64,000 nucleotides of DNA from Candidatus Latescibacterota bacterium. GTDB taxonomy: Bacteria > Latescibacterota > UBA2968 > GCA-2709665. Shown here one piece after another: positions 1 through 64,000 of the stretch. Made by a program: the position numbers and the translations under genes. The notes beneath the pieces were generated by a model. It ran no database searches, was not told the DNA's origin, and saw only the letters and a program-made list of their open reading frames with translations. The DNA lies in contig OZ244937.1 of the NCBI GenBank assembly GCA_965222075.1, positions 384,001 through 448,000 on the forward strand. The letters are read 5' to 3'. Numbering within the stretch: position 1 is the first letter of the stretch; each line of letters starts with the position of its first letter.

Positions 1-2
1 TG

Positions 3-749
3 CTCGACTCCCCGGAGCTTCACCTGCCCTGGGGGCACGTCCATCTGCCTCATTTTGAGTTGTTTGGTATTGACCTGTCGATTACCCGGCACGTTGTGAT
101 GATGTGGGTGGCCGCGGTTTTTCTGGTGGTGGTTCTGGTGGCGTCCATGCGGCGTCGGGGACTGGTGCCCTCCGGGTTTGCCAACGTCATCGAGTCGGTT
201 GTGGTGTTTATCCGGGACGAGATTGCGGTGCCCAATATTGGGAAAGCAGAGGCGGGCCGATTCCTGCCTTATCTGTTGACGGTTTTTTTCTTTATTCTGA
301 CGTGTAATTTGCTGGGTCTGGTCCCCTGGGGCGCAGCGGCCACGGGGAACATCAATGTGACGGCGACGCTGGCGATCTGCTCCTTTGTGGCCATTCAGTT
401 CGGCGGGATTCTCCACAATGGCCTGTTTGGATATTTCAGGGGGCTTATCCCCCACGGACTGCCGCTGTGGCTGCTGCCGATCATGATTCCGATCGAGATC
501 GTGAGTCTGTTTGCCAAGCCGTTTGCCCTCTGCATCCGTCTTTTTGCGAATATGACGGCCGGCCACATTGTGATCCTCTCGATGCTGGGTCTGATCTTCA
601 CGTTCCAATCGCTGGCAGTGGCCCCGGCCTCGGTCCTCTTCGCGGTGGCGGTGAATCTGCTGGAAATTTTCGTGGCGCTTATCCAGGCCTATATTTTTAC
701 GCTGCTGTCGGCCGTTTTCATCGGGATGGCGGTGCATCAGGAACATTAG
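3..749 (+). CDS. atpB: F0F1 ATP synthase subunit a (5' end outside window)
   Basis: Frame open from base 3; hydrophobic; motifs LCIRLFANMTAGH and IQAYIFTLL; first gene of the atp operon. Confidence 0.95.
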   Translation, partial: LDSPELHLPWGHVHLPHFELFGIDLSITRHVVMMWVAAVFLVVVLVASMRRRGLVPSGFANVIESVVVFIRDEIAVPNIGKAEAGRFLPYLLTVFFFILTCNLLGLVPWGAAATGNINVTATLAICSFVAIQFGGILHNGLFGYFRGLIPHGLPLWLLPIMIPIEIVSLFAKPFALCIRLFANMTAGHIVILSMLGLIFTFQSLAVAPASVLFAVAVNLLEIFVALIQAYIFTLLSAVFIGMAVHQEH

Positions 750-820
750 AGGCGTGAAGCGTGAAAAGTGCCTTTCTCAATTTTTCATTCTTCATTTTAA
801 CTACCATCAAGGAGGGTTCT

Positions 821-1069
821 GTGGGAGCTGAAGCGACATCTCTGGCGGCTGAGGCCTACGGGTATCTGGCAGCCGGTATTGGTGCAGGACTGGTGACGAT
901 CGGGGCCAGTATTGGCATCGGCCGCCTTGCCGGGATGGCGATGGAAGGTACGGCGCGTCAGCCGGAGGCGACGGGCGACATCCGAGCGTCTATGATTATC
1001 GCCGCAGCATTGATCGAGGGGATTGCCCTGTTTGGACAGGTGATCTGTATCGTTCTGGCAACCAAGTAA
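821..1069 (+). CDS. atpE: ATP synthase subunit c
   Basis: GTG at 821 after AAGGAGG; GAGLVTIGASIGIG, RQPEA loop, LIEGIALF with the carboxylate Glu. Confidence 0.93.
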   Translation: MGAEATSLAAEAYGYLAAGIGAGLVTIGASIGIGRLAGMAMEGTARQPEATGDIRASMIIAAALIEGIALFGQVICIVLATK

Positions 1070-1174
1070 CTGCACGGTATACCCGGAGGCTTCAGGGGTC
1101 CTGCTTAAGCACCGGACTCTGTTGCCTCTGACTGCCGAGGTTTATTTCGGCGGTACTGGAGAAGGGAAGGTGCT

Positions 1175-1675
1175 ATGCTTTTAAAGATAGAACCGGGCCT
1201 GATCATCTGGACGCTTGTCACCTTTGTGCTGCTGTTGGTTATTCTCAAGGCAGTGGCTTGGAAGCCTCTGCTGGCCATGCTGGACGAACGGGAGAAGCGC
1301 ATTCAGGAGTCTCTGGATCAGGCTGAAAAGGCCCGGCAGGAGGCGCAGGAGGCCACTGAAGAAAACCGGCGGATGATGGCACAGGCCCAGGCCGAGGCGC
1401 AGGAGGCGGTGGCACAGGGGAGGGAGGCGGCCGAGCGGGTGGCGCAGGAGGTGCGCCAGCGTGCGGGGGGGGAGGCGCAGCAGATGCTGGAGCAGGCTCG
1501 GCGGACGATTCAGCAGGAGAAGGATCAGGCGATCTTAGAGCTGCGCAGCCGGGTGGCGGACCTGGCCCTTCTGGCGGCCGGGAAAGTTCTGGAAGATAAC
1601 CTGGACGATGCGCGCAACCGGCAGATTGTGGACGCGTTTATCGACGACATTCCGGATTCGGACCGGAACGGATAG
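1175..1675 (+). CDS. atpF: ATP synthase subunit b
   Basis: N-terminal TM ([17 protein letters not shown]) followed by coiled coil; operon position. Confidence 0.93.
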
Positions 1676-1687
1676 ACGGAGTAGACC

Positions 1688-2230
1688 TTGAACGAGACTC
1701 CCGTTTCGCTGCGTTATGCCAGGGCACTGATCCATGCGGCCGAGGAGCAGGGCGTGCTGGACCGGGTCCGGGAGGATTTGCTGGGGCTTCTGGACCTGAT
1801 CCGGGAATCGGAAGCCCTTCGGGCCTTTTTGACCGATCCCCTGATTCACCCGGAGCAGAAGCGGACGGCCTTCCAAACGCTGTTTTCGGGTAAGGTCGGC
1901 GATCTCACGCTGAACTTCCTGCTGCTTTTGTGTGGAAAACGGCGGGAGCGGGGGCTTGAAGGTATTATTCGGGGTTTTCTGGGGCTGTTGGACGAGCGTC
2001 GGGGGGTGATTACGGCCCGGGTGCGTTCGGCAAAGGACCTCACGCAGGAGCAGCAGGCGCGGCTTGTGGAGCGGCTGTCGGCCTATTCGGGCAAGCAGGT
2101 GCGGCTGGAGGTTGAAGTGGACGAGGCTTTGAGGGCCGGGTTTGTCGCCCGTTTGGGAGACCAGGTGTTCGACGGCACGCTGGAGGCGCAGCTGAACCGA
2201 CTGCGCCGGAGATTGGCCGCAGGGTTATGA
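1688..2230 (+). CDS. atpH: ATP synthase subunit delta
   Basis: RYARAL N-terminus and [16 protein letters not shown]-terminus; operon position. Confidence 0.92.
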
Positions 2231-2255
2231 CAAAAAAGCGAGGTGTGTAGACATT

Positions 2256-3776
2256 ATGGCAATAAACCTGCAGATTCGGCCCGATGAGGTTTCAGATATT
2301 CTGAAGCGCCAGATTCTGGAAGCAGAGCGCGCGATCGATGTGTACGAGACCGGGACGGTGCTCCAGGTGGGAGATGGGGTTGCCCGCGTACACGGGCTTG
2401 CCAATGTGCAGGCCAGCGAACTGGTGGCTTTTCCAAACGATATTATGGGGATGGCGCAAAACCTTGAAGAGGACAATGTGGGGTGTGTGCTGTTTGGCGA
2501 CGATACCCATATCAAGGAAGGCGACGAGGCCAGGCGGACCGGCCGCATTGTAGAGGTGCCGGTGGGTGAGGCGTTGCTGGGCCGGGTGGTGGATCCTCTG
2601 GGACAGCCGCTGGACGGCAAGGGACCGATTACCACCGACCGGAGCCTGCCGGTGGAACGCATCGCTCCGGGGGTGATTCAACGCCAGCCGGTGACCCAGG
2701 CGCTGCAGACGGGGATCAAGGTTGTGGATTCCACAACGCCGATTGGACGGGGACAGCGCGAGTTGATTATTGGAGACCGGCAGACGGGCAAGACGGCGAT
2801 CGGGCTGGATGCGATTATCAACCAGAAGACGACCGGGGTGAAGTGCATCTATGTGGGCATCGGCCAGAAGGCGTCTTCGGTGGCCAAGGTGGTTGCGGAA
2901 CTGGCGGCAAAGGGCGCGATGGATTATACGATTGTGGTTTCGGCCACGGCCAGCGACCCGGCCCCGCTCCAGTTCTTAGCGCCCTATGCGGGGTGTTCGA
3001 TGGGCGAGTACTTCCGCGATAAGGGCGAGCATGCGCTGATTGTCTACGACGATCTGTCCAAGCAGGCATGGGCCTACCGGGAGATGTCGCTGGTGCTGCG
3101 CCGTCCACCCGGCCGGGAAGCCTATCCCGGGGATGTGTTCTACCTGCATTCCCGGCTTTTGGAGCGCGCCTGCAAGCTGAGCGATGAAGAGGGCGGTGGT
3201 TCTCTGACGGCGTTGCCGGTGATCGAGATCTTAGAGGGGGATGTGTCCACTTTCGTGCCCACCAACGTGATTTCGATTACGGACGGGCAGATTCTGCTGA
3301 AACCGGAATTGTTCTATTCCGGCATCCGGCCGGCGATGGATGTGGGGGCTTCGGTATCCCGGGTGGCCGCGGCCAAAACCAGGGCGTTGCGGGCGGTGTC
3401 CAATACGCTGAAAGGGGATATGTCGCGGTATCACGAGGTTCAGGCCTTTGCGCAGTTCGGCGCCTCGGACCTGGATGCAGCCACCCGGAACCTGCTGAAC
3501 CAGGGGGAAAAACTGACGGAGATTCTGAAGCAGGATCAGTTCAATCCTATGTCGCTGGGAGAGCAGGTGGTGTCGCTTTCGGTGGGTGTGCAGGTGGACG
3601 AGTTGCCGACGGTGGATGTGCGGCGTTTTGAGGGCGAGGTGCTGGCTTATATGCGCGACCAGCATCAGGATGTGCTGGATGATATTACGCAGACCGAAGC
3701 GTTGAGCGATGAGGCAAAGGTCAGGATCGATGAGGCTATCGAGAAGGTCAAGAGCGGATTTCAGGCGTCGGCATAA
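2256..3776 (+). CDS. atpA: ATP synthase subunit alpha
   Basis: Walker [44 protein letters not shown]. Confidence 0.98.
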
Positions 3777-3800
3777 GGGCCAGATGTGAAGGAGTAAGGG

Positions 3801-4658
3801 GTGGCGACATTACGTCAGCTCAGAACCCGGGTGGCGAGCGTTAAGAATATCCAGCGTGTGACCAATGCGATGCAGCTGGTGGCGGCTGCCAGGGTGCGCC
3901 GGGCGCAGGAGCATATTCTTGCGGCCCGACCCTATGCCCGGAAACTGGACCAGGTGCTGCAGCAGCTGAGCGCCGGTATCGGCGAGGACCGGCATCCCCT
4001 GTTGCGCGAGCGCCCGGTTGAACGGGTGGCGGTGGCGGTGGTGACGGCCGACCGGGGGCTGTGCGGGGGGTTTAACGCCAGCATCTGCCGCCACGCGCTG
4101 GCAGAGCTGGACGCCTATGAAGGCAGGGAGGTGGAACTGGTTGCGGTGGGCCGGAAGGGGCGCGATTTTTTCCGCAAACAGGATTATGCGATCGTCAGGG
4201 AGTATACGGATGTGTTTCGAGAGCTGGCGTTCGGCCAGGCCGTGGCCATTGCCGAAGATCTGACCGGGCGTTTTATGTCGGGCGAGGTGGACCGGGTTGT
4301 GGTTATGTTCAACGAATTTATCTCGATTGCACAGCAGCATCCCGTTACTGTGCAGTTGCTGCCGATTGTGCCCGAAGAGGCCGAGGCGGACGACCGGGCC
4401 GTGGCGTATATTTTTGAGCCCGATCCGGAACGTCTGCTGGACGCCCTTGTGCCGAGGCATGTGAATTTTCAGATCTGGCGGGCGCTGCTGGAGTCAAATG
4501 CCGGGGAACAGGCTGCGCGGATGGCGGCGATGGACAATGCGACCAAAAATGCGGGCGACCTGGTCGAAGAGCTGACCCGCGAGATGAACAAGGTACGGCA
4601 GTCGAGCATTACCTTAGAGCTGATGGATATCATCGGCGGCGCAGAGGCGGTTGCGTGA
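3801..4658 (+). CDS. atpG: ATP synthase subunit gamma
   Basis: ADRGLCGGFN, EQAARMAAMDNATKNA, RQSSITLEL. Confidence 0.97.
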   Translation: MATLRQLRTRVASVKNIQRVTNAMQLVAAARVRRAQEHILAARPYARKLDQVLQQLSAGIGEDRHPLLRERPVERVAVAVVTADRGLCGGFNASICRHALAELDAYEGREVELVAVGRKGRDFFRKQDYAIVREYTDVFRELAFGQAVAIAEDLTGRFMSGEVDRVVVMFNEFISIAQQHPVTVQLLPIVPEEAEADDRAVAYIFEPDPERLLDALVPRHVNFQIWRALLESNAGEQAARMAAMDNATKNAGDLVEELTREMNKVRQSSITLELMDIIGGAEAVA

Positions 4659-4683
4659 AAGGCAGGGGGCAGGGAAAGGCTGA

Positions 4684-6102
<1,419 letters not shown>

Positions 6103-6139
6103 GGACCGGGGTGGATAGAACACTGATTGCGAGCATGCG

Positions 6140-6577
6140 ATGCCGATGTTTCAGCTTGAGATCGTGACGCCCGAAAAGACGGTTTATTCGGGCAGGGTGG
6201 AGAGCCTGCGGGCGCCCGGCACCGAGGGCGGGTTCGGTGTGCTGGCCGGGCACCATCCGATGCTGGCATCGCTGGATGTGGGGCAGATTATGTTCAGGCC
6301 TGCCTGCCGAGCAGGTGTCGGCGCAGGCAGGGAGGAGGGGGAGGGGCCGAAGGTGGCGGCCACCAGCGGTGGGTTCGCCCAGGTCCAGCGGGATAGTGTG
6401 ACCGTGCTGGCGGAGACGGCCGAGCTGGCCGGGGAGATCGATGTGGCGCGGGCGGAAGCGGCGCGGGACCGGGCGCGGGAGCGGCTGGCCCGGCGGCGGG
6501 AGGCGGAGGTTGATGCGGTACGGGCGGAGATGGCGCTTGTGCGGGCGCTGAACCGGTTGCGGGTGGGGGAACAATGA
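6140..6577 (+). CDS. atpC: ATP synthase subunit epsilon, carrying an 11-aa in-frame palindromic insertion
   Basis: LEIVTPEK, GFGVLAGHHPM, SGGFAQV; extra PACRAGVGAGR encoded by 6299-6331. Confidence 0.95.
   Translation: MPMFQLEIVTPEKTVYSGRVESLRAPGTEGGFGVLAGHHPMLASLDVGQIMFRPACRAGVGAGREEGEGPKVAATSGGFAQVQRDSVTVLAETAELAGEIDVARAEAARDRARERLARRREAEVDAVRAEMALVRALNRLRVGEQ
6299..6331. repeat. 33-bp palindromic insertion element inside atpC
   Basis: CCTGCCTGC-cgagcaggtgtcggc-GCAGGCAGG; removing it gives MFR-EEG in frame. Confidence 0.85.
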
Positions 6578-6610
6578 GGGGATAGCGCGAAGGTTAGCAG
6601 GGAATACCAC

Positions 6611-6644
6611 AGGAGCGGGTTTGAAACCCGCTCCTCTTTTTTTT
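6611..6644 (+). terminator. Rho-independent terminator of the atp operon
   Basis: AGGAGCGGGT-ttgaa-ACCCGCTCCT followed by a T-tract. Confidence 0.8.
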
Positions 6645-7023
6645 GCAGGCAGGGGTGTAAGTGCTTACGCGGAATTGGAGTTCCTCTTTCTGTAAAAATT
6701 GCGTAAATTAAAAGGACGAATGAGGGTCAATAAGCCGCCCTTGCCGGGCGACCTGCCGAAGAAGTGACCAGGCCTCCGGCGATAAGAAAGGCAGGGTGGA
6801 GCGCGACGCAGATCCGCTATGAAGAAGAGTAAGAAGTTGTCATGTGCCCTTTGGGGCACCCATGATGATGAAAAGAGTTGCGTTGGCAGACTTGTACTGT
6901 AACCATACATGCCCTCTCACGCGTTTCGCCTCCCGCGCCTTCGCTGCGGGGTTGAAGGGGCTTTTCCGCGCGGTTCCGTCCAGCGCCTTCGCCTCGGGAA
7001 TCCCCAAGCGCTCGCAGGGCAGA

Positions 7024-7056
7024 CCTGCCTGTGCCGTGCCCGGCACGGCAGACAGG
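7024..7056. repeat. 33-bp palindromic insertion element (variant)
   Basis: CCTGCCTGT-gccgtgcccggcacg-GCAGACAGG; absent at the homologous site 48863/48864. Confidence 0.85.
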
Positions 7057-7138
7057 AGCTCCCGCTTCCACCACAGGCAACACTAACCATTCAAACCAAT
7101 CCAGGCAATTTGCGGAAAAGCAGCCGCCGTCTGAGCGG

Positions 7139-7171
7139 CCTGCCTGCAGCGCGGTGCGCCGCGCAGGCAGG
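7139..7171. repeat. 33-bp palindromic insertion element
   Basis: CCTGCCTGC-agcgcggtgcgccgc-GCAGGCAGG, exact reverse complement of 44431-44463; absent at the homologous site 48924/48925. Confidence 0.9.
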
Positions 7172-7385
7172 CGCCCTTCTTTTTCGGCCTTTTTCTTGGG
7201 CGATCAAGAAAAAGGCCTCGCCGAAGGCATGGGGACGAAGGGCGGGGAGGAGTTGCGGATGACGGAGACCGCGCGGGACTGAGCGACAAGGCCATCTACC
7301 GAAAGGTTATTTTCCAAGCACTAATCGCGTTGGACTCAAATCTGTGCCTCGCAAGCAACGCATCACCAGAGAGAGGACGGCAACC

Positions 7386-7934
7386 ATGGCTATCCCCAAT
7401 CCTGTAGTCAAGTTTACCTGCGAAGACTACCTGAATACGCCGGAAGACAAGCGCTACGAGCTTCTGGACGGAGAATTGATTATGACCCCTGCACCTGGAG
7501 AGCTTCACCAGAGCATTTCCATCCTGCTGGGATCGAAACTGTTTCAATTTGTGGATGAGAACAGCCTGGGGCGGGTGTATAACGCTCCCTTCGATGTGGT
7601 GCTGTCGGATACGGACGTGGTGCAGCCGGACCTGCTCTTCGTCTCCAATGCGCGCGGCCACATTATCACTCCCGAGAATATACAGGGTGCACCGGACCTG
7701 GTTATCGAAATCCTGTCGCCCTCTACGGCCACACGCGACAGGACATTCAAGCGCACACTGTATGCCAGGCACGGCGTGAAAGAGTACTGGATGGTGGACA
7801 CCACCGCAAAAGACATAACGGTTCTGCTGCTCGGTGATCGAGGATTCGAGGTTGTGGACACCTGCGGTGAAGGGGAGGCGTTGACTTCGCCTACATTGCA
7901 AGGCTTCAGATTGAACCTCGACGACATATTCTAA
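7386..7934 (+). CDS. Uma2-family (PD-(D/E)xK) endonuclease
   Basis: RYELLDGELIMTPAP, VQPDLLFV, PDLVIEILSPST..RD, YARHGVKEYW; ATG after GAGAGG. Confidence 0.9.
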   Translation: MAIPNPVVKFTCEDYLNTPEDKRYELLDGELIMTPAPGELHQSISILLGSKLFQFVDENSLGRVYNAPFDVVLSDTDVVQPDLLFVSNARGHIITPENIQGAPDLVIEILSPSTATRDRTFKRTLYARHGVKEYWMVDTTAKDITVLLLGDRGFEVVDTCGEGEALTSPTLQGFRLNLDDIF

Positions 7935-7994
7935 GGTGCCGACAGCACGTTCATTCGTGTCCCGTACCTCTTCTTACAAAACGGAGGTGAAACG

Positions 7995-8201
7995 ATGCGG
8001 CAAGTGGTTCTATATCCAGGAGAAGATGGCTATTGGGTTGCCGAATGCCCCAGTTTGGCGGGTTGTATCAGTCAGGGTGAATCCCGACAGGCAGCGATTG
8101 CCAGCATCAAGGAGGCGATCGAAGCATACATAGCGGCCCTTGAAGACGACGGCCTGCCGGTTCCCGAGGATCGTTTCGAGGCGTTGGTCGTCGCCGTATG
8201 A
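7995..8201 (+). CDS. hicB: HicB-family antitoxin
   Basis: EDGYWVAECPSLAGCISQGES...IKEAI; overlaps the downstream hicA. Confidence 0.85.
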   Translation: MRQVVLYPGEDGYWVAECPSLAGCISQGESRQAAIASIKEAIEAYIAALEDDGLPVPEDRFEALVVAV

Positions 8202-8419
8202 GCGTACTGCCTTTAATTTCAGGGCGGGAGTGCGTCAGAGCGCTCGCCAGAGTCGGGTTTTACATCAGACGACAACGCGGCAGTCACATTGTTTTGCGTC
8301 GTGACGACCCTTTTGCGCAGCTCGTAGTTCCCGACCACCGGGAACTTGACAGAGGAACACTGCGCGCCATCATAAGACAATGCGGCCTGGGTATAGAGGA
8401 GTTCTCCAAGCTATTGTGA
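8198..8419 (+). CDS. hicA: HicA-family mRNA interferase toxin
   Basis: GF..RRQRGSHIVL, VPDHRELDRGTLRAII. Confidence 0.88.
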   Translation: MSVLPLISGRECVRALARVGFYIRRQRGSHIVLRRDDPFAQLVVPDHRELDRGTLRAIIRQCGLGIEEFSKLL

Positions 8420-8671
8420 CTTTCACATTCATGTGCGATAGATTCATAACTGGAAGACGGGAGTTGGTGATGAACTGACAGTTGACAGCGAATTATGTCC
8501 GTAAGGTTGATGTCACTGATCGCCTCAATATACGGATTCGCAGCGCAGAAGGGGACTACAGTATTTCTGTCTGAATTGCGTGCCCGCAGGCGGATTTGCG
8601 GCTACAAGTCAGTGAATCTGCGCCAGGGCTATCCGCTTCTTGAGATCAGGATACCTGAGCAGGTTTGCGCC

Positions 8672-8885
8672 GTGCAAGCAACGTATCACCAGAGAGAGGA
8701 CGGCAACCATGGCTATCCCCAATCCTGTAGTCAAGTTTACCTACGAAGACTACCTGAATACGCCGGAAGACAAGCGTTACGAGCTTTTGGACGGAGAGTT
8801 GATTATGACCCCTGCGCCTGGAGAACTTCACCAGAGCGTTTCCGCCCAGTTAGGGTGGAGATTGGTTCAGTTCGCATCTGAGAAC
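8672..8885 (+). pseudogene. Truncated duplicate of the Uma2 gene 5' region
   Basis: Closely similar to ~7350-7562 (MAIPNPVVKFTYEDYLNTPEDKRYELLDGE...), then breaks off. Confidence 0.85.
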
Positions 8886-8926
8886 CGACGGCACGTTCTT
8901 GCGTGCTCCAGTTAAGGAGGGTTGCC

Positions 8927-11764
8927 ATGAAGCGTCTTTCACTGGTCCTGGTCGCTTTTCTCCTGGGCTGTGCCACCACCCGGAAACAACCAGCCCAGCC
9001 CCCGGCCGCAGAGGAACAAACCGCCAGCCAGGTTTTGCCCGTGGATCCGCAGGTGCTGGTCGGAGAACTGGACAACGGCCTGCGCTACTTTATCCGCAAA
9101 AACCAGAAGCCCGAGAATAGAGCTGCGCTGCGCCTGGCCGTAAACGTGGGCTCCGTGCTGGAGGAGGAGGACCAGCAGGGCCTGGCCCACTTTGCCGAGC
9201 ACATGGCCTTCAACGGCACCGAGCATTTCGCCAAGCAGGAGCTGGTGGACTACCTGGAGTCCATCGGCATGGACTTTGGCCCCGACCTGAACGCCATCAC
9301 CTCCTTTGACGAAACCGTGTACATGCTGACCGTGCCCACCGACAGCGTCGCCATCGTGGAGACAGCCTTCCAGATTCTGGAGGACTGGGCCCACCGGGTG
9401 AGTTACGAACCCGAAGAAATCGACAAGGAGCGCGGCGTGGTCATCGAAGAGTGGCGCCTGGGACAGGGCGCCCAGCAGCGCATGTTCGACCAGCAGGTGC
9501 CGATCCTGCTGAAAGACTCGCGTTATGCCGAGCGTTTGCCGATCGGCCAGAAGGCGGTGCTGGACACCTTTCACCACGAGACCTTGAAAAATTTCTACAG
9601 GACCTGGTACCGCCCGGACCTGATGGGTTTCGTCGCCGTGGGCGATTTTGACCCGGCCTGGATCGATTCACTGGTCCAGGTCTATTTCACCCGCATCCCC
9701 GGGGTCACCGACCCCCAGGAGCGCAAGGTCTACCCCGTGCCCGACCACGAAGAGACCCTGTTCGCGATTGCCACCGACCCGGAGGCCACCTACAACAGCG
9801 TCAATATCTACTACAAGCAGGACGTGCGCCAGCAGGGTACGGTGGCGGCCTACCGGCAGTCGCTGATCGAGGATCTCTACCACCTCATGTTCAACAAACG
9901 CCTGAATGAATTGACCAGGTTGCCCGAGCCCCCCTTCCTCTACGGCTACTCCGGCCGGGGGCGCCTTCTGCGCTCCAGGGAGTTTTTCATCCTGGGCTCC
10001 AGTGTCTGGAACAACGGCTTTGACGCAGGCCTGGAGGCCCTGTTGACCGAGTCGGCCCGGGTGCGACAGTTCGGTTTCACCCGGTCCGAACTGGAGCGGG
10101 AAAAAAAGGATGTGCTGCGCGGCATGGAGCAGGCCTACCGTGAGCGCGACAAGAGCCAGTCCGGCGGCTTTGCCAGCGAGTACGTGCGCCACTTCCTCAC
10201 CGGGGAGCCCATACCCGGGATCGAGAAGGAGTACGCCCTCTACCAGGAACTGGTACCCGCCATCGAGCTGGGGGAGGTAAACGCCCTGGCCAGCGAGTGG
10301 ACCAGCACCCGGAACCGGGTCATCACCGTGAACGCGCCGGAGAAGGAGGGGCTGGAGGTGCCGGACGAGGAGGATCTGCTGGCGGTATTCGCCCGGGTGG
10401 ATCAAAAGGAAATAACCCCGTATGAAGACGCGGTTTCGGACGACCCCCTGGTGGCCCAGGTGCCGGAGCCGGCCGCCATTGTCGAGCGCGGCGAGATCCT
10501 CGAAATCGGCGTGATCCGGTGGGTTCTGGCCAATGGGGTCCGGGTCTTTCTCAAACCAACCGATTTCAAGAACGACGAGATCCTCTTTACCTCCTATAGT
10601 CCGGGCGGGCATTCGCTGGTGCCGGACCAGGACTACGTGGCGGCGATGACAGCCTCGTCCGTGGTGGGGGAAGGCGGCGTGGCCGGCTTCAACCAGATCA
10701 AGTTGCAGAAAAAGATGGCGGGCAAGGTCGTGGGGGTGTCGCCGTGGATCGGCGGTCTTGAGGAGGGTATCTCCGGCTCGGCCTCTCCCGAAGATATGGG
10801 CACCATGTTCGAGCTGATCTACGCCTACTTCACCAGCCCGCGCCAGGACAGCACCGCCTTCCAGGCCTACCAGACCCGGGTGAAGGGTTTTATCCAGAAC
10901 CGCAGCGCCGCGCCCCAGGCTGCCTTTGTCGATACCATCCAGGTGACCATGGCCCAGTACCACTTCCGGGCGCGGCCCTGGTCGACCGCACTGCTGGATG
11001 AGATGGATCTGGAGACCTCCATGGCGGTCTACCAGGAGCGCTTCGCGGATGCGGGCGACTTTACTTTCTTCTTCGTGGGGAATTTTACTCTGGAGGGGAT
11101 CGAACCCCTGGTGCGGACCTACCTGGGCGGCCTGCCCAGCAGCGGGCGGCAGGAAAACTGGAAGGATGTGGGCATCGAAGCGCCGCAGGGCGTGGTGGAG
11201 AAGAGGGTCTATCGCGGCATCGAACCCAGGAGCCAGTCGCAGCTTATATTCACCGGTCCCTTTGAATACGATGGGTGGCGGAACAACTTTGAGTTCGACG
11301 CCATGACCACGGTTCTCCAGATCAAGCTGCGGGAGGTGCTGCGGGAGGATCTGGCAGGCACCTACGGGGTGCGGGTGGGGGGCAGCGTTTCGCAGTTCCC
11401 GGATCAGGAGTACCACATCAACCTGGGTTTCGGCTGCGACCCGGAACGGGTTGAAGAGTTGACCCGGGTCATCTTCACCCAGATCGACAGTCTTCAGAAC
11501 TTCGGCACCACCGACCTCTACATCAACAAAGTAAAGGAGATGCGCAAGCGCAAACGCGAGGTGGACCTGAAGGAAAACGGCTTCTGGATCAATGTCCTGA
11601 AATGGACCGACTCCCAAGGGATTGACCCGCGCTTGCTGCTTGAGTACCCGGAGTTGGTCGACAGCCTGACCAGCGAAGCGGTGCAGGCGGCGGCAAAGCG
11701 CTACTTCAATATGGACAACTACGTCCGGGTGGTGCTCTATCCGGAGGACATGACCGAACAATAG
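8927..11764 (+). CDS. M16 family zinc peptidase (PqqL-like), probable lipoprotein
   Basis: Lipobox LLGC; inverted zinc motif HFAEH; ELDNGLRYFI; second M16 half LANGVRVFLKPTDFK. Confidence 0.92.
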   Translation: MKRLSLVLVAFLLGCATTRKQPAQPPAAEEQTASQVLPVDPQVLVGELDNGLRYFIRKNQKPENRAALRLAVNVGSVLEEEDQQGLAHFAEHMAFNGTEHFAKQELVDYLESIGMDFGPDLNAITSFDETVYMLTVPTDSVAIVETAFQILEDWAHRVSYEPEEIDKERGVVIEEWRLGQGAQQRMFDQQVPILLKDSRYAERLPIGQKAVLDTFHHETLKNFYRTWYRPDLMGFVAVGDFDPAWIDSLVQVYFTRIPGVTDPQERKVYPVPDHEETLFAIATDPEATYNSVNIYYKQDVRQQGTVAAYRQSLIEDLYHLMFNKRLNELTRLPEPPFLYGYSGRGRLLRSREFFILGSSVWNNGFDAGLEALLTESARVRQFGFTRSELEREKKDVLRGMEQAYRERDKSQSGGFASEYVRHFLTGEPIPGIEKEYALYQELVPAIELGEVNALASEWTSTRNRVITVNAPEKEGLEVPDEEDLLAVFARVDQKEITPYEDAVSDDPLVAQVPEPAAIVERGEILEIGVIRWVLANGVRVFLKPTDFKNDEILFTSYSPGGHSLVPDQDYVAAMTASSVVGEGGVAGFNQIKLQKKMAGKVVGVSPWIGGLEEGISGSASPEDMGTMFELIYAYFTSPRQDSTAFQAYQTRVKGFIQNRSAAPQAAFVDTIQVTMAQYHFRARPWSTALLDEMDLETSMAVYQERFADAGDFTFFFVGNFTLEGIEPLVRTYLGGLPSSGRQENWKDVGIEAPQGVVEKRVYRGIEPRSQSQLIFTGPFEYDGWRNNFEFDAMTTVLQIKLREVLREDLAGTYGVRVGGSVSQFPDQEYHINLGFGCDPERVEELTRVIFTQIDSLQNFGTTDLYINKVKEMRKRKREVDLKENGFWINVLKWTDSQGIDPRLLLEYPELVDSLTSEAVQAAAKRYFNMDNYVRVVLYPEDMTEQ

Positions 11765-11791
11765 AGCACCCCCCTTCAGGAAACCGCACCT

Positions 11792-14320
11792 ATGAACGAA
11801 GCCACAGCGCGTATCAAGATCAACAAGCTGCTCGAAGCAGCCGGGTGGCGCTTTTTCGACGAAGCGGACAAACCCGCCAATATTTGTCTCGAACCGAGTG
11901 TCAAGATCGGGAGGTCCGACCTTGACGCATTGGGCGACAATTTCGAGAAGACGACCGGCTATATCGATTTTCTCCTGTTGGACGACAGAGGCTTGCCTCT
12001 GATCGTGTTAGAGGCCAAGTCGGAGGAGAAGCAGCCGCTGGTGGGAAAGGAACAGGCACGGAAGTACGCCCGCTCGCAGAACTGCCGGTTTGTTATTCTC
12101 TCGAATGGCAATCTGCATTATTTCTGGGACCTCGAACGCGGCAATCCGTACATCATCACTTCGTTCCCGACGCCGGAGTCGGTGAGTGGCTACAACAAGG
12201 TCAGGCCCGACCCAAAGCGCTTGATCGATGAGCAGATCCGTGAGGATTACATCGTTCTTTCCCAGCGGCCCAATTATGCTTCCGAAGCGGCGTGGAAGAA
12301 CGAAGCCGAACGGCCCGGCTTCATCAAAGCCCACAAGCTGCACTTTCTGCGTGCGTATCAACTGAAAGCCATTCACGCGCTGCAGCGGGCGGTGAAAGAC
12401 GGCAACGACCGGTTTCTGTTCGAGATGGCTACGGGTACGGGTAAGACGCTGGTGGCGGGAGCGATTATCAAGCTCTTTCTGCGCTCCGGCAACGCCTCTC
12501 GGGTGCTGTTCCTGGTGGACCGCCTCGAGCTGGAGGAGCAGGCCAGGAAGGTCTTCGCCGCCTTGTTATCAGCGGACTTTCGGACGGTGGTTTACAAAGA
12601 GAAACGCGACGACTGGCGCTCAGCGGAGATCGTTGTTACCACCGTCCAGTCGCTGCTGTTCAACAACAAGTACCAGGCGCTCTTCTCGCCGACTGATTTC
12701 GATCTCGTGATTTCTGACGAAGCGCATCGGTCCATCAGTGGCAATGCCCGGGCGGTGTTCGACTACTTCGTCGGGTACAAGCTGGGCCTTACCGCGACGC
12801 CTCGAGACTACCTGAGGGGATTTGGCAAGACCGGCCCCAATGTTCACACCCCTCGTGAGGTTGAGCGGAGGCTGTTGCTCGACACGTACCGCACATTTGG
12901 GTGCGAGAGCGGGCAGCCCACGTTCAGGTACTCGCTGCTCGATGGCGTGAAGGACGGCTATCTGATCAATCCTACGGTGGTGGACGCCCGCACCGAGGTG
13001 ACTACCCAATTGCTTGCAGATGACGGTTTCGTGGTCTCCTTCACCGACGATACGGGGGAGGAGCAGGATGAGACGTTCAGGCAGCGCGAGTTTGAGAAGC
13101 GTTTCTTCTCCGATGCAACCAACCAGGTTTTCTGCAAAACGTTTCTTGAGCATGCGCTGCGCGATCCCGTCAGTGGCGAAGTCGGCAAGTCCATCGTTTT
13201 TGCGGTCAGCCAGAACCACGCGGCCAGGCTGACGCAGACTCTCAATGAGATGGCCGATGTCATGTTTCCGGGCAAGTATCAATCGGACTTCGCCGTGCAG
13301 GTCACCTCGCAGATACCGGATGCTCAGCAGTTCACGATCAACTTTGCCAACAACAATCTGCTGGGATCGGACAATTTTCTCTCCGCCTACCGGACGAGCA
13401 AAGCGCGGGTTTGTGTGACGGTTGGGATGATGACCACCGGCTACGACTGCACCGATATTCTGAATCTGGGTCTGTTTCGGCCCATTTTCTCACCTACCGA
13501 CTTCATCCAGATCAAAGGGCGCGGCACGCGGACACACAGCTTCCTGGAGCAGGTACTCGATTCAAGCCTGGCGGAGGGTGTGGTCCAGCCCGATAAGACC
13601 GCGTTCAAGCTGTTCGATTTCTTTGGCAACTGCGAGTACTTCGAGACCGCGTTCGACTACGACGAGGTGTTGAAGCTGCCTGTCTATAAAGATGTCCGTG
13701 AGAGAGGGGGCGGGGAATCGCCCGGCTCCGACGCAGGCGCCTACGCGTACCTGGGCAGGGACATCCTCTCCACGATCGGGGAGGAGACCATCGGTTCGGA
13801 GGGGATGAAGATCGACCGCATGTTCTTTGAGAAGTTCGAGGATGCCGTGCGACAGGACGAGGTCATCGCAGCAGCCGTCGAGGCCGGGCAGTGGGACCGG
13901 GTGATCGACTATGTCAACCAGGAGGTTTTCGACCGGCCCGAGGAGTATTACACCCTGGCCAAGCTGCGCCAGGCCGCGGCCGTGGACCGCCGCCTCACTT
14001 TGCGCGAGATTCTGGAGAAGGCGTTCGGGCTGATCCCGCATTTCAAATCCAGGGACGAAATGCTGGAGGAGGAATTCGCCAAGTTCGTGGCTGACTATAC
14101 GCCCGAAGAGGTCGCGTCCATCCCGGCGATCAAGACGTATTTCAAGGCGTACGTGACGAGCGACCAGATCCGCCACATTATCGAAAACCGGCATTTCACC
14201 GACCTGGCCACCAACCCGGTTTTCTCTACGCAGGACCTGCGCGCCGTGCCGGAAAAATACCGCGGCCTTGTTCCCGAGTACGTCAAGGATTATGTGCCGT
14301 TGAACCAGTTTGCTGCATAG
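11792..14320 (+). CDS. hsdR: Type I restriction enzyme R subunit (HsdR, DEAD-type translocase)
   Basis: Nuclease motif IDFLL..VLEAK; MATGTGKT; DEAHRS; GLTATP; QIKGRGTR. Confidence 0.92.
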   Translation: MNEATARIKINKLLEAAGWRFFDEADKPANICLEPSVKIGRSDLDALGDNFEKTTGYIDFLLLDDRGLPLIVLEAKSEEKQPLVGKEQARKYARSQNCRFVILSNGNLHYFWDLERGNPYIITSFPTPESVSGYNKVRPDPKRLIDEQIREDYIVLSQRPNYASEAAWKNEAERPGFIKAHKLHFLRAYQLKAIHALQRAVKDGNDRFLFEMATGTGKTLVAGAIIKLFLRSGNASRVLFLVDRLELEEQARKVFAALLSADFRTVVYKEKRDDWRSAEIVVTTVQSLLFNNKYQALFSPTDFDLVISDEAHRSISGNARAVFDYFVGYKLGLTATPRDYLRGFGKTGPNVHTPREVERRLLLDTYRTFGCESGQPTFRYSLLDGVKDGYLINPTVVDARTEVTTQLLADDGFVVSFTDDTGEEQDETFRQREFEKRFFSDATNQVFCKTFLEHALRDPVSGEVGKSIVFAVSQNHAARLTQTLNEMADVMFPGKYQSDFAVQVTSQIPDAQQFTINFANNNLLGSDNFLSAYRTSKARVCVTVGMMTTGYDCTDILNLGLFRPIFSPTDFIQIKGRGTRTHSFLEQVLDSSLAEGVVQPDKTAFKLFDFFGNCEYFETAFDYDEVLKLPVYKDVRERGGGESPGSDAGAYAYLGRDILSTIGEETIGSEGMKIDRMFFEKFEDAVRQDEVIAAAVEAGQWDRVIDYVNQEVFDRPEEYYTLAKLRQAAAVDRRLTLREILEKAFGLIPHFKSRDEMLEEEFAKFVADYTPEEVASIPAIKTYFKAYVTSDQIRHIIENRHFTDLATNPVFSTQDLRAVPEKYRGLVPEYVKDYVPLNQFAA

Positions 14321-14327
14321 GGAACAT

Positions 14328-14471
14328 GGATAGACAGGATAGACAGGATAGACAGGATAGACAGGATAGACAGGATAGACAGGATAGACAGGATAGACAG
14401 GATAGACAGGATAGACAGGATAGATAGGATAGACAGGATAGATAGGATAGACAGGATAGACAGGATAGACA
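14328..14471 (+). repeat. Tandem array of 16 x 9-bp GGATAGACA (units 11 and 13 are GGATAGATA)
   Basis: Counted directly; it is an expanded left arm of repeat family B. Confidence 0.95.
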
Positions 14472-14481
14472 GGATGAGAAG

Positions 14482-14862
14482 ATGCTGCACGCGAGGCTGA
14501 CTCGCTCGATTATCGGGTGCGCGTTTGAGGTGATCAATGAGCTTGGGAGCGGGTTTTTGGAATCCGTATATGAGAAGGCGATGATGGTTGCTCTATCCGA
14601 TGTCGGAGTTTCCTTTGAGGTCCAAAAGCCCATCGGAGTGAGTTTTCGTGGAAAGCCCGTTGGCGATTTCTACGCGGATATTCTTGTCGAAGACAAAGTG
14701 ATCGTCGAACTCAAAGCGGTGAAGGCTCTGGCGCCAGAGCATGAAGCCCAGGTCATCAACTATTTGAATGCGACCGGCGTCGAGGTCGGACTGCTGATCA
14801 ACTTCGGGAGTCCGAGACTGGAATTCAAACGCTTTACACGGAGTAAGAATAAACATGGATAG
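14482..14862 (+). CDS. GxxExxY protein (PD-(D/E)xK fold putative nuclease)
   Basis: GFLESVY motif; ADILVEDKVIVELKAV; QVINYL; GLLINFG. Confidence 0.92.
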   Translation: MLHARLTRSIIGCAFEVINELGSGFLESVYEKAMMVALSDVGVSFEVQKPIGVSFRGKPVGDFYADILVEDKVIVELKAVKALAPEHEAQVINYLNATGVEVGLLINFGSPRLEFKRFTRSKNKHG

Positions 14863-14919
14863 ACAGGATGGACAGGATAGAATCAACGGCCTGAAATCCT
14901 GTTCATCCATGTGAATAAA
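14854..14919. repeat. Hairpin repeat family B copy, overlapping the GxxExxY stop
   Basis: CATGGATAGACAGGATGGACAGGAT...ATCCTGTTCATCCATGTGAATAAA. Confidence 0.85.
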
Positions 14920-14936
14920 TCAGAAGACGGGAGTTA

Positions 14937-15161
14937 GTGATGACCAGACAGTTGACAGCAATTATCGAACGCGAAGGCGATGGCTACGTCGCCCTCTGCG
15001 CTGAGTTGGACATTGCGAGTCAGGGGGCAACCGTGGCTGAGGCTCGGGAAAATTTGAAGGAGGCATTGGAGTTGTTTTTCGAGACGGCTTCAGCCACCGA
15101 AATTCAGCAGCGGCTGCACGAGGAAGTGTACGTAACGCAGGTGGAGGTCGCAGTTGGCTAA
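14937..15161 (+). CDS. hicB: HicB-family antitoxin (copy 1 of a repeated gene)
   Basis: IIEREGDGYVALCAELDIASQGATVAEARENLKEAL. Confidence 0.85.
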   Translation: MMTRQLTAIIEREGDGYVALCAELDIASQGATVAEARENLKEALELFFETASATEIQQRLHEEVYVTQVEVAVG

Positions 15162-15372
15162 ACTCCGGGTATTATCAGGCCGGGAAGCCTGCGGAATACT
15201 TGCGAATCACGGATTTATCGAGGTCCGGCGCAGGGGTAGCCATGTAATCATGCAAAAGGTCGAGCCCAGCAGCACCATCACCGTCCCGGTTCCTGACCAC
15301 AGGGAACTGCGGATGGGAACGCTGATGTCAATCATTAGGCAATCGGGGCTGCCCAGAACATTGTTCGAGTAA
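15154..15372 (+). CDS. hicA: HicA-family toxin
   Basis: GFIEVRRRGSHVIM, VPDHRELRMGTLMSII. Confidence 0.87.
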   Translation: MAKLRVLSGREACGILANHGFIEVRRRGSHVIMQKVEPSSTITVPVPDHRELRMGTLMSIIRQSGLPRTLFE

Positions 15373-15420
15373 AGTACATCATTTGCCGTTGTACACGCAC
15401 AATTCGTCATTGATGCGCAG

Positions 15421-15548
15421 ATGGAGGGGAAGATACGGGCGGTCATTGGGCGGGTGTGGGGTGACGAGTAACATGGATACACAGGATAGGCAGGATGAAA
15501 AACTGAAAATCCTGAAATCCTGTTCATCCTGTCCATCCATGTAAATTA
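15421..15548 (+). repeat. hsdS-3'-like segment (MEGKIRAVIGRVWGDE*) plus full family B hairpin
   Basis: Similar to the true HsdM-S end at 18043-18084 followed by ATGGAT..ACAGGAT...ATCCTGTTCATCCTGTCCATCCAT. Confidence 0.85.
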
Positions 15549-15558
15549 AGGAGATCGC

Positions 15559-18126
15559 ATGCTTGATGCCGAAACGAAACGCCGCATCGACACCGCCCGC
15601 GATATTCTCGTGGGCAAGGTGCCCGACCCCAAGAGCCAGGTTGAGCAGATTACCATCGCGCTGATCTACAAGTTTATGGACGATATGGATGCCGGGAGCG
15701 AGGAATTCGGGGGTGTGCGCAAGTTCTTTGCCGGCGAGTTCGCCCGCTTCGGCTGGGCCAGGCTGATGCGCTCCGGCCTGGGCGGGCACGAGATGCTCAA
15801 TCTCTACGCTGAGGCCATTGTCAAGATGCCGGAGAACCCCGGCATTCCGGCGCTTTTCCGGGATATTTTCCAGAATGCCTTTTTGCCCTACCGCGATCCG
15901 GAGACTCTGCGCGCTTTCTTGAAGGTCATCGACGAGTTCACCTACGATCACAGCGAACGGCTGGGCGACGCCTTTGAGTATCTGCTTTCGGTCCTGGGCT
16001 CGCAGGGTGACGCCGGGCAGTTCCGCACGCCGCGCCATATTATCGATTTTATCGTGTCGGTGGTCGATCCGAAGAAGGAAGAGACTGTGCTCGACCCGGC
16101 CTGCGGTACCGCCGGGTTCCTGATTTCGTCGTACAAGCATATTCTGGAGGCCAATACCGACGATGAGGGGAACAGTACGCTCACGCCGGACGAGAGAGGC
16201 AAACTCGCGGCCAATTTCAAGGGCTATGATATTTCGCCGGATATGGTGCGCCTGTCGCTGGTGAATCTGTACCTGCACGGCTTTGCCGATCCGCATATCT
16301 TTGAATACGACACGCTGACGAGCGAGGATCGCTGGAACGAGTATGCCGATGTGATTTTGGCCAATCCGCCGTTTATGTCGCCCAAGGGCGGCATCCGCCC
16401 GCACAGCCGCTTTTCGGTGAAGTCCAAACGCAGCGAAGTGCTGTTCGTGGACTATATGGCGGAGCATCTGACGCCTGCGGGGCGCGCCGGTATTATTGTG
16501 CCGGAGGGCATTATCTTTCAGAGCCAGAACGCCTATAAGCAGTTGCGCAAGGTGCTGGTGGAAAATTATCTGGTGGCCGTCATTTCGTTGCCGGCGGGCG
16601 TGTTTCAGCCCTATTCAGGGGTCAAGACGTCCATTCTGCTGCTGGACAGGGCGCTGGCGAAAAAGACGGACCGCATCGCGTTTTTCAAGGTGGAAAACGA
16701 TGGGTTTGATCTGGGGGCGCAGCGGCGGGAGATTGCGGAGAACGACTTGCCGCAGGTGACGGAGAAGCTTGGCGAATATCTGGGGCGGCTACGGGCGGGC
16801 GAGTCGGTGTACGACTTCGAGCCGGCGCCGACCGCTCGTGTGGCGGAACCTGGGGTGGAGTATACAACGGACAGTTTTCAACCCACATTTGGGCTGATCG
16901 CCGATAAGGAGAAGATTGCGGCGGGTGGGGAGTATAATCTGAGTGGGGAGCGGTATCGGACTGAACACTCCATCCGATCCGATTGGCCTTCTGTGAGAGT
17001 GAGAGATGTATTCAAGAAGGCGGAGGAAACTGTCTTGCCTATGTCGCTCCGTGGTCCCGTGAGCTACGTAGGGCTTAAAAATATTACGCAGACCAGCGGT
17101 CAACTATCAGGGAATATCACGACCGATAATCCAGCAGAGATCAAGAGTCTGAAGAATGTCTTCTGTCCCGGCGACATTCTCTATGGAAAGCTACGGCCGA
17201 ATCTCAACAAGGTCTGGCTCTCGGATCGGAAGGGAATCTGCTCGACAGATATATTCGTTGTTCGGCCTCTGGATGAACGTGTTTTACCAGCCTTGTACGC
17301 CTACGTCTTTCGAAGTGGTCACTTCAATGATGCAGTCTTGGGCCAACTCAAAGGTGCACAGCTTCCGCGTATAGGTTGGCAGTCGTTTGCAAACCTCGAA
17401 ATCCCCCTACCGCCGCTGGAGGTGCAGCGGGAGATTGTGGCGGAGATAGAGGGGTATCAGCGGGTGATAGACGGGGCGCGGGCGGTGATTGACAACTACC
17501 GGCCGCATATTGTGGTTGATCCTGAGTGGCCGGCAAAAGAGCTATCTGAAGTCGCAATCAGAATCACTGACGACACCCATACAACTCCAAATTACACAGA
17601 CTCAGGGATTCCTTTTCTCCGGGTCACTGATATTACTAAAAGCAACGCATCAAAAAAGTTTATCTCTGAAGAGGAACATATGAAGCTCATTAAAAGGTGC
17701 CATCCACAGAAGGGAGATGTCCTATATTCAAAAAATGGCACAATCGGAGTTGCGAAGGTAATTGATTGGGAAGGGGATTTCAGCATCTTCGTAAGCCTTG
17801 CTCTGATCAAGCCGCGTCGAGAATTAGTAAACTCTCGTTATCTTGAGTATTTCCTGAATTCGGACACCGCTTATGCACAGGCTACATCTCGATCAAAATC
17901 CGGAACGGTGACTAACCTTCACTTGGTAGATATCAAGACAATTAAAATCCCTCTTCCACCTCTAATCAAGCAGCAAGAAGTCGTCGCCGAGATCGAAGCC
18001 GAGCAGGCACTGGTGGATGCTAACCGGGAGTTGATTGAGCGATTTGAGAAGAAGATACGGGATGTGGTGGGGCGGGTGTGGGGGTTAAGTACCATGGATA
18101 AACAGGATAGACAGGATGAAAACTGA
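15559..18126 (+). CDS. Type I R-M fused methyltransferase-specificity subunit (HsdM-HsdS)
   Basis: GQFRTP, DPACGTAGFL (motif I), NPPF (motif IV); two TRDs ending PLPPLEVQREIVAEIE and PLPPLIKQQEVVAEIE; C-terminus reads into repeat B. Confidence 0.92.
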   Translation: MLDAETKRRIDTARDILVGKVPDPKSQVEQITIALIYKFMDDMDAGSEEFGGVRKFFAGEFARFGWARLMRSGLGGHEMLNLYAEAIVKMPENPGIPALFRDIFQNAFLPYRDPETLRAFLKVIDEFTYDHSERLGDAFEYLLSVLGSQGDAGQFRTPRHIIDFIVSVVDPKKEETVLDPACGTAGFLISSYKHILEANTDDEGNSTLTPDERGKLAANFKGYDISPDMVRLSLVNLYLHGFADPHIFEYDTLTSEDRWNEYADVILANPPFMSPKGGIRPHSRFSVKSKRSEVLFVDYMAEHLTPAGRAGIIVPEGIIFQSQNAYKQLRKVLVENYLVAVISLPAGVFQPYSGVKTSILLLDRALAKKTDRIAFFKVENDGFDLGAQRREIAENDLPQVTEKLGEYLGRLRAGESVYDFEPAPTARVAEPGVEYTTDSFQPTFGLIADKEKIAAGGEYNLSGERYRTEHSIRSDWPSVRVRDVFKKAEETVLPMSLRGPVSYVGLKNITQTSGQLSGNITTDNPAEIKSLKNVFCPGDILYGKLRPNLNKVWLSDRKGICSTDIFVVRPLDERVLPALYAYVFRSGHFNDAVLGQLKGAQLPRIGWQSFANLEIPLPPLEVQREIVAEIEGYQRVIDGARAVIDNYRPHIVVDPEWPAKELSEVAIRITDDTHTTPNYTDSGIPFLRVTDITKSNASKKFISEEEHMKLIKRCHPQKGDVLYSKNGTIGVAKVIDWEGDFSIFVSLALIKPRRELVNSRYLEYFLNSDTAYAQATSRSKSGTVTNLHLVDIKTIKIPLPPLIKQQEVVAEIEAEQALVDANRELIERFEKKIRDVVGRVWGLSTMDKQDRQDEN

Positions 18127-18169
18127 AAACCCTGAAATTCTGTTCATCCTGTCTATCCACTTGAATAAA
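18093..18169. repeat. Hairpin repeat family B copy
   Basis: CATGGATAAACAGGATAGACAGGATG...TTCTGTTCATCCTGTCTATCCAC. Confidence 0.85.
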
Positions 18170-18275
18170 GTAGATAAGAAAGGCCGGAGTCTGCGGTGAC
18201 TTGGCAGGCGACGGCGTATTGCATCCCTCTACATTCGGGGGGCCATTCGGGGCTCGTCGAGGAAAGGAGAGAACA

Positions 18276-19307
18276 ATGCTCTACAAGCTCAATGCTGATG
18301 ATATCGAATCAAGTACACCTATGGAGGTCAGAACGCCGGCAGATTTCAATCTAAAAGAACAGGACATAGAGAATTTCTTGAGATCTCGCCTCCATGAAGT
18401 CGTTTCTGAAGAGCAACTCATGCTGATCGGACAAGAACGTAAGATGCAAGAAGAGGCCGATTTGTTGGCTCTCGACAAGGATGGAGTGCTTTACATTTTT
18501 GAGTTGAAGCGGTGGCAATCCAGCCAGGAGAACATACTCCAAGTAATGAGATATGGACAGATTTTTGGAAGATACACCTATGAAGAATTGCAAGATTTTG
18601 CAAAGCGACAGCAGAAACTGGACGGCAGTCTAAAAGAAAAACACAAGGACCATTTCGATCTTGATAACGAACTGTCAGATTCGAAGTTTAATACAGATCA
18701 GGTTTTTGTATTGGTCACAAATGGCACAGATAAAGATACGATCTCTGCCGTGAATTTCTGGTCTAAAAAAGGTGTAAATATCAAATGTTCCCCCTACCGA
18801 ATATATGATATAAACGGAGAGCCGTACATTCAGTTTGACACGTACAATCTGGACGATGAGGTTCTTCCCGATGAGAATACCGGTTTCTTCATCGTCAACA
18901 CAAACAAAACGTACATGTCGCATGCTTGGAAGGATATGCTACATGACCGTTCAACGGGCAAGGCTTCCGCGTATTACGACCGAAAAAGCTCTGTCTCCCG
19001 GATTTCAAAAGGTTCCCGTGTATACCTCTACCATACCGGAGTCGGTGTTATAGCCTGTGGCACAGCAAGTTCCGGATATAGGAAAACGGATTACCAAGGT
19101 GATGTAAACGAAGAGTTTTACGTCCCATTAAAATTTGTAGAATTTGGCTGGGCCTTAGATGAAAGTGAATGGGAGGATAGGGCACCGAAAGCATGGGAAA
19201 TTAATAGAAAATGCAATTCAAGCCATCGATTTAGACAGACCGTGTTTGCAATCACCAAGGAGATGGCAGATACAATTGACTCCATATTTTCAGAGAAGAA
19301 GGAGTAA
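18276..19307 (+). CDS. NucS-like PD-(D/E)xK endonuclease with probable C-terminal EVE/PUA-like domain
   Basis: ADLLALDKDG..IFELKR..QVMRYG; C-terminal KGSRVYLYHTGVGVIACG; RBS GAAAGGAG. Confidence 0.7.
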   Translation: MLYKLNADDIESSTPMEVRTPADFNLKEQDIENFLRSRLHEVVSEEQLMLIGQERKMQEEADLLALDKDGVLYIFELKRWQSSQENILQVMRYGQIFGRYTYEELQDFAKRQQKLDGSLKEKHKDHFDLDNELSDSKFNTDQVFVLVTNGTDKDTISAVNFWSKKGVNIKCSPYRIYDINGEPYIQFDTYNLDDEVLPDENTGFFIVNTNKTYMSHAWKDMLHDRSTGKASAYYDRKSSVSRISKGSRVYLYHTGVGVIACGTASSGYRKTDYQGDVNEEFYVPLKFVEFGWALDESEWEDRAPKAWEINRKCNSSHRFRQTVFAITKEMADTIDSIFSEKKE

Positions 19308-19406
19308 CAGGTGGAAGAGCAGCGTTTGGAGTTTTGAGGCCGAAGGACAACGGTCTGTAAACCGTGTACCAGCACCGCATCGAACACATTCGTAGCTCTT
19401 GATTAG

Positions 19407-19670
19407 CTATCGCACCCAGGGACCGGCATCCAGCGGCCCGTTTTCATCGCTGGCGGGAGCGCCGACCGCTTGTAACGGCGCACCGGGCTGCTGGTCGGAC
19501 TCAATTTCCGGATACTCCATCCACTGGCGTCCATCCAGAGTATTCCCGCCCGATTTGGGTGTACGCCCGCCCCATTGCTTGAAGAAGAAGGCGACGCGCT
19601 GGGCCTGACACCGGTCGCGCAATTCATGTACCCACTCTGCCTGAATTGGACGGGCTCTCGGCCCGCTCTC
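19407..19670 (-). pseudogene. 3' fragment of the DUF5131 gene (duplicate)
   Basis: Closely similar to 28775-28980 (FFFKQWGGRTPK.GGNTLDGRQW.EYP). Confidence 0.85.
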
Positions 19671-19799
19671 CTCACAGGCAACTCAGATCTTGCTTCGACC
19701 TCTCTCAGGGTTTGTCAGGTGAACTCAGACAAAATTTACCGGCCCCTTCACTAATAAAGGGTAGATCGTCAGGACCTCACACATACGAGGAGAAGAGAG

Positions 19800-20327
19800 A
19801 TGCGAAAGTTCACACTATGCATCCTGTTTTACTGCTTAGGTGCCGTCTCTACATGCTTAAGCGCTGAAGAAACAACGAAGAAAGCGGTTTCTTTGAAAGG
19901 CATCACCGCGCGGCGCTTCACACATCGCTCGATCATCGTCAAGTTCACCACTTCACCTGTGAAGTTTAAGTTTGAACGGGCTGGTGATGAGTTCAACGGC
20001 TTCTCTGCTAACACAAATGCCAGGCATATGTGGATTAACCTGGAAGGACAACCTCTCACCAAGGTAATCCTGTTCTATGCTGTCTCAACAGATCACGCCG
20101 TCAATATGGTCAATACGGGAGTGGCGCTGGACCTCCTCAATCACCTCTTCCCCGATTGGGAGGCAAGAGGTAAATGGTATGCCAACGCGCTGCAATCAGT
20201 CATCCAGTCCAGAGAGCTGAACGACGTGAGACGTAAGATGAAGACCAGGAACGGACTGCGCATCGAGCTGGAATACCACAAGATGGCGGGGCTACTAAGG
20301 CTATATGTAAGTCGTATAACCTATTGA
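19800..20327 (+). CDS. Hypothetical exported protein
   Basis: Signal-peptide-like N-terminus, RBS GAGGAG; no recognised family. Confidence 0.6.
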   Translation: MRKFTLCILFYCLGAVSTCLSAEETTKKAVSLKGITARRFTHRSIIVKFTTSPVKFKFERAGDEFNGFSANTNARHMWINLEGQPLTKVILFYAVSTDHAVNMVNTGVALDLLNHLFPDWEARGKWYANALQSVIQSRELNDVRRKMKTRNGLRIELEYHKMAGLLRLYVSRITY

Positions 20328-20338
20328 AGGATAACGCC

Positions 20339-20674
20339 ATGCAACAGATCCAGATGGTAGACCTCCACAATGGATTGCAGGGACTCCACGGCTTTACCCG
20401 TGATAAGTTCACAGAGACCGACAAGCAGATCAAGGAGCTGCGAACTCATGTCGACCAGCGCTTTGCAGAGACCGACAAGCAGATCAAGGAGCTGCGAACT
20501 CATGTCGATCAGAGATTCGCAGAAACAGATCAGAAGATCGAAGAGTTCCAAAATCAGGTTGACCAGCGCTTTGAACAGGTTGATCGACGCCTGGGATGCA
20601 TAGAAAGCGACCTGAGTTCTGTCAAGAGCGACCTGAAAGCTATCAAGGATGCGCTTTCAATTATAAGGATATGA
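20339..20674 (+). CDS. Coiled-coil protein with 18-aa tandem repeats
   Basis: (FA)ETDKQIKELRTHVDQR x2 plus a degenerate third unit; 54-bp DNA units starting 20412, 20466, 20520. Confidence 0.7.
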   Translation: MQQIQMVDLHNGLQGLHGFTRDKFTETDKQIKELRTHVDQRFAETDKQIKELRTHVDQRFAETDQKIEEFQNQVDQRFEQVDRRLGCIESDLSSVKSDLKAIKDALSIIRI

Positions 20675-20750
20675 GTGGGGGTACAATACCACGCAGAGAG
20701 TCGCCTGCCAACATTCCCGGATCAGTTGACAGGTGGAAGGGAGAGATAGG

Positions 20751-20921
20751 ATGAGAGGAAAACTGGAGATAGTCCAGGTGCTGGAGAAGTATCCAGACGG
20801 TACAACGATTGATGTGTTGATCACAGAGATGGGCTTGACAGACAGACTGGTGCGTAGTCGCATCAACGCTGCCCGTGCTCGCGGGTACAGCATCGTGAAT
20901 GTGGGATACAAAACGTTCTAG
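20751..20921 (+). CDS. Small probable winged-HTH protein
   Basis: GTTIDVLITEMGLTDRLVRSRINAARARGYSI resembles a wHTH. Confidence 0.45.
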   Translation: MRGKLEIVQVLEKYPDGTTIDVLITEMGLTDRLVRSRINAARARGYSIVNVGYKTF

Positions 20922-21038
20922 CTACAGCCGGGGATCTGGCGGGGCAGGAGGACGCTATGAGGCGGCGTCCTTTGGGGGGACGTCAAACCGAAACAGGCCA
21001 AGAAGGGACGAGTTTCCACTTGACTTGGCCTGTTTTTT

Positions 21039-21300
21039 TAGAAGCGGTTTCATAACTGCCTGAGTGTAATCATCAAGCAAGCAATATATAAGAAGGCACG
21101 AAAGATTTCGACTTTGCGCTCCCATCGGATCAGCAATCGTCTATAGTTCCCAATCCAAGCAACGAGACGTTCTACCTTCCATCGGCGTTTGTATCGTCTC
21201 AGTTTTCTGCCATCTTGGGTCTTGGGCTTTGTTCGATTGGACCGATGCGGACAGATTAATTCAATGCCCCGTCGTGCAAGGCGCCTTCGCAAAGGGTCCG
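21039..21300 (-). mobile_element. IS5-family transposase C-terminal fragment with probable right end
   Basis: QDGRKLRRYKRRWKVERLVAWIGNYRRL (YxxRWxVER motif); stop embedded in TTATGAAACCGCTTCTA. Confidence 0.8.
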
Positions 21301-21326
21301 AGTCGGCGGCACGGTCGTAAATCAGG

Positions 21327-21429
21327 CGGGGCGGATGTGGGGGGACGAGAAAGATGGATAAACAGGATAGACAGGATGAAAACTGAAAGCCCTGAAATCC
21401 TGTTCATCCTGTCCATCCATGTGAATAAA
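21327..21429. repeat. Junction segment plus family B hairpin
   Basis: GGGCGGATGTGGGGGGACGAGAAAG-ATGGATAAACAGGATAGACAGGAT...ATCCTGTTCATCCTGTCCATCCATGTGAATAAA. Confidence 0.88.
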
Positions 21430-21446
21430 TCAGAAGACGGGAACTG

Positions 21447-21671
21447 GTGATGACCAGACAGTTGACAGCAATTATCGAACGCGAAGGCGATGGCTACGTC
21501 GCCCTCTGCCCTGAGTTGGACATCGCGAGTCAGGGAGCAACCGTGGCTGAGGCTCGGGAAAATTTGAAGGAGGCATTGGAGTTGTTTTTCGAGACGGCTT
21601 CAGCCACCGAAATTCAGCAGCGGCTGCACGAGGAAGTGTACGTAACGCAGGTGGAGGTCGCAGTTGGCTAA
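21447..21671 (+). CDS. hicB: HicB-family antitoxin (copy 2)
   Basis: One amino acid different from 14937-15161. Confidence 0.85.
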   Translation: MMTRQLTAIIEREGDGYVALCPELDIASQGATVAEARENLKEALELFFETASATEIQQRLHEEVYVTQVEVAVG

Positions 21672-21882
21672 ACTCCGGGTATTATCGGGCCGGGAAGCCT
21701 GCGGAATACTTGCGAATCACGGATTTACCGAGGTCCGGCGCAGGGGCAGCCATGTAATCATGCAAAAGGTCGAGCCCAGCAGCACCATCACCGTCCCGGT
21801 TCCTGACCACGGGGAACTGCGGACGGGAACGCTGATGTCAATCATTAGGCAATCAGGGTTGCCCAGAACTCTGTTCGAGTAA
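21664..21882 (+). CDS. hicA: HicA-family toxin (copy 2)
   Basis: Three amino acids different from 15154-15372. Confidence 0.87.
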   Translation: MAKLRVLSGREACGILANHGFTEVRRRGSHVIMQKVEPSSTITVPVPDHGELRTGTLMSIIRQSGLPRTLFE

Positions 21883-22081
21883 AGTACATCATTTGCCGTT
21901 GTCCACGCACAATTCGTCATTGATGCGCAGATGGAGGGGAAGATTCGGGCGGCGATTGGGCGGGTGTGGGGCGGTTAACTCTACCAGGATAACATCAGAT
22001 GAATCGGTATATTTCTCAAATCTCAGGACGACAGATTCCGATAACCCTTGAGGCCCTTCTTGTCGAGGTGTCCACAATCTC

Positions 22082-25000
22082 ATGAGACACATTCCCACAT
22101 CCTTGTATATTGACACGGAGGTGTTCAAGCGCCAGAGACTGCGTTTGGACACAAGTGTCTTTAACTCGCTGAAAGACACATTTGTCAAGGGAGGACTTCG
22201 CTTGTTGGTTCCGGCTATGATGGAACGCGAGCTTCTTCGGCACTATCGGAGGCAGGCTGAAGAATGTGCGAACGCGGTTCATAAGGCACAACAGAAGCAC
22301 CCTATGCCATTCTTGGGAATGTGGACGCCACGGCCTAAAAACGAGGTTATAGATGAATGTTTCAATGAGCTTATATCGCAGTGGGAGCAGTTCAAATCAC
22401 ACTTCACTGTTGAGGAGTTGCCACTTGTTGGGGACCTCGGCCGCGTCGTGAATTGGTATTTTTCGGTTGAGCCACCATTTTCTACAGATAAGAAGAAGGA
22501 ATTTCCCGACGCTTTTATTCTGAGCACCCTGGAAGCATATCACAATGACCACAAGGCAAACATCGCCGTGGTGAGTGGGGATGGAGACTTTGGTAAAGCC
22601 TGTAAGATTCGGCGTTACATACAGCATTTTGACAGTCTCGAAAAATATGCTGACGCGTTCAAACCCGAACTCACAAGGGAGCGATATTTAATCGAGGAGC
22701 CTGTCGATCCAACTCAACCGATTGTTACCGAAGATTTGCAGGAACTAAAAGCCATATTAGGTCGAGGAGTTGGTGCTACTCAGGTCGAGATTGATCGAGT
22801 GATAAAGCTATTACAACGTCGTGGCGAGAACTATCGCTATTTCTTTTATAATGCAGATGAGCCGATGTGGCTTCCTCGTCTGAAGGCCAGTGGTTTGTTC
22901 GACAATCCACCAGAAGTTGAACGAACTGAAGATGGAAGTTTCAAGATTCCTGATTGGCCACCGATTTATTATCTCGAGAGAGTTTTTGGATCAGATCGTG
23001 AGGAAGTCCTTACCATATTGGAGGGACTACCTGAAAGCACGAACCCACGTGTGCTTGAGGAAGTTATGACCATAGTTCTGAAGTCGGACGATACGAATGA
23101 CCTGATGCGTCTCTCTGAGAAGATTCTGGCCTTTGTAGACCATTCTCGATGGGGCTATGAGAAAATCATACAACTGGTTAATAGGCTCTCGCTTATGGAC
23201 AGGCGTTTCGGCGGGTTTTCAGAATCAGTTTTACTCAAGGTAGTTGAGTTTCAACTCGACCAGAAAGCCGAAGATAAGCAGGCCCGCCGCAGAGCGAACC
23301 CCGAAGACTGGACAACTTTACTTGACCCACAACCACGCTTTGACGAGTGGGAATATAATCAAATACTGGAAAAAGGTGTCCGACCTTTGTCGGAGCGGGA
23401 GCCTTACCCAACCGCCCGAATATTGATCGATGCCACCTCGACCATGATACGTCTCACATTCCATCAGGGCGAACTTGAAGAGAGCAGCGGTAACGATCCT
23501 ACCATTTTTGAGTGGCGGCGCGTGAACGAACCTGGCAGTGATTACCCAGACTCGAAGGAGATTCTTGTTCATGCGCTCACGTTCGTCTGCGAAAAAGTCT
23601 ATGAGAAGTCACCGGAGTCCGTGGCGGCGCTGGATCAAGCGTTGCGAAACCAGCGTTGGGCCATTTTCACACGTATCCGCCAGCATCTTTACACGCTGCA
23701 TCCAAATGAACAAACCAGGCCCTGGATTCGTGAGATGATCCTTACTTATGAAGACTACGACAAATGGGAGCACCTCTTTGAGTTTCAGCGCATGATTCGC
23801 CTCGCATGTGAAAATTTCGGCGCCAATTTGCTCACCAAGGCCGAAAAGGAGCGGAGATTTGAGGCTATCCTTAGCGGGCCATCGGAACAGCGTTTTCGGG
23901 ACCGGATGGGAGACCGTTTTACCGAAGCATCATTTGAAGAACGAAAACGCTCTTTCCACAGAATGCAACTGCGTCCATTTGCTTCAGTGCTCTTCGGCAA
24001 ATACGGTGAATACTTTGAAGAGCTAAAAGCGGAAGAAGAAAAGCCGATTACGGATAACGACTATGCGCCTTATAAGTTGGAGGATGAGAGGATAGGAGAG
24101 AAGCGCAGTCCGAAGCCGGCTGAAGAACTGGAGAAAATGTCAGATGAGGAACTTCTTTCGTTCTTGAACGAATGGGAAAATGTCCATTATGATCCTGACG
24201 AGTGGTGGGTGGACATCAATTTCGAAGGGCTTGCTTGGGCGTTTCAGGCGATCTTCAAAAAGCTTATCGTACCTGACGAATCACGGTTACAGTTCTGGTG
24301 CGAAAATCGGGAACGATTGGAGCGACCTATCTATGTGAGGGTGATGGTGTCTGCCATTCACGAGCAAGTAAAACTCAAGCAATTCGACAAGCTCGATCAA
24401 TGGTTCGATTTCTGCGAATGGGTTTTGTCCCATCCAGACCGATCGGAAGAGGAAGGTGTCAACCACGGCGATGAATCCAGAGAGCATCCGGACTGGCATA
24501 GGTCACGTCGAGCGGTGGGCGATTTTGTCAAGATGTGTCTGACAGAGGAGGTCAACGTCCCAATCTCAGTGCGCCAGCGTCTCGCCTCTTTGTTGGATAA
24601 GCTTTGCACTCAATATGACAGGGGATTGGATGATGACGAGCCTGTTCTTCTGAACCGCGACGACCAGCTAACCGAATCGATCAACAATACACGAGGCCGG
24701 GCGCTGGATCATCTGGTCGATTTCGGCTATTGGGTGCGCCGCCAACTGGAGGACGATCAAGCGGATACGCCTGAGGTTTTCGCCATCCTCGACAAGCGAC
24801 TCGGTTCGGAATGCGAGCACGCACTGAAACTGCCTGAATATGCCCTTCTTGGGCTGCATTACATCCGTATATTCGTTCTGAATCGGGAGTGGGCAGTTCG
24901 ACATAAGAGTGACGTTCTTCCGCAAGAGAACCTGTGGGCATGGGTGGAGGCCTTTGGGAATTTTCTTAAATATAACCGGCCTTATAGGCCAATCTTTGAT

Positions 25001-25678
25001 ATTTTTCGGGGCGACATGGAGTTTGCGCTTGAAAATATTGATAAGTTCAAGATGGACAGCCATAGAACAACAAATCTTACTGATACGCTCGGAGAACACT
25101 TATTTACCTACTATCTCTGGGAAGTTTATCCGCTTACAGGAGATGACAGCCTGCTGGAACGATTTTACGAAAAGACAGAGGAAGACAGAGGTCGCTGGTC
25201 TCACTTGTTTGATTATGCAGGCCGCACCTTGGAAAACAGCGGCAAGCAACTGGAAGCAGGCCTTAAACAGAGAATCATCGACTTCTTCGACTGGCGCTTT
25301 GGGAAGAAGGAGCCATCCGAACTTAAAAAGTTTACGTATTGGCTGGGAGCAGAGTGCCTGGACGCGGAATGGCGCCTGACTTCGTTCTCGAAGATCCTTG
25401 ATGTATGCGGATCAGAGGACATACAAATATACACTCAGATAGATACCCTGCAGGGGATGGTTGAGGACCATACGGCGCTGGTCGTAGAGTGCTTTGCCAA
25501 GCTGACTGATTCCGTTGTCAAGAATGACAGCACCATTTACATTCGAACTGATAAAGCGAAACCCATCCTCCGAGCCGGACTGAATAGCAATGATGTCACT
25601 GTGCGAGAAAATGCTGAACGGGCTCGCGAGAACCTACTTCGAGGCGGGCGCTTTGATTTATTGGACGAGGAAGATTGA
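22082..25678 (+). CDS. Large protein with N-terminal PIN (DUF4935-like) domain and long helical C-terminus; candidate defence protein
   Basis: LYIDTEVF, KKKEFPDAFIL, VVSGDGDF acidic PIN motifs; 1198 aa; no Walker A seen. Confidence 0.75.
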   Translation: MRHIPTSLYIDTEVFKRQRLRLDTSVFNSLKDTFVKGGLRLLVPAMMERELLRHYRRQAEECANAVHKAQQKHPMPFLGMWTPRPKNEVIDECFNELISQWEQFKSHFTVEELPLVGDLGRVVNWYFSVEPPFSTDKKKEFPDAFILSTLEAYHNDHKANIAVVSGDGDFGKACKIRRYIQHFDSLEKYADAFKPELTRERYLIEEPVDPTQPIVTEDLQELKAILGRGVGATQVEIDRVIKLLQRRGENYRYFFYNADEPMWLPRLKASGLFDNPPEVERTEDGSFKIPDWPPIYYLERVFGSDREEVLTILEGLPESTNPRVLEEVMTIVLKSDDTNDLMRLSEKILAFVDHSRWGYEKIIQLVNRLSLMDRRFGGFSESVLLKVVEFQLDQKAEDKQARRRANPEDWTTLLDPQPRFDEWEYNQILEKGVRPLSEREPYPTARILIDATSTMIRLTFHQGELEESSGNDPTIFEWRRVNEPGSDYPDSKEILVHALTFVCEKVYEKSPESVAALDQALRNQRWAIFTRIRQHLYTLHPNEQTRPWIREMILTYEDYDKWEHLFEFQRMIRLACENFGANLLTKAEKERRFEAILSGPSEQRFRDRMGDRFTEASFEERKRSFHRMQLRPFASVLFGKYGEYFEELKAEEEKPITDNDYAPYKLEDERIGEKRSPKPAEELEKMSDEELLSFLNEWENVHYDPDEWWVDINFEGLAWAFQAIFKKLIVPDESRLQFWCENRERLERPIYVRVMVSAIHEQVKLKQFDKLDQWFDFCEWVLSHPDRSEEEGVNHGDESREHPDWHRSRRAVGDFVKMCLTEEVNVPISVRQRLASLLDKLCTQYDRGLDDDEPVLLNRDDQLTESINNTRGRALDHLVDFGYWVRRQLEDDQADTPEVFAILDKRLGSECEHALKLPEYALLGLHYIRIFVLNREWAVRHKSDVLPQENLWAWVEAFGNFLKYNRPYRPIFDIFRGDMEFALENIDKFKMDSHRTTNLTDTLGEHLFTYYLWEVYPLTGDDSLLERFYEKTEEDRGRWSHLFDYAGRTLENSGKQLEAGLKQRIIDFFDWRFGKKEPSELKKFTYWLGAECLDAEWRLTSFSKILDVCGSEDIQIYTQIDTLQGMVEDHTALVVECFAKLTDSVVKNDSTIYIRTDKAKPILRAGLNSNDVTVRENAERARENLLRGGRFDLLDEED

Positions 25679-25747
25679 CACCATCTGTTCATCAACTACG
25701 AGAACCACACATTGGAGCTTCCCTGAGGACCGGATTGGAGTGTCAAA

Positions 25748-25816
25748 TCCGATATTCTACATCGATGGGCGCTTAATACTCCCGGCAGCGGTTGGTGATG
25801 GGTAAGCGGCGGCCGC
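25748..25816 (-). repeat. 69-bp direct-repeat copy of the nadE 3' end
   Basis: 67/69 identical to 50653-50721; encodes RRLPITNR.REY*. Confidence 0.93.
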
Positions 25817-26430
25817 CTTGCACCCGATCGGGACGCCGGTGGGGGCGGCCGCCCCCACCGGCCACCGGCCTAATGTGATCCACCAACGGCAACAGTTGCG
25901 TCACATTCGCTTGATGCGCGCCCGTCACCGTCGCGGCTAACGGCACCCCTTGGGCATCGGTCATCACGTGGTGTTTGCTACCCGGTTTGCCCCCCCCCAA
26001 CGGCACGCACCGAGGCACTATCGACCACCGCCCGAGACCAATCAATCTGGTCGGCTGCACGTAGGTGGTTCAACAAGATATGATGCACTTTCTTCCACAC
26101 CCCGGCTTGTTGCCAATCGCCCAAGCGACGCCAACAGGTCATCCCACTGCCGCACCCCATTTCTGGGGGCAAATACTCCCACGGGATACCTGTTTTGAGC
26201 ACAAAGACAATGCCGGTTAGCACCCTACGGTTATCTAACCGGTGCCGACCGCCTTTCGGACGCGTGACATGGACGGGTAAAACCGGTTCTATCAAGGCCC
26301 ATAATCCCTCGTCGAGAACGAGCTTCGCCATGAATACACCTCCATATCAAGCCGGTAAACGCTATACCCAAAAGACGACGATGAAGATAAGGCACACTAT
26401 ACCCAACACCAAGGTTTTGTTAGAGCCTCT
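25817..26430 (-). mobile_element. IS5-family element, 3'-truncated, split by a frameshift at a G9 run
   Basis: orfA 25978-26331 (LWALIEPVLP..GGR..LTGIVFVLKTGIPW..LP..GCGSGMTCWRRL); orfB KPGSKHHVMTDAQGVPLA; probable left end TAGAGGCTCTAACAAAACC. Confidence 0.82.
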
Positions 26431-26573
26431 AACAATTCTTCTTGACAAACAAACGAAATTTGTTCATAAAGGTTGACAGACCCCTGTAACATCCGTTACC
26501 GGATTGCCACAATACACCTTGGCAAACGGGCCTCTGTTGTTTTATGATTTTCTGTTAAAGAAAGGAAAACTCC

Positions 26574-28424
26574 ATGGAAAAATTATCAAACAAGATTGAT
26601 GCTAGGGACCGAACGGTTTCCGAAGTCCTTAACGAAAAGAAGTATACGGTAGACTATTTCCAACGTGAGTTTAATTGGGAAGCCAAGCATATTGAACAAT
26701 TGGTCACTGACTTAACCTCGGCATTTCTAAGAGAATACACTCCTGGTGATAGTCGCGAGAAAGGTGAGAAATATAACAGTTATTATCTGGGTCCGTTTGT
26801 CATAAGTGAGCAAGAGAGTACCCGAATCATCATTGATGGGCAACAACGTCTGACCTCCCTAACGTTATTGCTTATGTATCTGAATAATCTTCAAAAGAAA
26901 TATGGCTTTGAAGAAAACATCAAACCACTGTTCCTATCCGATTATCGAGGCCAAGAGTCATTCAATATTCAAGTTGATGAACGAATTGAATGTATGGATC
27001 AGTTGTACAAATGTGGAGAATATCATACAAGAGAAGGTGATGATCCGTCTGCGATCAATATGGCAGAGAGATACATCGATATTGTGCAAGCGTTTCCGGA
27101 AGAAGAAATTAAAGAAGATAACTTGCTGTCGTTTATTGACTGGATCAAATACAACGTCATATTGGTTGAGATCGTAGCATATTCAGATGACAACGCATAT
27201 ACAATATTTGAAACTATGAATGATCGTGGCCTGAATTTGACCCCGACAGAAATGTTAAAAGGATTCGTCTTGTCTCGGTTTCAAGATTCAACTAAAAGAC
27301 AGCGGGCTAATGAGACCTGGAAGAAGGCTGTCCAAGATGTGCAAAGCTACGATAGAGATGAGGATCAACGCTTCTTCCAAGCATGGCTGCGAGGTCAATA
27401 TGCAAAGACCATTCGCCAAGCACGTGAAGGTTCACAGAATGAGGATTTTGAAAGAATAGGTACACGTTTCCATAGTTGGGTACGTGGCAATCTTGCCAAG
27501 ATGGAACTATATGAGGAACGACCGGATAGTTTCGAGGAATTTGTTAATGTACGCCTGAAGTTTTTCTTAAAGGCTTATTTGAAAATACTGGATTCTAATA
27601 GCACGCTCTCGCGGCAGTTAGAGCATGTCCACTATATTCACCAATGGGGTATTGCATCCTCACTCAGCTACCCACTTTTGCTTGCACCCCTAAAGGTGGA
27701 TGATGACGATCAGTTGGTTGACAAGAAGATGAATACTGTTGCGAAATATATCGAAGCCTTTGTAGTGCGTCGTTCTGTGAATTTCCGAAAATTCGCGGCG
27801 AGTTCGATTCGCTATACAATGTATTCGTTGGTAAAAAAGATTCGCAATAAGGACCTTGATGAGTTAAGAAATATCCTGACCAATTCCCTTGCTGATATGG
27901 AAGAAAAATTCGACGGTATGTCTCCTTTTCGGTTGCATGGGCAAAACCGAAAGTTCGTGAAATTTTTGTTGTCTCGAATTACGGCGTTCATAGAACAGAA
28001 CTCTGGGATGAACACTACGTTTGAGACGTACTATCATTCTCCCAACGGAAAACCCTTTCAGATAGAACATATTTGGGCTGATAAATTCGATGAACATCGT
28101 GATGAATTCGAGCAAAAAACAGATTTTGACGAATACAGGAATCGTATTGGCGATCTAGTGCTCCTGCCACAAGGCACGAATCAATCGTTTAAAGCAAGAC
28201 CATATTGTGAGAAATTAAAGCATTACGTCAAGGAAAACCTGCTGGTAAGATCACTATGTCCTCTGTCATACGAGAGCGGTCCGAATTTTCAATCAATGAT
28301 TCAAAATCTGGGCTTGCCTTTTGAGTCGCATGAGCAATTCAAGAAGGGCGATATTGTTAAGCGTCAAACATTGTATCAACGCATTTGTGAAGTTATATGG
28401 GATGATTTCAATAGGGAATATTGA
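26574..28424 (+). CDS. DUF262-DUF1524 (GmrSD-like) modification-dependent restriction endonuclease
   Basis: YFQREFNW, DGQQRLTSL, FETMNDRG, C-terminal IEHI..IGDLVLL..N; visibly AT-rich. Confidence 0.9.
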   Translation: MEKLSNKIDARDRTVSEVLNEKKYTVDYFQREFNWEAKHIEQLVTDLTSAFLREYTPGDSREKGEKYNSYYLGPFVISEQESTRIIIDGQQRLTSLTLLLMYLNNLQKKYGFEENIKPLFLSDYRGQESFNIQVDERIECMDQLYKCGEYHTREGDDPSAINMAERYIDIVQAFPEEEIKEDNLLSFIDWIKYNVILVEIVAYSDDNAYTIFETMNDRGLNLTPTEMLKGFVLSRFQDSTKRQRANETWKKAVQDVQSYDRDEDQRFFQAWLRGQYAKTIRQAREGSQNEDFERIGTRFHSWVRGNLAKMELYEERPDSFEEFVNVRLKFFLKAYLKILDSNSTLSRQLEHVHYIHQWGIASSLSYPLLLAPLKVDDDDQLVDKKMNTVAKYIEAFVVRRSVNFRKFAASSIRYTMYSLVKKIRNKDLDELRNILTNSLADMEEKFDGMSPFRLHGQNRKFVKFLLSRITAFIEQNSGMNTTFETYYHSPNGKPFQIEHIWADKFDEHRDEFEQKTDFDEYRNRIGDLVLLPQGTNQSFKARPYCEKLKHYVKENLLVRSLCPLSYESGPNFQSMIQNLGLPFESHEQFKKGDIVKRQTLYQRICEVIWDDFNREY

Positions 28425-28730
28425 CACTTGCCCTATATGCCCCGACAAGGGCCAACTGTAAGTTGACGGGTGTTTTGGAAGCTTCCACCGTCACGGGTTG
28501 TGTCCTACCGCCCATGGAAATGTGAAGAACATATCTTGATAGACTTAGCAGAACTCTTTTCTAAACAGTGGCTTGAAAAAATAAAATTTCGAGCGATGTT
28601 GAAAATGCCTATGATTACAGTACCTCAGATAGAACAGGTTTGTAATAACAGTGAGACTGGCAAGAAAAAAATCGGCCAGATTTTACTCGCGGCATCTCAA
28701 GCTGTCTCAGTCAGATTACCATCAGAGGTT

Positions 28731-29531
28731 TTACAGCAGTTTCGCAGTTGGATAGAATGAATATCCTAAGACAGCCGCTTGTAACGGCGCACCGGGCTGC
28801 TGATCGGACTCAATTTCCGGATACTCCAGCCACTGGCGTCCATCCAGCGTATTCCCGCCCGCTTTGGGTGTACGCCCGCCCCATTGTTTGAAGAAGAAGG
28901 CCACGCGCTGGTCCTGACACTGGTCGCGCAATTCACGTACCCACTCTGTCTGCACCGGACGGGCTCCCGGCCCGCTTTCCCCTCCGGCAATTACCCAGTG
29001 AATATCCTCCAGATCCACGGTGCCCATGGGACCGAGCAAGGGCTCGAATGAGACGAAGCGGACGGTAGCGTTGGTCTGTTTCAGGTGCCGGAGGCGTGTC
29101 AAGGCTGCGTGGTTTTCGATGGAGACGCCGAGCCAGATGTGCGGGGGAGCAGCCTGGTCCCGGTAGCGGGCCTGGACGAAACGGCGCATCAGCGAGCTGC
29201 GCTTGGTGAGCACCTGGTAGATGTGCCAATCGGCGCGTTCCATGGTGTCGAATACGCGCTCGATGTACCCGGTGGGAATGTCCTTGTGGAAGAGATCGCT
29301 CATCGAGTTGACGAAGATGAGCTGAGGACGCCGCCAGTGCGTGGGCTGTTCGAGGCGGTCGGGGCGAAGGGTCAGATCAAAGCCGGTCTCGAAAGGGTGT
29401 CCCTCGACGCCTCGGAAGCGCTCGGAAAGGCGCTCGGCATAGCAATGGTCGCAACCGGCGCTGACCTTTGTGCAGCCGGTGACCGGGTTCCAGGTGCTGT
29501 TGGTCCACTCAATGGCGCTTTTGTGAGACAT
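28731..29531 (-). CDS. DUF5131 / phage Gp37-Gp68 family radical-SAM-like protein
   Basis: [59 protein letters not shown]; 3' end may be replaced. Confidence 0.9.
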   Translation of the reverse strand: MSHKSAIEWTNSTWNPVTGCTKVSAGCDHCYAERLSERFRGVEGHPFETGFDLTLRPDRLEQPTHWRRPQLIFVNSMSDLFHKDIPTGYIERVFDTMERADWHIYQVLTKRSSLMRRFVQARYRDQAAPPHIWLGVSIENHAALTRLRHLKQTNATVRFVSFEPLLGPMGTVDLEDIHWVIAGGESGPGARPVQTEWVRELRDQCQDQRVAFFFKQWGGRTPKAGGNTLDGRQWLEYPEIESDQQPGAPLQAAVLGYSFYPTAKLL

Positions 29532-29570
29532 GAGAGCCCCCTGCGTAACCAAAAAATACCACTGCACATA

Positions 29571-29599
29571 AGTATAGCATTTCCCCGGCCAAATGTCAA
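29571..29599 (-). promoter_or_regulatory. Sigma-70 promoter of the DUF5131 gene
   Basis: TTGACA-17 bp-TATACT on the minus strand; duplicated at 31316-31344. Confidence 0.75.
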
Positions 29600-29708
29600 G
29601 GCGGCGAGTGGGTGGGGGGAAAGATGGATAAAGAGGATAGATAGAAAGACACCAATCATGGGCTTGATACCCAAGCCTAAAACCGTCCACTAAACCGGGG
29701 TAACTCCA

Positions 29709-30191
29709 ATGCCAATGAAGGAGCTTCTTCTTTTCAAAGTCTTGTTGCCCATAGCGAAAGTTTATTGGAAGATTTTTCGCCCAAAAACGTTCGGCGTTAA
29801 AGGAATAATACCAAATCACAATGACGATCGGCAAGTACTATTGATACGGAACTCATATGGTAATAGGCAGCTATGGAATATTCCAGGGGGGGGCTATAGT
29901 CCAATGCGAGAAATGCCGGATAGCGCTATTGAGCGAGAAATCAGGGAAGAATTATCTATAACACCATTTAAGATTCAAGAGCTAGGAGAATATATCACTG
30001 ATGTAGAGGGGAAACGTGACACCGTTACCATATTTCTCTGCCGTATAACTTCAGCACACTTCAACGTCAATCGTGAAATTGCTGAATTTACATGGGTTTC
30101 GATAAATAATCTCGACCAGATTCGAAATATTGCACGCGTAGCTTCATACGGAATAGAACTCTATAAACAAACTCTTACTAGTCCTAAATAA
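29709..30191 (+). CDS. NUDIX hydrolase
   Basis: Nudix box WNIPGGG....EMPDSAIEREIREEL. Confidence 0.85.
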   Translation: MPMKELLLFKVLLPIAKVYWKIFRPKTFGVKGIIPNHNDDRQVLLIRNSYGNRQLWNIPGGGYSPMREMPDSAIEREIREELSITPFKIQELGEYITDVEGKRDTVTIFLCRITSAHFNVNREIAEFTWVSINNLDQIRNIARVASYGIELYKQTLTSPK

Positions 30192-30353
30192 GCGAGTTTT
30201 GATCATCGGATCAGTATTTGGTCATGCACAACGAGCTTCGAATAGGATATTTCGCTATATTGAGAACAGAGACACGACGCACGACTATCTCGAAATCAGA
30301 GGGATAGATCTCAAGAATGAGAAAACGCCAAATTCAACGGGGTCGCGTCTGAA

Positions 30354-31118
30354 ATGCCAATTTCATATCCGATTCTTGAGTTCGACGAGGAACGGGAAGC
30401 TGTCATCGAGCCGTCGAGAGCGATCAAGCATCGCGACGTCCCGGAATACTGCGTCATCTGCTACTTTCGGGAGACAATCGAACGTGTGAGTGAACAACTG
30501 GCGCTTAGACCATTACGACCGATCGAATCTGAGATGGAAGATATGCGTCTCTACTCTGGAGAATACGATGGACAGACGGTGGCGATTCTTCCCGGCGTGG
30601 TAGGAGCCCCTCTGGCCGTGGGTTGCCTGGAGGAAGTGATCGCTAGGGGTGGACGCAAATTCATCGTTTGCGGAAGCGCGGGTGTTCTCGATCGGTCCAT
30701 CGCAAGCGGCCATATCGTTGTCCCGACGTCTGCTTTAAGGGACGAAGGCACATCGTATCACTACCTGCCGCCAAGCCGGCAGGTCGAGCCGACGCCGGAA
30801 GCCGTCAAAGCGATCATAGCGTCTCTCAAAGAGCACGGATACGGTTACGTCGAAGGCAAGACCTGGACAACGGACGCGTTTTATCGAGAGACCCGAGCAA
30901 AGGTAGCAAAGCGCCGTGATGAAGGATGCATTACGGTTGAAATGGAAGCGGCTGCGTTATTTGCGGTCGCTCGATTTCGCGGTGTTCAATTGGCGCAACT
31001 GCTCTACGGGTCGGACGATGTCGGCGGTGCCGAGTGGGACCCCAGGGATATGGGAAAAGAGATCTCTGTCAGGGAAGCGCTTTTCTGGCTGGCGTTGAAC
31101 GCATGTCTCAGACTGTGA
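30354..31118 (+). CDS. Nucleoside phosphorylase (PNP/UDP family)
   Basis: [31 protein letters not shown]. Confidence 0.9.
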
Positions 31119-31137
31119 TGGTCTGACTTCCGTTATC

Positions 31138-31344
31138 GAAAGGGTGTCCTTCGACGCCGCGGAAGCGCTCGGAAAGGCGCTCGGCATAGCAATGGTCGCA
31201 ACCGGCGCTGACCTTTGTGCAGCCGGTAACGGGGTTCCAGGTGCTGTTGGTCCACTCGATGGCGCTTTTGTGAGACATGAGAGCCCCCTGCGTAACCAAA
31301 ATTATACTGAACATAAGTATAGTATTTTTTCAGCCAAATGTCAA
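31138..31344 (-). pseudogene. 5' fragment of the DUF5131 gene with its promoter (duplicate)
   Basis: [47 protein letters not shown] then truncated; similar to 29390-29599. Confidence 0.87.
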
Positions 31345-31442
31345 GGCGGCGAGTGGGTGAGTGTGGGGGGAAACACTGAAACCCCTGAAATCCTGTTCAT
31401 CCATGTGGATAAATTCGAATGTTATAACGATATAGAGGAATT

Positions 31443-31988
31443 GTGAGACAGTTGCTGCTGATCAGACATTGTCAATCCTCAGGACAAGAACCGGACGCTG
31501 CACTGACAGAGATTGGGCGAAATCAGGCGGAAACACTCGCTGGTTTCTTGTCTGACTACCCGATCGATATGATTGTCTCCAGTTCCTACACCCGGGCACG
31601 GCAAAGCATTGAGCCGTTTGCTGTCAAAACGGGATTGCCTGTCCATCCGGACCACCGTCTGATTGAACGCAGGCTTTCAGAGCACGCGATTGACAACTGG
31701 CGTGAGGTGATCCGCGACTCATTTGAAGATCTGACGTTGCGGGCACCGGGAGGTGAGTCGGCAAGCGAAGTGTTAGACCGTGGCTGGGCAGCAATAACCG
31801 ATCTACTTGACGGTGGATATCGGTTCCCAATTGCGGTGACCCATGGGAACCTGTTGAGTCTGATCTTGAACTCACTGGACCGTAATTTCGGTTACGGTGG
31901 ATGGGCCTCCCTATCGAATCCAGACGTATTCGCGCTAAAAGAAGCCGACGATGGTCGATGGGTATTCGAGAGACTCTGGTCTGTATAG
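31443..31988 (+). CDS. Histidine phosphatase (phosphoglycerate mutase family)
   Basis: [25 protein letters not shown]. Confidence 0.87.
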
Positions 31989-32028
31989 GCCTACGTCTGT
32001 CTATCGCGCGTTCTTCGGGGGTTGCTTC

Positions 32029-32353
32029 GCAGAGGCTGTTCGGGAATTGCTCCAACACGGGTGGTGGTTGCCCGGGTGCCGGGCCGGTGACCGAGCGGTC
32101 GGTACAGAGAGTGTTTGACCGGGCTTGCAAAAAAGCCAATATTAACAAGCGGATATTGATACATATGGTGCGGCACTCCTTTGCGATACACCTGCTTGAA
32201 CGCGGGACCCACCTGCGATATATCCAGGTGTTGCTCGGGCACGTAAGCCCAAAGACCACACAGATCTATACTCGGGTGACGAATGGGGATCTCGCAAAGA
32301 TCCAGAGCCCGCTGGATGCATTGATGGAAGAAAGGGAGGCAGTTTTTGATTAG
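32029..32353 (+). pseudogene. C-terminal fragment of a tyrosine recombinase (integron-integrase-like)
   Basis: [28 protein letters not shown], terminal KIQSPLD; N-terminal part missing. Confidence 0.82.
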
Positions 32354-32725
32354 AGACGATGCCACTATAGGAAGAATTCCTGAACATGTTCGGGCTACAA
32401 AGTTGCTCCGGGTTGAGTGATATAAATTTCATCCTGAAATCCTTTCTATAATGCTGAGGCCAGACGATTGCGTAGATTATCTGCTGGGAATATATACTCA
32501 ATTTATACTGCCAACATATTCTTTACAAATCTTTTTACCCTACTACTAACGTTATGCAAAACTGGCGCAAGAAACCCAACACCCCCACCCAGAAAATCGC
32601 GTACAAGAAACAATAACCACTCCATCCTGATTTCTTCACAGCGAATGGATTTACCTCTCGATCTCATTGTAAGCTCTGCGAGTTCACGCGAAGATCAGGG
32701 AGTAATTCAATACCAGGAGAAACCA

Positions 32726-34183
32726 ATGACGGACGAGAAAGCGGCCTTCCTATTCATCGACAATACGTTAATCGAGAATCTCGACAGCGTCGTGCAAGGG
32801 GTCGTACCCGCAAAGAAGGCTTCGCAACAGCCGCTGATTGAGAAGGATCGGGCCTGGGAAGAGGAGTGGCTGATCGGCGGCTACGTCAACGTCCTGTACG
32901 ACGACGACGAAAATATCTTCAAGATGTGGTACGGCGTGGGCCGAAGATTGAGCGAAGCGCGTGGCGACGTGGCGGACGGACTGGCCTACGCCGTGTCCCA
33001 AGACGGGATCCACTGGGAAAAACCCGTCCTCAACCTCGTCGAGGACAGCGGCAGCAAAGAGAATAACCTGGTCTTTCCCTTTTTGAGGTGGGGGGCCGGG
33101 ACAGGAGTCATGAAAGACCCCATCGAAACAGACCCAGCCAAGCGCTACAAGATGCTCTTTATGTTCCAGAGCGGAGACATGATATTCGCCGGCATTGTCC
33201 AGCCGGTCTGTGTGGCGTATTCTGCCGACGGGATTCATTGGAACGTGCCCCAACGCTGGCTCAACCCGGTCATTCCACAGGGCTCGGATACCCACCTGGT
33301 CGCTTATTGGGATGCAAAAATTCACCGCTACGTCGTTTATCTGCGGGGCCGGCCTAACGTGCGCATCATTTGCATGGCCGAGAGCGATGATTTCGAAAAC
33401 TGGACCCCGCGCAAGATCATCGTCGCACCCGATGAGCACGATCCCCCGCAGGACCAGGAGTTTTACGGCATGAGTTCGCTGGCGTATCGCGACTTTCGTA
33501 TCGGCTTCCTGTCCGTGTTTCACACGCTCCACGAGGGGTGGATCGCCCAGAACCAGATCGAAGATTGGATGCCCGAATGGATGAACCAGATGGACATTCA
33601 GTTGACCTACTCGAAGAACGGCCGGACCTGGCATCGGGCGGGCAACCGTGAACCCATTCTGGAATGTGGCCCCCGCGGTAGCCACGACAGTGGAAATGTC
33701 TATCCGTCTCATGCCCCCTTTGTCCGCGACGACGAGATCTGGGTCTATCACAGCTGCTCAAACGAATTGCACGGCGAGGGGACGCGCTACGGCGAAGAAT
33801 CCCGGCGGGGAATCAATCTGGCAAAGATCGAAAAGGATCGGCTGGTCTGTCTGAAGACGGAGGCGCAGGGGGTCGTGACCACGGTCCCGCTGAGTATCGA
33901 GCCCAATGCATTGTGGATCAACGCCGATGCGACCGGCGGGTCACTGCGAGTGGAGATAGTCGATCCGTTTGACCGGGTCGTGCCGGGTTTTGGCAAAGAA
34001 GACTGCAGACTCTTCTCAGCGAATGAAACAGAATACCGGGTACAATGGAAAAGCGATCCGGCAGGCGCAGTCGGGGACAAAGAGGATGGGCTCGAAGAGA
34101 AGATGGTCTCACAGCCACGCGGAGGTGTTAAGGTCAAAGTGTACCTGGACCGCGCCAAGCTGTTTGCTCTTTATGCGTCCTGA
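32726..34183 (+). CDS. Probable beta-propeller glycosidase-like protein
   Basis: Asp-box motifs SQDGIHW, SADGIHW, SDDFENW, SKNGRTW; ATG after AGGAG. Confidence 0.7.
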   Translation: MTDEKAAFLFIDNTLIENLDSVVQGVVPAKKASQQPLIEKDRAWEEEWLIGGYVNVLYDDDENIFKMWYGVGRRLSEARGDVADGLAYAVSQDGIHWEKPVLNLVEDSGSKENNLVFPFLRWGAGTGVMKDPIETDPAKRYKMLFMFQSGDMIFAGIVQPVCVAYSADGIHWNVPQRWLNPVIPQGSDTHLVAYWDAKIHRYVVYLRGRPNVRIICMAESDDFENWTPRKIIVAPDEHDPPQDQEFYGMSSLAYRDFRIGFLSVFHTLHEGWIAQNQIEDWMPEWMNQMDIQLTYSKNGRTWHRAGNREPILECGPRGSHDSGNVYPSHAPFVRDDEIWVYHSCSNELHGEGTRYGEESRRGINLAKIEKDRLVCLKTEAQGVVTTVPLSIEPNALWINADATGGSLRVEIVDPFDRVVPGFGKEDCRLFSANETEYRVQWKSDPAGAVGDKEDGLEEKMVSQPRGGVKVKVYLDRAKLFALYAS

Positions 34184-34304
34184 AGTAATTTGGGGGTTCA
34201 ACAATCATCCACGGCGAATAAACTGCATCGATTTTTTCGGCTACGAATGGAATATGCCGAACTTTCTCCGCAGAATCACAAGTCAGGCCGTACGGAGGTC
34301 CACT

Positions 34305-35432
34305 ATGAAGTGGGAACTGCTGCATCCGGACCAGGAGCAAGCCGAGGATGTACCCTGTAGGCGGGCGGCCTTCGGCGGGATGTTGAGCTACAATGGATGC
34401 GTCTACCTGTTCGGGGGGATAAAAGTGATGTACGGCCGGCCGAAAGGCCCTGGAGATCTTTCCGTCCAGGGCTCATTGAACGACCTGTGGCGCTACGACC
34501 CGGGTCGAGGCCGGTGGACGCGGTTGGAAGACCACGATGGGCGCATCGGGTTCAGGCCGTCCGATACCAGACCGTGTACCCGGAAGCTCACGACCTGGCT
34601 GCCCGTGAACGGCAGGCTTTATCTTTTCGGCGGGTCCTCGGTGCGGGGCCCCGGCAAGGGGGCGATCAAGCTGAACGATCTCTGGGCCTACGATCCGAAG
34701 ACAGCCTCGTGGGAGCTGTTAGAGCCCGACGACGGGCGCGCATCAGGAATACCGGTGGATGGGCATCGTCCCGCCGGTTCGGGCGGGATGGGGGCGGCCG
34801 TTCTGGGTGATTACCTGTATCTGATGGGGGGCCATGGCGCGATGACGCACGCACAGCTGTGGACCTACAAGGCGCCGGCCGGGAAATGGGAGCACCTGGG
34901 GCCTGCGTCGAATGGGCGCAACGGTTGGCCGCCGAAACGATACTGTCCCGTGCTGGTCGGCTGGAACGGCAGGCTCTACCTGTGGGGCGGTCGGGACAGT
35001 CAGGGTCGGGCGCCGGAGTTCTACAACGATCTGTGGGAATACGATCCCGACGGAGGCGCCTGGACCTGCATTCAGGAGAACCGGGCGGATGATGTTGCAC
35101 GGCCTTCCCCTCGGTACGGGCTGGGACACGCTGTGATCGGAGATTACCTGTATCTGTTCGGAGGATTTGCAGGAGGGGAAGGGGAGCACCCCCAGCTGAA
35201 CGATCTGTGGCAGTACGATCTTCGTGCCGGCCGGTGGGACTGTCTATATCCACACAACGGTGCGGAGGATTCCTCTGATGGCGCCGAACGTCCCGGCGTC
35301 AGGCGAATCCCCGTTATGGCAGTGGGGGGCGAGTCCGTATATCTCTTCGGGGGGCTGGACCTGGCTACCGGGCCGCACGGGGACGGGCCGCTGGCGGCGT
35401 ACAACGATTTCTGGCACGGAACACCGGCCTGA
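34305..35432 (+). CDS. Kelch-repeat beta-propeller protein
   Basis: About six repeats of LYLFGG...NDLW.YD. Confidence 0.88.
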   Translation: MKWELLHPDQEQAEDVPCRRAAFGGMLSYNGCVYLFGGIKVMYGRPKGPGDLSVQGSLNDLWRYDPGRGRWTRLEDHDGRIGFRPSDTRPCTRKLTTWLPVNGRLYLFGGSSVRGPGKGAIKLNDLWAYDPKTASWELLEPDDGRASGIPVDGHRPAGSGGMGAAVLGDYLYLMGGHGAMTHAQLWTYKAPAGKWEHLGPASNGRNGWPPKRYCPVLVGWNGRLYLWGGRDSQGRAPEFYNDLWEYDPDGGAWTCIQENRADDVARPSPRYGLGHAVIGDYLYLFGGFAGGEGEHPQLNDLWQYDLRAGRWDCLYPHNGAEDSSDGAERPGVRRIPVMAVGGESVYLFGGLDLATGPHGDGPLAAYNDFWHGTPA

Positions 35433-35461
35433 CAGGGCATTTCTTAAAGGAGATTCCGTAT

Positions 35462-35554
35462 ATGCATGCGAAGACCGAAGTCAATCCGATCCAGTTCGAG
35501 GTGATCCGCAACGCGCTGCTGAAGGCGACGGAGGAGATGGCGATTGCGCTATAA
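35462..35554 (+). pseudogene. N-terminal remnant of a hydantoinase B/oxoprolinase gene
   Basis: MHAKTEVNPIQFEVIRNALLKATEEMAIAL* after AGGAG. Confidence 0.65.
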
Positions 35555-35695
35555 AAGGGAGTATCACCAACTATTATGTTAGCTATCGCCACTGTGACGG
35601 TCGAGGCAACCTGAACACTGACGAGAATCCTCACAGCGGCGGGTATCGCGAGGCCGTTAACGGAAATCGCCCCTACCACCCCAAAGGAGGGAAAA

Positions 35696-37009
35696 ATGAA
35701 ACTCTGGGTATTCACCTGCAGTGACAGCCCGTTCGAACACTGGCTCGACGGGTTCGAGGAGCGGTTCGACGCCTGGGCGGATAGCGGCGTGCGCGGTCTG
35801 GCCGTCGGCCGCATGGCATTCCTCCAGGAGGATGGCACCGCCATTCCGGCGTGGGCTCCCGACCCGAAGGTGTACGAGGCCCTGGGGGCGGAAGTCCCGG
35901 AGCAGCGTCCGCGCGACCTCTCAAAAGAGAAGAAGCTGCACGCAATGCTGGACAACGCCGCGGAGCGGGGCTGGCGACTACTGATTTTCGCCGGAGGCGG
36001 CCCGACCGCCCACGTGCAGGACCAAATGAACGCCTTTCCACAGGTGCACGGCGTCATTGTCGACGGTCCGGGCGAAAACCACTACGAGCTGGCCTTCCAC
36101 CACGGGGGCGAGCTCCTGGAGATCCGTCCGGGTGAGGAGGGCCGCTTCGCCCAGGTCGGCGCCGAGATTGATCGAATACAACGCGGCATCACCCACTTTC
36201 GGGAGCGTTTGCACAATCTGACACCGGAAATGGTGCGGTACCACGCCGACGGGGGGATGCTGGGGGCAATGCTCCTGTTCGACGTCAACGAGGACGTGCT
36301 CTACTGGCTGCGCAAGCGGCAGGAGCTCTCTCGCTTCGACTGGCAGTACATGCGGCAACAGGTCGACGCCGTCGATCGCAAGGTGGAGCTGGGCGGTATC
36401 CCGCGGGCCGTGACGTGGTCATCGCTCACCGGACAGAATTACTGTCAGATGGCGGAGTATTTCGACTATATCTTTCCGAAACACTATTTTTGGCACCGCG
36501 GCATGGACGGCATGTACGGAACCATATCCCGCTGGGTAAGACGGTTGCGAAAGTGGAATCCGTCCCTGAGCGAGGCGGAGTGTTTCGCCGTAGTGAAGGC
36601 GCTGTTGGGCATCGAGCTGCCTGGCATCAACTCGCTTATGGACATGGAGATGGGTTTCCCCGACGAATTCTTCTCCAAGGTGGTCTACAACGAGACTCGG
36701 CGGGCCCTGGCGGCCATAGGTGATCCCGACAAGGTGATAGCCTGGGTGTCCACGGGGCGCCACCCCCACGGCGGCGACCCGATGCAGGCGCGCGATCTCT
36801 ACGGCATCCTGACTGCTTCGCAGGAGGCGGGGTTGAAGCGCTTCCTATACCATCCCGAGCCGGATTTCGGGGCGGCGGAATGGACCATCATCTCGTCGCT
36901 GTGCGGAAACCAATGGGATGAAGACGCCGACGGGTACTGGCCGACGGGGACCGACAAGCCAGGCGTCTGGGACGGCGGGCGCGAGGTACCCGAAGAGGGC
37001 CGAATATGA
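35696..37009 (+). CDS. Hypothetical protein, 437 aa
   Basis: Strong RBS AAAGGAGG and host-like codon usage; no family recognised. Confidence 0.8.
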   Translation: MKLWVFTCSDSPFEHWLDGFEERFDAWADSGVRGLAVGRMAFLQEDGTAIPAWAPDPKVYEALGAEVPEQRPRDLSKEKKLHAMLDNAAERGWRLLIFAGGGPTAHVQDQMNAFPQVHGVIVDGPGENHYELAFHHGGELLEIRPGEEGRFAQVGAEIDRIQRGITHFRERLHNLTPEMVRYHADGGMLGAMLLFDVNEDVLYWLRKRQELSRFDWQYMRQQVDAVDRKVELGGIPRAVTWSSLTGQNYCQMAEYFDYIFPKHYFWHRGMDGMYGTISRWVRRLRKWNPSLSEAECFAVVKALLGIELPGINSLMDMEMGFPDEFFSKVVYNETRRALAAIGDPDKVIAWVSTGRHPHGGDPMQARDLYGILTASQEAGLKRFLYHPEPDFGAAEWTIISSLCGNQWDEDADGYWPTGTDKPGVWDGGREVPEEGRI

Positions 37010-37197
37010 GCAAGATCTTTGACTCGTTGCGGGAGGGTTTCCCGCGGGCGCGAACGATGGCCTACTTCGACAACGCCTCGTCCCATCCGATCTGCGGGCA
37101 CTCGGAGGCGACTTTGGATCGGTTCATCGAATGGGTGACGCACGAGGTGGGGAACTGTGGTGGACGGCGTGAGCTCAGCCAGATGCCGACGCCTTGA
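37006..37197 (+). pseudogene. N-terminal remnant of a class V aminotransferase/cysteine desulfurase-like gene
   Basis: LREGFP....AYFDNASS; overlaps the upstream stop (ATGA), then truncated. Confidence 0.6.
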
Positions 37198-37337
37198 AGA
37201 AGCTGCCAGCACTGTCGTTCTTGCAGAGGCCCCTCAGCGGACGCTGGCACAGTCGGCGCTGCGGTTCGTAATTTATGGTGCACGCTGTATTACCGCCCCG
37301 CTCTCCAGACCGAGAGTGGCGACCCCGATGCGACTTC

Positions 37338-37488
37338 CGCTAACACGTAATTTGCGCTACGATCGCTTCGCTCCCTTGGCCCTTCGGGCACAGTTCCCTT
37401 TGTCACGTCGCTTGCTGAGAGACGCAAGCGCCGCGCCAATACGGCTTCGCCGGACCGGGTACCGTCGCAAATTTCGAGGACGTTATGC
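37338..37488 (+). other. attC-like integron recombination site 1
   Basis: CGCTAAC ... AATTTGCG/CGCAAATT inverted boxes ... GTTATGC. Confidence 0.72.
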
Positions 37489-37503
37489 GAAAGTGAGTTC
37501 GTT

Positions 37504-38547
37504 TTGTTTAGAGCGGATCTCTTCCAAGCGCACTTGGAAAACTGGGAACTCATTCTACGGGCGCGAACCGTTGAAGCCATCGAACGGATCGCATCTGTTC
37601 CTGGCGTTGCGGGTGTGATTCTTGGGGGTAGCGTTGGGCGAGGAATAGCGTGGCCTATATCAGATATAGACCTCATCTACATTACTACCAGGGGGGCGGA
37701 CAACAGTCTTCCAAAAAGAGTGGACGAGCTTGCGTTGTCCATCACAAGGGAGTGGGCTCGAGACACGTGGCCGACGTCTGTTGACGCAGGTCGACTCCAT
37801 TTTACAGCCGACGAGGCAGACGACTTGATCAAAGGCAAGCGTCACTTAGATGAGCTGATGGCCAATGAGAGGACTTTCCATGCGACCGACAAGAGCCACC
37901 TCGGTCAATCAGTTCACGCGTCTGAGGATTGCGATACTCCTGCATTTGTTGTGCTACTTTCCGATGGTCGATTTGACCCATCGGTTGTCCGGGCACGCCA
38001 AATCGAGCGCGTCAGACGTGTAACCAGTCTCGCTCAGCGAGTTCAGTCACATCTGGAGGCAGGTAGTCTGGTTGAGGCAGGGATCTCTATACAGGAACTC
38101 GCGCGCGTGATAATCCCATATCTGAAGGAAAGGTGGGGGCATGGAGATCGGTCCTTTGGAAGGGTTTTCACTCGTTTTTGCGTTCTAGCTCACGAGCACC
38201 AGGAAGAAGGAATTGCGAGTCGCCTCATTCGACTGTTCTCTCTTACGGCGGATGAGATAGAAGCAAGGTACGCCAAGGCTCCCGCTAATGTTGTGGAGCG
38301 GCACATCACATCGTATCCATCCCGCCTGGCCGTGGGCGAGGAGATCACGGAGCTCGATGACAAACGCGATGTTCTGTATGCCTATACGTGGTATGCAGTT
38401 CGTACTGGTGAAACTGGTTCGTGGCTCCTCAATGAGGATCTACACAAGTCTCAACTCAAGTTGTCACTGGATCAAACAGCATCCATATGGGCCGAGGTGG
38501 TCTCGAAGGAGCCGGATTGCGTATCCAGCGAACTCACCTTCGCATAA
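37504..38547 (+). CDS. Nucleotidyltransferase-domain protein (gene cassette)
   Basis: GGSVGRG.....SDIDL Pol-beta-type motif; stop TAA lies within GCATAAC. Confidence 0.75.
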   Translation: MFRADLFQAHLENWELILRARTVEAIERIASVPGVAGVILGGSVGRGIAWPISDIDLIYITTRGADNSLPKRVDELALSITREWARDTWPTSVDAGRLHFTADEADDLIKGKRHLDELMANERTFHATDKSHLGQSVHASEDCDTPAFVVLLSDGRFDPSVVRARQIERVRRVTSLAQRVQSHLEAGSLVEAGISIQELARVIIPYLKERWGHGDRSFGRVFTRFCVLAHEHQEEGIASRLIRLFSLTADEIEARYAKAPANVVERHITSYPSRLAVGEEITELDDKRDVLYAYTWYAVRTGETGSWLLNEDLHKSQLKLSLDQTASIWAEVVSKEPDCVSSELTFA

Positions 38548-38626
38548 CACGAGCACCCACGGCTTCGGCGCTGGCAAGCCTTCGCGCAACCGCATTCGTG
38601 GTTCGAGCAGGTCGAAACTGTTAGCC
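38542..38626 (+). other. attC-like site 2
   Basis: GCATAAC...GTTAGCC; cassette ends are reverse-complementary over 19/20 nt. Confidence 0.7.
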
Positions 38627-38660
38627 GACGTGCGAATGCCCTTCTCTTGAAAGAAATGCC

Positions 38661-39581
38661 TTGAATAACTTTGCTGACCGATTCGTTTTGAGGACGAGGG
38701 AGCTTGGCCACCCTCTGTGTGTTGGTATTGATCCCTATATAAACAAGATTCCTCCCGTTTTCCGTCGAAAAGACATGGCAGTCGGGTCCCCGGAGACATC
38801 GGAGGCGGTGTCTGATTTTTGTCTGGCAGTACTGGATCAGATTGCGGGAAGGGTTGCAATTGTAAAACCTCAGATCGCCTTATTTGAGCAACTTGGCTGG
38901 CGAGGAATCAGGACTCTCGAAAGGGTCATTCAAGCGGCACACGAGCGGGGTATGTTGGTGTTGTTAGATGCAAAAAGGGGGGATATCGGTGCAACGGCTG
39001 AAGGTTACGCGGTTGCATACCTCAGCGACTCAAGTTCTATGGCCGCGGATGCAATTACGGTAAATCCGTATATGGGCCGCGAAGCGATCGAGCCTTTTGT
39101 TCGTCGGGCTCGCGAAAGCGGCCGGGGTGTGGTAGTTCTCGTTCGAAACAGCAATCCGGGTGCGTCCGACTATCAGGACCTTCGGGTGGGCAATTGGACC
39201 CTGTTTGAGGAAGTAGCTGTTTCACTGAGGTCGTACCACGATGCTCTGATGGGTGAGGAAGTAGGATGGTCGTCCTTGTGCGTTACAACTGCCGCGACTC
39301 GACCAGACGACTCATTGAAAATACGGGCAATACTGCCTGATGCTCTGTTCCTCGTCTTGGGCTACGGAGCTCAGGGTGGTTGCCTGTCGGATACGCTTCA
39401 GGGATTTCGGCTGGGTCCCGGGGGATTGGAGGGAGGGATCGTGAATTCTTCCAGGTCTGTGCTTTATCCGGAGACTGGGCACACGGCGAATGCAGCCATG
39501 TGGGAAGACGCATTTCAACGCAATCTCGATGACATGATTGAGGCGCTTATGAATGCGGTTCAAACGGAGCACGTCGGCTAA
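38661..39581 (+). CDS. pyrF: Orotidine-5'-phosphate decarboxylase, subfamily 2 (gene cassette)
   Basis: LCVGIDP, KPQIALFE, DAKRGDIGAT, TVNPYMG, GYGAQGG, VNSSRS. Confidence 0.92.
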   Translation: MNNFADRFVLRTRELGHPLCVGIDPYINKIPPVFRRKDMAVGSPETSEAVSDFCLAVLDQIAGRVAIVKPQIALFEQLGWRGIRTLERVIQAAHERGMLVLLDAKRGDIGATAEGYAVAYLSDSSSMAADAITVNPYMGREAIEPFVRRARESGRGVVVLVRNSNPGASDYQDLRVGNWTLFEEVAVSLRSYHDALMGEEVGWSSLCVTTAATRPDDSLKIRAILPDALFLVLGYGAQGGCLSDTLQGFRLGPGGLEGGIVNSSRSVLYPETGHTANAAMWEDAFQRNLDDMIEALMNAVQTEHVG

Positions 39582-39686
39582 CAGCACGGTTCGCGCTGCG
39601 CCGCCCTTCATCCCTCGGCGTCGCGTCTATGCTCACATCAGCTTACATCTCTGCCTTCGCAGGTTGATGCCGACTATCCGTTACCT
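39576..39686 (+). other. attC-like site 3 (degenerate)
   Basis: GGCTAAC...CTGCG/CGCAG...GTTACCT; CACGTCGGCTAAC is the exact reverse complement of the cassette start GTTAGCCGACGTG. Confidence 0.6.
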
Positions 39687-39710
39687 CAACAACTGGCCTC
39701 TTCTTAACAA

Positions 39711-39767
39711 ACAGATATTGAGCATATCGTAGCGCTCAGCGAAGCCCACGATAGCGGTCTGTGCGCT
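39711..39767 (+). pseudogene. Short remnant of an HNH/DUF1524-type nuclease
   Basis: Translates to TDIEHIVALSEAHDSGLCA. Confidence 0.5.
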
Positions 39768-39778
39768 TATCCGGACTC

Positions 39779-39890
39779 TGTCAAGAGGCGAGTGGGTGTG
39801 GGGTGACGAGAAAGATGGATAAACAGGATAGACAGGATGAGAACTGAAAACCCTGAAATCCTGTTCATCCTGTCCATCCATGTGAATAAA
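39779..39890. repeat. Junction segment plus family B hairpin
   Basis: TGTCAAGAGGCGAGTGGGTGTGGGGTGACGAG...ATGGATAAACAGGATAGACAGGAT...ATCCTGTCCATCCATGTGAATAAA. Confidence 0.88.
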
Positions 39891-39907
39891 ACAGAAGACG
39901 GGAGTTG

Positions 39908-40201
39908 GTGATGACCAGACAGTTGACAGCAATTATCGAACGCGAAAACGATGGCTACATCGTCCTCTGCCCTGAGTTGGACATCGCAAGTCAGGGAGCA
40001 ACCGTGGCTGAGGCTCGGGAAAATTTGAAGGAGGCATTGGAGTTGTTTTTCGAGACGGCTTCAGCCACCGAAATTCAGCAGCGGCTGCACGAGGAAGTGT
40101 ACGTAACGCAGGTGGAGGTCGCAGTTGGCCAGACTCCGGCGGATGGAGGGGAGGATTCGGGCGGCGATTGGGCGGATGTGGGGGACGAGAAAGATGGATA
40201 A
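39908..40201 (+). CDS. hicB: HicB-family antitoxin (copy 3); hicA deleted, frame runs into the junction repeat
   Basis: Closely similar to copies 1 and 2 up to VAVG; stop TAA replaced by CAG. Confidence 0.75.
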   Translation: MMTRQLTAIIERENDGYIVLCPELDIASQGATVAEARENLKEALELFFETASATEIQQRLHEEVYVTQVEVAVGQTPADGGEDSGGDWADVGDEKDG

Positions 40202-40269
40202 AGAGGATAGACAGGATGAGAACTGAAACCCCTGAAATCCTGTTCATCCTGTCCATCCATGTGAATAAA
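40143..40269. repeat. hsdS-3'-like segment plus family B hairpin
   Basis: Encodes MEGRIRAAIGRMWG followed by the full hairpin. Confidence 0.88.
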
Positions 40270-40283
40270 TTTGGTGTGACAGA

Positions 40284-40343
40284 GCAGAGGCTGTTCGGGA
40301 ATTGCCCCAACACGGGTGGTGGTTGCCCGGGCACCGGGCGGGT
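40284..40343 (+). repeat. ~60-bp direct repeat of 32029-32088
   Basis: GCAGAGGCTGTTCGGGAATTGC.CCAACACGGGTGGTGGTTGCCCGGG. Confidence 0.85.
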
Positions 40344-41380
40344 CAGACGCCGGTGAAGGCTTTGGCTTTGTCCTCTGTTTTGGGCGGTCGTGTGGGGCGG
40401 GCGGCGCGCAGTTCGCCCCAGAGGGCGATGGCGATGCCCGCGAGGATGATGCCGCCGCCGATGAGCTGGGCGGGCATGGGTACCTCGCCCAGGATGAGGC
40501 CGGCGAAGAGCACGCCGGCGACCGGTGAGAAGGACGACGCGGTGGCAATGTCGGCGGGGCGCACCCGCTTGATGCCTGCAAACCACGCCAGTTGGCCACA
40601 GGCCACCACGATCCCACCGTAGAGGATCATCCAGCCCCAGAGCAGGGGGGAAAAAACGTCGGCGAAGTGTTCAAGTCCGAAGAAGAAGAGGCCGAGTCCG
40701 AAGAAGAAGAGCGCGCCCACCAGGTTGCGGAAGACACTGAAGACGCCCAGCGGGATGGTCTGGAGTTGCTTGCGGCCGATCTCGGCGCCGCAAACGAGGA
40801 GTACGGTAGCGGCCAGGGCGAGGAATTCACCGCTGCCCACCCCGCTTTGCATGCGCGCTGCCGCCATGCGCTCGGGCGACGCGCCCGTCTGCAGGATGAG
40901 GGTTGTGGCCACGCCGCCGACGGCGCACAACGCCCCCAGTACCGCGCTTCCACTCGACTTTTCCCGGTAGAGCATCCAGGCCAACAACAGGCCGAGGGGG
41001 ATTTCCACCGTCTCGATCAGGACGATATTGGTGATGGAGGTGCGGGAGATGGCCGTAAACATCATGGCCGGAGCTATCGCGCCGGAAGTCAGGGCCAGGG
41101 CTGTCTGTACCAGCCACTGCCGGCGCGACAGGGAGCGCAGGCCTGCCTGCCGCGCGGGGCTTGGCGCAGGCAGGCGCGCAGGGCGCCATTCCCGGTGATT
41201 GAGGGCCAACAGGGTCAGCGCCGCCACGAGGTTGCCAGCGAAAAGCAGGTTGCAAAAGGAGATGGGATTGCGGCCGTCTATCAGATGGGCCTCGCCGATT
41301 TCGACCAGGCGGGCTACCACCGGCGCGGCGGCGGCGAAGATCAATATGGCAATCCACAGATAGGTTCGTCCCCAGGTCAT
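40343..41380 (-). CDS. DMT/EamA family transporter with a 33-bp in-frame insertion
   Basis: About ten TM segments, ILGEVP..QLIGGGIILAGI; insert LPAPSPARQAG. Confidence 0.87.
   Translation of the reverse strand: MTWGRTYLWIAILIFAAAAPVVARLVEIGEAHLIDGRNPISFCNLLFAGNLVAALTLLALNHREWRPARLPAPSPARQAGLRSLSRRQWLVQTALALTSGAIAPAMMFTAISRTSITNIVLIETVEIPLGLLLAWMLYREKSSGSAVLGALCAVGGVATTLILQTGASPERMAAARMQSGVGSGEFLALAATVLLVCGAEIGRKQLQTIPLGVFSVFRNLVGALFFFGLGLFFFGLEHFADVFSPLLWGWMILYGGIVVACGQLAWFAGIKRVRPADIATASSFSPVAGVLFAGLILGEVPMPAQLIGGGIILAGIAIALWGELRAARPTRPPKTEDKAKAFTGV
41142..41174. repeat. 33-bp palindromic insertion element inside the DMT gene
   Basis: CCTGCCTGC-cgcgcggggcttggc-GCAGGCAGG. Confidence 0.87.
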
Positions 41381-41409
41381 CTCTTTCCCGATCTCGCAAA
41401 ATGCAGCAT

Positions 41410-42717
41410 CTATGGGATGTTGAGGGACCGCCGCACGGCGCCGTGTATCCGGTCTTCGGTGGCTGCCACGTAGGGCCCCGTGCGTTTCCAGTATTGCTGG
41501 CTGAACCAGACTTCGTAGCCGCCTTCGGGGATCTGACGTTTGACGGGGACATAGCCGACGATGTTGTTCGTATAGGCCATAACCAGAACGTTGTCAAAGT
41601 GAGGGCCCAGTTCCCTTTTCAGGCGCAGGCCGTGCTCCACGGTCATTTCCGCGGCGAGCGTGACCAGGGCCAGAGCGTTGCCGAAACGCGCGGTTTGAAC
41701 TTCGAATGGGATGGTCGTGGGGACGGGGATATTGCTTTCAACGCATTCGAGCAGGTGTTGCGCCCAGGCCCGGACAAACGCCCGGTCGTCATTCAGGCTG
41801 ATTTTTACCAGGTCCATGTCGATGGGTTCGGTTTCCAGGCCGAGGATGGTCTGGTTGACGGAAATCGGACCGGTTACCGGCTGGAGGGCATCGGAGGCGA
41901 CGATGCGGGCCACGGATTGGCCCAACCGGACGCCGATGTCACGGATTTCACCGATGTCCCGCGGTACGAAAACCTCCGACGCGGGGTCGACGGGTTCTGT
42001 TTTTTGATCTCCGGCGCAGCCCTGGAGGAAAAAGGCGGTGACACCGGGGTCGATTGCTTCCACGTGGTCATAGGCAAAACAGACGTAGTCGCCGCCGATG
42101 AGGGTGCCGCTGCGGCTGGTGGGATGACACGCATAGCTGAAGATGACGCTTCGAAGCCCGCCGTCGGGAGATTCAACGACAAGGACGGGCACGTCGTGGT
42201 CGTGAGGCGCTTCGACACAGGGTTTCCACTCGACGCAGCCTTTGCCGTCGGGCTTTCGGCGGGATACGGCGATATCACATTTTCCGGTCCCAAAACGAAG
42301 ACGCGCGGAACGCCGGGTTTCCCAGGCCGCACTTGCGCAACGGGTGACCCTGTCCATAAGTGCCTCGATGTACTTCTCGTCCAGTTCGCCGTGGCGGTGG
42401 CGGTCCATTTCCCGGATGCAGGGGCCGCAGTGGGTGTGCGATCCGCTGAGGATGATGGCGGCGGGTTCGATGCCTGTGGCGGCGGCAATGCGGGATCGCA
42501 CCTGGTCCGTGCGTTCATAGAAGCCGAGGATTTCAGCGCTGACGATGAGCAAAGGGGTTGTGCCGTCGTCTATGGCGATGGCGTTGGCTTTCAGGGGATG
42601 GTAGACGGCTGTGGAGGGTTCCTTGCGGGCGGCGAATCCAGCCAGATGGATGCCGACCGGCGGCGTGATGTCTGCGCCACCGACGCCGATGCGGTAGGTG
42701 TGGTTGGACAGCGACAT
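41410..42717 (-). CDS. Neutral/alkaline ceramidase-like hydrolase
   Basis: DITPPVG..LAGF..R, SHTHCGP, YACHPT, FLQGCAGD, GYVP..EGGYE. Confidence 0.8.
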   Translation of the reverse strand: MSLSNHTYRIGVGGADITPPVGIHLAGFAARKEPSTAVYHPLKANAIAIDDGTTPLLIVSAEILGFYERTDQVRSRIAAATGIEPAAIILSGSHTHCGPCIREMDRHRHGELDEKYIEALMDRVTRCASAAWETRRSARLRFGTGKCDIAVSRRKPDGKGCVEWKPCVEAPHDHDVPVLVVESPDGGLRSVIFSYACHPTSRSGTLIGGDYVCFAYDHVEAIDPGVTAFFLQGCAGDQKTEPVDPASEVFVPRDIGEIRDIGVRLGQSVARIVASDALQPVTGPISVNQTILGLETEPIDMDLVKISLNDDRAFVRAWAQHLLECVESNIPVPTTIPFEVQTARFGNALALVTLAAEMTVEHGLRLKRELGPHFDNVLVMAYTNNIVGYVPVKRQIPEGGYEVWFSQQYWKRTGPYVAATEDRIHGAVRRSLNIP

Positions 42718-42798
42718 ACAAAATGCTCCTTATCGGTAGATACCCGGGTCCAACTGTTCTTTTGCTCCTGGCCTTTTTGTCCGCAATACCCGTTGGAT

Positions 42799-44019
42799 TT
42801 ATTCCTTTTTTTGAAATACTGCGTTCCAATCAATACGCGCGGTGAATTGCATGGCGGCGAACAGGGTGATAATGCACAACAGGGTAATGGTCAAGCCCGT
42901 GTAGCCGGAAAAGAAAAAGGTGTATGAAAACAGCACGAGGTAAACGAATTGTCCCAGGCCAATTTCTACGAAAGCCAGGCGCGTGCCCAGGACCAGCCGC
43001 ATATACGAGGTCACGAGAAAAATGGAGACCGCCGAGGCAAGGACAAAGGCGTAGTGAATGATCAGATGGTCAACCAGATAGGCCAGCAACAGGTGGAAAC
43101 TGAAAAAGGCGGCACCGATGAAGAAATAGTGCATCGGGTGCAGATTGAGGCCGCGCACGATGGCAAAGATAAAGAGTAGAAAGAAAAAGAGAAAGAGGGA
43201 AATCGGAGCGGCGGAGACGACCTGGCTGACCCAGGGACCGGGATTGAGACGGGCCGGCAGGATCATCCCTATGTCAATACCGGTGAGCAGGTGGTCGTAA
43301 TGCCACGTCAGGGTCCAGGCATCGCCATTACGGGTTTTGGCGGTGGGGGACATGCTATCCTGGGGAAAGTCAATGGCGTCGAAGTCGGTACGCATCACCA
43401 GCTCGAAGTCCGATACCTGGTTGACATGGTGCCCAAAACTGTACCGCCATTGATCCATGCCCTGCGAGCGATAGGACAGGGCGATGGTTTGTTCCTGCCC
43501 GGGGTGCAGATGGATCGATTGGATGAGATGCCCGGCGCGAATCGGAAGATCGTCAACGGGCTGCTCGTCAACGGTTAGCGTGAACGCATCGTACACGGCG
43601 CGAGGTGCGGGCAGTTCCAAATCGAAGTCCACGGTCAGGCTCTGGTCGGTGGTATTGCTCAAGGTGTACGAGGCCGCGAATTGGACTTGATAGGTTGCGT
43701 ACCACAGCAAGCCCTTGCGCCGGTGCTCCAGGCACAGGTCAACTTCAATGCGACTGGCCTTCATCGTCAGAAAGCGTTTTTCTTCTACTGTGCGCAAGAT
43801 GGCTTCACCCATGGCATTGGTTTCGATATGGGTGACGCGATCCAACTGGTAGATTTGCGGTGCCTGCTGCGTCTGCGCCGTACCCCAGAGGTGCCCCACG
43901 GCACTTTTGAGCTTGTCGTCCTGTTTCTCAGTGCGGAAGTGGACGGTTTCACTCAAAATAACCCAGCCGACTGTTATGCAAAGGTAAATAAAGCCAATGG
44001 CGGCAATGCGTTGTACCAT
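42799..44019 (-). CDS. CreD-like inner membrane protein
   Basis: N-terminal TM, periplasmic domain, LHPMHY..IGAAF..FHLLL.YL and C-terminal TM bundle. Confidence 0.7.
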   Translation of the reverse strand: MVQRIAAIGFIYLCITVGWVILSETVHFRTEKQDDKLKSAVGHLWGTAQTQQAPQIYQLDRVTHIETNAMGEAILRTVEEKRFLTMKASRIEVDLCLEHRRKGLLWYATYQVQFAASYTLSNTTDQSLTVDFDLELPAPRAVYDAFTLTVDEQPVDDLPIRAGHLIQSIHLHPGQEQTIALSYRSQGMDQWRYSFGHHVNQVSDFELVMRTDFDAIDFPQDSMSPTAKTRNGDAWTLTWHYDHLLTGIDIGMILPARLNPGPWVSQVVSAAPISLFLFFFLLFIFAIVRGLNLHPMHYFFIGAAFFSFHLLLAYLVDHLIIHYAFVLASAVSIFLVTSYMRLVLGTRLAFVEIGLGQFVYLVLFSYTFFFSGYTGLTITLLCIITLFAAMQFTARIDWNAVFQKKE

Positions 44020-44060
44020 AGCAATTTATCCGTACTGTCAGAGCGGCATCCCTGCCGCGA

Positions 44061-45092
44061 TCACCTTGTCAGGTTGACCACAACCCTGCCTTTTTGTCCG
44101 CCCCGTAAGATGCGTTGTATTTCGGGTTCGAGGGTTTCCAGCGTGCGTTCCGTAACCAGGCGGTGCAACGCGTCGATTTTCCAGGGCCCCGCGATTTTTT
44201 GCCACAGGTATATTCGTTCGGGCATGGGACATTCGGCGGAGTCGATGCCATGGAGGCTGACGCCCCTCAGGATGAACGGATAGACGGTGGTGTTGAGATC
44301 GGCGGAAGCAACGAGGCCGCAGCATGTGACAATGCCGCGGTGCCGTGTGGACTTGAGGGCGGTTGCCAGGATGTTGCCCCCCGCGGTATCCACGACGCCT
44401 GCCCAGCGTTCCTTCAAGAGTGGCCGTCCACCTGCCTGCGCGGCGCACCGCGCTGCAGGCAGGTCGGCATCGTTGACGACATTTCGATCCACGACTGCGG
44501 TCGCGCCGAGGTCGTACAGGAACTGCGCCTCGTGGGTCTTGCCTGTGGCGGCGACAACCGTGTAACCCAGCTGGGCGAGGATAGCGACGGCGAGGCTGCC
44601 GACGCCGCCGGTGGCGCCGGTGACGAGGATCTCGCCGTGGTCGGGAGCAACGCCGTGGTGTTCCAGTTTGCGTACGGACATGGCGGCGGTGAATCCGGCG
44701 GTGCCGCAGGCCATGGACTCGCGTAAGGTGAGACCGTGGGGCAGCGGGACGATCCATCCGGCAGGCACGCGGATGTACTGGCCGAATCCGCCGGGTGTGT
44801 TCATGCCCAGGTCGTAGCCTGTGACGATGACCTCGTCGCCGGGTTGGAAGTTGTCATCCGCGCTTTCTTCCACAACGCCGGAGGCGTCGATGCCGGGCGT
44901 ATGCGGATAGCGCCTGGTGACGCCGCGGTGGCCTGTGGCGGAGAGGGCGTCTTTGTAGTTGAGGGAGGAGTAGTGGGTCCTGATCAGGACATCGCCCGGG
45001 GGCAGGTCATCGATGGATGGGTGCTCGACGCGTCGAACATAGGCGTCGTTCTCGTGGTGCACGACCAGAGCTTTGAAGCTTTGATGCGACAT
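44061..45092 (-). CDS. YhdH/AcuI family quinone oxidoreductase (acryloyl-CoA reductase-like) with a 33-bp insertion
   Basis: YSSLNYKDAL, GTAGFTA, TGATGGVGS, PFILRGVSL.GIDS; insert LPAARCAAQAG. Confidence 0.92.
   Translation of the reverse strand: MSHQSFKALVVHHENDAYVRRVEHPSIDDLPPGDVLIRTHYSSLNYKDALSATGHRGVTRRYPHTPGIDASGVVEESADDNFQPGDEVIVTGYDLGMNTPGGFGQYIRVPAGWIVPLPHGLTLRESMACGTAGFTAAMSVRKLEHHGVAPDHGEILVTGATGGVGSLAVAILAQLGYTVVAATGKTHEAQFLYDLGATAVVDRNVVNDADLPAARCAAQAGGRPLLKERWAGVVDTAGGNILATALKSTRHRGIVTCCGLVASADLNTTVYPFILRGVSLHGIDSAECPMPERIYLWQKIAGPWKIDALHRLVTERTLETLEPEIQRILRGGQKGRVVVNLTR
44431..44463. repeat. 33-bp palindromic insertion element inside the yhdH/acuI-like gene
   Basis: CCTGCCTGC-gcggcgcaccgcgct-GCAGGCAGG. 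Confidence 0.9.
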
Positions 45093-45123
45093 AGGCGGTT
45101 CCGTGTGTGACGCTGTGGCATTT

Positions 45124-46263
45124 TCAGGATAGGAATCGTGTGATTTGATAGGCGTCGATATCGGTTGTGAGGTCTTTGTTCAGCATGAGGTCGGCGATGA
45201 GTTTGCCGCTGTACGGGCCCAGCTGCAGGCCGGTGGGCCCATGCCCGGTTGCGAGGTAGACGTTCCGGATGTTGGGGACGGGTCCGAGTACGGGCAGGAA
45301 GTCTTCCGTGCAGGGGCGCAGGCCAACGCGAATTTCACGGATTTCAGCCGCGGCCAGGCCGGGCGCCACCCGGAGCGCTTCGGCGAGGACCTCCCGGACC
45401 CCGGCGGCCGTGGTGTGGGGTTCGAAACCGGATCCGGTTTCGCGCGTGGCGCCGACGACCACCCGATTGTCCGGCCAGGGCACCATGTAGTGGCCGCGAA
45501 GGGCGTTGATGATGCACCACGACGAAGTATCGGTGGTGGCGGGCAGGCCCAGGTGGATGATCTGACCGCGCTGGGGTTCTACAGGGATGTGAACGCTCAG
45601 CTGGTGGCCGAATGCGTGCGACCAGGCGCCGCCAGCGATCGCCACCTTGCCGGCTGAGATGGTCCGGCCGTCCGTGATGACACCGGTTACCGAGTCGTTT
45701 TCGGTGCGCAAGTGTTCAACGCTGGCGTGTTCGACGGCGAGTCCCCGGGCCTCGGCGGCACGGCGCAGGGCGGCTGTCAGGAGTCGGCCGTCAACGCGGG
45801 CGGCCTCACGGTAGTAGATGGCGCCCCGGACGTGGGCCAGGGCGGGGAAGCGGTTGCGGGCTTCTTCGGATGAGATTTCGTAGAGGTCTGCGGCAGCGGG
45901 CTCGCCGCGGTGACTCCGGCGGTTGAAAATGCGCCGGCGGGCAATGGCAAAGGGTTGCAGTTCGTCGTCCGAGACGGCGACGATCATCATGCCGCAGGTT
46001 GCAAAGCCGGTCTCGCCGTCCTGTTCGGCCCGCAGATTTTCGATCAGTCCGGGATAATATTTGACGGCAAGGGAGGCCAGACGCAGCCACGGGTCCGGGT
46101 CGCGGGTATTGGTGGCGGGAGACAGAATGCCCGCGCCCGCGTCGGTGGCGCGACCCGTGTCTTTCCGGTCGATGAGCAGGGTTCTGGCGCCGTCGCAGAC
46201 CAGGTGGTAGGCGGTGGACATGCCAACGATGCCGCCGCCGATGACAATGGCGTCATAAATCAT
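45124..46263 (-). CDS. FAD-dependent oxidoreductase (D-amino acid dehydrogenase/glycine oxidase family)
   Basis: MIYDAIVIGGGIVG, ATDAGAG, GLRP, ATGHGPTGL; the longer ORF upstream is repeat DNA. Confidence 0.9.
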   Translation of the reverse strand: MIYDAIVIGGGIVGMSTAYHLVCDGARTLLIDRKDTGRATDAGAGILSPATNTRDPDPWLRLASLAVKYYPGLIENLRAEQDGETGFATCGMMIVAVSDDELQPFAIARRRIFNRRSHRGEPAAADLYEISSEEARNRFPALAHVRGAIYYREAARVDGRLLTAALRRAAEARGLAVEHASVEHLRTENDSVTGVITDGRTISAGKVAIAGGAWSHAFGHQLSVHIPVEPQRGQIIHLGLPATTDTSSWCIINALRGHYMVPWPDNRVVVGATRETGSGFEPHTTAAGVREVLAEALRVAPGLAAAEIREIRVGLRPCTEDFLPVLGPVPNIRNVYLATGHGPTGLQLGPYSGKLIADLMLNKDLTTDIDAYQITRFLS

Positions 46264-46344
46264 TTTCGTCCTGTTCATCCATGTGAATAAAACGGAAGAG
46301 GGGAGCCGGTGATAACCGGACAGCTGCTTGGAAAATAGGCTTTG

Positions 46345-46670
46345 GGTCTCCGTCATCCCCAACCCCTCCACACCCCATGCCTTCGGCGAGGCCTTTTTCT
46401 TGATCGCCCAAGAAAAAGGCCGAAAAAGAAGGGCGCCGCTCAAACGCCGCGGGGGCTGCTTTTCCGCGAACCGTCCCTGTGGTGGAAACGGGCGTTTGTG
46501 CCCTGCGAACCTTTGGGGTGTTGCTGGACGGTGTTGCTGGACGGAAACGCGCGGAAAAGCCCCATCCCCCCGCACCAGCCCGCAGGCGCGCCGGTAGGGG
46601 GGTCGCAGAGACAAGACGCGGCAACGATTTTCATCATTATGGGTGCCCCGAAGGGGGCATGACAACTGCT
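46345..46670 (-). repeat. Repeat family A, copy 2 (inverted, no 33-bp insertions)
   Basis: Reverse-complement similarity to 6831-7270. Confidence 0.85.
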
Positions 46671-46777
46671 TTAAACATACGATACACCTCAGGTATTGGC
46701 AATAGAATTGTTGGAAATTTTCAGGGGACGGGTAACGGACGGACGGGGTGAAGACCTCGCCGAAGGCATGGGGATGA

Positions 46778-47070
46778 AGGGGCGGTTCGCGAACCGCCCC
46801 TACGGGATGGTGGATGTGGACGGGGTTTGGATTGTCGTAGTAGGGGCAACCCTCGTGGTTGCCCTTTCCCTGCGGGCGAGACGCCCATGCTCCCGGGAGC
46901 ATGACGGCCTTGTCCGACCATACCCTACCCCAACATGCGGGCGAGATCTGTCTGCCTGCGACGCACAGGCAGGCGCCCGCGCTCCCAGGGGGTCTCTTCT
47001 CACACAAACTGACAGTTTGTGCTACTGCCTGCCGAGCAGGTCCCGGTCTGCGTCATCGACGTCAGGCAGG
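46778..47070. repeat. Cluster of REP-like palindromes from several families
   Basis: GGGGCGGTTCGCGAACCGCCCCTAC (46778-46803), GTAGGGGCAACCCTCGTGGTTGCCCT (46840-46865), CACAAACTGACAGTTTGTGCTAC (47003-47025), 27-bp insert 46947-46973; 46878-46991 duplicated at 49175-49261. Confidence 0.8.
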
Positions 47071-47137
47071 TCCTGGATGATAAAATTGAAAGTAGAACTT
47101 GCATATTTCTCTCTTTTCCGGTACATTTGGCGGTACC

Positions 47138-48319
47138 ATGATCAAACGTGAGATTACGCCCCGTCTGGTCACGCTGTTTCAACAATACCCCTTTGTCACG
47201 GTGACCGGACCACGCCAGTCCGGCAAGACCACGCTCTGCCGCGCTGCGTTTCCCCATCTCAAATACGTCAACCTGGAAGCGCCCGACCAGCGGGAATTTG
47301 CCGAATCGGATCCCCGGGGTTTTCTATCGCGGCTGGGCGATGGCGCCATCCTGGATGAGATCCAGCGCGTACCGGAGCTCCTGTCCTACCTGCAGGTCCT
47401 GGCCGATGAGAAAGGCCGGAACAGCCTTTTCGTACTCACCGGTAGTGAGCAGTTCAGGCTTTCCGGTTCCATCAGCCAGTCGTTGGCAGGACGTACGGCG
47501 CTGCTCCGCCTGCTGCCGTTCTCGCTGGCCGAACGGCGCAGAACGGGCGCGAGCGACCGGGTGGACGACATCCTGTACTCCGGTTTCTATCCCCGGATTC
47601 ACGATCAGAAACTCGAGCCGCGTCAAGCGCTCGGCGATTACTTTGAAACCTACGTTGAGCGCGATGTGCGCCGAATCGGGGAGATCCGCAACCTCTCCAG
47701 TTTCCATCGATTCGTCCGCTTGTGCGCCGGGCGCGTAGGACAGCTGGCCAATCTCTCCTCTTTGGGCGCGGACGCCGGCGTCTCTCACACCACGGCGCGA
47801 CACTGGATCGCGATCCTGGAAGCGAGCTATGTGCTTTTCCAGCTCCCGCCGTTCTATGCCAACATTCGCAAGCGCCTGGTCAAATCACCCAAGCTCTACT
47901 TCTATGATGTCGGGCTGGCGAGCTATCTCATCGGCATCGAGCATGCCGGGCAGATTGCTACCCATCCCTTGCGCGGAGCGCTGTTCGAGAATGCGGTCGT
48001 GGCGGAGGCGCTCAAGCACCGGTTCAATCGGGGGCATCGATCCAATCTGTCTTTCTTCCGCGACACGCGGGGTTTAGAGTGCGACCTCCTGTATGAGAAT
48101 GGCAGCCGCATCGGCGCCATCGAGATCAAGTCCGGTGCTACCATTGCTTCTGATTACTTCGATGCGCTCAACCGGGTCGCAAAGCTGCTGCCGCAAATCT
48201 CCGTCCAGGCTGTCGTGTATGGAGGCGTGGATCGGCAATCCCGACGAGACGGCGAGGTGGTGGCGTTGGCAGACCTGAGTGACGTGCTCGAGCGCTTCGA
48301 CACACAGGATCGAGCCTGA
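47138..48319 (+). CDS. AAA+ ATPase with DUF4143 domain
   Basis: GPRQSGKT, LDEIQ, LTGS, KSPKLYFYDVGL, ECDLL..AIEIKS; TTGCAT-17-TACATT upstream. Confidence 0.9.
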   Translation: MIKREITPRLVTLFQQYPFVTVTGPRQSGKTTLCRAAFPHLKYVNLEAPDQREFAESDPRGFLSRLGDGAILDEIQRVPELLSYLQVLADEKGRNSLFVLTGSEQFRLSGSISQSLAGRTALLRLLPFSLAERRRTGASDRVDDILYSGFYPRIHDQKLEPRQALGDYFETYVERDVRRIGEIRNLSSFHRFVRLCAGRVGQLANLSSLGADAGVSHTTARHWIAILEASYVLFQLPPFYANIRKRLVKSPKLYFYDVGLASYLIGIEHAGQIATHPLRGALFENAVVAEALKHRFNRGHRSNLSFFRDTRGLECDLLYENGSRIGAIEIKSGATIASDYFDALNRVAKLLPQISVQAVVYGGVDRQSRRDGEVVALADLSDVLERFDTQDRA

Positions 48320-48414
48320 TGGATTTTCTCTGGCGATAGGTGGCGCTAAATCAGGCTAATTCAAATTTAAATATTGATATAGCCTATTTCCCTGCTATAC
48401 TCCGGGATCTACCG

Positions 48415-48470
48415 CATGGACAGGAAGAAAACTGAAGACTCTGAAATCCTGTTCATCCATGTGAATCAAT
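48415..48470. repeat. Degenerate family B copy
   Basis: CATGGACAGGAAG...CTGAAATCCTGTTCATCCATGTGAAT. Confidence 0.75.
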
Positions 48471-48491
48471 CAAACCAGAAGACGAGAGCTG

Positions 48492-48716
48492 GTGATGACC
48501 AGACAGTTGACAGCAATTATCGAACGCGAAGGCGATGGCTACGTCGCCCTCTGTCCTGAGCTGGACATTGCGAGTCAGGGATCAACCGTGGCTGAGGCTC
48601 GGGAAAATTTGAAGGAGGCATTGGAGTTGTTTTTCGAGACGGCTTCAGCCACCGAAATTCAGCAGCGGCTGCACGAGGAAGTGTACGTAACGCAGGTGGA
48701 GGTCGCAGTTGGCTAA
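48492..48716 (+). CDS. hicB: HicB-family antitoxin (copy 4); the following hicA is truncated after ~13 codons
   Basis: Closely similar to copies 1-3; MAKLRVLSGQEACG then unrelated and repeat A sequence. Confidence 0.83.
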   Translation: MMTRQLTAIIEREGDGYVALCPELDIASQGSTVAEARENLKEALELFFETASATEIQQRLHEEVYVTQVEVAVG

Positions 48717-48793
48717 ACTCCGAGTATTATCGGGCCAGGAAGCCTGCGGGTTGGCGCCCCTGCCTTGCCGTCTCCCCCGGTTTGGTGTGAAGG

Positions 48794-48989
48794 GAAGGGG
48801 CTTTTCCGTGCGGTTCCGTCCAGCACCACCGCCCAGGAACGCCTGGAAGGTCCGCAGGGCAGAAGCTTCCGTTTTCACCCCAGGGACAATTCGCGGAAAA
48901 GCAGCCTCCGCGGCGTTTGAGCGGCGCCCTTCTTTTTCGGCCTTTTTCTTGGGCGATCAAGAAAAAGGCCTCGCCGAAGGCATGGGGAT
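48794..48989 (+). repeat. Repeat family A, copy 3 (partial, empty sites)
   Basis: GAAGGGGCTTTTCCG...GCGGAAAAGCAGCC...GGCCTTTTTCTTGGGCGATCAAGAAAAAGGCCTCGCCGAAGGCATGGGG. Confidence 0.85.
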
Positions 48990-49312
48990 GTAGGGGCGGG
49001 GAGGGTTGCGGGTCTGTGGGTTGTTGCGCGGGCAGCAGTCACCACAAGCACCCCCCACCGCATCAGCCGTCGCCTGTCGGCTCGGCTTCTGCGACTCCCC
49101 CTCAAGGGGGGAGTGATGGGGGCCGCTTTGCCGGACTATCGAGCTCCCCTGGCGTCAAGCGATTTTCGAGGGTGAGACGCCCGTGCTCCCGGGAGCATGA
49201 CGGCCTTGTCCGACCATACCCTACCCCAACATGCGGGCGAGACGCCCGCGCTCCCAGGGGGGATCAAGGTCGCTACGCAGTGGTGGACAACACAGCAGAA
49301 AGGAGTTCGCTT

Positions 49313-50299
49313 ATGGAAACTGTTCGATTGGGTCTGGTCGGATCGGGCGGTATGGCCAAAAGCCGGGCCGCTGCTTTTTCGGCCCTGGAGGGCTGGCAGT
49401 TGACCGCTCTGGCCGCACGCAACCGGATCACGGGTGGCGAACTGGCCCGGCGGCACGAGGTTCAGCTGCTGTCCCATTGGCAGGATCTGATTGAGCGGGC
49501 CGATGTGGACGCCGTGGCGGTTTGCACCAACAACGACAGCCACGGTCCTGTTGCCCGGGCTGCCCTGGAGGCGGGTAAGCACGTATTTCTCGAATACCCG
49601 CTGGCGCGCCGCCTCGACGAAGGAAGCGCCCTGGTCGGCCTGGCGCATGCAACGGGCAAGGTGTTGCGCGTGGCCCATCCGGAGGTTGTGTCGGGCGAGC
49701 ACCGGCGGCTCAAAGAGGCGATGGGGTCGCTGGGTGGCCTGCTGGTGGCTTTGTTCGCCCGCTTGACTCCCGCGAGGGGGGCGCGGCCAGAGGTGCTGTT
49801 CAATATCCACATCTCGGGGCCGCCCTCACTGTTTTTCGTGTATCACGTGTACCCTCTGGTCGACCTGTTCGGTCCGGCGTCGTGGGTGGAGGGGTATACC
49901 CACTACGATGGGATGAATAGCGCGGGGACGTACGAGCGCTTTGTCAACCGGGCGGTGGTGGGTTTTGTGAGCGGCGGCACAGCGCAGTGGACCTGGGCAG
50001 GCGGTATCGCCATTGGCCGGGCCGAGCAGTACCAGCGGTTGGTGCTGGAGGGAGGAACGCTGGTTCACGAGGACGGGGGTTGGCGCCGCTCGACGACTGA
50101 GGGTATTGACGCGGTGCCGGCGGCGAAAGAAGGCGGTTCGCTGGAGAGTCTGTTCCTGGAAGAAGTGCTGGGGAAACGGGATGGTTGGCGCGCCGATCTG
50201 AGCACGGCGCTGGAAGCGGTCCGAATTGGCCTCGGCGCGGAGGTAGCGGCGGCGGAAGGTCGGCGGGTGCGTTTACCGGAAGACGCTGAAAGGGAGTAG
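49313..50299 (+). CDS. Gfo/Idh/MocA family oxidoreductase
   Basis: RLGLVGSGGMA, DVDAVAVCT, AGKHVFLEYPLA; RBS AAGGAG. Confidence 0.88.
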   Translation: METVRLGLVGSGGMAKSRAAAFSALEGWQLTALAARNRITGGELARRHEVQLLSHWQDLIERADVDAVAVCTNNDSHGPVARAALEAGKHVFLEYPLARRLDEGSALVGLAHATGKVLRVAHPEVVSGEHRRLKEAMGSLGGLLVALFARLTPARGARPEVLFNIHISGPPSLFFVYHVYPLVDLFGPASWVEGYTHYDGMNSAGTYERFVNRAVVGFVSGGTAQWTWAGGIAIGRAEQYQRLVLEGGTLVHEDGGWRRSTTEGIDAVPAAKEGGSLESLFLEEVLGKRDGWRADLSTALEAVRIGLGAEVAAAEGRRVRLPEDAERE

Positions 50300-50384
50300 G
50301 GCGAGAGGAGATGCAGTGGCGCTAAATTAGGCTGATTCAAATTCATATATTGATATAGCCTTATTTTTTGGTAGATTTTTCTTT

Positions 50385-50557
50385 ATGATACCACGTAATC
50401 TTGAACCCATGCTCAAAAAGGCGGCACGCACCTCACCAAATTACCTCGAGCATGTTCCGTAGTCGTCGCCTATGGGGGTGATCAAATCCAGACCCGCGAG
50501 GCGGGGAGTCTGATACCCTGGCTCAAACTACACGAAGCAGGTTTTTGGGAACCGTAA
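50385..50557 (+). pseudogene. Internally deleted AAA/DUF4143 ATPase remnant
   Basis: N-terminus MIPRNLEPMLKKAAR joined to C-terminus-like VAYGGDQIQTREAGSLIPW; upstream ~50 bp similar to 48340-48388. Confidence 0.55.
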
Positions 50558-50609
50558 CTCGACGTTTCCGTCACTTCCAGCGAAACACTGGGTGTGAATC
50601 GGTGGGATG

Positions 50610-50649
50610 AAAATGCCCCTGAGGAATTGAATTTCCCCGGGGCATTTTT
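50610..50649. terminator. Probable bidirectional terminator after nadE
   Basis: AAAATGCCCC...GGGGCATTTT hairpin. Confidence 0.65.
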
Positions 50650-50677
50650 GCGTCCGATATTCTACATCGATGGGCGC

Positions 50678-52429
50678 TTAATACTCCCGGAAGCGGTTGG
50701 TGATGGGTAAGCGGCGGTCGCGGCCGAAGGCGCGGGGGGTGATTTTGATGCCGGGGGGGGCCTGGCGGCGTTTGTACTCGTTGAGGTCTACGGTTTGGAT
50801 CACGCGGCGTACGAGCTTTTCGTCGAAGCCCATGGCCACGATTTCGGTCAGGCTGCGGTCTTCTTCCACATAGGCCTTGAGGATAGGATCCAGGATGGGA
50901 TAGGGAGGGAGGCTGTCGGTGTCGAACTGGTTCTCGCGCAGTTCGGCCGTGGGCGGGCGCTGGACGGTGGAGGCGGGGATGACGGGACCGTCGGGGAGGC
51001 TGTTGCGGTGGTGCGCCAGGTCGTAGACCAGGGTTTTGTAGATGTCTTTGATAACGGCGAATCCACCGGCCATGTCGCCGTAGAGGGTGGCGTAGCCCAT
51101 GCTCAGTTCGCTTTTGTTGCCCGTGGTGAGCACGATCCAGCCGAATTTGTTGCACAGGGCCATCAGGAGGTTGCCCCGGATGCGGGGCTGGATGTTTTCC
51201 TCGGCGGTGTCGGACGGCCGACCCTCGAATTCGTCCGACAGTTCGGACAGGTAGGCCTCGAAGATGCTCTGGATAGGGAGGGTGACCAGGCGGATGCCGA
51301 GGTTTTGGGCGGTTTCAACGGCATCGTTGCGGGTGTCTTCGGATGAGTAGCGGGAAGGCATGGTGACACCGATGACATTGTCCGCGCCGAGGGCGTCCCG
51401 GGCAATGACCGATACGAGGGCGGAGTCGATGCCTCCGGAGAGGGCGACCAGGACCTTTACGAAGCCGTTTTTGCGGACGTAGTCCCGGGTGCCCAGGACA
51501 AGGGCGTCGTAGATATCTTTCAAGCGTTCGTCCTTGTTGAGCGAGAAGGGAGGAGGCGCAGCCTGGAGGCGGTCCGAAGGGGGCGCAGGGAACGCCACAT
51601 CGATCGGGGGCAGGTCGATGCAGGGGAGGTCGGTCTGGTGGGCCCGTTTCTCTTTGCGACGGCGGGGGTGGTGCAGGCGGTAGCGGAAGACCGCTTCGAG
51701 GTCGATATCGACCAGCAGAAGGTCCTCTTTAAAGCGGGGGGCACGGGCGAGGAGGGCGCCTTCCTGGTCAACCACAAAGCTTCCCCCGTCGAAGACGAGC
51801 TCATCCTGACCTCCTACCAGATTGCAGAAGGCGAGGGCGCTGCCGTAATCGGACGCGCGGGTGGCGATCATCTGCTCCCGCTGGAGGCCCTTGCCGTCGT
51901 GGAAGGGCGAGGAGGAGATGTTGACGATGAGTTCGGCGTCTCCAAAGAGGGCCTGGAGGCGGGCCGGTCCGCCGGGATACCAGATGTCTTCGCAGATGTT
52001 GACCCCAAAGATGATCCCGTTGAGGCTGTAGACCCTGGCGTTGCTGCCTGCCTGGAAGTAGCGGTCTTCATCGAAGACTTCGTAGTTGGGCAGGTAGGCC
52101 TTGTGGTAGATATCGACGAGCTGCCCGTTGCAGGCGACCGCGGCTGCGTTGTAGATGTCGTCCTGGCGGTCGACAAATCCGATGACGGCGGCGATGTGCC
52201 GGGTCTCCCGGACAAGGATGTCGAGGGAGCGGCGGTTGGCCTCGATAAACCGGGGTTTAAAGAGGAGGTCTTCGGGTGGGTACCCCGGGACGGCCAATTC
52301 CGGGAAGGCGACCAGGGCGGCGCCGAGGTCTCTGGCCTTTCGGATGCCGTCCAGAATCCTGTTCCGGTTGCCGCTCAGGTCACCGACGGTGACGTTGATC
52401 TGAGCCAGGGCGATGCGTAGGGTGCGCAT
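50678..52429 (-). CDS. nadE: Glutamine-dependent NAD+ synthetase
   Basis: Nitrilase domain (FPEL, ICEDIW) plus SGGIDS, ENIQPR, GNKSE, EYKRRQAPPG. Confidence 0.96.
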   Translation of the reverse strand: MRTLRIALAQINVTVGDLSGNRNRILDGIRKARDLGAALVAFPELAVPGYPPEDLLFKPRFIEANRRSLDILVRETRHIAAVIGFVDRQDDIYNAAAVACNGQLVDIYHKAYLPNYEVFDEDRYFQAGSNARVYSLNGIIFGVNICEDIWYPGGPARLQALFGDAELIVNISSSPFHDGKGLQREQMIATRASDYGSALAFCNLVGGQDELVFDGGSFVVDQEGALLARAPRFKEDLLLVDIDLEAVFRYRLHHPRRRKEKRAHQTDLPCIDLPPIDVAFPAPPSDRLQAAPPPFSLNKDERLKDIYDALVLGTRDYVRKNGFVKVLVALSGGIDSALVSVIARDALGADNVIGVTMPSRYSSEDTRNDAVETAQNLGIRLVTLPIQSIFEAYLSELSDEFEGRPSDTAEENIQPRIRGNLLMALCNKFGWIVLTTGNKSELSMGYATLYGDMAGGFAVIKDIYKTLVYDLAHHRNSLPDGPVIPASTVQRPPTAELRENQFDTDSLPPYPILDPILKAYVEEDRSLTEIVAMGFDEKLVRRVIQTVDLNEYKRRQAPPGIKITPRAFGRDRRLPITNRFREY

Positions 52430-52453
52430 AGGTGAGTGGAGCGTACTTGCTGT

Positions 52454-53155
52454 TCACGGCTGAAGGTTTCCGACGGCCTGTTCGATGAGTCTGGCTGCTG
52501 CTTCCTGGGAGGTGCAGCCGGTGTTGATCACGAAATGGTAGAGGACAGGATCGTCCCAGTTGATCGCGTAGTTGTCCTGAAGGTAGGCGGCGCGGCGTTT
52601 GTCGCTTTTCTGGATCATGGCTTTGGCCTCTTTGGCGGAGACCCCCCGGCGCTCCATCACGACCTGGATTCGGACATCTAAGGGCGCTACCGTTCGCACG
52701 TGGAGGGTGTGTGGGCGGTCGCGGAGGATGGCCTGCCCTCCCCGCCCCACGATGATGATGTTCCCCCGCTCATAGAGGCGGTCAACGGCGGCCTGAAGGA
52801 ATTTGAGGTAGTCCCGATGGTCCAGGAGGTGTTTTGCTTCGGTAAGGGCGACATCGTCGGTGAGGAGGGTTGCGGAGATTTCGTAGGGGAATTCGAGCCC
52901 CCAGAGCATGGCAGGGGGCACCGGGACCGATCGGGAGGGGGTAATCAGGCTGCGAATGAACCGCTTGGCAGGGCTTTCGCTGAGTTCGTCATACTTTTCC
53001 ACTTCGGATTCGGAGACGTTGGCTTCCCGGGCCACTTCGGTAATCAGGTCCTTGTCCACCCAATCGTAGCCGAGGATTTCGGCCGTCCGGCGGGCCACCA
53101 GGTCTCCGATGCTGCCAAGCTGGCGCGATATGGTCACCACGGCCACGGCACGCAC
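52454..53155 (-). CDS. Cytidylate kinase-like family protein
   Basis: VTISRQLGSIG, IIVGRGG, DKRRAAY, YHFVINT. Confidence 0.85.
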   Translation of the reverse strand: MRAVAVVTISRQLGSIGDLVARRTAEILGYDWVDKDLITEVAREANVSESEVEKYDELSESPAKRFIRSLITPSRSVPVPPAMLWGLEFPYEISATLLTDDVALTEAKHLLDHRDYLKFLQAAVDRLYERGNIIIVGRGGQAILRDRPHTLHVRTVAPLDVRIQVVMERRGVSAKEAKAMIQKSDKRRAAYLQDNYAINWDDPVLYHFVINTGCTSQEAAARLIEQAVGNLQP

Positions 53156-53238
53156 CTCCTCCCGGGTTATTGTGGATTTGAGATTGCGGGTCTCCCACTC
53201 CGGAAGATTGCCTAAGAAGCTGCTGTTTGGAAAAACCC

Positions 53239-55065
53239 TCAGAAGTCGGTGTAGAAGTAATGCCGGCTGTCGACGATCTCTGCGTCTGTTTTGAGATTGT
53301 TCAGCCAGATGGCGACGGTCTGGCTTCTTTTTTGGGAAAGGAGGCGCTGGGTAAGGGCCTGACGCTCCGCCTGGAATGCCGAGTCATCGATGGGCTGACG
53401 CTCCAGGACCTGCAGGATATAGGCGCCCCCTTCGGTGGTTACCACGTCGCTCATTTCACCCGACTGCAGGCGGAATGCCGCTCCAATAAAGGCGTTTCGA
53501 CCTCCGATACCGGGCAGGAAATCGTTTCGGGAAAAGGGTTTGGGTTCAACAACGCGGAGGCCGTGGGCTTTTGCCGCCTCTTTGAGGGAGCTGCCCCCCC
53601 GGACCCCGTCCAGGACAGGGGCTGCCCATTGGGCGGCCAGGCCGACCTTCTTTTGTCCTTTGAGCTTTACGAAGATCTGGCCACGGACCTCGTCGAGCGG
53701 CTGTGGACCGGCGGCGCGTTTTGCCCTGAGAACGAAGATGTAGATGCCCTGGTCTGTCTCGTAGAGGGGTGAGATCTCGCCCGGCGATGCGGCCAGGAAG
53801 CCGTTGACCAGCCCGGAGGTCCGGTTCCTGAGGAGGGGAAAGAATCCCCCGGCGGTGATAAATCCGGTGTCTTGGGGCACCAGATCCACCTCGGTTACGG
53901 CGCCTTCAAACCCGAACTCCTCGGCGTGTTCCAGAAATACGTTGGCCTGCAGACGGAGGCTATCCAGGGTGTTGCGCCTGGCGCGCGTCTGAAGGAGGAT
54001 GTGGCGTGCGTGCACCCGGAGGCTGTCTGCGGCTCCTTTTCTGTCTTCGACTTTGACAATATGCCACCCAAACTGGGTGCGAAACGGCTCCGAGATCTCA
54101 CCGGAGTCGAGGGAAAAGGCGGTGTCTTCGAAGGCCTTGACCATCTGGCCCCGCCCAAAGAATCCAAGGTCGCCGTCTTTCTGAGCGCTGCCGGGGTCGT
54201 CGGAGTTGTTTCGGGCCAACTGGCCAAAGTCATCCCCCGCCCGAATCTGAGCGAGGAGGCGCCGGATTTCGGCCTCGGTTTCCGCGCTGTCACGAGCGGA
54301 CGGGGTTTTGGAGAAGGAGACGAACGAGGCCTGCACGGCGGCGTCCTGGTGGTATTCGTCTTTGTGGGCGTCGTAATAGGCCCGAACCTCGCTTTCGGAG
54401 ACGAGGGCCAGGGAGTCGGGGAAGGCAGATGTCTCGACTCCTGCATAGGCGACCCGGACTTTTTCGTACTGGTTCACATAGGCTTCGCGGACTTCTGCGC
54501 TGGTGACCTTCACGGCGCTGGTGACCAGTTCCTGGAGCTTCTGAAAGCGGAGGGCCCGCCGGACGGCGCTTTCGGCACTGAGCACAAATTGCTTCACCTG
54601 AGGGTTGCTGTAGGTGCCCGGGTCATCCAGGAACCGGGCATACTTGGCCGGGTCGAACTTGCCATCGGTCTGGAAGTCCGGTATGTTTTGAACCTCCGCG
54701 ATGGGTTGGGTGCGGTTGACAAAGTCGACCTCTCTGTCGGAGACTGTAATATTGTGCGCTTGCATCTGCTGGACGATCAGGACCTCTGTCACAAGCTGAT
54801 CCCAGGTCTGGCGGACCAGCGGTCCCAGTTCAGGATCAATGGCGTTTTCTGCCTTTGCCCGCAGGTAGGCGTTCCGAAGGATGGTGTCAAACTGTTTGTG
54901 GGAAATTTCCCTTCCGTTGATGACGCCGACCGTATCGCCGGCCGGGCCGACCCTGCGGCCGCTGATGTCGGCCCCCCATTCCAGTACGATCAGACCGACG
55001 AAGGCCGCGGCAACGATCCACATCATCGCTTTGATGAATGTGACATTGCGAAAGGTGTTGAGCAT
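53239..55065 (-). CDS. PpiD/SurA-like peptidyl-prolyl isomerase
   Basis: N-terminal TM, SurA N domain, parvulin motifs SDDPGSAQKDGDLGFF, FEDTAF, TQFGWHI, ARHIL. Confidence 0.9.
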   Translation of the reverse strand: MLNTFRNVTFIKAMMWIVAAAFVGLIVLEWGADISGRRVGPAGDTVGVINGREISHKQFDTILRNAYLRAKAENAIDPELGPLVRQTWDQLVTEVLIVQQMQAHNITVSDREVDFVNRTQPIAEVQNIPDFQTDGKFDPAKYARFLDDPGTYSNPQVKQFVLSAESAVRRALRFQKLQELVTSAVKVTSAEVREAYVNQYEKVRVAYAGVETSAFPDSLALVSESEVRAYYDAHKDEYHQDAAVQASFVSFSKTPSARDSAETEAEIRRLLAQIRAGDDFGQLARNNSDDPGSAQKDGDLGFFGRGQMVKAFEDTAFSLDSGEISEPFRTQFGWHIVKVEDRKGAADSLRVHARHILLQTRARRNTLDSLRLQANVFLEHAEEFGFEGAVTEVDLVPQDTGFITAGGFFPLLRNRTSGLVNGFLAASPGEISPLYETDQGIYIFVLRAKRAAGPQPLDEVRGQIFVKLKGQKKVGLAAQWAAPVLDGVRGGSSLKEAAKAHGLRVVEPKPFSRNDFLPGIGGRNAFIGAAFRLQSGEMSDVVTTEGGAYILQVLERQPIDDSAFQAERQALTQRLLSQKRSQTVAIWLNNLKTDAEIVDSRHYFYTDF

Positions 55066-55216
55066 TGAAGGAACGCCTCCATTGGGACAAAACAAATCAA
55101 GGTGTGTGTTGAAAGCCGGTGACAGAAGACCAAATGCTTGCCATACAAATTATAGGAACTGAACAATACAGGCAAGTTTTTTTTGCGTAGGGGCAAATTT
55201 TCGGATGGATCTCCGC

Positions 55217-55245
55217 TTGACGGGAGGGAATAAAATACCTATACT
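55217..55245 (+). promoter_or_regulatory. Sigma-70 promoter for the M23/rhomboid genes
   Basis: TTGACG-17 bp-TATACT. Confidence 0.7.
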
Positions 55246-55344
55246 CAACGAAAGTTGCGAGTCCTGAGTCTCGGGTCCAAAGTCAACATCCGGATGTTTG
55301 GAGGGGTGCGGGGAACTCGGGACTGTTTTTTTTGAGGTTTAAGG

Positions 55345-57651
55345 ATGCGTATACGCATTTCGATGGCGCTTATCGCCCTTCTCGCCGTGGGTCCGGGCCG
55401 GGCGGAGGGAGGGGACTACCACTGGCCGATGGCGGCGAGGCCGGCGTTGACTTCGACCTTTGGAGAGTACCGGCAGGGGCGGTTTTACGCCCGGTCGGGG
55501 CGGTTCCACGCGGGGATTGACCTGAAGACGTGGGGGCGGGAAGGGTACCCGGTGCTGGCGGTGGACGACGGCTACGTCTGGCGGGTGCGGACCTCTCCGT
55601 GGGGTTATGGGAAGGCTGTCTATATAAAACTTCGGGATGGGCGAACGGCGGTGTACGCCCACCTGTCGGCGTTTGCGCCTTCTCTTGTGCCCATCGTAGA
55701 GGCGGAGCAGGAACGGCGGGGCAGGTACAGTGTGAACCTGTTTTTGAAGCAAGATCAGATTCTTGTCAGGCGGGGGGAGAAGGTGGGGTTTTCGGGGAGT
55801 ACCGGGACGGGGGTGCCGCACCTTCACTTTGAACTTCGGGACAAAGACCAGCGGCCGATCAATGCGCTGAAGCACGGTTTTGACGTTCAGGATACCACCG
55901 CCCCCACCATCCGGTCGCTGGCGCTGCTGCCCTTAGATGCGGACGCGCGGGTGGCCGGTGGGCACGCACCCTATACGTTTGGGGTGCGGTGGCATCTCAA
56001 AAAGCAGCGCTACGGCGCTTCCAGGCAGGTTGTGGTGGAGGGGCGCTTCGGCGTGGCGGTTGAGGTCTACGACCGGGCCGATGCGTCGGTGCTGACCAAC
56101 CGGCTGGCGCCCTACCGGCTGCGCCTGCTGGTGGATGGCCGGGAGGTCTTCCAGACGGCCTATACCGCTTTTGGATATGACGAGGTCCACCAGGTGGAAC
56201 TGGACCGGAATTTTGCGCTGCGCCGTCTGGGGGTCGGCAAGTTTCACAACCTGTTTCGGGCAGAGGGCAACCGACTTGCTCTGTATGGGGACTACCAGCC
56301 GGGCGACGGGGTGTTGTATGCGGGCACCCGGCCAGCGGAGCGGGGTGTGGCGCTGGGGATGGGGCCTCACCGCCTGCGGGTTGTGGCCGAGGATGCGGCA
56401 GGCAACCGGTCGGAGGCGGAGGTGGCGGTGCTGGTGGACGCGCGCCCCCGGATACTGGCGTTCCACGCAGAGGCGGCGGGCGACTCGGTGAGACTCAGGG
56501 CCCGGTATACCGATGAAGAACCGGTGGAGGTGGCCTTTGAGGAGTCGATGGATGGGGGCGAGACCTGGCGCATATCAGGAGCGGCGCGCGCCAAAACAGA
56601 AGGCGTGTTTGCCTTTACGCATAAACGACGGGTAGAGGCCGGGGCGCTCTACCGGGTGCGGGTGCGTGATCCGTACGGTTTGGAGGCGTTTCAGACGGGC
56701 GCTCCGGTTAAGGCTGTGGTCGGCGCCGGGATGGGTTCGATGCTTAAGTGTGGGCTGGCCTTTTATCCCGATTTTGCGGTCATTCGGATCGATTCGGACC
56801 GGCTCCTGGCGGCCCTTCCCCGGGTCACTGTCCGATGGCCGGGGCGGCAGGAGGCGGTGCTGGAGGTCACCCAGCGGGCGCTGCGCGCTTACGAGGCCCT
56901 GGTGCGGTTTGACCCGGAGGCGGTGGGGCGGCTGACGGTCTCGGCCGTGGACCTGAGGGGAGAGGCCGGGCATCAGACGCTGACCCTGGACCAGCAGAAG
57001 GTGGGACTCTCGGGGGGGAGGGTGCACTCGGAAGACGGCGCCGCCGAGGCCCGTTTCGATTCGGGTGAGGTCTACCGGACGCTCTTTGCGCGGGTTTTTG
57101 CGGGAGCGGCCAGGGGACCGGAAGGCCTGCCCACAGTGGGGCTGGCGTATCGGTTTACGCCTGTGGACGTGCCGTTTAACGGCAGGGCCGACCTTGTCCT
57201 GCGTTACCCGGCAGGGTTCGATCGACCGGAACGGCTGGGCGTGTACGAACAGGCGGATGATAGCACCTGGGCGTTTGTGGGCAATCGGTTGGATTCGGAA
57301 AGGGGAACCGTGGCCGCGGAGGTGGCCCATTTTTCGACCTATGGGCTGCTTTTAGACGCGCTACCGCCGGAGGTGACCGACCTTCGTCCGGCCACCGGCG
57401 CAAAAACAGAGGACCGGCGCCCACTGCTGGTTGCGACTGTGCGGGATGTGGGGTCGGGAATCGGGCGCGAAAAGGATATTTCCGTACGGCTGGATGGCAA
57501 GGAGATGATTTTTGAGTACGATCCCGAAGCAAAGCAGGTGACGGCACGCCCGAAACGGCCTCTGAGGCCGGGGGCGCACCACCTGGAGGTTACGGTCCGG
57601 GATATGTGTGGCAATAAGACCCGGGAAACCAGCCGCTTCACGGTTTGGTAG
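55345..57651 (+). CDS. M23 family metallopeptidase with C-terminal Ig-like domains
   Basis: Signal peptide; HAGID, GYG, YAHL, GSTG..PHLHFE. Confidence 0.9.
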   Translation: MRIRISMALIALLAVGPGRAEGGDYHWPMAARPALTSTFGEYRQGRFYARSGRFHAGIDLKTWGREGYPVLAVDDGYVWRVRTSPWGYGKAVYIKLRDGRTAVYAHLSAFAPSLVPIVEAEQERRGRYSVNLFLKQDQILVRRGEKVGFSGSTGTGVPHLHFELRDKDQRPINALKHGFDVQDTTAPTIRSLALLPLDADARVAGGHAPYTFGVRWHLKKQRYGASRQVVVEGRFGVAVEVYDRADASVLTNRLAPYRLRLLVDGREVFQTAYTAFGYDEVHQVELDRNFALRRLGVGKFHNLFRAEGNRLALYGDYQPGDGVLYAGTRPAERGVALGMGPHRLRVVAEDAAGNRSEAEVAVLVDARPRILAFHAEAAGDSVRLRARYTDEEPVEVAFEESMDGGETWRISGAARAKTEGVFAFTHKRRVEAGALYRVRVRDPYGLEAFQTGAPVKAVVGAGMGSMLKCGLAFYPDFAVIRIDSDRLLAALPRVTVRWPGRQEAVLEVTQRALRAYEALVRFDPEAVGRLTVSAVDLRGEAGHQTLTLDQQKVGLSGGRVHSEDGAAEARFDSGEVYRTLFARVFAGAARGPEGLPTVGLAYRFTPVDVPFNGRADLVLRYPAGFDRPERLGVYEQADDSTWAFVGNRLDSERGTVAAEVAHFSTYGLLLDALPPEVTDLRPATGAKTEDRRPLLVATVRDVGSGIGREKDISVRLDGKEMIFEYDPEAKQVTARPKRPLRPGAHHLEVTVRDMCGNKTRETSRFTVW

Positions 57652-57660
57652 GAGCAGGGG

Positions 57661-58359
57661 ATGATTCTTCCGATCAAGGACGACAATCCGACCCGGCGTG
57701 CACCGGTTTTTACGGTGGCCATTCTGGGGGTCAATATGGCGGTCTTTCTGTATGCTGTTTCCTTAGGGTCAATCGGATTTGAGGTGTTTTCCATGCGGTT
57801 GGGGCTCATTCCCTTTGAGATTATGCACGCGACGGATGCGGTTTCGCCGACGCCGATCCCCCTTTATTTGACCCTTTTTACGGCGATGTTCATGCACGGG
57901 GGCTGGGTACATCTGGCCGGGAATATGCTCTATCTCTGGACGTTCGGAAACAGTATCGAGGATACGCTGGGGCGCTTCCGGTTTCTGGTCTTCTATCTTT
58001 TTTCCGGGGTGGCCGCCACGCTGGTCCATGTGGTTTCGGCCCCCGATTCCACAGTGCCCCTGGTCGGGGCGAGCGGGGCGATTGCGGGAGTGCTGGGGGC
58101 TTACATGGCGCTCTTTCCAGGGGTGCGGGTGCACGTCCTGGTGTTCCTGTTTTTCTTTATTCAGGTGGTACGGGTTCCGGCGCTGATCGTTCTGGGGCTC
58201 TGGTTCATTATCCAGTTGGTCAATGCCTCGGTCCAGACGGGTGGCGTGGGTGGGGGCGTGGCCTGGTATGCCCACATTGCAGGATTTGTGGTGGGATATC
58301 TCCTCATGCGGGGCCGGAAACGGCGGATCAGAAGGAAGTTCAAGGGGGCTTATATTTGA
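57661..58359 (+). CDS. Rhomboid family intramembrane serine protease
   Basis: MFMHGGWVHLAGNM, GASGA, AWYAHIAGF. Confidence 0.93.
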   Translation: MILPIKDDNPTRRAPVFTVAILGVNMAVFLYAVSLGSIGFEVFSMRLGLIPFEIMHATDAVSPTPIPLYLTLFTAMFMHGGWVHLAGNMLYLWTFGNSIEDTLGRFRFLVFYLFSGVAATLVHVVSAPDSTVPLVGASGAIAGVLGAYMALFPGVRVHVLVFLFFFIQVVRVPALIVLGLWFIIQLVNASVQTGGVGGGVAWYAHIAGFVVGYLLMRGRKRRIRRKFKGAYI

Positions 58360-58388
58360 AAACAGGAAGGGTTTATTCAACAAGATAG

Positions 58389-58422
58389 AGGGTCACTGCC
58401 GGTATTCCCGGGGTGACCCTTT
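58389..58422. terminator. Terminator between convergent genes
   Basis: AGGGTCAC...GTGACCCT followed by Ts. Confidence 0.55.
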
Positions 58423-60786
58423 TTATTGTGTCGAATCAATGCGGGTCTTCCAGGTCTGGATAATCTGCTCTATCTTTTCCCTGTCTCTTGCGTTGGGGTT
58501 GATTCGCAGCAGCTCTTCAATACAGGTCACTGCGCTGTCGGTCTGTCCGGCTTCTTTGAATTTGGCCGCAAGCAGTCGGTAGTGTTCGGCCAGGAGACTC
58601 CAGGATTCGGGTGGGTCGAGGGCGTGGGCGGGAAGGAGCCTTTCGGCCTGCTGGAGGACCTGGAAGGCGTTGGTGTAGAGGCCCTGCTGGGCGTAGGCCC
58701 GGATCAGTCCATCGAAGATCACGATGTAGTTTCCAAGCAGCCGACGGGCCACCGGGTCTTTATAGACGGTGCTGTCGGCAACGCCTTCATAGCGGTAAGT
58801 GTTGAGGACGTTGCGGGCGGTCCGCCGGGTATCGAACTGCCCCAGCGCCCGCTTTTTAACCAGCCGGTAGGCCATGCCCTCCATGGAGAGATAAGACCTG
58901 AGGCCGGCCATATTGGAGTTGGGCACGGTGACGGCGAAGTAGATGGGATGCTCCCAGTTGACCTGCTGGATAATCCACCAGATCATTACTGTATGGGACT
59001 CGACCACAGGGATGCGCCGGTCGGAATCTCCGGCGAAGTACTGGGCCGTGGGGATGTCTTCGGCCTTGATGGTAATGCCGGCAATCTCCATGTCTTTGGG
59101 TTCCCGCCAGGGCCGGGCGATGGCTTCCTGGTAGATCTGCTGGTCGTTGAGTTTGATGGGGATTTTAGGGTCAAGGTCCCGGAGCTGTCTGATGTACCAG
59201 GCGGTTTTGAGGAGGCTCAGATTGGTCACGCGGATATCAGTCCGGATGCCTTTGGCATACTGGAGATACCAGAGCGGGTAGGTGTCGTTGTCTCCATTCG
59301 TAAACAGGATGGCGTTCGGCTCACAGCTTTGGAGGATGTTGTAAGCGTAGTCGTGGGCGATGTGGTTGCCAGACCGGTCCTGGGAGAAGCGGTTGTTGTC
59401 CAGGATACCTGCGGGAAGCAGCAGGGCCAGGCAGGCGGCCAGACCGGCCAGGGGGACTGAGGCCAGGGCCCGGCCGAGAGCGGCGATGAGCCCGGCGGCG
59501 CCGATGCCGATCCAGAAGCCGAAGAACGTGTAGGCCCCCACGAAGATGTATTCCCGCTCCCGGGGCTCGGGATCGGGCATGTTGAGGTAGAGGACCAGTC
59601 CGATGCCCATCAGCGCAAATATCGCAAAGACCGTGGCAAACCGCTTCCAGTCTTTGCAGAAGTGGTAGACGGCGCCCCCGATGCCAAAGAGGAGGGGGAG
59701 GATGGAAAAGGAGAGGGTCTCATACTTCGAGGCGTAGGTGCCGATCGCCCGTCGGAAGGTGCTGGTGAGGGTGTCGTAGTAGGGGAACTGCTGGAGGAAG
59801 TATTTGGTGTGGATGTTGAGCTGATAGGTCCAGAATTCCCCCCGCCGGGGAAAGATACTGTGCGTGCCGTACTGCTCCCGGGCCAGAAAGGCCTTGAAGT
59901 TCTCCCAGGTCTCGGGATTGTTCATGTCGATTAGGGGATTGAGCCCGGAGCGGATGAACAGGGCGAGATAGGTGGAATACCCCAGCCCCGCCATCAGGAC
60001 GCCACAGACCCAGAACCGGGGGTTGCGCCAGGCGGGCCGGAGGATCACCAGCCCCACCAGGATGGCCAGCGTCATCAGGACCGTAACCCCCATCGGCAGG
60101 ACAATGGCCAGGAAGGGATAGAGGATGAGCCCGGTGACCATAAGAACCTGGTCTTTGAAAGGCCGGTCTTTCATCAGGTCGGTAAAGAGGAGGATGAGGA
60201 TGCCCGGAACGGTGAGCAGGCACTGGAGGTGCACCCCGGCGCCCAGCCCGAAGAGGTAGGCGATGAGGATGAGCAGCCGGTCGCTGTTTCGGTCTTTGTG
60301 CGTGTCGTCCCAGCGGAGGGCCAGCCAGAAGGCCAGGAGGGTAATGCACATCGAGAGGCCGTAGACCTCGGCCTCGGTGGCGTTGGACCAGAAGGAGGTG
60401 GAAAAGGCGGTGCTGAGGGCAGCGACTGCGCCACCGGTGATGATGGCGAACTGGTCCGTGCCGTTCTGGGGATGCAGCCAGATGCAGAGGAGCCGAACCA
60501 CACAGAGGTAGATCAGGAGGACCGTTGCCGCGGCGGAGAAGACCGACATGAGGTTGACGCGGAAGGCGATCTCTCCCGGCAGGGGCAGCATGGAGAAGGT
60601 ACGCCCCAGGAGGGTGTAGAAGGGCGCGCCGGGGGGATGCGGCACACCCAGGATGTAAGAGGTGGTGATGAACTCTCCGCAGTCCCAGAAGGAGGCGGTG
60701 GGAGCGGCGGTTTTGAAGTAGATGAGAAAGACAATGAAAAAGACCGCTGCGGCGACGAAGCGGTTGCGCGTTTGAAAGGTGGTCAT
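58423..60786 (-). CDS. DUF2723 membrane protein (GT-C fold, TMEM260-like)
   Basis: WDCGEF, PHPPGAP, EAEVY, RERE, FTNGDNDTYPLWY. Confidence 0.9.
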   Translation of the reverse strand: MTTFQTRNRFVAAAVFFIVFLIYFKTAAPTASFWDCGEFITTSYILGVPHPPGAPFYTLLGRTFSMLPLPGEIAFRVNLMSVFSAAATVLLIYLCVVRLLCIWLHPQNGTDQFAIITGGAVAALSTAFSTSFWSNATEAEVYGLSMCITLLAFWLALRWDDTHKDRNSDRLLILIAYLFGLGAGVHLQCLLTVPGILILLFTDLMKDRPFKDQVLMVTGLILYPFLAIVLPMGVTVLMTLAILVGLVILRPAWRNPRFWVCGVLMAGLGYSTYLALFIRSGLNPLIDMNNPETWENFKAFLAREQYGTHSIFPRRGEFWTYQLNIHTKYFLQQFPYYDTLTSTFRRAIGTYASKYETLSFSILPLLFGIGGAVYHFCKDWKRFATVFAIFALMGIGLVLYLNMPDPEPREREYIFVGAYTFFGFWIGIGAAGLIAALGRALASVPLAGLAACLALLLPAGILDNNRFSQDRSGNHIAHDYAYNILQSCEPNAILFTNGDNDTYPLWYLQYAKGIRTDIRVTNLSLLKTAWYIRQLRDLDPKIPIKLNDQQIYQEAIARPWREPKDMEIAGITIKAEDIPTAQYFAGDSDRRIPVVESHTVMIWWIIQQVNWEHPIYFAVTVPNSNMAGLRSYLSMEGMAYRLVKKRALGQFDTRRTARNVLNTYRYEGVADSTVYKDPVARRLLGNYIVIFDGLIRAYAQQGLYTNAFQVLQQAERLLPAHALDPPESWSLLAEHYRLLAAKFKEAGQTDSAVTCIEELLRINPNARDREKIEQIIQTWKTRIDSTQ

Positions 60787-60906
60787 TGCGGTCAGGCTCC
60801 GGGCCTCGTAAAGAAAATAGACAGGGGCGGATGAGGCGCAGCGTGCTGCGTCCCTGCGGTGCCCCTATATCCCTGCGAGAGATTGCATAGGGAGGTGGAT
60901 TGCGGA

Positions 60907-61146
60907 CTATCTCAGTTCTTCGGTGTGGATCCAGATCCGGTCTGACTGCCTTTCATATTTGAGGTAGTAGACCATGTTTTCCTTAATGACCCAGCCGGTA
61001 CTTCCGGGGATGGCGACAATTTTTGCGTGCTGCTCCTCTTTCTCCGCAAAGGCGGTCCCCGGTTCCAGCAGGGGCCGGACCAGGTTGGCGATGAGCAGGA
61101 AGGCAATCAAAACGAGCAAAACCTTTGTGGATTTGTGCGTGTACAT
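60907..61146 (-). CDS. Small hypothetical exported protein
   Basis: RBS AGGAGG, signal-like N-terminus, upstream promoter. Confidence 0.65.
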   Translation of the reverse strand: MYTHKSTKVLLVLIAFLLIANLVRPLLEPGTAFAEKEEQHAKIVAIPGSTGWVIKENMVYYLKYERQSDRIWIHTEELR

Positions 61147-61251
61147 AGCTGCGTTCCTCCTGTGAGGGGTGGTATGGGGGGTTAAGATAGAGGATTCCTC
61201 CTGTAAGGGCTACGGGATGAACCCGTATAGAGGGTGTTTCAGAAGCGCTAT

Positions 61252-61280
61252 AATGTAAAGTTTCCCCCTTTTCCCGTCAA
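61252..61280 (-). promoter_or_regulatory. Sigma-70 promoter
   Basis: TTGACG-17 bp-TACATT on the minus strand. Confidence 0.55.
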
Positions 61281-61384
61281 GCGAAAGCCGGATGAGACTA
61301 TTTCTCAACATATAGAAAAACTAAAGAAATAGGCCGCAGCCGGGAACCCAACTGTGGCCTATGAGATCGCTTTGTGGGCACCAA

Positions 61385-62242
61385 TCAGTGGAGGTAAGCC
61401 CGCAGGGGGCGGCTTCTGGAGTTGTGCCGAAGCCGCTGGATGGCTTTTTCTTTAATCTGGCGTACTCGCTCCCGGGTGAGGCCGAACCGCTCACCGATTT
61501 CTTCCAGGGTGAGGGGTTGCTCACGGTTGATTCCGAAATAGAGGCTGATGACTTCGGCTTCTCTGGGGGTGAGGCTTGCGAGGGCCTTTTCGATTTCCCG
61601 ACGGAGGGAATCGTCGATGAGGGGTTCATCGGGAGGGGGCTGCATCTGATCTTGCAGCACGTCTAAAAGGTTGTTGTCTTCTCCCTCGTTGAAGGGCGCG
61701 TCTAAGGAGAGATGACGGCTGGAGATCTTGAGGGTGTCCATGACTTCGTGGTCGCTCATATCGAGTTCGTCGGCAATCTCGCTGGGGCTGGGCTCACGCC
61801 CGAATTCCTGTTCCAGCCCGCTGGAGGCCTTGCCGATTTTGTGCAGAGCGCCTACCCGATTGAGCGGCAGCCGGACGATCCGGGATTGCTCGGCGAGGGC
61901 CTGGAGGATGGCCTGACGGATCCACCAAACCGCATACGAGATAAATTTGAACCCCTTGGTTTCATCGAACCGCTTGGCCGCTTTGATGAGGCCCAGGTTC
62001 CCTTCGTTGATCAGGTCTCCCATCGAGAGGCCCTGATTCTGATATTGCTTGGCCACGCTGACCACGAACCTCAGGTTGGCCTTGGTTAATTTTTCCAGGG
62101 CTTCCTGATCGCCTTTTTTGATCCTCTTGGCGAGGGTCACTTCCTCGGCTGCTTTTAGAAGGTTGACCTCACCGATTTCCTGCAGATACTGGTCTAACGA
62201 TTCATCTTCGCGTGCATAAGATCTCTTGGCTAGTTTAGACAC
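61385..62242 (-). CDS. RpoD/SigA-family sigma-70 factor (short form lacking region 1.1)
   Basis: [44 protein letters not shown]. Confidence 0.95.
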
Positions 62243-62292
62243 CCGTCAGTCTCTCCTTGCACTGGGGAAGAACAGTGCGGTTGGCCGAAGGA

Positions 62293-62350
62293 ATTGCGGA
62301 ATGCGGAATGCGGATTGGAAGGTCTTAAGTCCGAAATCCGAAATCCGAAA
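62293..62350. repeat. Heptamer tandem/inverted repeat upstream of the sigma gene
   Basis: (ATGCGGA)-like x3, spacer, (TCCGAAA) x3. Confidence 0.75.
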
Positions 62351-62503
62351 ACCAACCCTCCGAAGGGGGTTTAGACTGTCGCAGTGAATATGTGGTCTGA
62401 ACTGTTGGTAACCGCGTAGAAGAGGAAGATTCTACATGACCGCACCTCCTGTTTTAAGGGATGTATACCAGGGCCTTCGGCGGGGCACCAAAGGCATGCG
62501 CGT

Positions 62504-63937
62504 TCATCTTTTCAGCATCGGTCGAAGGGCAACAAACCATGTGTGCCCCCGGTCCTTTTTGAGGAGCAGGAAGAGCAGGGGTTTGGACCGGTTTTGCGCC
62601 TTGTCGACGATTTTATGGTAATCGCGAACATTCCAGATGGCAACGCGGTCAATTTCGAATATGACGTCTCCCCGGGCGATCTCCTTTTGTTCTGCAGGCC
62701 CCCCGGGGGCGATATAGGTGACCACGACGCCCTGTCCGGTTTTTGGGATTCGCAGGCGCCTGCTTTCCATGTCCCAACGATTCTTGACCTCCAGGCCCGG
62801 CCAGCCGACATCGGAAGCGGCGAAGGCAGGCCGGGTTGACGGGTGATTGATGGAAGACCTGCGTCCTGCTACCGCGATAAGCGTGAGGGGCGTTCCATTC
62901 CGAAGAACCGAAAGTTCCAGGCGCTCCTGGGGGCGATGGTCGGCAACCAGAGTTAAAAAGCTTCCGACATCGGCTACGGGGCGTCCGGCCAGTTTGAGGA
63001 TGACATCGCCCCGTTTCACGCCTCCCTGTTCGGCGGGGCTATCCGGCTGGATCTGTCCCACCAGCACACCCTGAAAAGAGGCCAATCCCAGGGCCTCTGC
63101 AATATCGGGCGTCAGGTCCTGGGGGTCAATCCCCAGATATCCTCGAACGACTTCCCCGTTCTGCCGGAGTTCTGAAGCGACTTTGGCAGCCAGGCGGATG
63201 GGAATGGCAAATCCGATACCCGACCCGGCCGGGTTGTAGGCGGTGTTGATGCCCACGACGCGTCCGGCCATGTCGATCAGGGGACCTCCGCTGTTGCCCG
63301 GATTGATGGAGGCGTCGGTCTGGAGAAAATTCTGGTAAGAGGGGGGTGGCACATCGCCTTCGATTTTGCCTAAGTGGCGCCCTTTGGCACTGATCACACC
63401 CACACTAACGGTGTGGTGAAATCCGAAGGGACTTCCAACCGCCATTACCCAATCGCCTACCTGGATGGCATCGGAATTTCCGATGCGGGCGACCCGGCTG
63501 GTATCAATCGGGTTTTGAGAGATGAGGCGAATCAGCGCCAGGTCGGTATCCGGATCCTGTCCGATGATCTCTGCGGGATATTCGGTTCCATCCGAGAGAG
63601 AGACCCGGATGCGGATGGCCTCGTCCACGACGTGGTTGTTGGTGAGGGCGTGTCCCTCGGTGTCTATAATGACTCCAGAACCGTAGCGCACCGCTGCGGG
63701 GCTGCGGCGCGTGTGCGTCCAGGAAATTTCCTGGCCTCGAAACTTGCTTACCGAAATGCTGACGACCACAGGCTGCACCCGGCGGGCGACCTCTACAAAG
63801 GGGCTTTGGAGCCTATTGGTCAGCCCTGGTGCGAGGGGGTCGACAGCCTGAACGGGCCGGATACAAAGGCCGAGGCTTATCAGACCTGTACAGAAAACCG
63901 CCTGCCGAATACAGGATAGCGTTCCTTGGGTTGCCAT
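62504..63937 (-). CDS. HtrA/DegP-family serine protease with two PDZ domains
   Basis: TNNHV, DTDLAL, NPGNSGGPL, two PDZ domains. Confidence 0.93.
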   Translation of the reverse strand: MATQGTLSCIRQAVFCTGLISLGLCIRPVQAVDPLAPGLTNRLQSPFVEVARRVQPVVVSISVSKFRGQEISWTHTRRSPAAVRYGSGVIIDTEGHALTNNHVVDEAIRIRVSLSDGTEYPAEIIGQDPDTDLALIRLISQNPIDTSRVARIGNSDAIQVGDWVMAVGSPFGFHHTVSVGVISAKGRHLGKIEGDVPPPSYQNFLQTDASINPGNSGGPLIDMAGRVVGINTAYNPAGSGIGFAIPIRLAAKVASELRQNGEVVRGYLGIDPQDLTPDIAEALGLASFQGVLVGQIQPDSPAEQGGVKRGDVILKLAGRPVADVGSFLTLVADHRPQERLELSVLRNGTPLTLIAVAGRRSSINHPSTRPAFAASDVGWPGLEVKNRWDMESRRLRIPKTGQGVVVTYIAPGGPAEQKEIARGDVIFEIDRVAIWNVRDYHKIVDKAQNRSKPLLFLLLKKDRGHTWFVALRPMLKR

Positions 63938-64000
63938 AGAACCGGAATTATCGTTTGCCCTGGGGCCAACAGAACGGGTTTTTCACGCCTTTGCCTCTTC

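Follow-up and report, generated by a model that had tools for sequence, protein, structure and literature searches.

Short hairpin elements inserted precisely, and often in frame, across a Latescibacterota genome

Results

The 64-kb window, by which we mean the whole stretch of DNA that was analysed, carries three genes that each contain a copy of a short element with conserved arms. These are atpC (6140..6577, plus strand), which encodes a 145-aa ATP synthase epsilon subunit where relatives have about 132-134 aa, an EamA/DMT transporter gene (40343..41380, minus strand; 345 aa), and a YhdH/AcuI-like dehydrogenase gene with ADH_N / ADH_zinc_N domains (44061..45092, minus strand; 343 aa). Searching with the pattern CCTGYCTG-N(9-30)-CAGRCAGG gave five matches in the window, each 33 bp, starting at 6299, 7024, 7139, 41142 and 44431, while 100 dinucleotide shuffles of the window gave none. 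The copy in atpC (6299..6331, plus strand; left flank CAGG) adds PACRAGVGAGR in frame, the one in the transporter gene (41142..41174, plus strand; left flank CAGG) adds LPAPSPARQAG, and the one in the dehydrogenase gene (44431..44463, minus strand; oriented left flank CCGA) adds LPAARCAAQAG. This last copy is the exact reverse complement of that at 7139..7171 (plus strand), which is the commonest variant (22 copies) and shares a dispersed ~200-bp repeat with a T-type copy at 7024..7056 (plus strand; 3' arm CAGACAGG). Two relatives of the element lie further on: a 27-nt variant (TCTGTCTG...CAGGCAGG) at 46947..46973 on the minus strand, inserted in a second dispersed repeat, and a 47-nt degenerate or compound relative (ACTGCCTG...CAGGCAGG) at 47024..47070, which adjoins a CACAAACTGACAGTTTGTG palindrome. 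An earlier sequence-only reading of the window had listed the same five copies, the 27-bp variant and a longer relative, and all were found.

That reading had also paired three of these copies with empty sites in sister repeats, and the pairs proved exact, to the base, at the positions given. The sister repeat of the 7024 copy is empty at 48863..48864 (gcagggcaga^agct), the partner of the 7139 filled site at 48924..48925 (gagcgg^cgccc), and the sister repeat of the 27-nt variant at 49242..49243 (gcgaga^cgccc). The ~200-bp repeat has about 53 copies, and among the 39 scored at the site GAGCGG^CGCCC, 26 were empty and 13 filled.

We compared the genes carrying inserts with their orthologues in related genomes. 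The AtpC insert was absent in 39 of 39 orthologue loci, and at the DNA level the empty site in the relative G004 reads TTTTCAGG^GAGGAG. Likewise, the dehydrogenase insert was absent in all four orthologous copies found and the transporter insert in the single close orthologue found. None of the orthologues found thus carries these 11-aa segments, and the three gene inserts are in frame, as had been claimed. Altogether, eight coding inserts were tested, and each was an exact addition of 27-60 nt, with no other repeat around it, that was absent in every orthologue found, including those of the same-genus genome G001 (93-96% protein identity). The in-gene inserts are recent and in frame. In a structure model of AtpC, the only model made, the insert is placed with low confidence, as a loop that separates two beta strands.

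The whole genome (5.36 Mb; 3679 genes and 82% coding by a custom gene finder) contains 229 non-nested copies. The element is a single bulged hairpin that begins at element base 1. Copies range from 19 to 39 nt, most of them within 25-36 nt, and 27, 30 and 33 nt are the prevailing lengths; the base of the stem is conserved (CCTGCCTG ... CGCAG(G/A)CAGG), and the loop and the upper part of the stem differ between copies. Folding energies range from -7 to -15.5 kcal/mol, and for 37 of the 106 distinct variants the fold is better than that of 95% of shuffles of the variant's own core. Although 69% of copies lie in the intergenic 18% of the genome, 67 are within genes, and 63 of these are in frame, 52 of them in a host gene with Pfam support. 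Pfam domains were found in 49 of 60 host genes, including atpC, purD, purL, SSB, UvrA-like, AcrB and Cas4-Cas1 genes, and 25 of the 67 in-gene copies fall within the outermost tenth at either end of the protein.

The sequence-only reading had proposed that lengths are multiples of three and that stop codons are missing even in non-coding copies, and both properties extend to the intergenic copies genome-wide. Lengths were divisible by three in 183 of 229 copies, comprising 63 of 67 in genes against 118 of 159 between genes (Fisher p = 4e-4), and 147 of the 159 intergenic copies were stop-free in all six frames, compared with 84 +/- 6 when the cores were shuffled, 107 +/- 5.5 with random palindromes as cores and 28 +/- 5 in random stretches of intergenic DNA. 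Since many of the copies are interrelated, these statistics overstate their independence. Copies of 27-36 bp encode 9-12 residues. Reading phases were distributed 18/8/37, where the target preference predicts 22%/41%/37% (p = 2.5e-5), a bias towards one peptide type, xLPA...QAG. From these sequence patterns we infer that the inserts are probably translated and that selection may act on the encoded peptide.

How the copies are dispersed bears on whether the element itself moves. We found 146 different flank contexts among the 229 copies, 124 of them unique, with the largest flank cluster holding 49 copies. For 17 inner copies that are nested in another, taking out the inner copy restores an outer element, and in 10 of the 17 cases the restored outer sequence exists intact elsewhere. 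Among 31 related genomes copy number is patchy, from 0 to 238, and a reversed-pattern control gave 0. The element inserts precisely into intergenic DNA, genes and its own copies, without target duplication, and the empty orthologues, exact pairs, nesting and diverse flanks all support the original reading of a mobile element. What that reading had not foreseen is that roughly one copy in five is nested or travels as a passenger of a larger repeat.

We then examined the insertion site. No flank base is repeated in 177 of the 229 copies, which confirms insertion without target duplication. An oriented profile of the 112 unique-flank copies showed C in 73% at position -4, C (53%) or A (26%) at -3, G (51%) or C (26%) at -2, and A (49%) or G (37%) at -1, so that the element is inserted 3' of a tetranucleotide with the consensus C-(C/A)-(G/C)-(A/G), or C-M-S-R. 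The motif is weak and degenerate, with CCGA the most frequent form (23 of 112). On the right, constraint is confined to +1 (a pyrimidine) and +2 (not T). The left tetranucleotide is also present in empty orthologous sites and therefore belongs to the target rather than to the element. With origin and terminus placed from GC skew alone, 93 copies were co-oriented and 119 anti-oriented with replication (p = 0.09).

These features bear on the suggestion that an HUH/Y1 enzyme moves the element. Insertion 3' of C-M-S-R with a nearly free right flank agrees with it, whereas no Y1 or RAYT gene flanked by the element was found and there is no clear strand bias; IS200/IS605 elements usually favour the lagging-strand template. 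No mobilising enzyme had been visible in the window, and none was identified genome-wide. Candidate Y1 transposase genes are present, but nothing connects any of them with the element. A single IS200 gene is intact; its end hairpins are different, and no element arms lie within 3 kb of it. Nor does any element lie near either RAYT-like gene (G000:C1:3242104-3242871 and about 1858864-1859472) or near the orthologues of the first in three other genomes (G009, G017 and G012). In 25 genomes of other phyla that carry the element, the best 30 RAYT-like loci together held no element in 84.7 kb. A RAYT or TnpA gene flanked by element arms, which the sequence-only reading had proposed to look for, was thus not seen at the loci examined. 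RAYT-like matches occurred in all 25 of these genomes, and also in 6 of 14 control genomes. In G021, which holds 100 copies, the search for Y1 genes turned up just two broken fragments. IS200 numbers do not track element numbers across genomes: G004 has 32 Y1_Tnp matches (28 of them full-length and IS200-like) and two elements.

Finally, we asked where else the element occurs. The same arms and some identical 27-33-mers were found in more than 10 phyla and in viral contigs, with identical 27-, 30- and 33-mers common to different phyla and viral contigs, and the same sequences recur in dozens of independent assemblies. Copies are present in MAGs of Planctomycetota and Acidobacteria and in one labelled 'delta proteobacterium', they lie in frame in NusA, TsaD and Mur-ligase genes of candidate-phyla-radiation genomes, and the Saprospiraceae and Verrucomicrobia genomes sampled hold many copies with shared flanks. 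Judging by these shared sequences, the family is not specific to the Latescibacterota genome and spans many phyla, a spread that had not been anticipated from the window.

Discussion

We consider it probable that the element is a gene-less, non-autonomous mobile hairpin that moves as single-stranded DNA by means of an HUH/Y1-type enzyme supplied in trans. Such an enzyme would cut at two places, after C-(C/A)-(G/C)-(A/G) in the flank to the left and after the terminal CAGG of the element (on the 3' side in both cases), which is how IS200/IS605 elements are cut. With 82% of the genome coding, lineages with multiple-of-three, stop-free sequences would leave more surviving copies, and this could be why intergenic copies share the same properties.

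Alternatively, the element could be inserted by a non-HUH or so far unrecognised enzyme, such as a host nuclease or recombinase or a phage-borne protein. We regard this as rather unlikely, since a bulged hairpin inserted 3' of a tetranucleotide without target duplication is the known HUH signature, and RAYT-like matches accompany the element in all 25 of the element-bearing genomes from other phyla, if also in some controls. On the other side, no genome examined has an element-flanked Y1 or RAYT gene, and no intact Y1 gene was found in G021. A conserved or phage-borne enzyme would also account for the persistence of the same arms, and of identical 27-33-mers, across phyla and viral contigs, and CGTC-tagged REPs are likewise described as lacking a dedicated transposase (PMC3733652).

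We also considered whether the hairpins are kept because they benefit the host, by acting as signals for RNA stability or termination or by supplying proteins with useful loops. The intergenic excess, the phase bias towards xLPA...QAG and the conservation of the arms across phyla fit this idea. The host genes, however, are mutually unrelated, the inserts are absent even in the closest relatives, the cores vary, orientation relative to genes is unbiased (32 versus 25), and no terminator-like T run follows the copies inspected by eye, so that a host benefit seems improbable.

Even less probable is that most copies are passive passengers of larger repeats or recombination, with the hairpin itself rarely or never mobile. 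The same 33-mer recurs at one site and in one orientation in the 13 filled copies of the ~200-bp repeat, and the 49-copy flank cluster and the shared flanks in Saprospiraceae and Verrucomicrobia point the same way, but the 124 unique flanks, the eight exact gene inserts with no other repeat around them and the exact nested insertions largely refute this reading for the Latescibacterota genome. That the inserts are assembly or polishing artefacts of a long-read metagenome-assembled genome is refuted by short-read contigs from three other runs that reach into the yhdH copy and by the independent assemblies, although palindromes are error-prone in such assemblies and the relatives' assemblies appear to be long-read metagenomic.

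The mobile, trans-acted hairpin that we favour can be compared with known systems. It resembles REP/REPIN sequences and their RAYTs in being a 20-40-nt imperfect, bulged palindrome of high copy number and mostly intergenic location (PMC3733652, PMC3479197, PMC6006769). The movement of REPs is likewise ascribed to an HUH tyrosine enzyme that works on single-stranded DNA (PMC3479197, PMC6006769), and RAYT binding needs a mismatch bulge (PMC3479197). In-gene REPs, including those in UvrA-, UvrD- and SSB-type genes, have already been published (Di Nocera et al. 2013, PMC3733652), and the element shares with them copies in UvrA- and SSB-type genes. In contrast to REPs, it has no unpaired GTAG/GTGG or CGTC tag at the hairpin foot, is not species-specific, with identical copies in several phyla, and has stop-free copies whose lengths step in threes. 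Unlike REPINs it consists mostly of single hairpins rather than inverted pairs, and unlike REPtrons its copies are not beside any RAYT gene examined.

IS200/IS605 elements such as IS608 and ISDra2 share with it insertion 3' of a tetranucleotide without duplication, irregular hairpin ends and a right end resembling the target (PMC3479197, PMC6006769), their enzymes cutting after a specific tetra- or pentanucleotide (PMC3479197). The present element differs in that it contains no transposase gene, one hairpin forms both ends, the target is degenerate and lagging-strand bias is not clear. Atypical, high-copy hairpins beside class 3 TnpA_Y1 genes have a 5' foot CnGA, and Solibacter usitatus carries about 600 of them (Quentin et al. 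2018, PMC6006769). By description this foot resembles CCGA here, although the element's tetranucleotide comes from the target, and CAGGCAGG was absent from the consulted part of that paper's supplementary REP table. Class 3 occurs mainly in Planctomycetes, Acidobacteria and Proteobacteria (PMC6006769), groups that overlap with our finds in Planctomycetota, Acidobacteria and 'delta proteobacterium' MAGs.

Rickettsia palindromic elements (RPEs) are also palindromic selfish DNA in frame in unrelated working genes, and no enzyme is known for them; their size is about 100-150 bp, and the peptide that they encode is conserved and tens of residues long (PMC10969869, PMC3733652). Compared with them, the element is 27-36 bp, adds 9-12 residues, has a variable core and another host phylum, and its target and its sites, both filled and empty, are known to single-base precision. 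New here are the wide distribution, the lengths that step by three bases and the design without stop codons.

A wider reading, which we put forward tentatively and think somewhat doubtful, is that these hairpins form a single cosmopolitan superfamily of 'translatable' 27-36-nt mini-transposons with fixed ends, which would cross phyla, perhaps carried by phages, through an unrecognised conserved single-stranded DNA enzyme, with element-level selection yielding multiples of three and freedom from stops in all six frames. If so, new copies could land in essential genes of compact genomes and be kept there as new loops in proteins.

The arms are inverted repeats as in DDE-mobilised MITEs, but known MITEs are far larger, and the target of the element is not duplicated. 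Cyanobacterial very small dispersed repeats and fungal mitochondrial GC clusters ('byp') are hairpin inserts of tens of bases that nest or lie in genes, in other organisms and with other sequences. We also note a tendency towards complementarity between positions -1 and +1 (139 of 229 copies), which the HUH model does not explain.

Copies of the element and recency of insertion

The sequence-only reading had interpreted repeated 33-bp sequences in the window as a mobile palindrome that inserts in frame into genes, and our analysis supports that interpretation. The genome under study (G000) is a single contig (C1) of 5.36 Mb with 59% G+C, of which the window covers positions 384001-448000, and the closest named relatives of its AtpC, the ATP synthase epsilon subunit, come from Candidatus Latescibacterota MAGs. 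The pattern proposed in that reading matches exactly its five 33-bp copies in the window and has no match in 100 shuffles; the copy at 44431 is the reverse complement of that at 7139. A 27-nt variant at 46947-46973 and a longer relative (47 nt, 47024-47070) were both recovered, and the three pairs of filled and empty sites described within dispersed repeats were confirmed with single-base precision. When the pattern was extended to cores of 3-30 nt, we obtained 248 matches in G000 (229 non-nested, 113 distinct sequences).

Empty alleles, which the same reading had proposed to look for among orthologues, were found for all eight inserts tested (8/8). The 11 residues inserted in AtpC are absent from all 39 orthologue loci compared, and the closest locus has an exact 11-residue gap. 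The corresponding DNA sequence of the empty site in atpC of G004, a member of the same family, is TTTTCAGG^GAGGAG. The insert in the EamA/DMT transporter is absent from its sole close orthologue, and that in the YhdH-like dehydrogenase from four orthologous copies. The inserts in PurL, SSB, AcrB and a UvrA-like protein (two sites) are absent from all orthologues found in five genomes, including G001, which belongs to the same genus (93-96% identity). The flanks of the copies cluster into 146 contexts, 124 of which are unique. Seventeen copies are nested inside another; removal of the inner copy restores the outer element, and in 10 cases the restored form occurs intact elsewhere. The earlier reading had seen no clear target duplication, and there is none in G000: 177 of the 229 copies have no repeated flank base.

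Some copies are passengers. In a repeat of about 200 bp, the site GAGCGG^CGCCC is empty in 26 copies and filled in 13, and the filled repeats carry an identical 33-mer in identical orientation. This dispersed intergenic repeat (GGGGCTTTTCCGCGCGG ... GGCGCCCTTCTTTTTCGGCCTTTTTCTTGGGCG) lies at 6900-7260 and 48780-49000 of the window, has about 53 copies in G000, and may itself be a mobile element. Another dispersed repeat, at least 73 nt long, lies at 46874-46946 and 49170-49242 (97% identity) and has about 8 copies in G000.

Thirteen sequencing runs contain 50% or more of the words sampled from window positions 40000-49999; "sponge metagenome" is the label of some runs with a low share and of the RNA run, X19. 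Contigs of runs X3, X8, X11 and X19 end at repeats, and no RNA contig of X19 spans an element. The short-read contig of X8 across the DMT copy (window 40442-41267) contains 24 gap letters, which may reflect a shorter allele of another population.

Hairpin structure and insertion target

The copies fold into a basal stem of 7-9 bp, a one-sided bulge of 2-3 nt, an upper stem of 4-6 bp and a loop of 3-5 nt, and for 37 of 106 distinct variants the fold is better than that of 95% of shuffles of their own cores. The element is asymmetric, as one end is invariably CGCAG(G/A)CAGG. Using this end to orient 112 copies with unique flanks, we found that the left flank is constrained over four positions: C (73%) at -4, C (53%) or A (26%) at -3, G (51%) or C (26%) at -2, and A (49%) or G (37%) at -1. 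The most frequent tetranucleotides are CCGA (23) and CAGG (8), and the three genic copies of the window are preceded by CAGG, CAGG and CCGA. The right flank is restricted only at +1 (a pyrimidine) and +2 (not T). Because the tetranucleotide is also present at empty orthologous sites, it is part of the target. The last four bases of the element, CAGG, conform to the same motif, and the -1 and +1 bases tend to pair (139 of 229 copies). No clear bias was seen in G000 for the replication strand (93 vs 119, p = 0.09) or for orientation relative to the gene strand.

IS200/IS605 enzymes are described in PMC3479197 and PMC6006769 as recognising an irregular hairpin and inserting 3' of a tetranucleotide without duplication. 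Because the element is likewise an irregular hairpin inserted mainly 3' of a tetranucleotide without duplication, it is likely to move by a single-strand HUH route. The pattern of insertion strengthens the earlier HUH/Y1 idea; no enzyme linked to the element was found among the IS200 and RAYT-like genes checked. What is new here is that the insertion events are very recent and resolved to the base, that the size is near minimal for a mobile element, and that the target is oriented.

Lengths, reading frames and host genes

With cores of 3-60 nt allowed, 292 matches were tallied by length, of which 93 are 33 nt long, 50 are 27 nt, 19 are 30 nt, 17 are 25 nt and 13 are 36 nt. We tabulated length modulo three against gene calls from a simple self-trained gene finder, which are rough (3679 genes covering 82% of G000). 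As predicted from the window, multiples of three dominate throughout: they account for 63 of 67 copies inside predicted genes, 118 of 159 intergenic copies and 2 of 3 on gene edges, or 183 of all 229. The share is higher in genic than in intergenic copies (Fisher p = 4e-4); among distinct sequences it is 44/48 and 59/83, respectively. The claim that copies are free of stop codons in all six frames even outside genes also held, for 147 of 159 intergenic copies, compared with 84 +/- 6 when cores were shuffled, 107 +/- 5.5 when they were random palindromes and 28 +/- 5 in segments drawn at random from intergenic DNA, figures that overstate independence because the copies are related to one another. 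Since the three-base steps in length and the absence of stops extend to non-coding copies, they suggest that the element itself has been selected to do no harm if translated.

The 67 genic copies are distributed over 60 host genes, 49 of which encode Pfam domains (E <= 1e-5), and these Pfam-supported hosts account for 52 of the 63 in-frame copies. Among the hosts are AtpC, PurD, PurL, a class I Glu/Gln tRNA synthetase, SSB, a UvrA-like protein of double length, a helicase of UvrD type, FeoB, an Omp85 protein, two AcrB pumps, a Cas4-Cas1 fusion, HsdR and HsdS. Repair, replication and defence genes are common as hosts (the UvrA-like and UvrD-type genes at two sites each, SSB, HsdR, HsdS and Cas4-Cas1), which, judged by the host list, may echo the host bias reported in PMC3733652. 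The Cas4-Cas1 fusion gene (G000:C1:2496660-2498483) contains an in-frame 30-nt copy; two abundant repeats of G000, with about 90 and about 50 copies, are putative CRISPR repeats, judged from their k-mer strings alone.

Within proteins, 25 of the 67 genic copies fall in the first or last tenth. In an AlphaFold model of AtpC (27-sequence alignment, mean pLDDT 87.5), the insert lies in the loop that joins strand 48-54 to strand 71-75, and residues 59-66 have pLDDT below 50. Sorted by phase (0, 1 and 2), the in-frame copies divide 18:8:37, where a target model based on intergenic copies predicts 22%, 41% and 37% (p = 2.5e-5). The depleted phase would encode A-C-L...R-Q-A and the favoured phase x-L-P-A...Q-A-G. 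This bias is consistent with selection on a translated peptide, with the qualification that the numbers are small and the copies non-independent. Two WD40-repeat paralogues (G000:C1:1034264 and 2284786) carry differing 33-nt variants at the same near-C-terminal position, reflecting either two hits at one site or an in-place swap of the core. Across this and other genomes, the family provides a natural supply of short inserted loops for essential proteins (ATP synthase epsilon, NusA, TsaD, SSB and PurL).

Distribution across phyla and viruses

Among 31 relatives, the number of copies ranges from 0 to 238, and the reversed-pattern control gave 0. A stricter pattern run over 185,579 species genomes identified at least 118 stretches in many phyla; 63 of the 80 stretches kept from the matches listed are multiples of three (chance expectation, 40%). 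One identical 30-mer occurs in MAGs labelled Patescibacteria, Kaiserbacteria, Bacteroidales, Fibrobacteres, delta-proteobacterium and Saprospirales.

We examined 25 genomes of other phyla that were picked for having a match, and which are therefore uninformative on the overall frequency of the family. They contain 1-114 copies each; the reversed control gave 0 in 24 and a single match in the remaining genome, G047. The 114 copies are in a Verrucomicrobia MAG, whose main 33-mer is one base off a G000 variant, and a Kaiserbacteria MAG has a 27-mer identical to the G000 copy in a molybdopterin-dehydrogenase gene. In four candidate-phyla-radiation genomes, transketolase-like, Mur-ligase, TsaD and NusA genes contain in-frame copies, each of them in the favoured phase. 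A fifth copy, in phase 1, lies in a reading frame with an amino-acid-kinase domain, and all five hosts have Pfam support. Copies in the sampled Saprospiraceae and Verrucomicrobia genomes occupy DNA that lacks long open frames, and they often have flanks in common. Viral contigs gave 57 stretches, 48 of them multiples of three; the stretches include a 33-mer identical to one in G000.

Altogether, the ends of the element were found in over ten phyla, with candidate-phyla-radiation genomes under 1 Mb among the carriers, and in viral contigs; mis-binned contigs could lengthen this list of phyla, and one element-bearing genome is a complete chromosome. Given that REPs are described as species-specific, it was unexpected to find identical ends across so many phyla, and this spread points to a conserved putative mobilising activity.

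Relation to known palindromic repeats

Palindromic repeats within genes have been described previously in Rickettsia and in a few REP families. The Rickettsia elements, as summarised in PMC10969869, are far larger than the element described here. PMC3733652 reports REPs within genes of several species, many of them replication or repair genes, and REP superfamilies that span phyla and are defined by GTAG or CGTC tags. Unlike those REPs, the element has no such tag and, at the loci examined, adjoins no RAYT gene; and whole sequences, rather than merely a tag, are common to the phyla. PMC6006769 describes, next to "class 3" Y1 genes, hairpins whose 5' foot, CnGA, resembles the CCGA left flank seen here; the REP table of that paper does not contain CAGGCAGG.

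We found no published description of the element in a search of literature and supplements that fell short of many subscription papers. Among the matches listed for literal fragments of the element, the strings serve as primers or the like, and a paper on Latescibacterota and sponges mentions palindromes solely for CRISPR. The spread across phyla and the coding-compatible design raise the interest of the element among known palindromic repeats.

Search for a mobilising enzyme

The sequence-only reading saw no mobilising enzyme in the window, and we likewise found no gene flanked by the arms among the IS200 and RAYT-like genes checked in G000 and the RAYT-like loci of other phyla. The one intact IS200 gene of G000 (Y1_Tnp, PF01797) has unrelated hairpins and no element nearby; a broken IS200 copy has a single 25-nt element 150 bp away. 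Across the 31 relatives, Y1_Tnp and IS200 counts do not track element counts. G004, the closest relative by AtpC (8.1 Mb), has 32 Y1_Tnp matches, 28 of them full-length and IS200-like, and only 2 hairpin-pattern matches. A Y2_Tnp (PF04986) search returned only a broken fragment.

Two RAYT-like genes of G000, of 255 aa (G000:C1:3242104-3242871) and 202 aa (about 1858864-1859472), were detected only via a relative's protein or NF047646, both under the NCBIfam curated cut-off, and the element flanks neither. Orthologues of the 255-aa gene are present in G009 (217 copies of the element), G017 (21 copies; the gene has a stop codon) and G012 (15 copies), and none was found in G003 (133), G002 (92), G018 (64) or G021 (100). 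No element was found at the 30 best RAYT-like loci of the 25 genomes of other phyla. In the search for the enzyme, the element itself can serve as a defined substrate.

G000 also contains a 19-nt palindrome, CACAAACTGACAGTTTGTG, in only 4 copies, among them those at window 47003-47021, G000:C1:3241571 and 3242911; two copies lie within 100-bp direct repeats around a 1.3-kb cassette of small ORFs and the 255-aa RAYT-like gene. In relatives G013-G015 (loci L190-L192 and L201), a 208-aa RAYT gene lies within an array of the GTGG-tagged REP that belongs to it, GGCAGACA-TTCC-TGTCTGCC, forming a classical REPtron. The stem of this REP and the arms of the present element have 9-mers in common.

What the first reader, a model, noticed from the sequence alone, without database searches (positions are those of the whole stretch)
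14325..14919. GxxExxY nuclease gene bracketed by the hairpin repeat that is scattered through the island: candidate autonomous element with MITE-like derivatives
Seen: the gene is preceded by a tandem-expanded left arm (CATGGATAGACAGGAT...) and its stop codon lies in another copy. The same ~75-bp imperfect palindrome (ATGGATAAACAGGATAGACAGGAT-loop-ATCCTGTTCATCCTGTCCATCCAT, 24-bp arms built of 9-bp units with regularly spaced mismatches) recurs without the gene at 15472, 18093, 21354, 39815 and 40194, with partial copies at 29624, 31375, 46268 and 48415. All are in the same orientation. Established: GxxExxY proteins have a PD-(D/E)xK fold and no assigned function. Inference: this may be a REP/RAYT-like pairing in which the nuclease recognises or propagates its cognate repeat.
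Basis: partly seen in the sequence, partly recalled or inferred. Interest (0 to 1): 0.8.

Follow-up and report, generated by a model that had tools for sequence, protein, structure and literature searches.

The report
Nuclease gene cassette between repeat-built arms
A small nuclease gene of unknown function sits between two inverted arms made of a repeated 9-base word, wedged into a restriction-modification operon; gene and arms recur as one unit in many bacterial phyla and look like an undescribed kind of selfish gene cassette.

Summary
A 126-aa GxxExxY (PF13366) gene lies between a 16-unit array of GGATAGACA and a 60-bp imperfect palindrome of the same word, inserted between hsdR and hsdM-S. 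Close homologues from more than ten phyla carry the same ends (ACATGGATnnnCAGGATnnnCAGGAT ... ATCCTGnnnATCCTGnnnATCCATGT): 49 of 75 loci against 1 of 271 control windows. More distant GxxExxY clades have other words. The same R-M junction is empty (a 9-10 nt gap) in 32 of 72 resolved metagenome operons. In related operons it holds three GxxExxY clades, each with its own word, 23S-IVS-protein cassettes, gene-less palindromes or short scars. So gene plus arms is a mobile unit.

The REP/RAYT-like reading is only partly supported. The gene-less copies in this island flank hicBA toxin-antitoxin cassettes and share an hsdS-derived flank, so they spread by duplication or recombination and are not clean MITE insertions. 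Several relatives hold dozens of arms but no PF13366 gene. Unrelated cargo uses the same design.

Best guess (0.45): the nuclease reads its own heptamer words and promotes copying or swapping of the cassette. I found no paper describing this. Earlier notes of this scan reported the same design on other DNA.

The parts
11792..14320 (+). hsdR (type I restriction subunit); its stop codon lies 3 nt before the cassette's left end
   Evidence: ResIII, HSDR_N Pfam hits
14324..14475 (+). Left arm of the cassette: ACATGGAT followed by a tandem expansion of the 9-bp unit (16.4 copies). Two units carry CAG-to-TAG changes.
14482..14862 (+). GxxExxY PD-(D/E)xK nuclease gene, 126 aa, with catalytic E27, D66, E76 and K78 present
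14853..14912 (+). Palindrome P1 (two-unit arms). It closes the GxxExxY cassette, holds its stop codon and lies 82 nt upstream of hicB.
14937..15372 (+). hicB (14937-15161) and hicA (15154-15372), a toxin-antitoxin cassette
   Evidence: HicA_toxin E 3.9e-17; the module recurs
15373..15471 (+). Tail: remnant of an hsdS 3' end (reads ...IGRVWGDE*)
15471..15542 (+). Palindrome P2, directly before the hsdM ribosome-binding site
15559..18126 (+). hsdM-hsdS fusion gene. Its reading frame now ends inside palindrome P3.
   Evidence: N6_Mtase and Methylase_S hits
18094..18160 (+). Palindrome P3
21329..21971 (+). Second module: 25-bp hsdS-derived flank, palindrome P4 (21354-21422), hicB (21447-21671), hicA (21664-21882) and tail. 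94% identical to 14851-15461.
29624..29650 (+). Left half-palindrome, preceded by a 232-bp repeat
31372..31414 (+). Loop and right half-palindrome, preceded by the other copy of the 232-bp repeat
39794..40262 (+). Third module: flank, P5 (39815-39883), hicB with hicA deleted, tail, P6 (40194-40262)
46257..46291 (+). Right-arm remnant upstream of a minus-strand FAD oxidoreductase gene
48405..48749 (+). Fourth module, decayed: degenerate palindrome (48405-48460) and hicB (48492-48716), cut off after hicB

Best explanation
The feature is one copy of a widespread small selfish cassette. A roughly 125-aa GxxExxY PD-(D/E)xK nuclease gene is carried between two inverted arms. Each arm is a short array of a 9-bp unit (conserved heptamer ACAGGAT plus two free bases) and ends in ACATGGAT / ATCCATGT.

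SHOWN: gene and arms travel as one unit across more than ten phyla. Other GxxExxY clades carry other words. Here the cassette is inserted between the hsdR stop codon and the hsdM ribosome-binding site of a type I RM operon. In related operons that junction is empty, or is occupied by three different GxxExxY clades, by 23S-IVS-protein cassettes or by gene-less palindromes, or is left with a one-word scar.

INFERRED: the encoded nuclease reads the heptamer words of its own arms as iterons, on duplex or extruded-hairpin DNA, and cuts there. Recombinational repair then copies, swaps or deletes the cassette, in a homing-like way and not by cut-and-paste. Pairing of the two arms in the read-through transcript may also loop the cassette out, so that the host operon keeps working.

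The gene-less palindromes of this island are derivatives but not proven MITEs. They frame hicBA cassettes that use the same arms, and they spread inside the island together with an hsdS 3' flank, by duplication or palindrome-to-palindrome recombination.
For: Unit of gene plus arms: 49 of 75 homologous loci with enough flank have CAGGAT within 120 nt upstream and ATCCTG within 200 nt downstream, against 1 of 271 displaced windows. A word-free test (any 6-mer at least twice upstream with its reverse complement at least twice downstream) gives 52 of 97 against 12 of 287. The loci come from Chloroflexota, Verrucomicrobiota, Planctomycetota, Acidobacteriota, Spirochaetota, Bacteroidota and other phyla, at 56-84% protein identity.

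Sequence-specific constraint: in 31 left and 30 right arms the heptamer carries about 1-2 bits per position and the two spacer bases 0.1-0.6 bits, with period 9 on both arms. Opposed spacer triplets pair less often than shuffled ones (31% against 44 +/- 3%, 25 palindromes). So the word itself is conserved, not just the ability to pair.

Clade-specific words: CAGGAT, AGGGAT, CACAGAT, CACGAAT/G, GCGGATTA, TGTGATT, TTACAAGAT, CGAAA-type and CACAAAG-type words map onto protein clades, even within one genome.

Mobility: 32 of 72 resolved metagenome R-M junctions are empty (9-10 nt), 2 hold the CAGGAT cassette, and others hold other cargo. In the same order, operons with HsdR 76-89% and HsdM 87-92% identical carry GxxExxY genes of 77-81% (CAGGAT), 48-50% (CACGAAG) or 46-47% (CACAAAAG) identity. 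Others carry gene-less palindromes, nested arms or 26-30 nt scars. L020 and L023 carry 18-30 nt of the hsdM 5' end along with the cassette.

Active nuclease: E27, D66, E76 and K78 are invariant in 36 sequences. The AF2 model has pLDDT 91.7 and its best PDB folds are Cas4, lambda exonuclease and Hjc.
Against: No binding or cleavage data exist. Arms persist without the gene: no PF13366 match in G054 (complete, 26-30 arm hits), G049, G038 or G039. G057 (102 arm hits), G050, G046 and G045 have only GxxExxY genes of 38-44% identity with other words. In the window's genome the copies sit in one island and share flanking sequence, so nothing shows recent transposition. The same arm design frames unrelated cargo: PF05635 four-helix-bundle genes, hicBA, a DUF1016/YhcG gene. 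The architecture is therefore not specific to this nuclease. Clade-specific words would also follow from simple co-inheritance of gene and arms. I found no clear target-site duplication. A 125-aa nuclease has no strand-transfer or ligation activity of its own. Insertion at the one permissive site of an RM operon could reflect survivorship and not targeting.
Confidence: 0.45

Rival explanations
1. IVS-like RNA device. The arms matter as RNA. In the read-through operon transcript they pair into a long stem that RNase III cuts, or that simply loops the cassette out, as in the intervening sequences of 23S rRNA. The insert is then harmless to the host operon. The nuclease is cargo with an unrelated role, and DNA mobility comes from ordinary recombination.
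For: Cassettes sit exactly between a stop codon and the next ribosome-binding site. They share the orientation of the upstream gene in 54 of 66 loci and of the operon in all RM loci seen. PF05635 (23S rRNA IVS protein) cassettes with word arms fill the same junction (L150, L129, L166). IVS elements are bordered by complementary ends that form a stem cut by RNase III (PMC4990558, abstract and passages).
Against: A requirement for pairing alone does not explain a reiterated conserved heptamer with free spacers, nor spacer triplets that pair less than chance. In the window the 16-unit left array has no matching long partner, and the RNA fold of the whole cassette pairs only the local palindrome. 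No RNA data were available.
Confidence: 0.22
2. Cassette recombination sites. The palindromes are sites for an unlinked site-specific recombinase (integron-like or Xer-like) that inserts and excises promoterless cassettes. GxxExxY, hicBA and the others are merely frequent cargo.
For: The window holds one-orientation arrays of palindromes around small genes. Related genomes hold them at a conserved DUF1844-NUDIX locus, with hicBA and PIN cargo. The P-hicBA-tail-P module is what recombination between two palindromes would give.
Against: None of the 41 window ORFs scanned (6.9-52.4 kb) is a tyrosine or serine recombinase. Words differ between cassettes in one genome, which one recombinase would not tolerate. 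Many copies are left arm-cargo-right arm, not cargo followed by a whole site.
Confidence: 0.1
3. Defence accessory with an operator. GxxExxY is a working partner of RM or defence loci, and the arms are operator or regulatory sites through which the protein controls its own or its neighbours' expression. Spread is by transfer of whole islands.
For: Both GxxExxY genes of this genome follow RM genes. 13 of 80 homologous loci lie in the same RM operon. The left arm overlaps the gene's own start codon.
Against: 67 of 80 loci are not in this RM operon; examples are radA-FAD protein in Bacteroides finegoldii and the Dehalococcoidia loci. 32 of 72 operons work with an empty junction. Three clades replace one another at one junction.
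Confidence: 0.12
4. Passive repeat. The palindromes are host REP-like elements or terminators, and their link to the gene is an accident of shared ancestry within the island.
For: In this genome all copies but one lie in a single island and share flanks.
Against: The same ends flank homologues in more than ten phyla and many contexts, against 1 of 271 controls. The backwards-pattern control gives 0 in 168 genomes. No T-run follows the hairpin. There is no Rfam match. The genome's two Y1 transposase matches lie at 2.07 and 3.02 Mb, far from any copy.
Confidence: 0.04

Closest known systems
REP / REPIN - RAYT systems
   Same: A single-copy gene for a DNA-cutting enzyme is flanked by its own imperfect palindromes. 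Gene-less copies occur elsewhere in the genome, the words are lineage-specific, and the distribution among relatives is patchy.
   Different: The enzyme is a PD-(D/E)xK nuclease, not a Y1/HUH transposase. The arms are arrays of a 9-bp iteron and not a single short hairpin. Copy numbers are tens, not hundreds. Copy number does not follow gene presence. This genome's Y1 genes lie far from the repeat.
Intervening sequences (IVS) of 23S rRNA genes with an S23p / four-helix-bundle ORF (PF05635)
   Same: A small ORF lies between terminal inverted repeats that can form a stem. The elements are horizontally spread and their means of mobility is unknown (PMC4990558). PF05635 cassettes with word arms occupy the very junction that holds the GxxExxY cassette here.
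   Different: The host site is an mRNA operon junction and not an rRNA helix. The ORF is a nuclease. The arms are reiterated words with mismatched spacers and not a near-perfect 28-bp stem. RNase III processing is untested.
Free-standing homing endonuclease genes
   Same: A small nuclease gene is present or absent at one conserved site between conserved genes. Flanking host sequence is carried along (L020, L023). Different variants succeed one another at the same site.
   Different: Homing endonuclease genes need no terminal inverted arms. No recognition of the empty junction has been shown. Three clades with different arm words use the same junction.
MITEs / foldback elements / mobile insertion cassettes
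   Same: Terminal inverted repeats, here built from tandem short units as in foldback elements (recalled from memory, not checked in a paper). Gene-less derivatives and copies with passenger genes such as hicBA exist.
   Different: There is no DDE transposase and no clear target-site duplication. Gene-less copies can be explained by decay in place and by segmental duplication.
Integron gene cassettes and attC sites
   Same: Promoterless small genes, often toxin-antitoxin pairs, are separated by imperfect palindromes in a single orientation.
   Different: No integrase is nearby. The ends are ACATGGAT / ATCCATGT, not the attC core sites (core-site consensus recalled from memory). Words differ between neighbouring cassettes. 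Cargo often sits inside a split palindrome.

Membership tests
GxxExxY protein / PDDEXK_3 (PF13366) | Profile match above the curated cut-off | tested here: met
   E 2.1e-42, 144.6 bits against 22; profile positions 2-117 of 117 matched
GxxExxY protein / PDDEXK_3 (PF13366) | GxxExxY motif and the D...ExK catalytic core | tested here: met
   GFLESVY at residues 24-30. G24, E27, Y30, D66, E76 and K78 are invariant in 36 aligned sequences.
GxxExxY protein / PDDEXK_3 (PF13366) | PD-(D/E)xK fold | tested here: met
   AF2 pLDDT 91.7, pTM 0.85. Foldseek PDB top hits are Cas4 SSO0001, lambda-type exonucleases and Hjc, TM about 0.5. No solved structure was found by sequence.
REP/REPIN-RAYT | Associated gene is a Y1 (HUH) transposase, PF01797 | tested here: not met
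   The associated gene is PF13366. The genome's two PF01797 matches lie at 2.07 and 3.02 Mb, with no repeat copy near them.
REP/REPIN-RAYT | Repeat abundance follows presence of the cognate gene | tested here: not met
   G054, G049, G038 and G039 have 9-30 arm hits and no PF13366 match. G057 has 102 hits and no CAGGAT-clade gene.
23S rRNA intervening sequence (IVS) | Inserted in a 23S rRNA helix | tested here: not met
   Inserted between hsdR and hsdM-S
23S rRNA intervening sequence (IVS) | ORF between terminal inverted repeats able to form a stem | tested here: met
23S rRNA intervening sequence (IVS) | Excision from the transcript by RNase III | not testable with these tools
   No RNA run was listed for this DNA
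Integron cassette / attC | Integron integrase next to the array | tested here: not met
   No recombinase family among the 41 window ORFs scanned between 6.9 and 52.4 kb. ORFs outside that range were not scanned.
Integron cassette / attC | One shared site family along an array | tested here: not met
   Arms of different words lie side by side or nested at one junction (L266, L268, L281)
Cut-and-paste transposon / MITE | Target-site duplication of fixed length at the ends | tested here: inconclusive
   Ribosome-binding-site-like GGAG motifs stand on both sides in some copies (for example GGAGTT in L013), but not consistently
Homing endonuclease gene | Presence/absence polymorphism at one conserved site | tested here: met
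   32 empty, 2 CAGGAT-type and many otherwise occupied junctions among 72 resolved; 20 relatives' loci
Homing endonuclease gene | The nuclease cuts the empty site | not testable with these tools
   Needs biochemistry

The most novel reading that the evidence does not exclude
GxxExxY proteins are iteron-reading nucleases. Together with their arms they form a previously unrecognised class of minimal, nuclease-only mobile cassette. This class specialises in stop-codon/ribosome-binding-site junctions of operons, with RM operons as a favoured landing pad. It spreads by break-induced copying, lends its arms to passenger cassettes such as hicBA, and on decay seeds REP-like palindromes. The 23S rRNA intervening sequences would be the four-helix-bundle branch of the same design.
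Probability: 0.3. Interest if true: 0.85.

Novelty: new variant of a known kind. Interest (0 to 1): 0.7.

Why it matters
PF13366 is a very large family: 7,998 of the 8,000 candidates scored in one search matched. It is spread over most bacterial phyla and has no assigned function; PMC3424549 lists it as 'Unknown' with multiple transfers (passage read). If its members are the engines of small cassettes defined by their own word arms, three puzzles get one testable answer. The first is what this family does. The second is where many lineage-specific palindromic repeats come from. The third is what the long-known but unexplained intervening sequences of 23S rRNA are related to. The R-M junction described here supplies empty, filled, swapped and scarred alleles of one site, which is the material needed to design a mobility assay. 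Practically, such cassettes split operons and extend reading frames: here hsdM-S now ends inside a palindrome, and homologues are annotated with an MDxQDxQD start. That misleads annotation.

Tried and rejected
- Rfam scan of 14.0-22.5 kb at E up to 1: no family matched.
- Solved structures by sequence: none.
- RAYT link: rejected.
- Integron reading: considered and set low. No recombinase was found, the words are mixed, and the repeat is absent from the rest of the genome.
- Peptide reading of the left arm (MDxQDxQD) as the reason for its conservation: rejected, because the non-coding right arm keeps the same heptamers.
- Sequencing runs: no RNA holder was listed.
- Contigs of four runs laid on 13.8-18.4 kb gave many joints between arms. 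Their sides were under 31 letters and other letters lay between, so they are most likely other palindrome copies of the communities. I draw nothing from them about excision, and nothing from the high summed depth over the arms.
- Homodimer prediction: the tool's queue was full and it was then declared unavailable. Nothing was folded.
- Plasmid and phage collections: only 8 of 72,556 plasmid records and one virus (two records) hold a homologue, all below 60% identity, so no obvious vehicle.
- Target-site duplication: looked for, not settled.
- The first attempt to compare the two paralogues used wrong coordinates and was corrected.
- One script stopped on a bug; the analysis was redone.
- Literature: searches for GxxExxY, PDDEXK_3 and PF13366/TIGR04256 gave 3, 1 and 2 papers. 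In those I opened (PMC8934634 one passage, PMC3424549 one passage) nothing concerns flanking repeats. The others I saw only as search listings. Two searches on IVS gave PMC4990558, of which I read the abstract and passages. No supplements were opened.
Full report
WHAT IS AT THE COORDINATES. The window carries a type I restriction-modification operon: hsdR (11792-14320) and a fused hsdM-hsdS gene (15559-18126). Three bases after the hsdR stop codon comes ACATGGAT, followed by 16.4 tandem copies of GGATAGACA (14328-14475; TRF, 97% matches). Next comes a 126-aa ORF (14482-14862) that matches PF13366/PDDEXK_3 at E 2.1e-42. Its stop codon lies inside the left arm of a 60-bp imperfect palindrome (14853-12). 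The word ATGGATARACAGGAT (up to 2 mismatches) occurs 34 times in the window against 0.11 expected. Gene-less palindromes start at 15473, 18094, 21354, 39815 and 40194, and partial copies lie at 29624, 31372, 46257 and 48405. All share one orientation. As single-stranded DNA they fold into three 6-7 bp helices separated by small internal loops (dG -11 to -17 kcal/mol, z -3.0 to -6.5). The ATG of the left arm is in frame with the gene, but two CAG-to-TAG changes inside the expanded array break that frame, so the protein must start at 14482.

WHERE THE REPEAT IS IN THIS GENOME. In the 5.36-Mb genome the repeat is confined to window 14.3-48.5 kb. The single exception is a palindrome at genome position 1,475,526, which again sits between a stop codon and the next ribosome-binding site. 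The genome has two PF13366 genes. The second (2,982,320-2,982,715; 44% identical) also follows the C-terminus of an RM gene. It is preceded by CAGGAT-containing words and followed by ATCCTG.

WHAT THE GENE-LESS COPIES OF THE ISLAND ARE. Self-comparison shows that the duplicated unit is larger than the palindrome. The stretch 14851-15461 (palindrome, hicB, hicA and a roughly 90-bp tail) is 94% identical to 21350-21971. Parts of it recur at 39794-40139 (96%) and 48405-48749 (92%). Tail plus palindrome recurs at 40139-40269. Every full palindrome except the one closing the GxxExxY gene has the same 25-50 bp left flank, GGGCGGGTGTGGGGnGACGAG. That flank encodes ...GRVWGDE*, the natural C-terminus of HsdM-S in seven operons of other phyla, where no palindrome follows it. 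So the island's copies descend from one 'hsdS 3' end plus palindrome' and spread together with neighbouring DNA, by segmental duplication or by recombination between palindromes. They are not clean independent insertions. They frame hicBA toxin-antitoxin cassettes at least as much as the nuclease gene.

THE GENE AND ITS ARMS ARE ONE UNIT ACROSS PHYLA. The family is huge: 7,998 of the 8,000 scored candidates matched. The annotated N-termini of close homologues read MDxQDxQD, which is the left arm translated. I fetched the 80 best loci from one-genome-per-species contigs (56-84% identity; Chloroflexota, Verrucomicrobiota, Planctomycetota, Acidobacteriota, Spirochaetota, Bacteroidota, Nitrospirota, Desulfobacterota and others). 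Of the 75 with enough flank, 49 have CAGGAT within 120 nt upstream and ATCCTG within 200 nt downstream, against 1 of 271 windows displaced within the same loci. The ends are ACATGGATnnnCAGGATnnnCAGGAT ... ATCCTGnnnATCCTGnnnATCCATGT. A test that assumes no word (an inverted 6-mer at least twice on each side) is positive in 52 of 97 loci against 12 of 287 controls. In 31 left and 30 right arms the heptamer ACAGGAT is conserved at about 1-2 bits per position, while two spacer bases are nearly free (0.1-0.6 bits), with period 9. Opposed spacer triplets pair less often than shuffled ones (31% against 44 +/- 3%; only 25 palindromes, some of them related). What is conserved is therefore a reiterated word on both arms, not base pairing as such.

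EACH CLADE HAS ITS OWN WORD. More distant GxxExxY genes are flanked by the same design with other words: CACAGAT, TTACAAGAT, CACGGAT, CACGAAT, CACGAAG, GCGGATTA, TGTGATT, CGAAA-type and CACAAAG-type, and CAGAGGAC in a Bacteroides finegoldii record between radA and an FAD-protein gene. On a protein tree the words follow the clades, with a few switches inside the large CAGGAT clade (quick tree, many forks unresolved). Words differ between cassettes within a single genome. They therefore belong to the cassette and not to the host.

A NATURAL EXPERIMENT AT THE R-M JUNCTION. Thirteen of the 80 loci have the window's context, hsdR-cassette-hsdM. I used the HsdR C-terminus to fetch 80 metagenome operons. 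In 72 of them the junction could be resolved. Thirty-two are empty, with 9-10 nt (TAA-AGGAGACCCC-ATG). Three hold 108-126 nt hairpins. Two hold the CAGGAT cassette. The remaining 35 hold other inserts. Pfam on 22 proteins from 18 representative loci identified KilA-N proteins, PF05635 '23S rRNA intervening sequence protein' genes between TGATTG/CAATCA word arms (L150, L129 and L166 above the cut-off; five longer proteins just below it), a DUF1016/YhcG nuclease, and an IS200-like transposase.

Within the window's own order, 20 of 53 genomes have this operon. In the relatives' 20 loci, HsdR is 62-89% and HsdM 86-92% identical (100% over the short stretch matched in L269), yet the junction varies widely:
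- GxxExxY genes of 77-81% identity with CAGGAT words.
- GxxExxY genes of 48-50% identity with CACGAAG words.
- GxxExxY genes of 43-47% identity with CACAAAAG words.
- Gene-less palindromes (L280, L284).
- A CAGGAT left arm beside a CACGAAG palindrome (L281).
- CACAAAAG arms nested inside CAGGAT arms, with or without a gene (L266, L268).
- 26-30 nt remnants that keep one word (L276, L278).
This shows repeated invasion, replacement, decay in place and scarring. It also shows that gene-less palindromes need not have moved. L020 and L023 carry 18-30 nt of the hsdM 5' end with the cassette, as expected if transfer goes through recombination with flanking homology.

ARMS WITHOUT THE GENE, AND OTHER CARGO. 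Across 168 genomes of the phylum the 24-nt arm pattern (up to 1 mismatch) occurs in 24 genomes. The backwards control gives 0. The phylum is probably Latescibacterota, judged from the record title of L008, which is identical to L085 of a same-family genome, and from earlier notes of the scan. One genus of the same family has the pattern in 15 of 15 genomes, with 13-102 hits. The other genome of the window's own genus has none. GxxExxY genes of any clade occur in 62 of the 168 genomes. G054 (one contig, 26-30 arm hits), G049, G038 and G039 have no PF13366 match at all. G057 (102 hits), G050, G046 and G045 have only 38-44%-identical genes with other words. In that genus, arms lie 0.5-1 kb apart in arrays between DUF1844 and NUDIX genes and enclose hicBA and PIN genes. 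Of the 8 hicB homologues at 84% identity or more, 7 have a left arm within 260 nt upstream and 6 have both arms; of all 27, 8 have both. The arms thus also serve passenger cassettes, and their number does not follow the cognate nuclease today.

THE PROTEIN. G24, E27, Y30, D66, E76 and K78 are invariant in 36 sequences down to 41% identity. The AlphaFold model is confident (pLDDT 91.7). Its nearest solved folds are Cas4, lambda-type exonucleases and the Holliday-junction resolvase Hjc, none closer than TM about 0.5. It looks like an active minimal PD-(D/E)xK nuclease.

HOW IT MOST LIKELY WORKS. Shown: gene plus arms is a mobile unit, the words are cassette-specific and under sequence constraint, and insertion lies between a stop codon and the next ribosome-binding site, mostly co-oriented with the upstream gene (54 of 66 loci, crude ORF calls). 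Inferred: a reader that changes specificity together with the cassette is most simply the cassette's only protein. I therefore favour a nuclease that binds its own heptamer iterons and cuts at the arms or at extruded hairpins, so that repair copies, swaps or deletes cassettes. Arm pairing in the transcript may serve as a second function that keeps the host operon working.

The main rival is the purely RNA-level, IVS-like reading. Integron-like recombination, a regulatory operator, and a passive repeat are less likely, for the reasons given in their sections. The weak points of my reading are these: arms without the gene, the same design around unrelated cargo, co-inheritance as a trivial source of clade-specific words, no clear target-site duplication, and the absence of any experiment.

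WHAT IS KNOWN. Searches for GxxExxY, PDDEXK_3 and PF13366/TIGR04256 found six listings in all. None of the texts I opened deals with flanking repeats. The superfamily survey lists PDDEXK_3 as 'Unknown' with multiple transfers (PMC3424549, passage). The IVS of 23S rRNA is the nearest described design: an ORF between complementary ends, cut by RNase III, horizontally spread, with mobility unexplained (PMC4990558, abstract and passages). Earlier notes of this scan report GxxExxY genes between repeat-built palindromes on other genomes. I re-tested that claim here independently. I add the R-M junction series, the hicBA passengers, the hsdS-derived flank and the genomes that have arms but no gene.

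Noticed in passing
window 6600-50300: The repeat lies in a defence-type island of lower third-position GC. Besides the type I RM it holds a second hicA with an adjacent small ORF (8198-8881), a 1198-aa PIN_12 protein (22082-25678), GmrSD (26574-28424), a DUF5131 gene, an IS5-family transposase fragment (25978-26331) and a DUF4143 ATPase (47099-48319).
   Followed up: partly
window 29383-29614 and 31130-31359: A 232-bp direct repeat (92%) precedes the left half-palindrome in one copy and the loop plus right half in the other. About 1.5 kb lies between them, including a PNP_UDP_1 phosphorylase gene. This looks like a palindrome split by an insertion or a rearrangement.
   Followed up: no
genome G000 2,982,000-2,983,000 (locus L002): The second GxxExxY gene is preceded by a roughly 130-bp tandem duplication rich in CAGGAT-type words. 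On both sides lie fragments encoding the LYGLTxEEI C-terminus typical of RM enzymes, as if the cassette had duplicated the end of its host gene.
   Followed up: partly
loci L119-L198 (metagenome R-M junctions): The hsdR-hsdM junction of this RM family is a general hotspot. KilA-N genes, PF05635 cassettes, a DUF1016/YhcG nuclease and an IS200-like transposase occur there, besides 32 empty junctions.
   Followed up: partly
L113-L115 (G046, G047, G048): A conserved chromosomal slot between DUF1844 and NUDIX genes holds different arrays of arm-bounded small cassettes (hicBA, PIN, unknown ORFs) in different genomes of one genus.
   Followed up: partly
L114 3440-3550; L266, L268, L281: Arms of one word family lie inside the loop of, or next to, palindromes of another family. 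This suggests that cassettes insert into one another or succeed one another at one site.
   Followed up: partly
L282 (G091), junction after hsdR: The junction begins with a long tandem array of 7-mers (GACGGGA / GGCGAGA), another expanded arm-like array with no GxxExxY hit nearby.
   Followed up: no
L046, L054, L078 and window 14328-14475: The number of units in an arm varies from 2 to more than 20 between homologous cassettes (22 CAGGAT downstream in L046, 7 upstream in L054). The arms therefore expand and contract like microsatellites.
   Followed up: no
G050, G057, G059 (coordinates): In three relatives the arm-flanked hicBA lies just upstream of hsdR of the same RM operon. The hicBA-RM link is therefore older than the window's arrangement.
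   Followed up: no
window 20412-20573: Three copies of a 54-bp repeat (80% matches) lie inside a coiled-coil-like small ORF (20324-20674).
   Followed up: no
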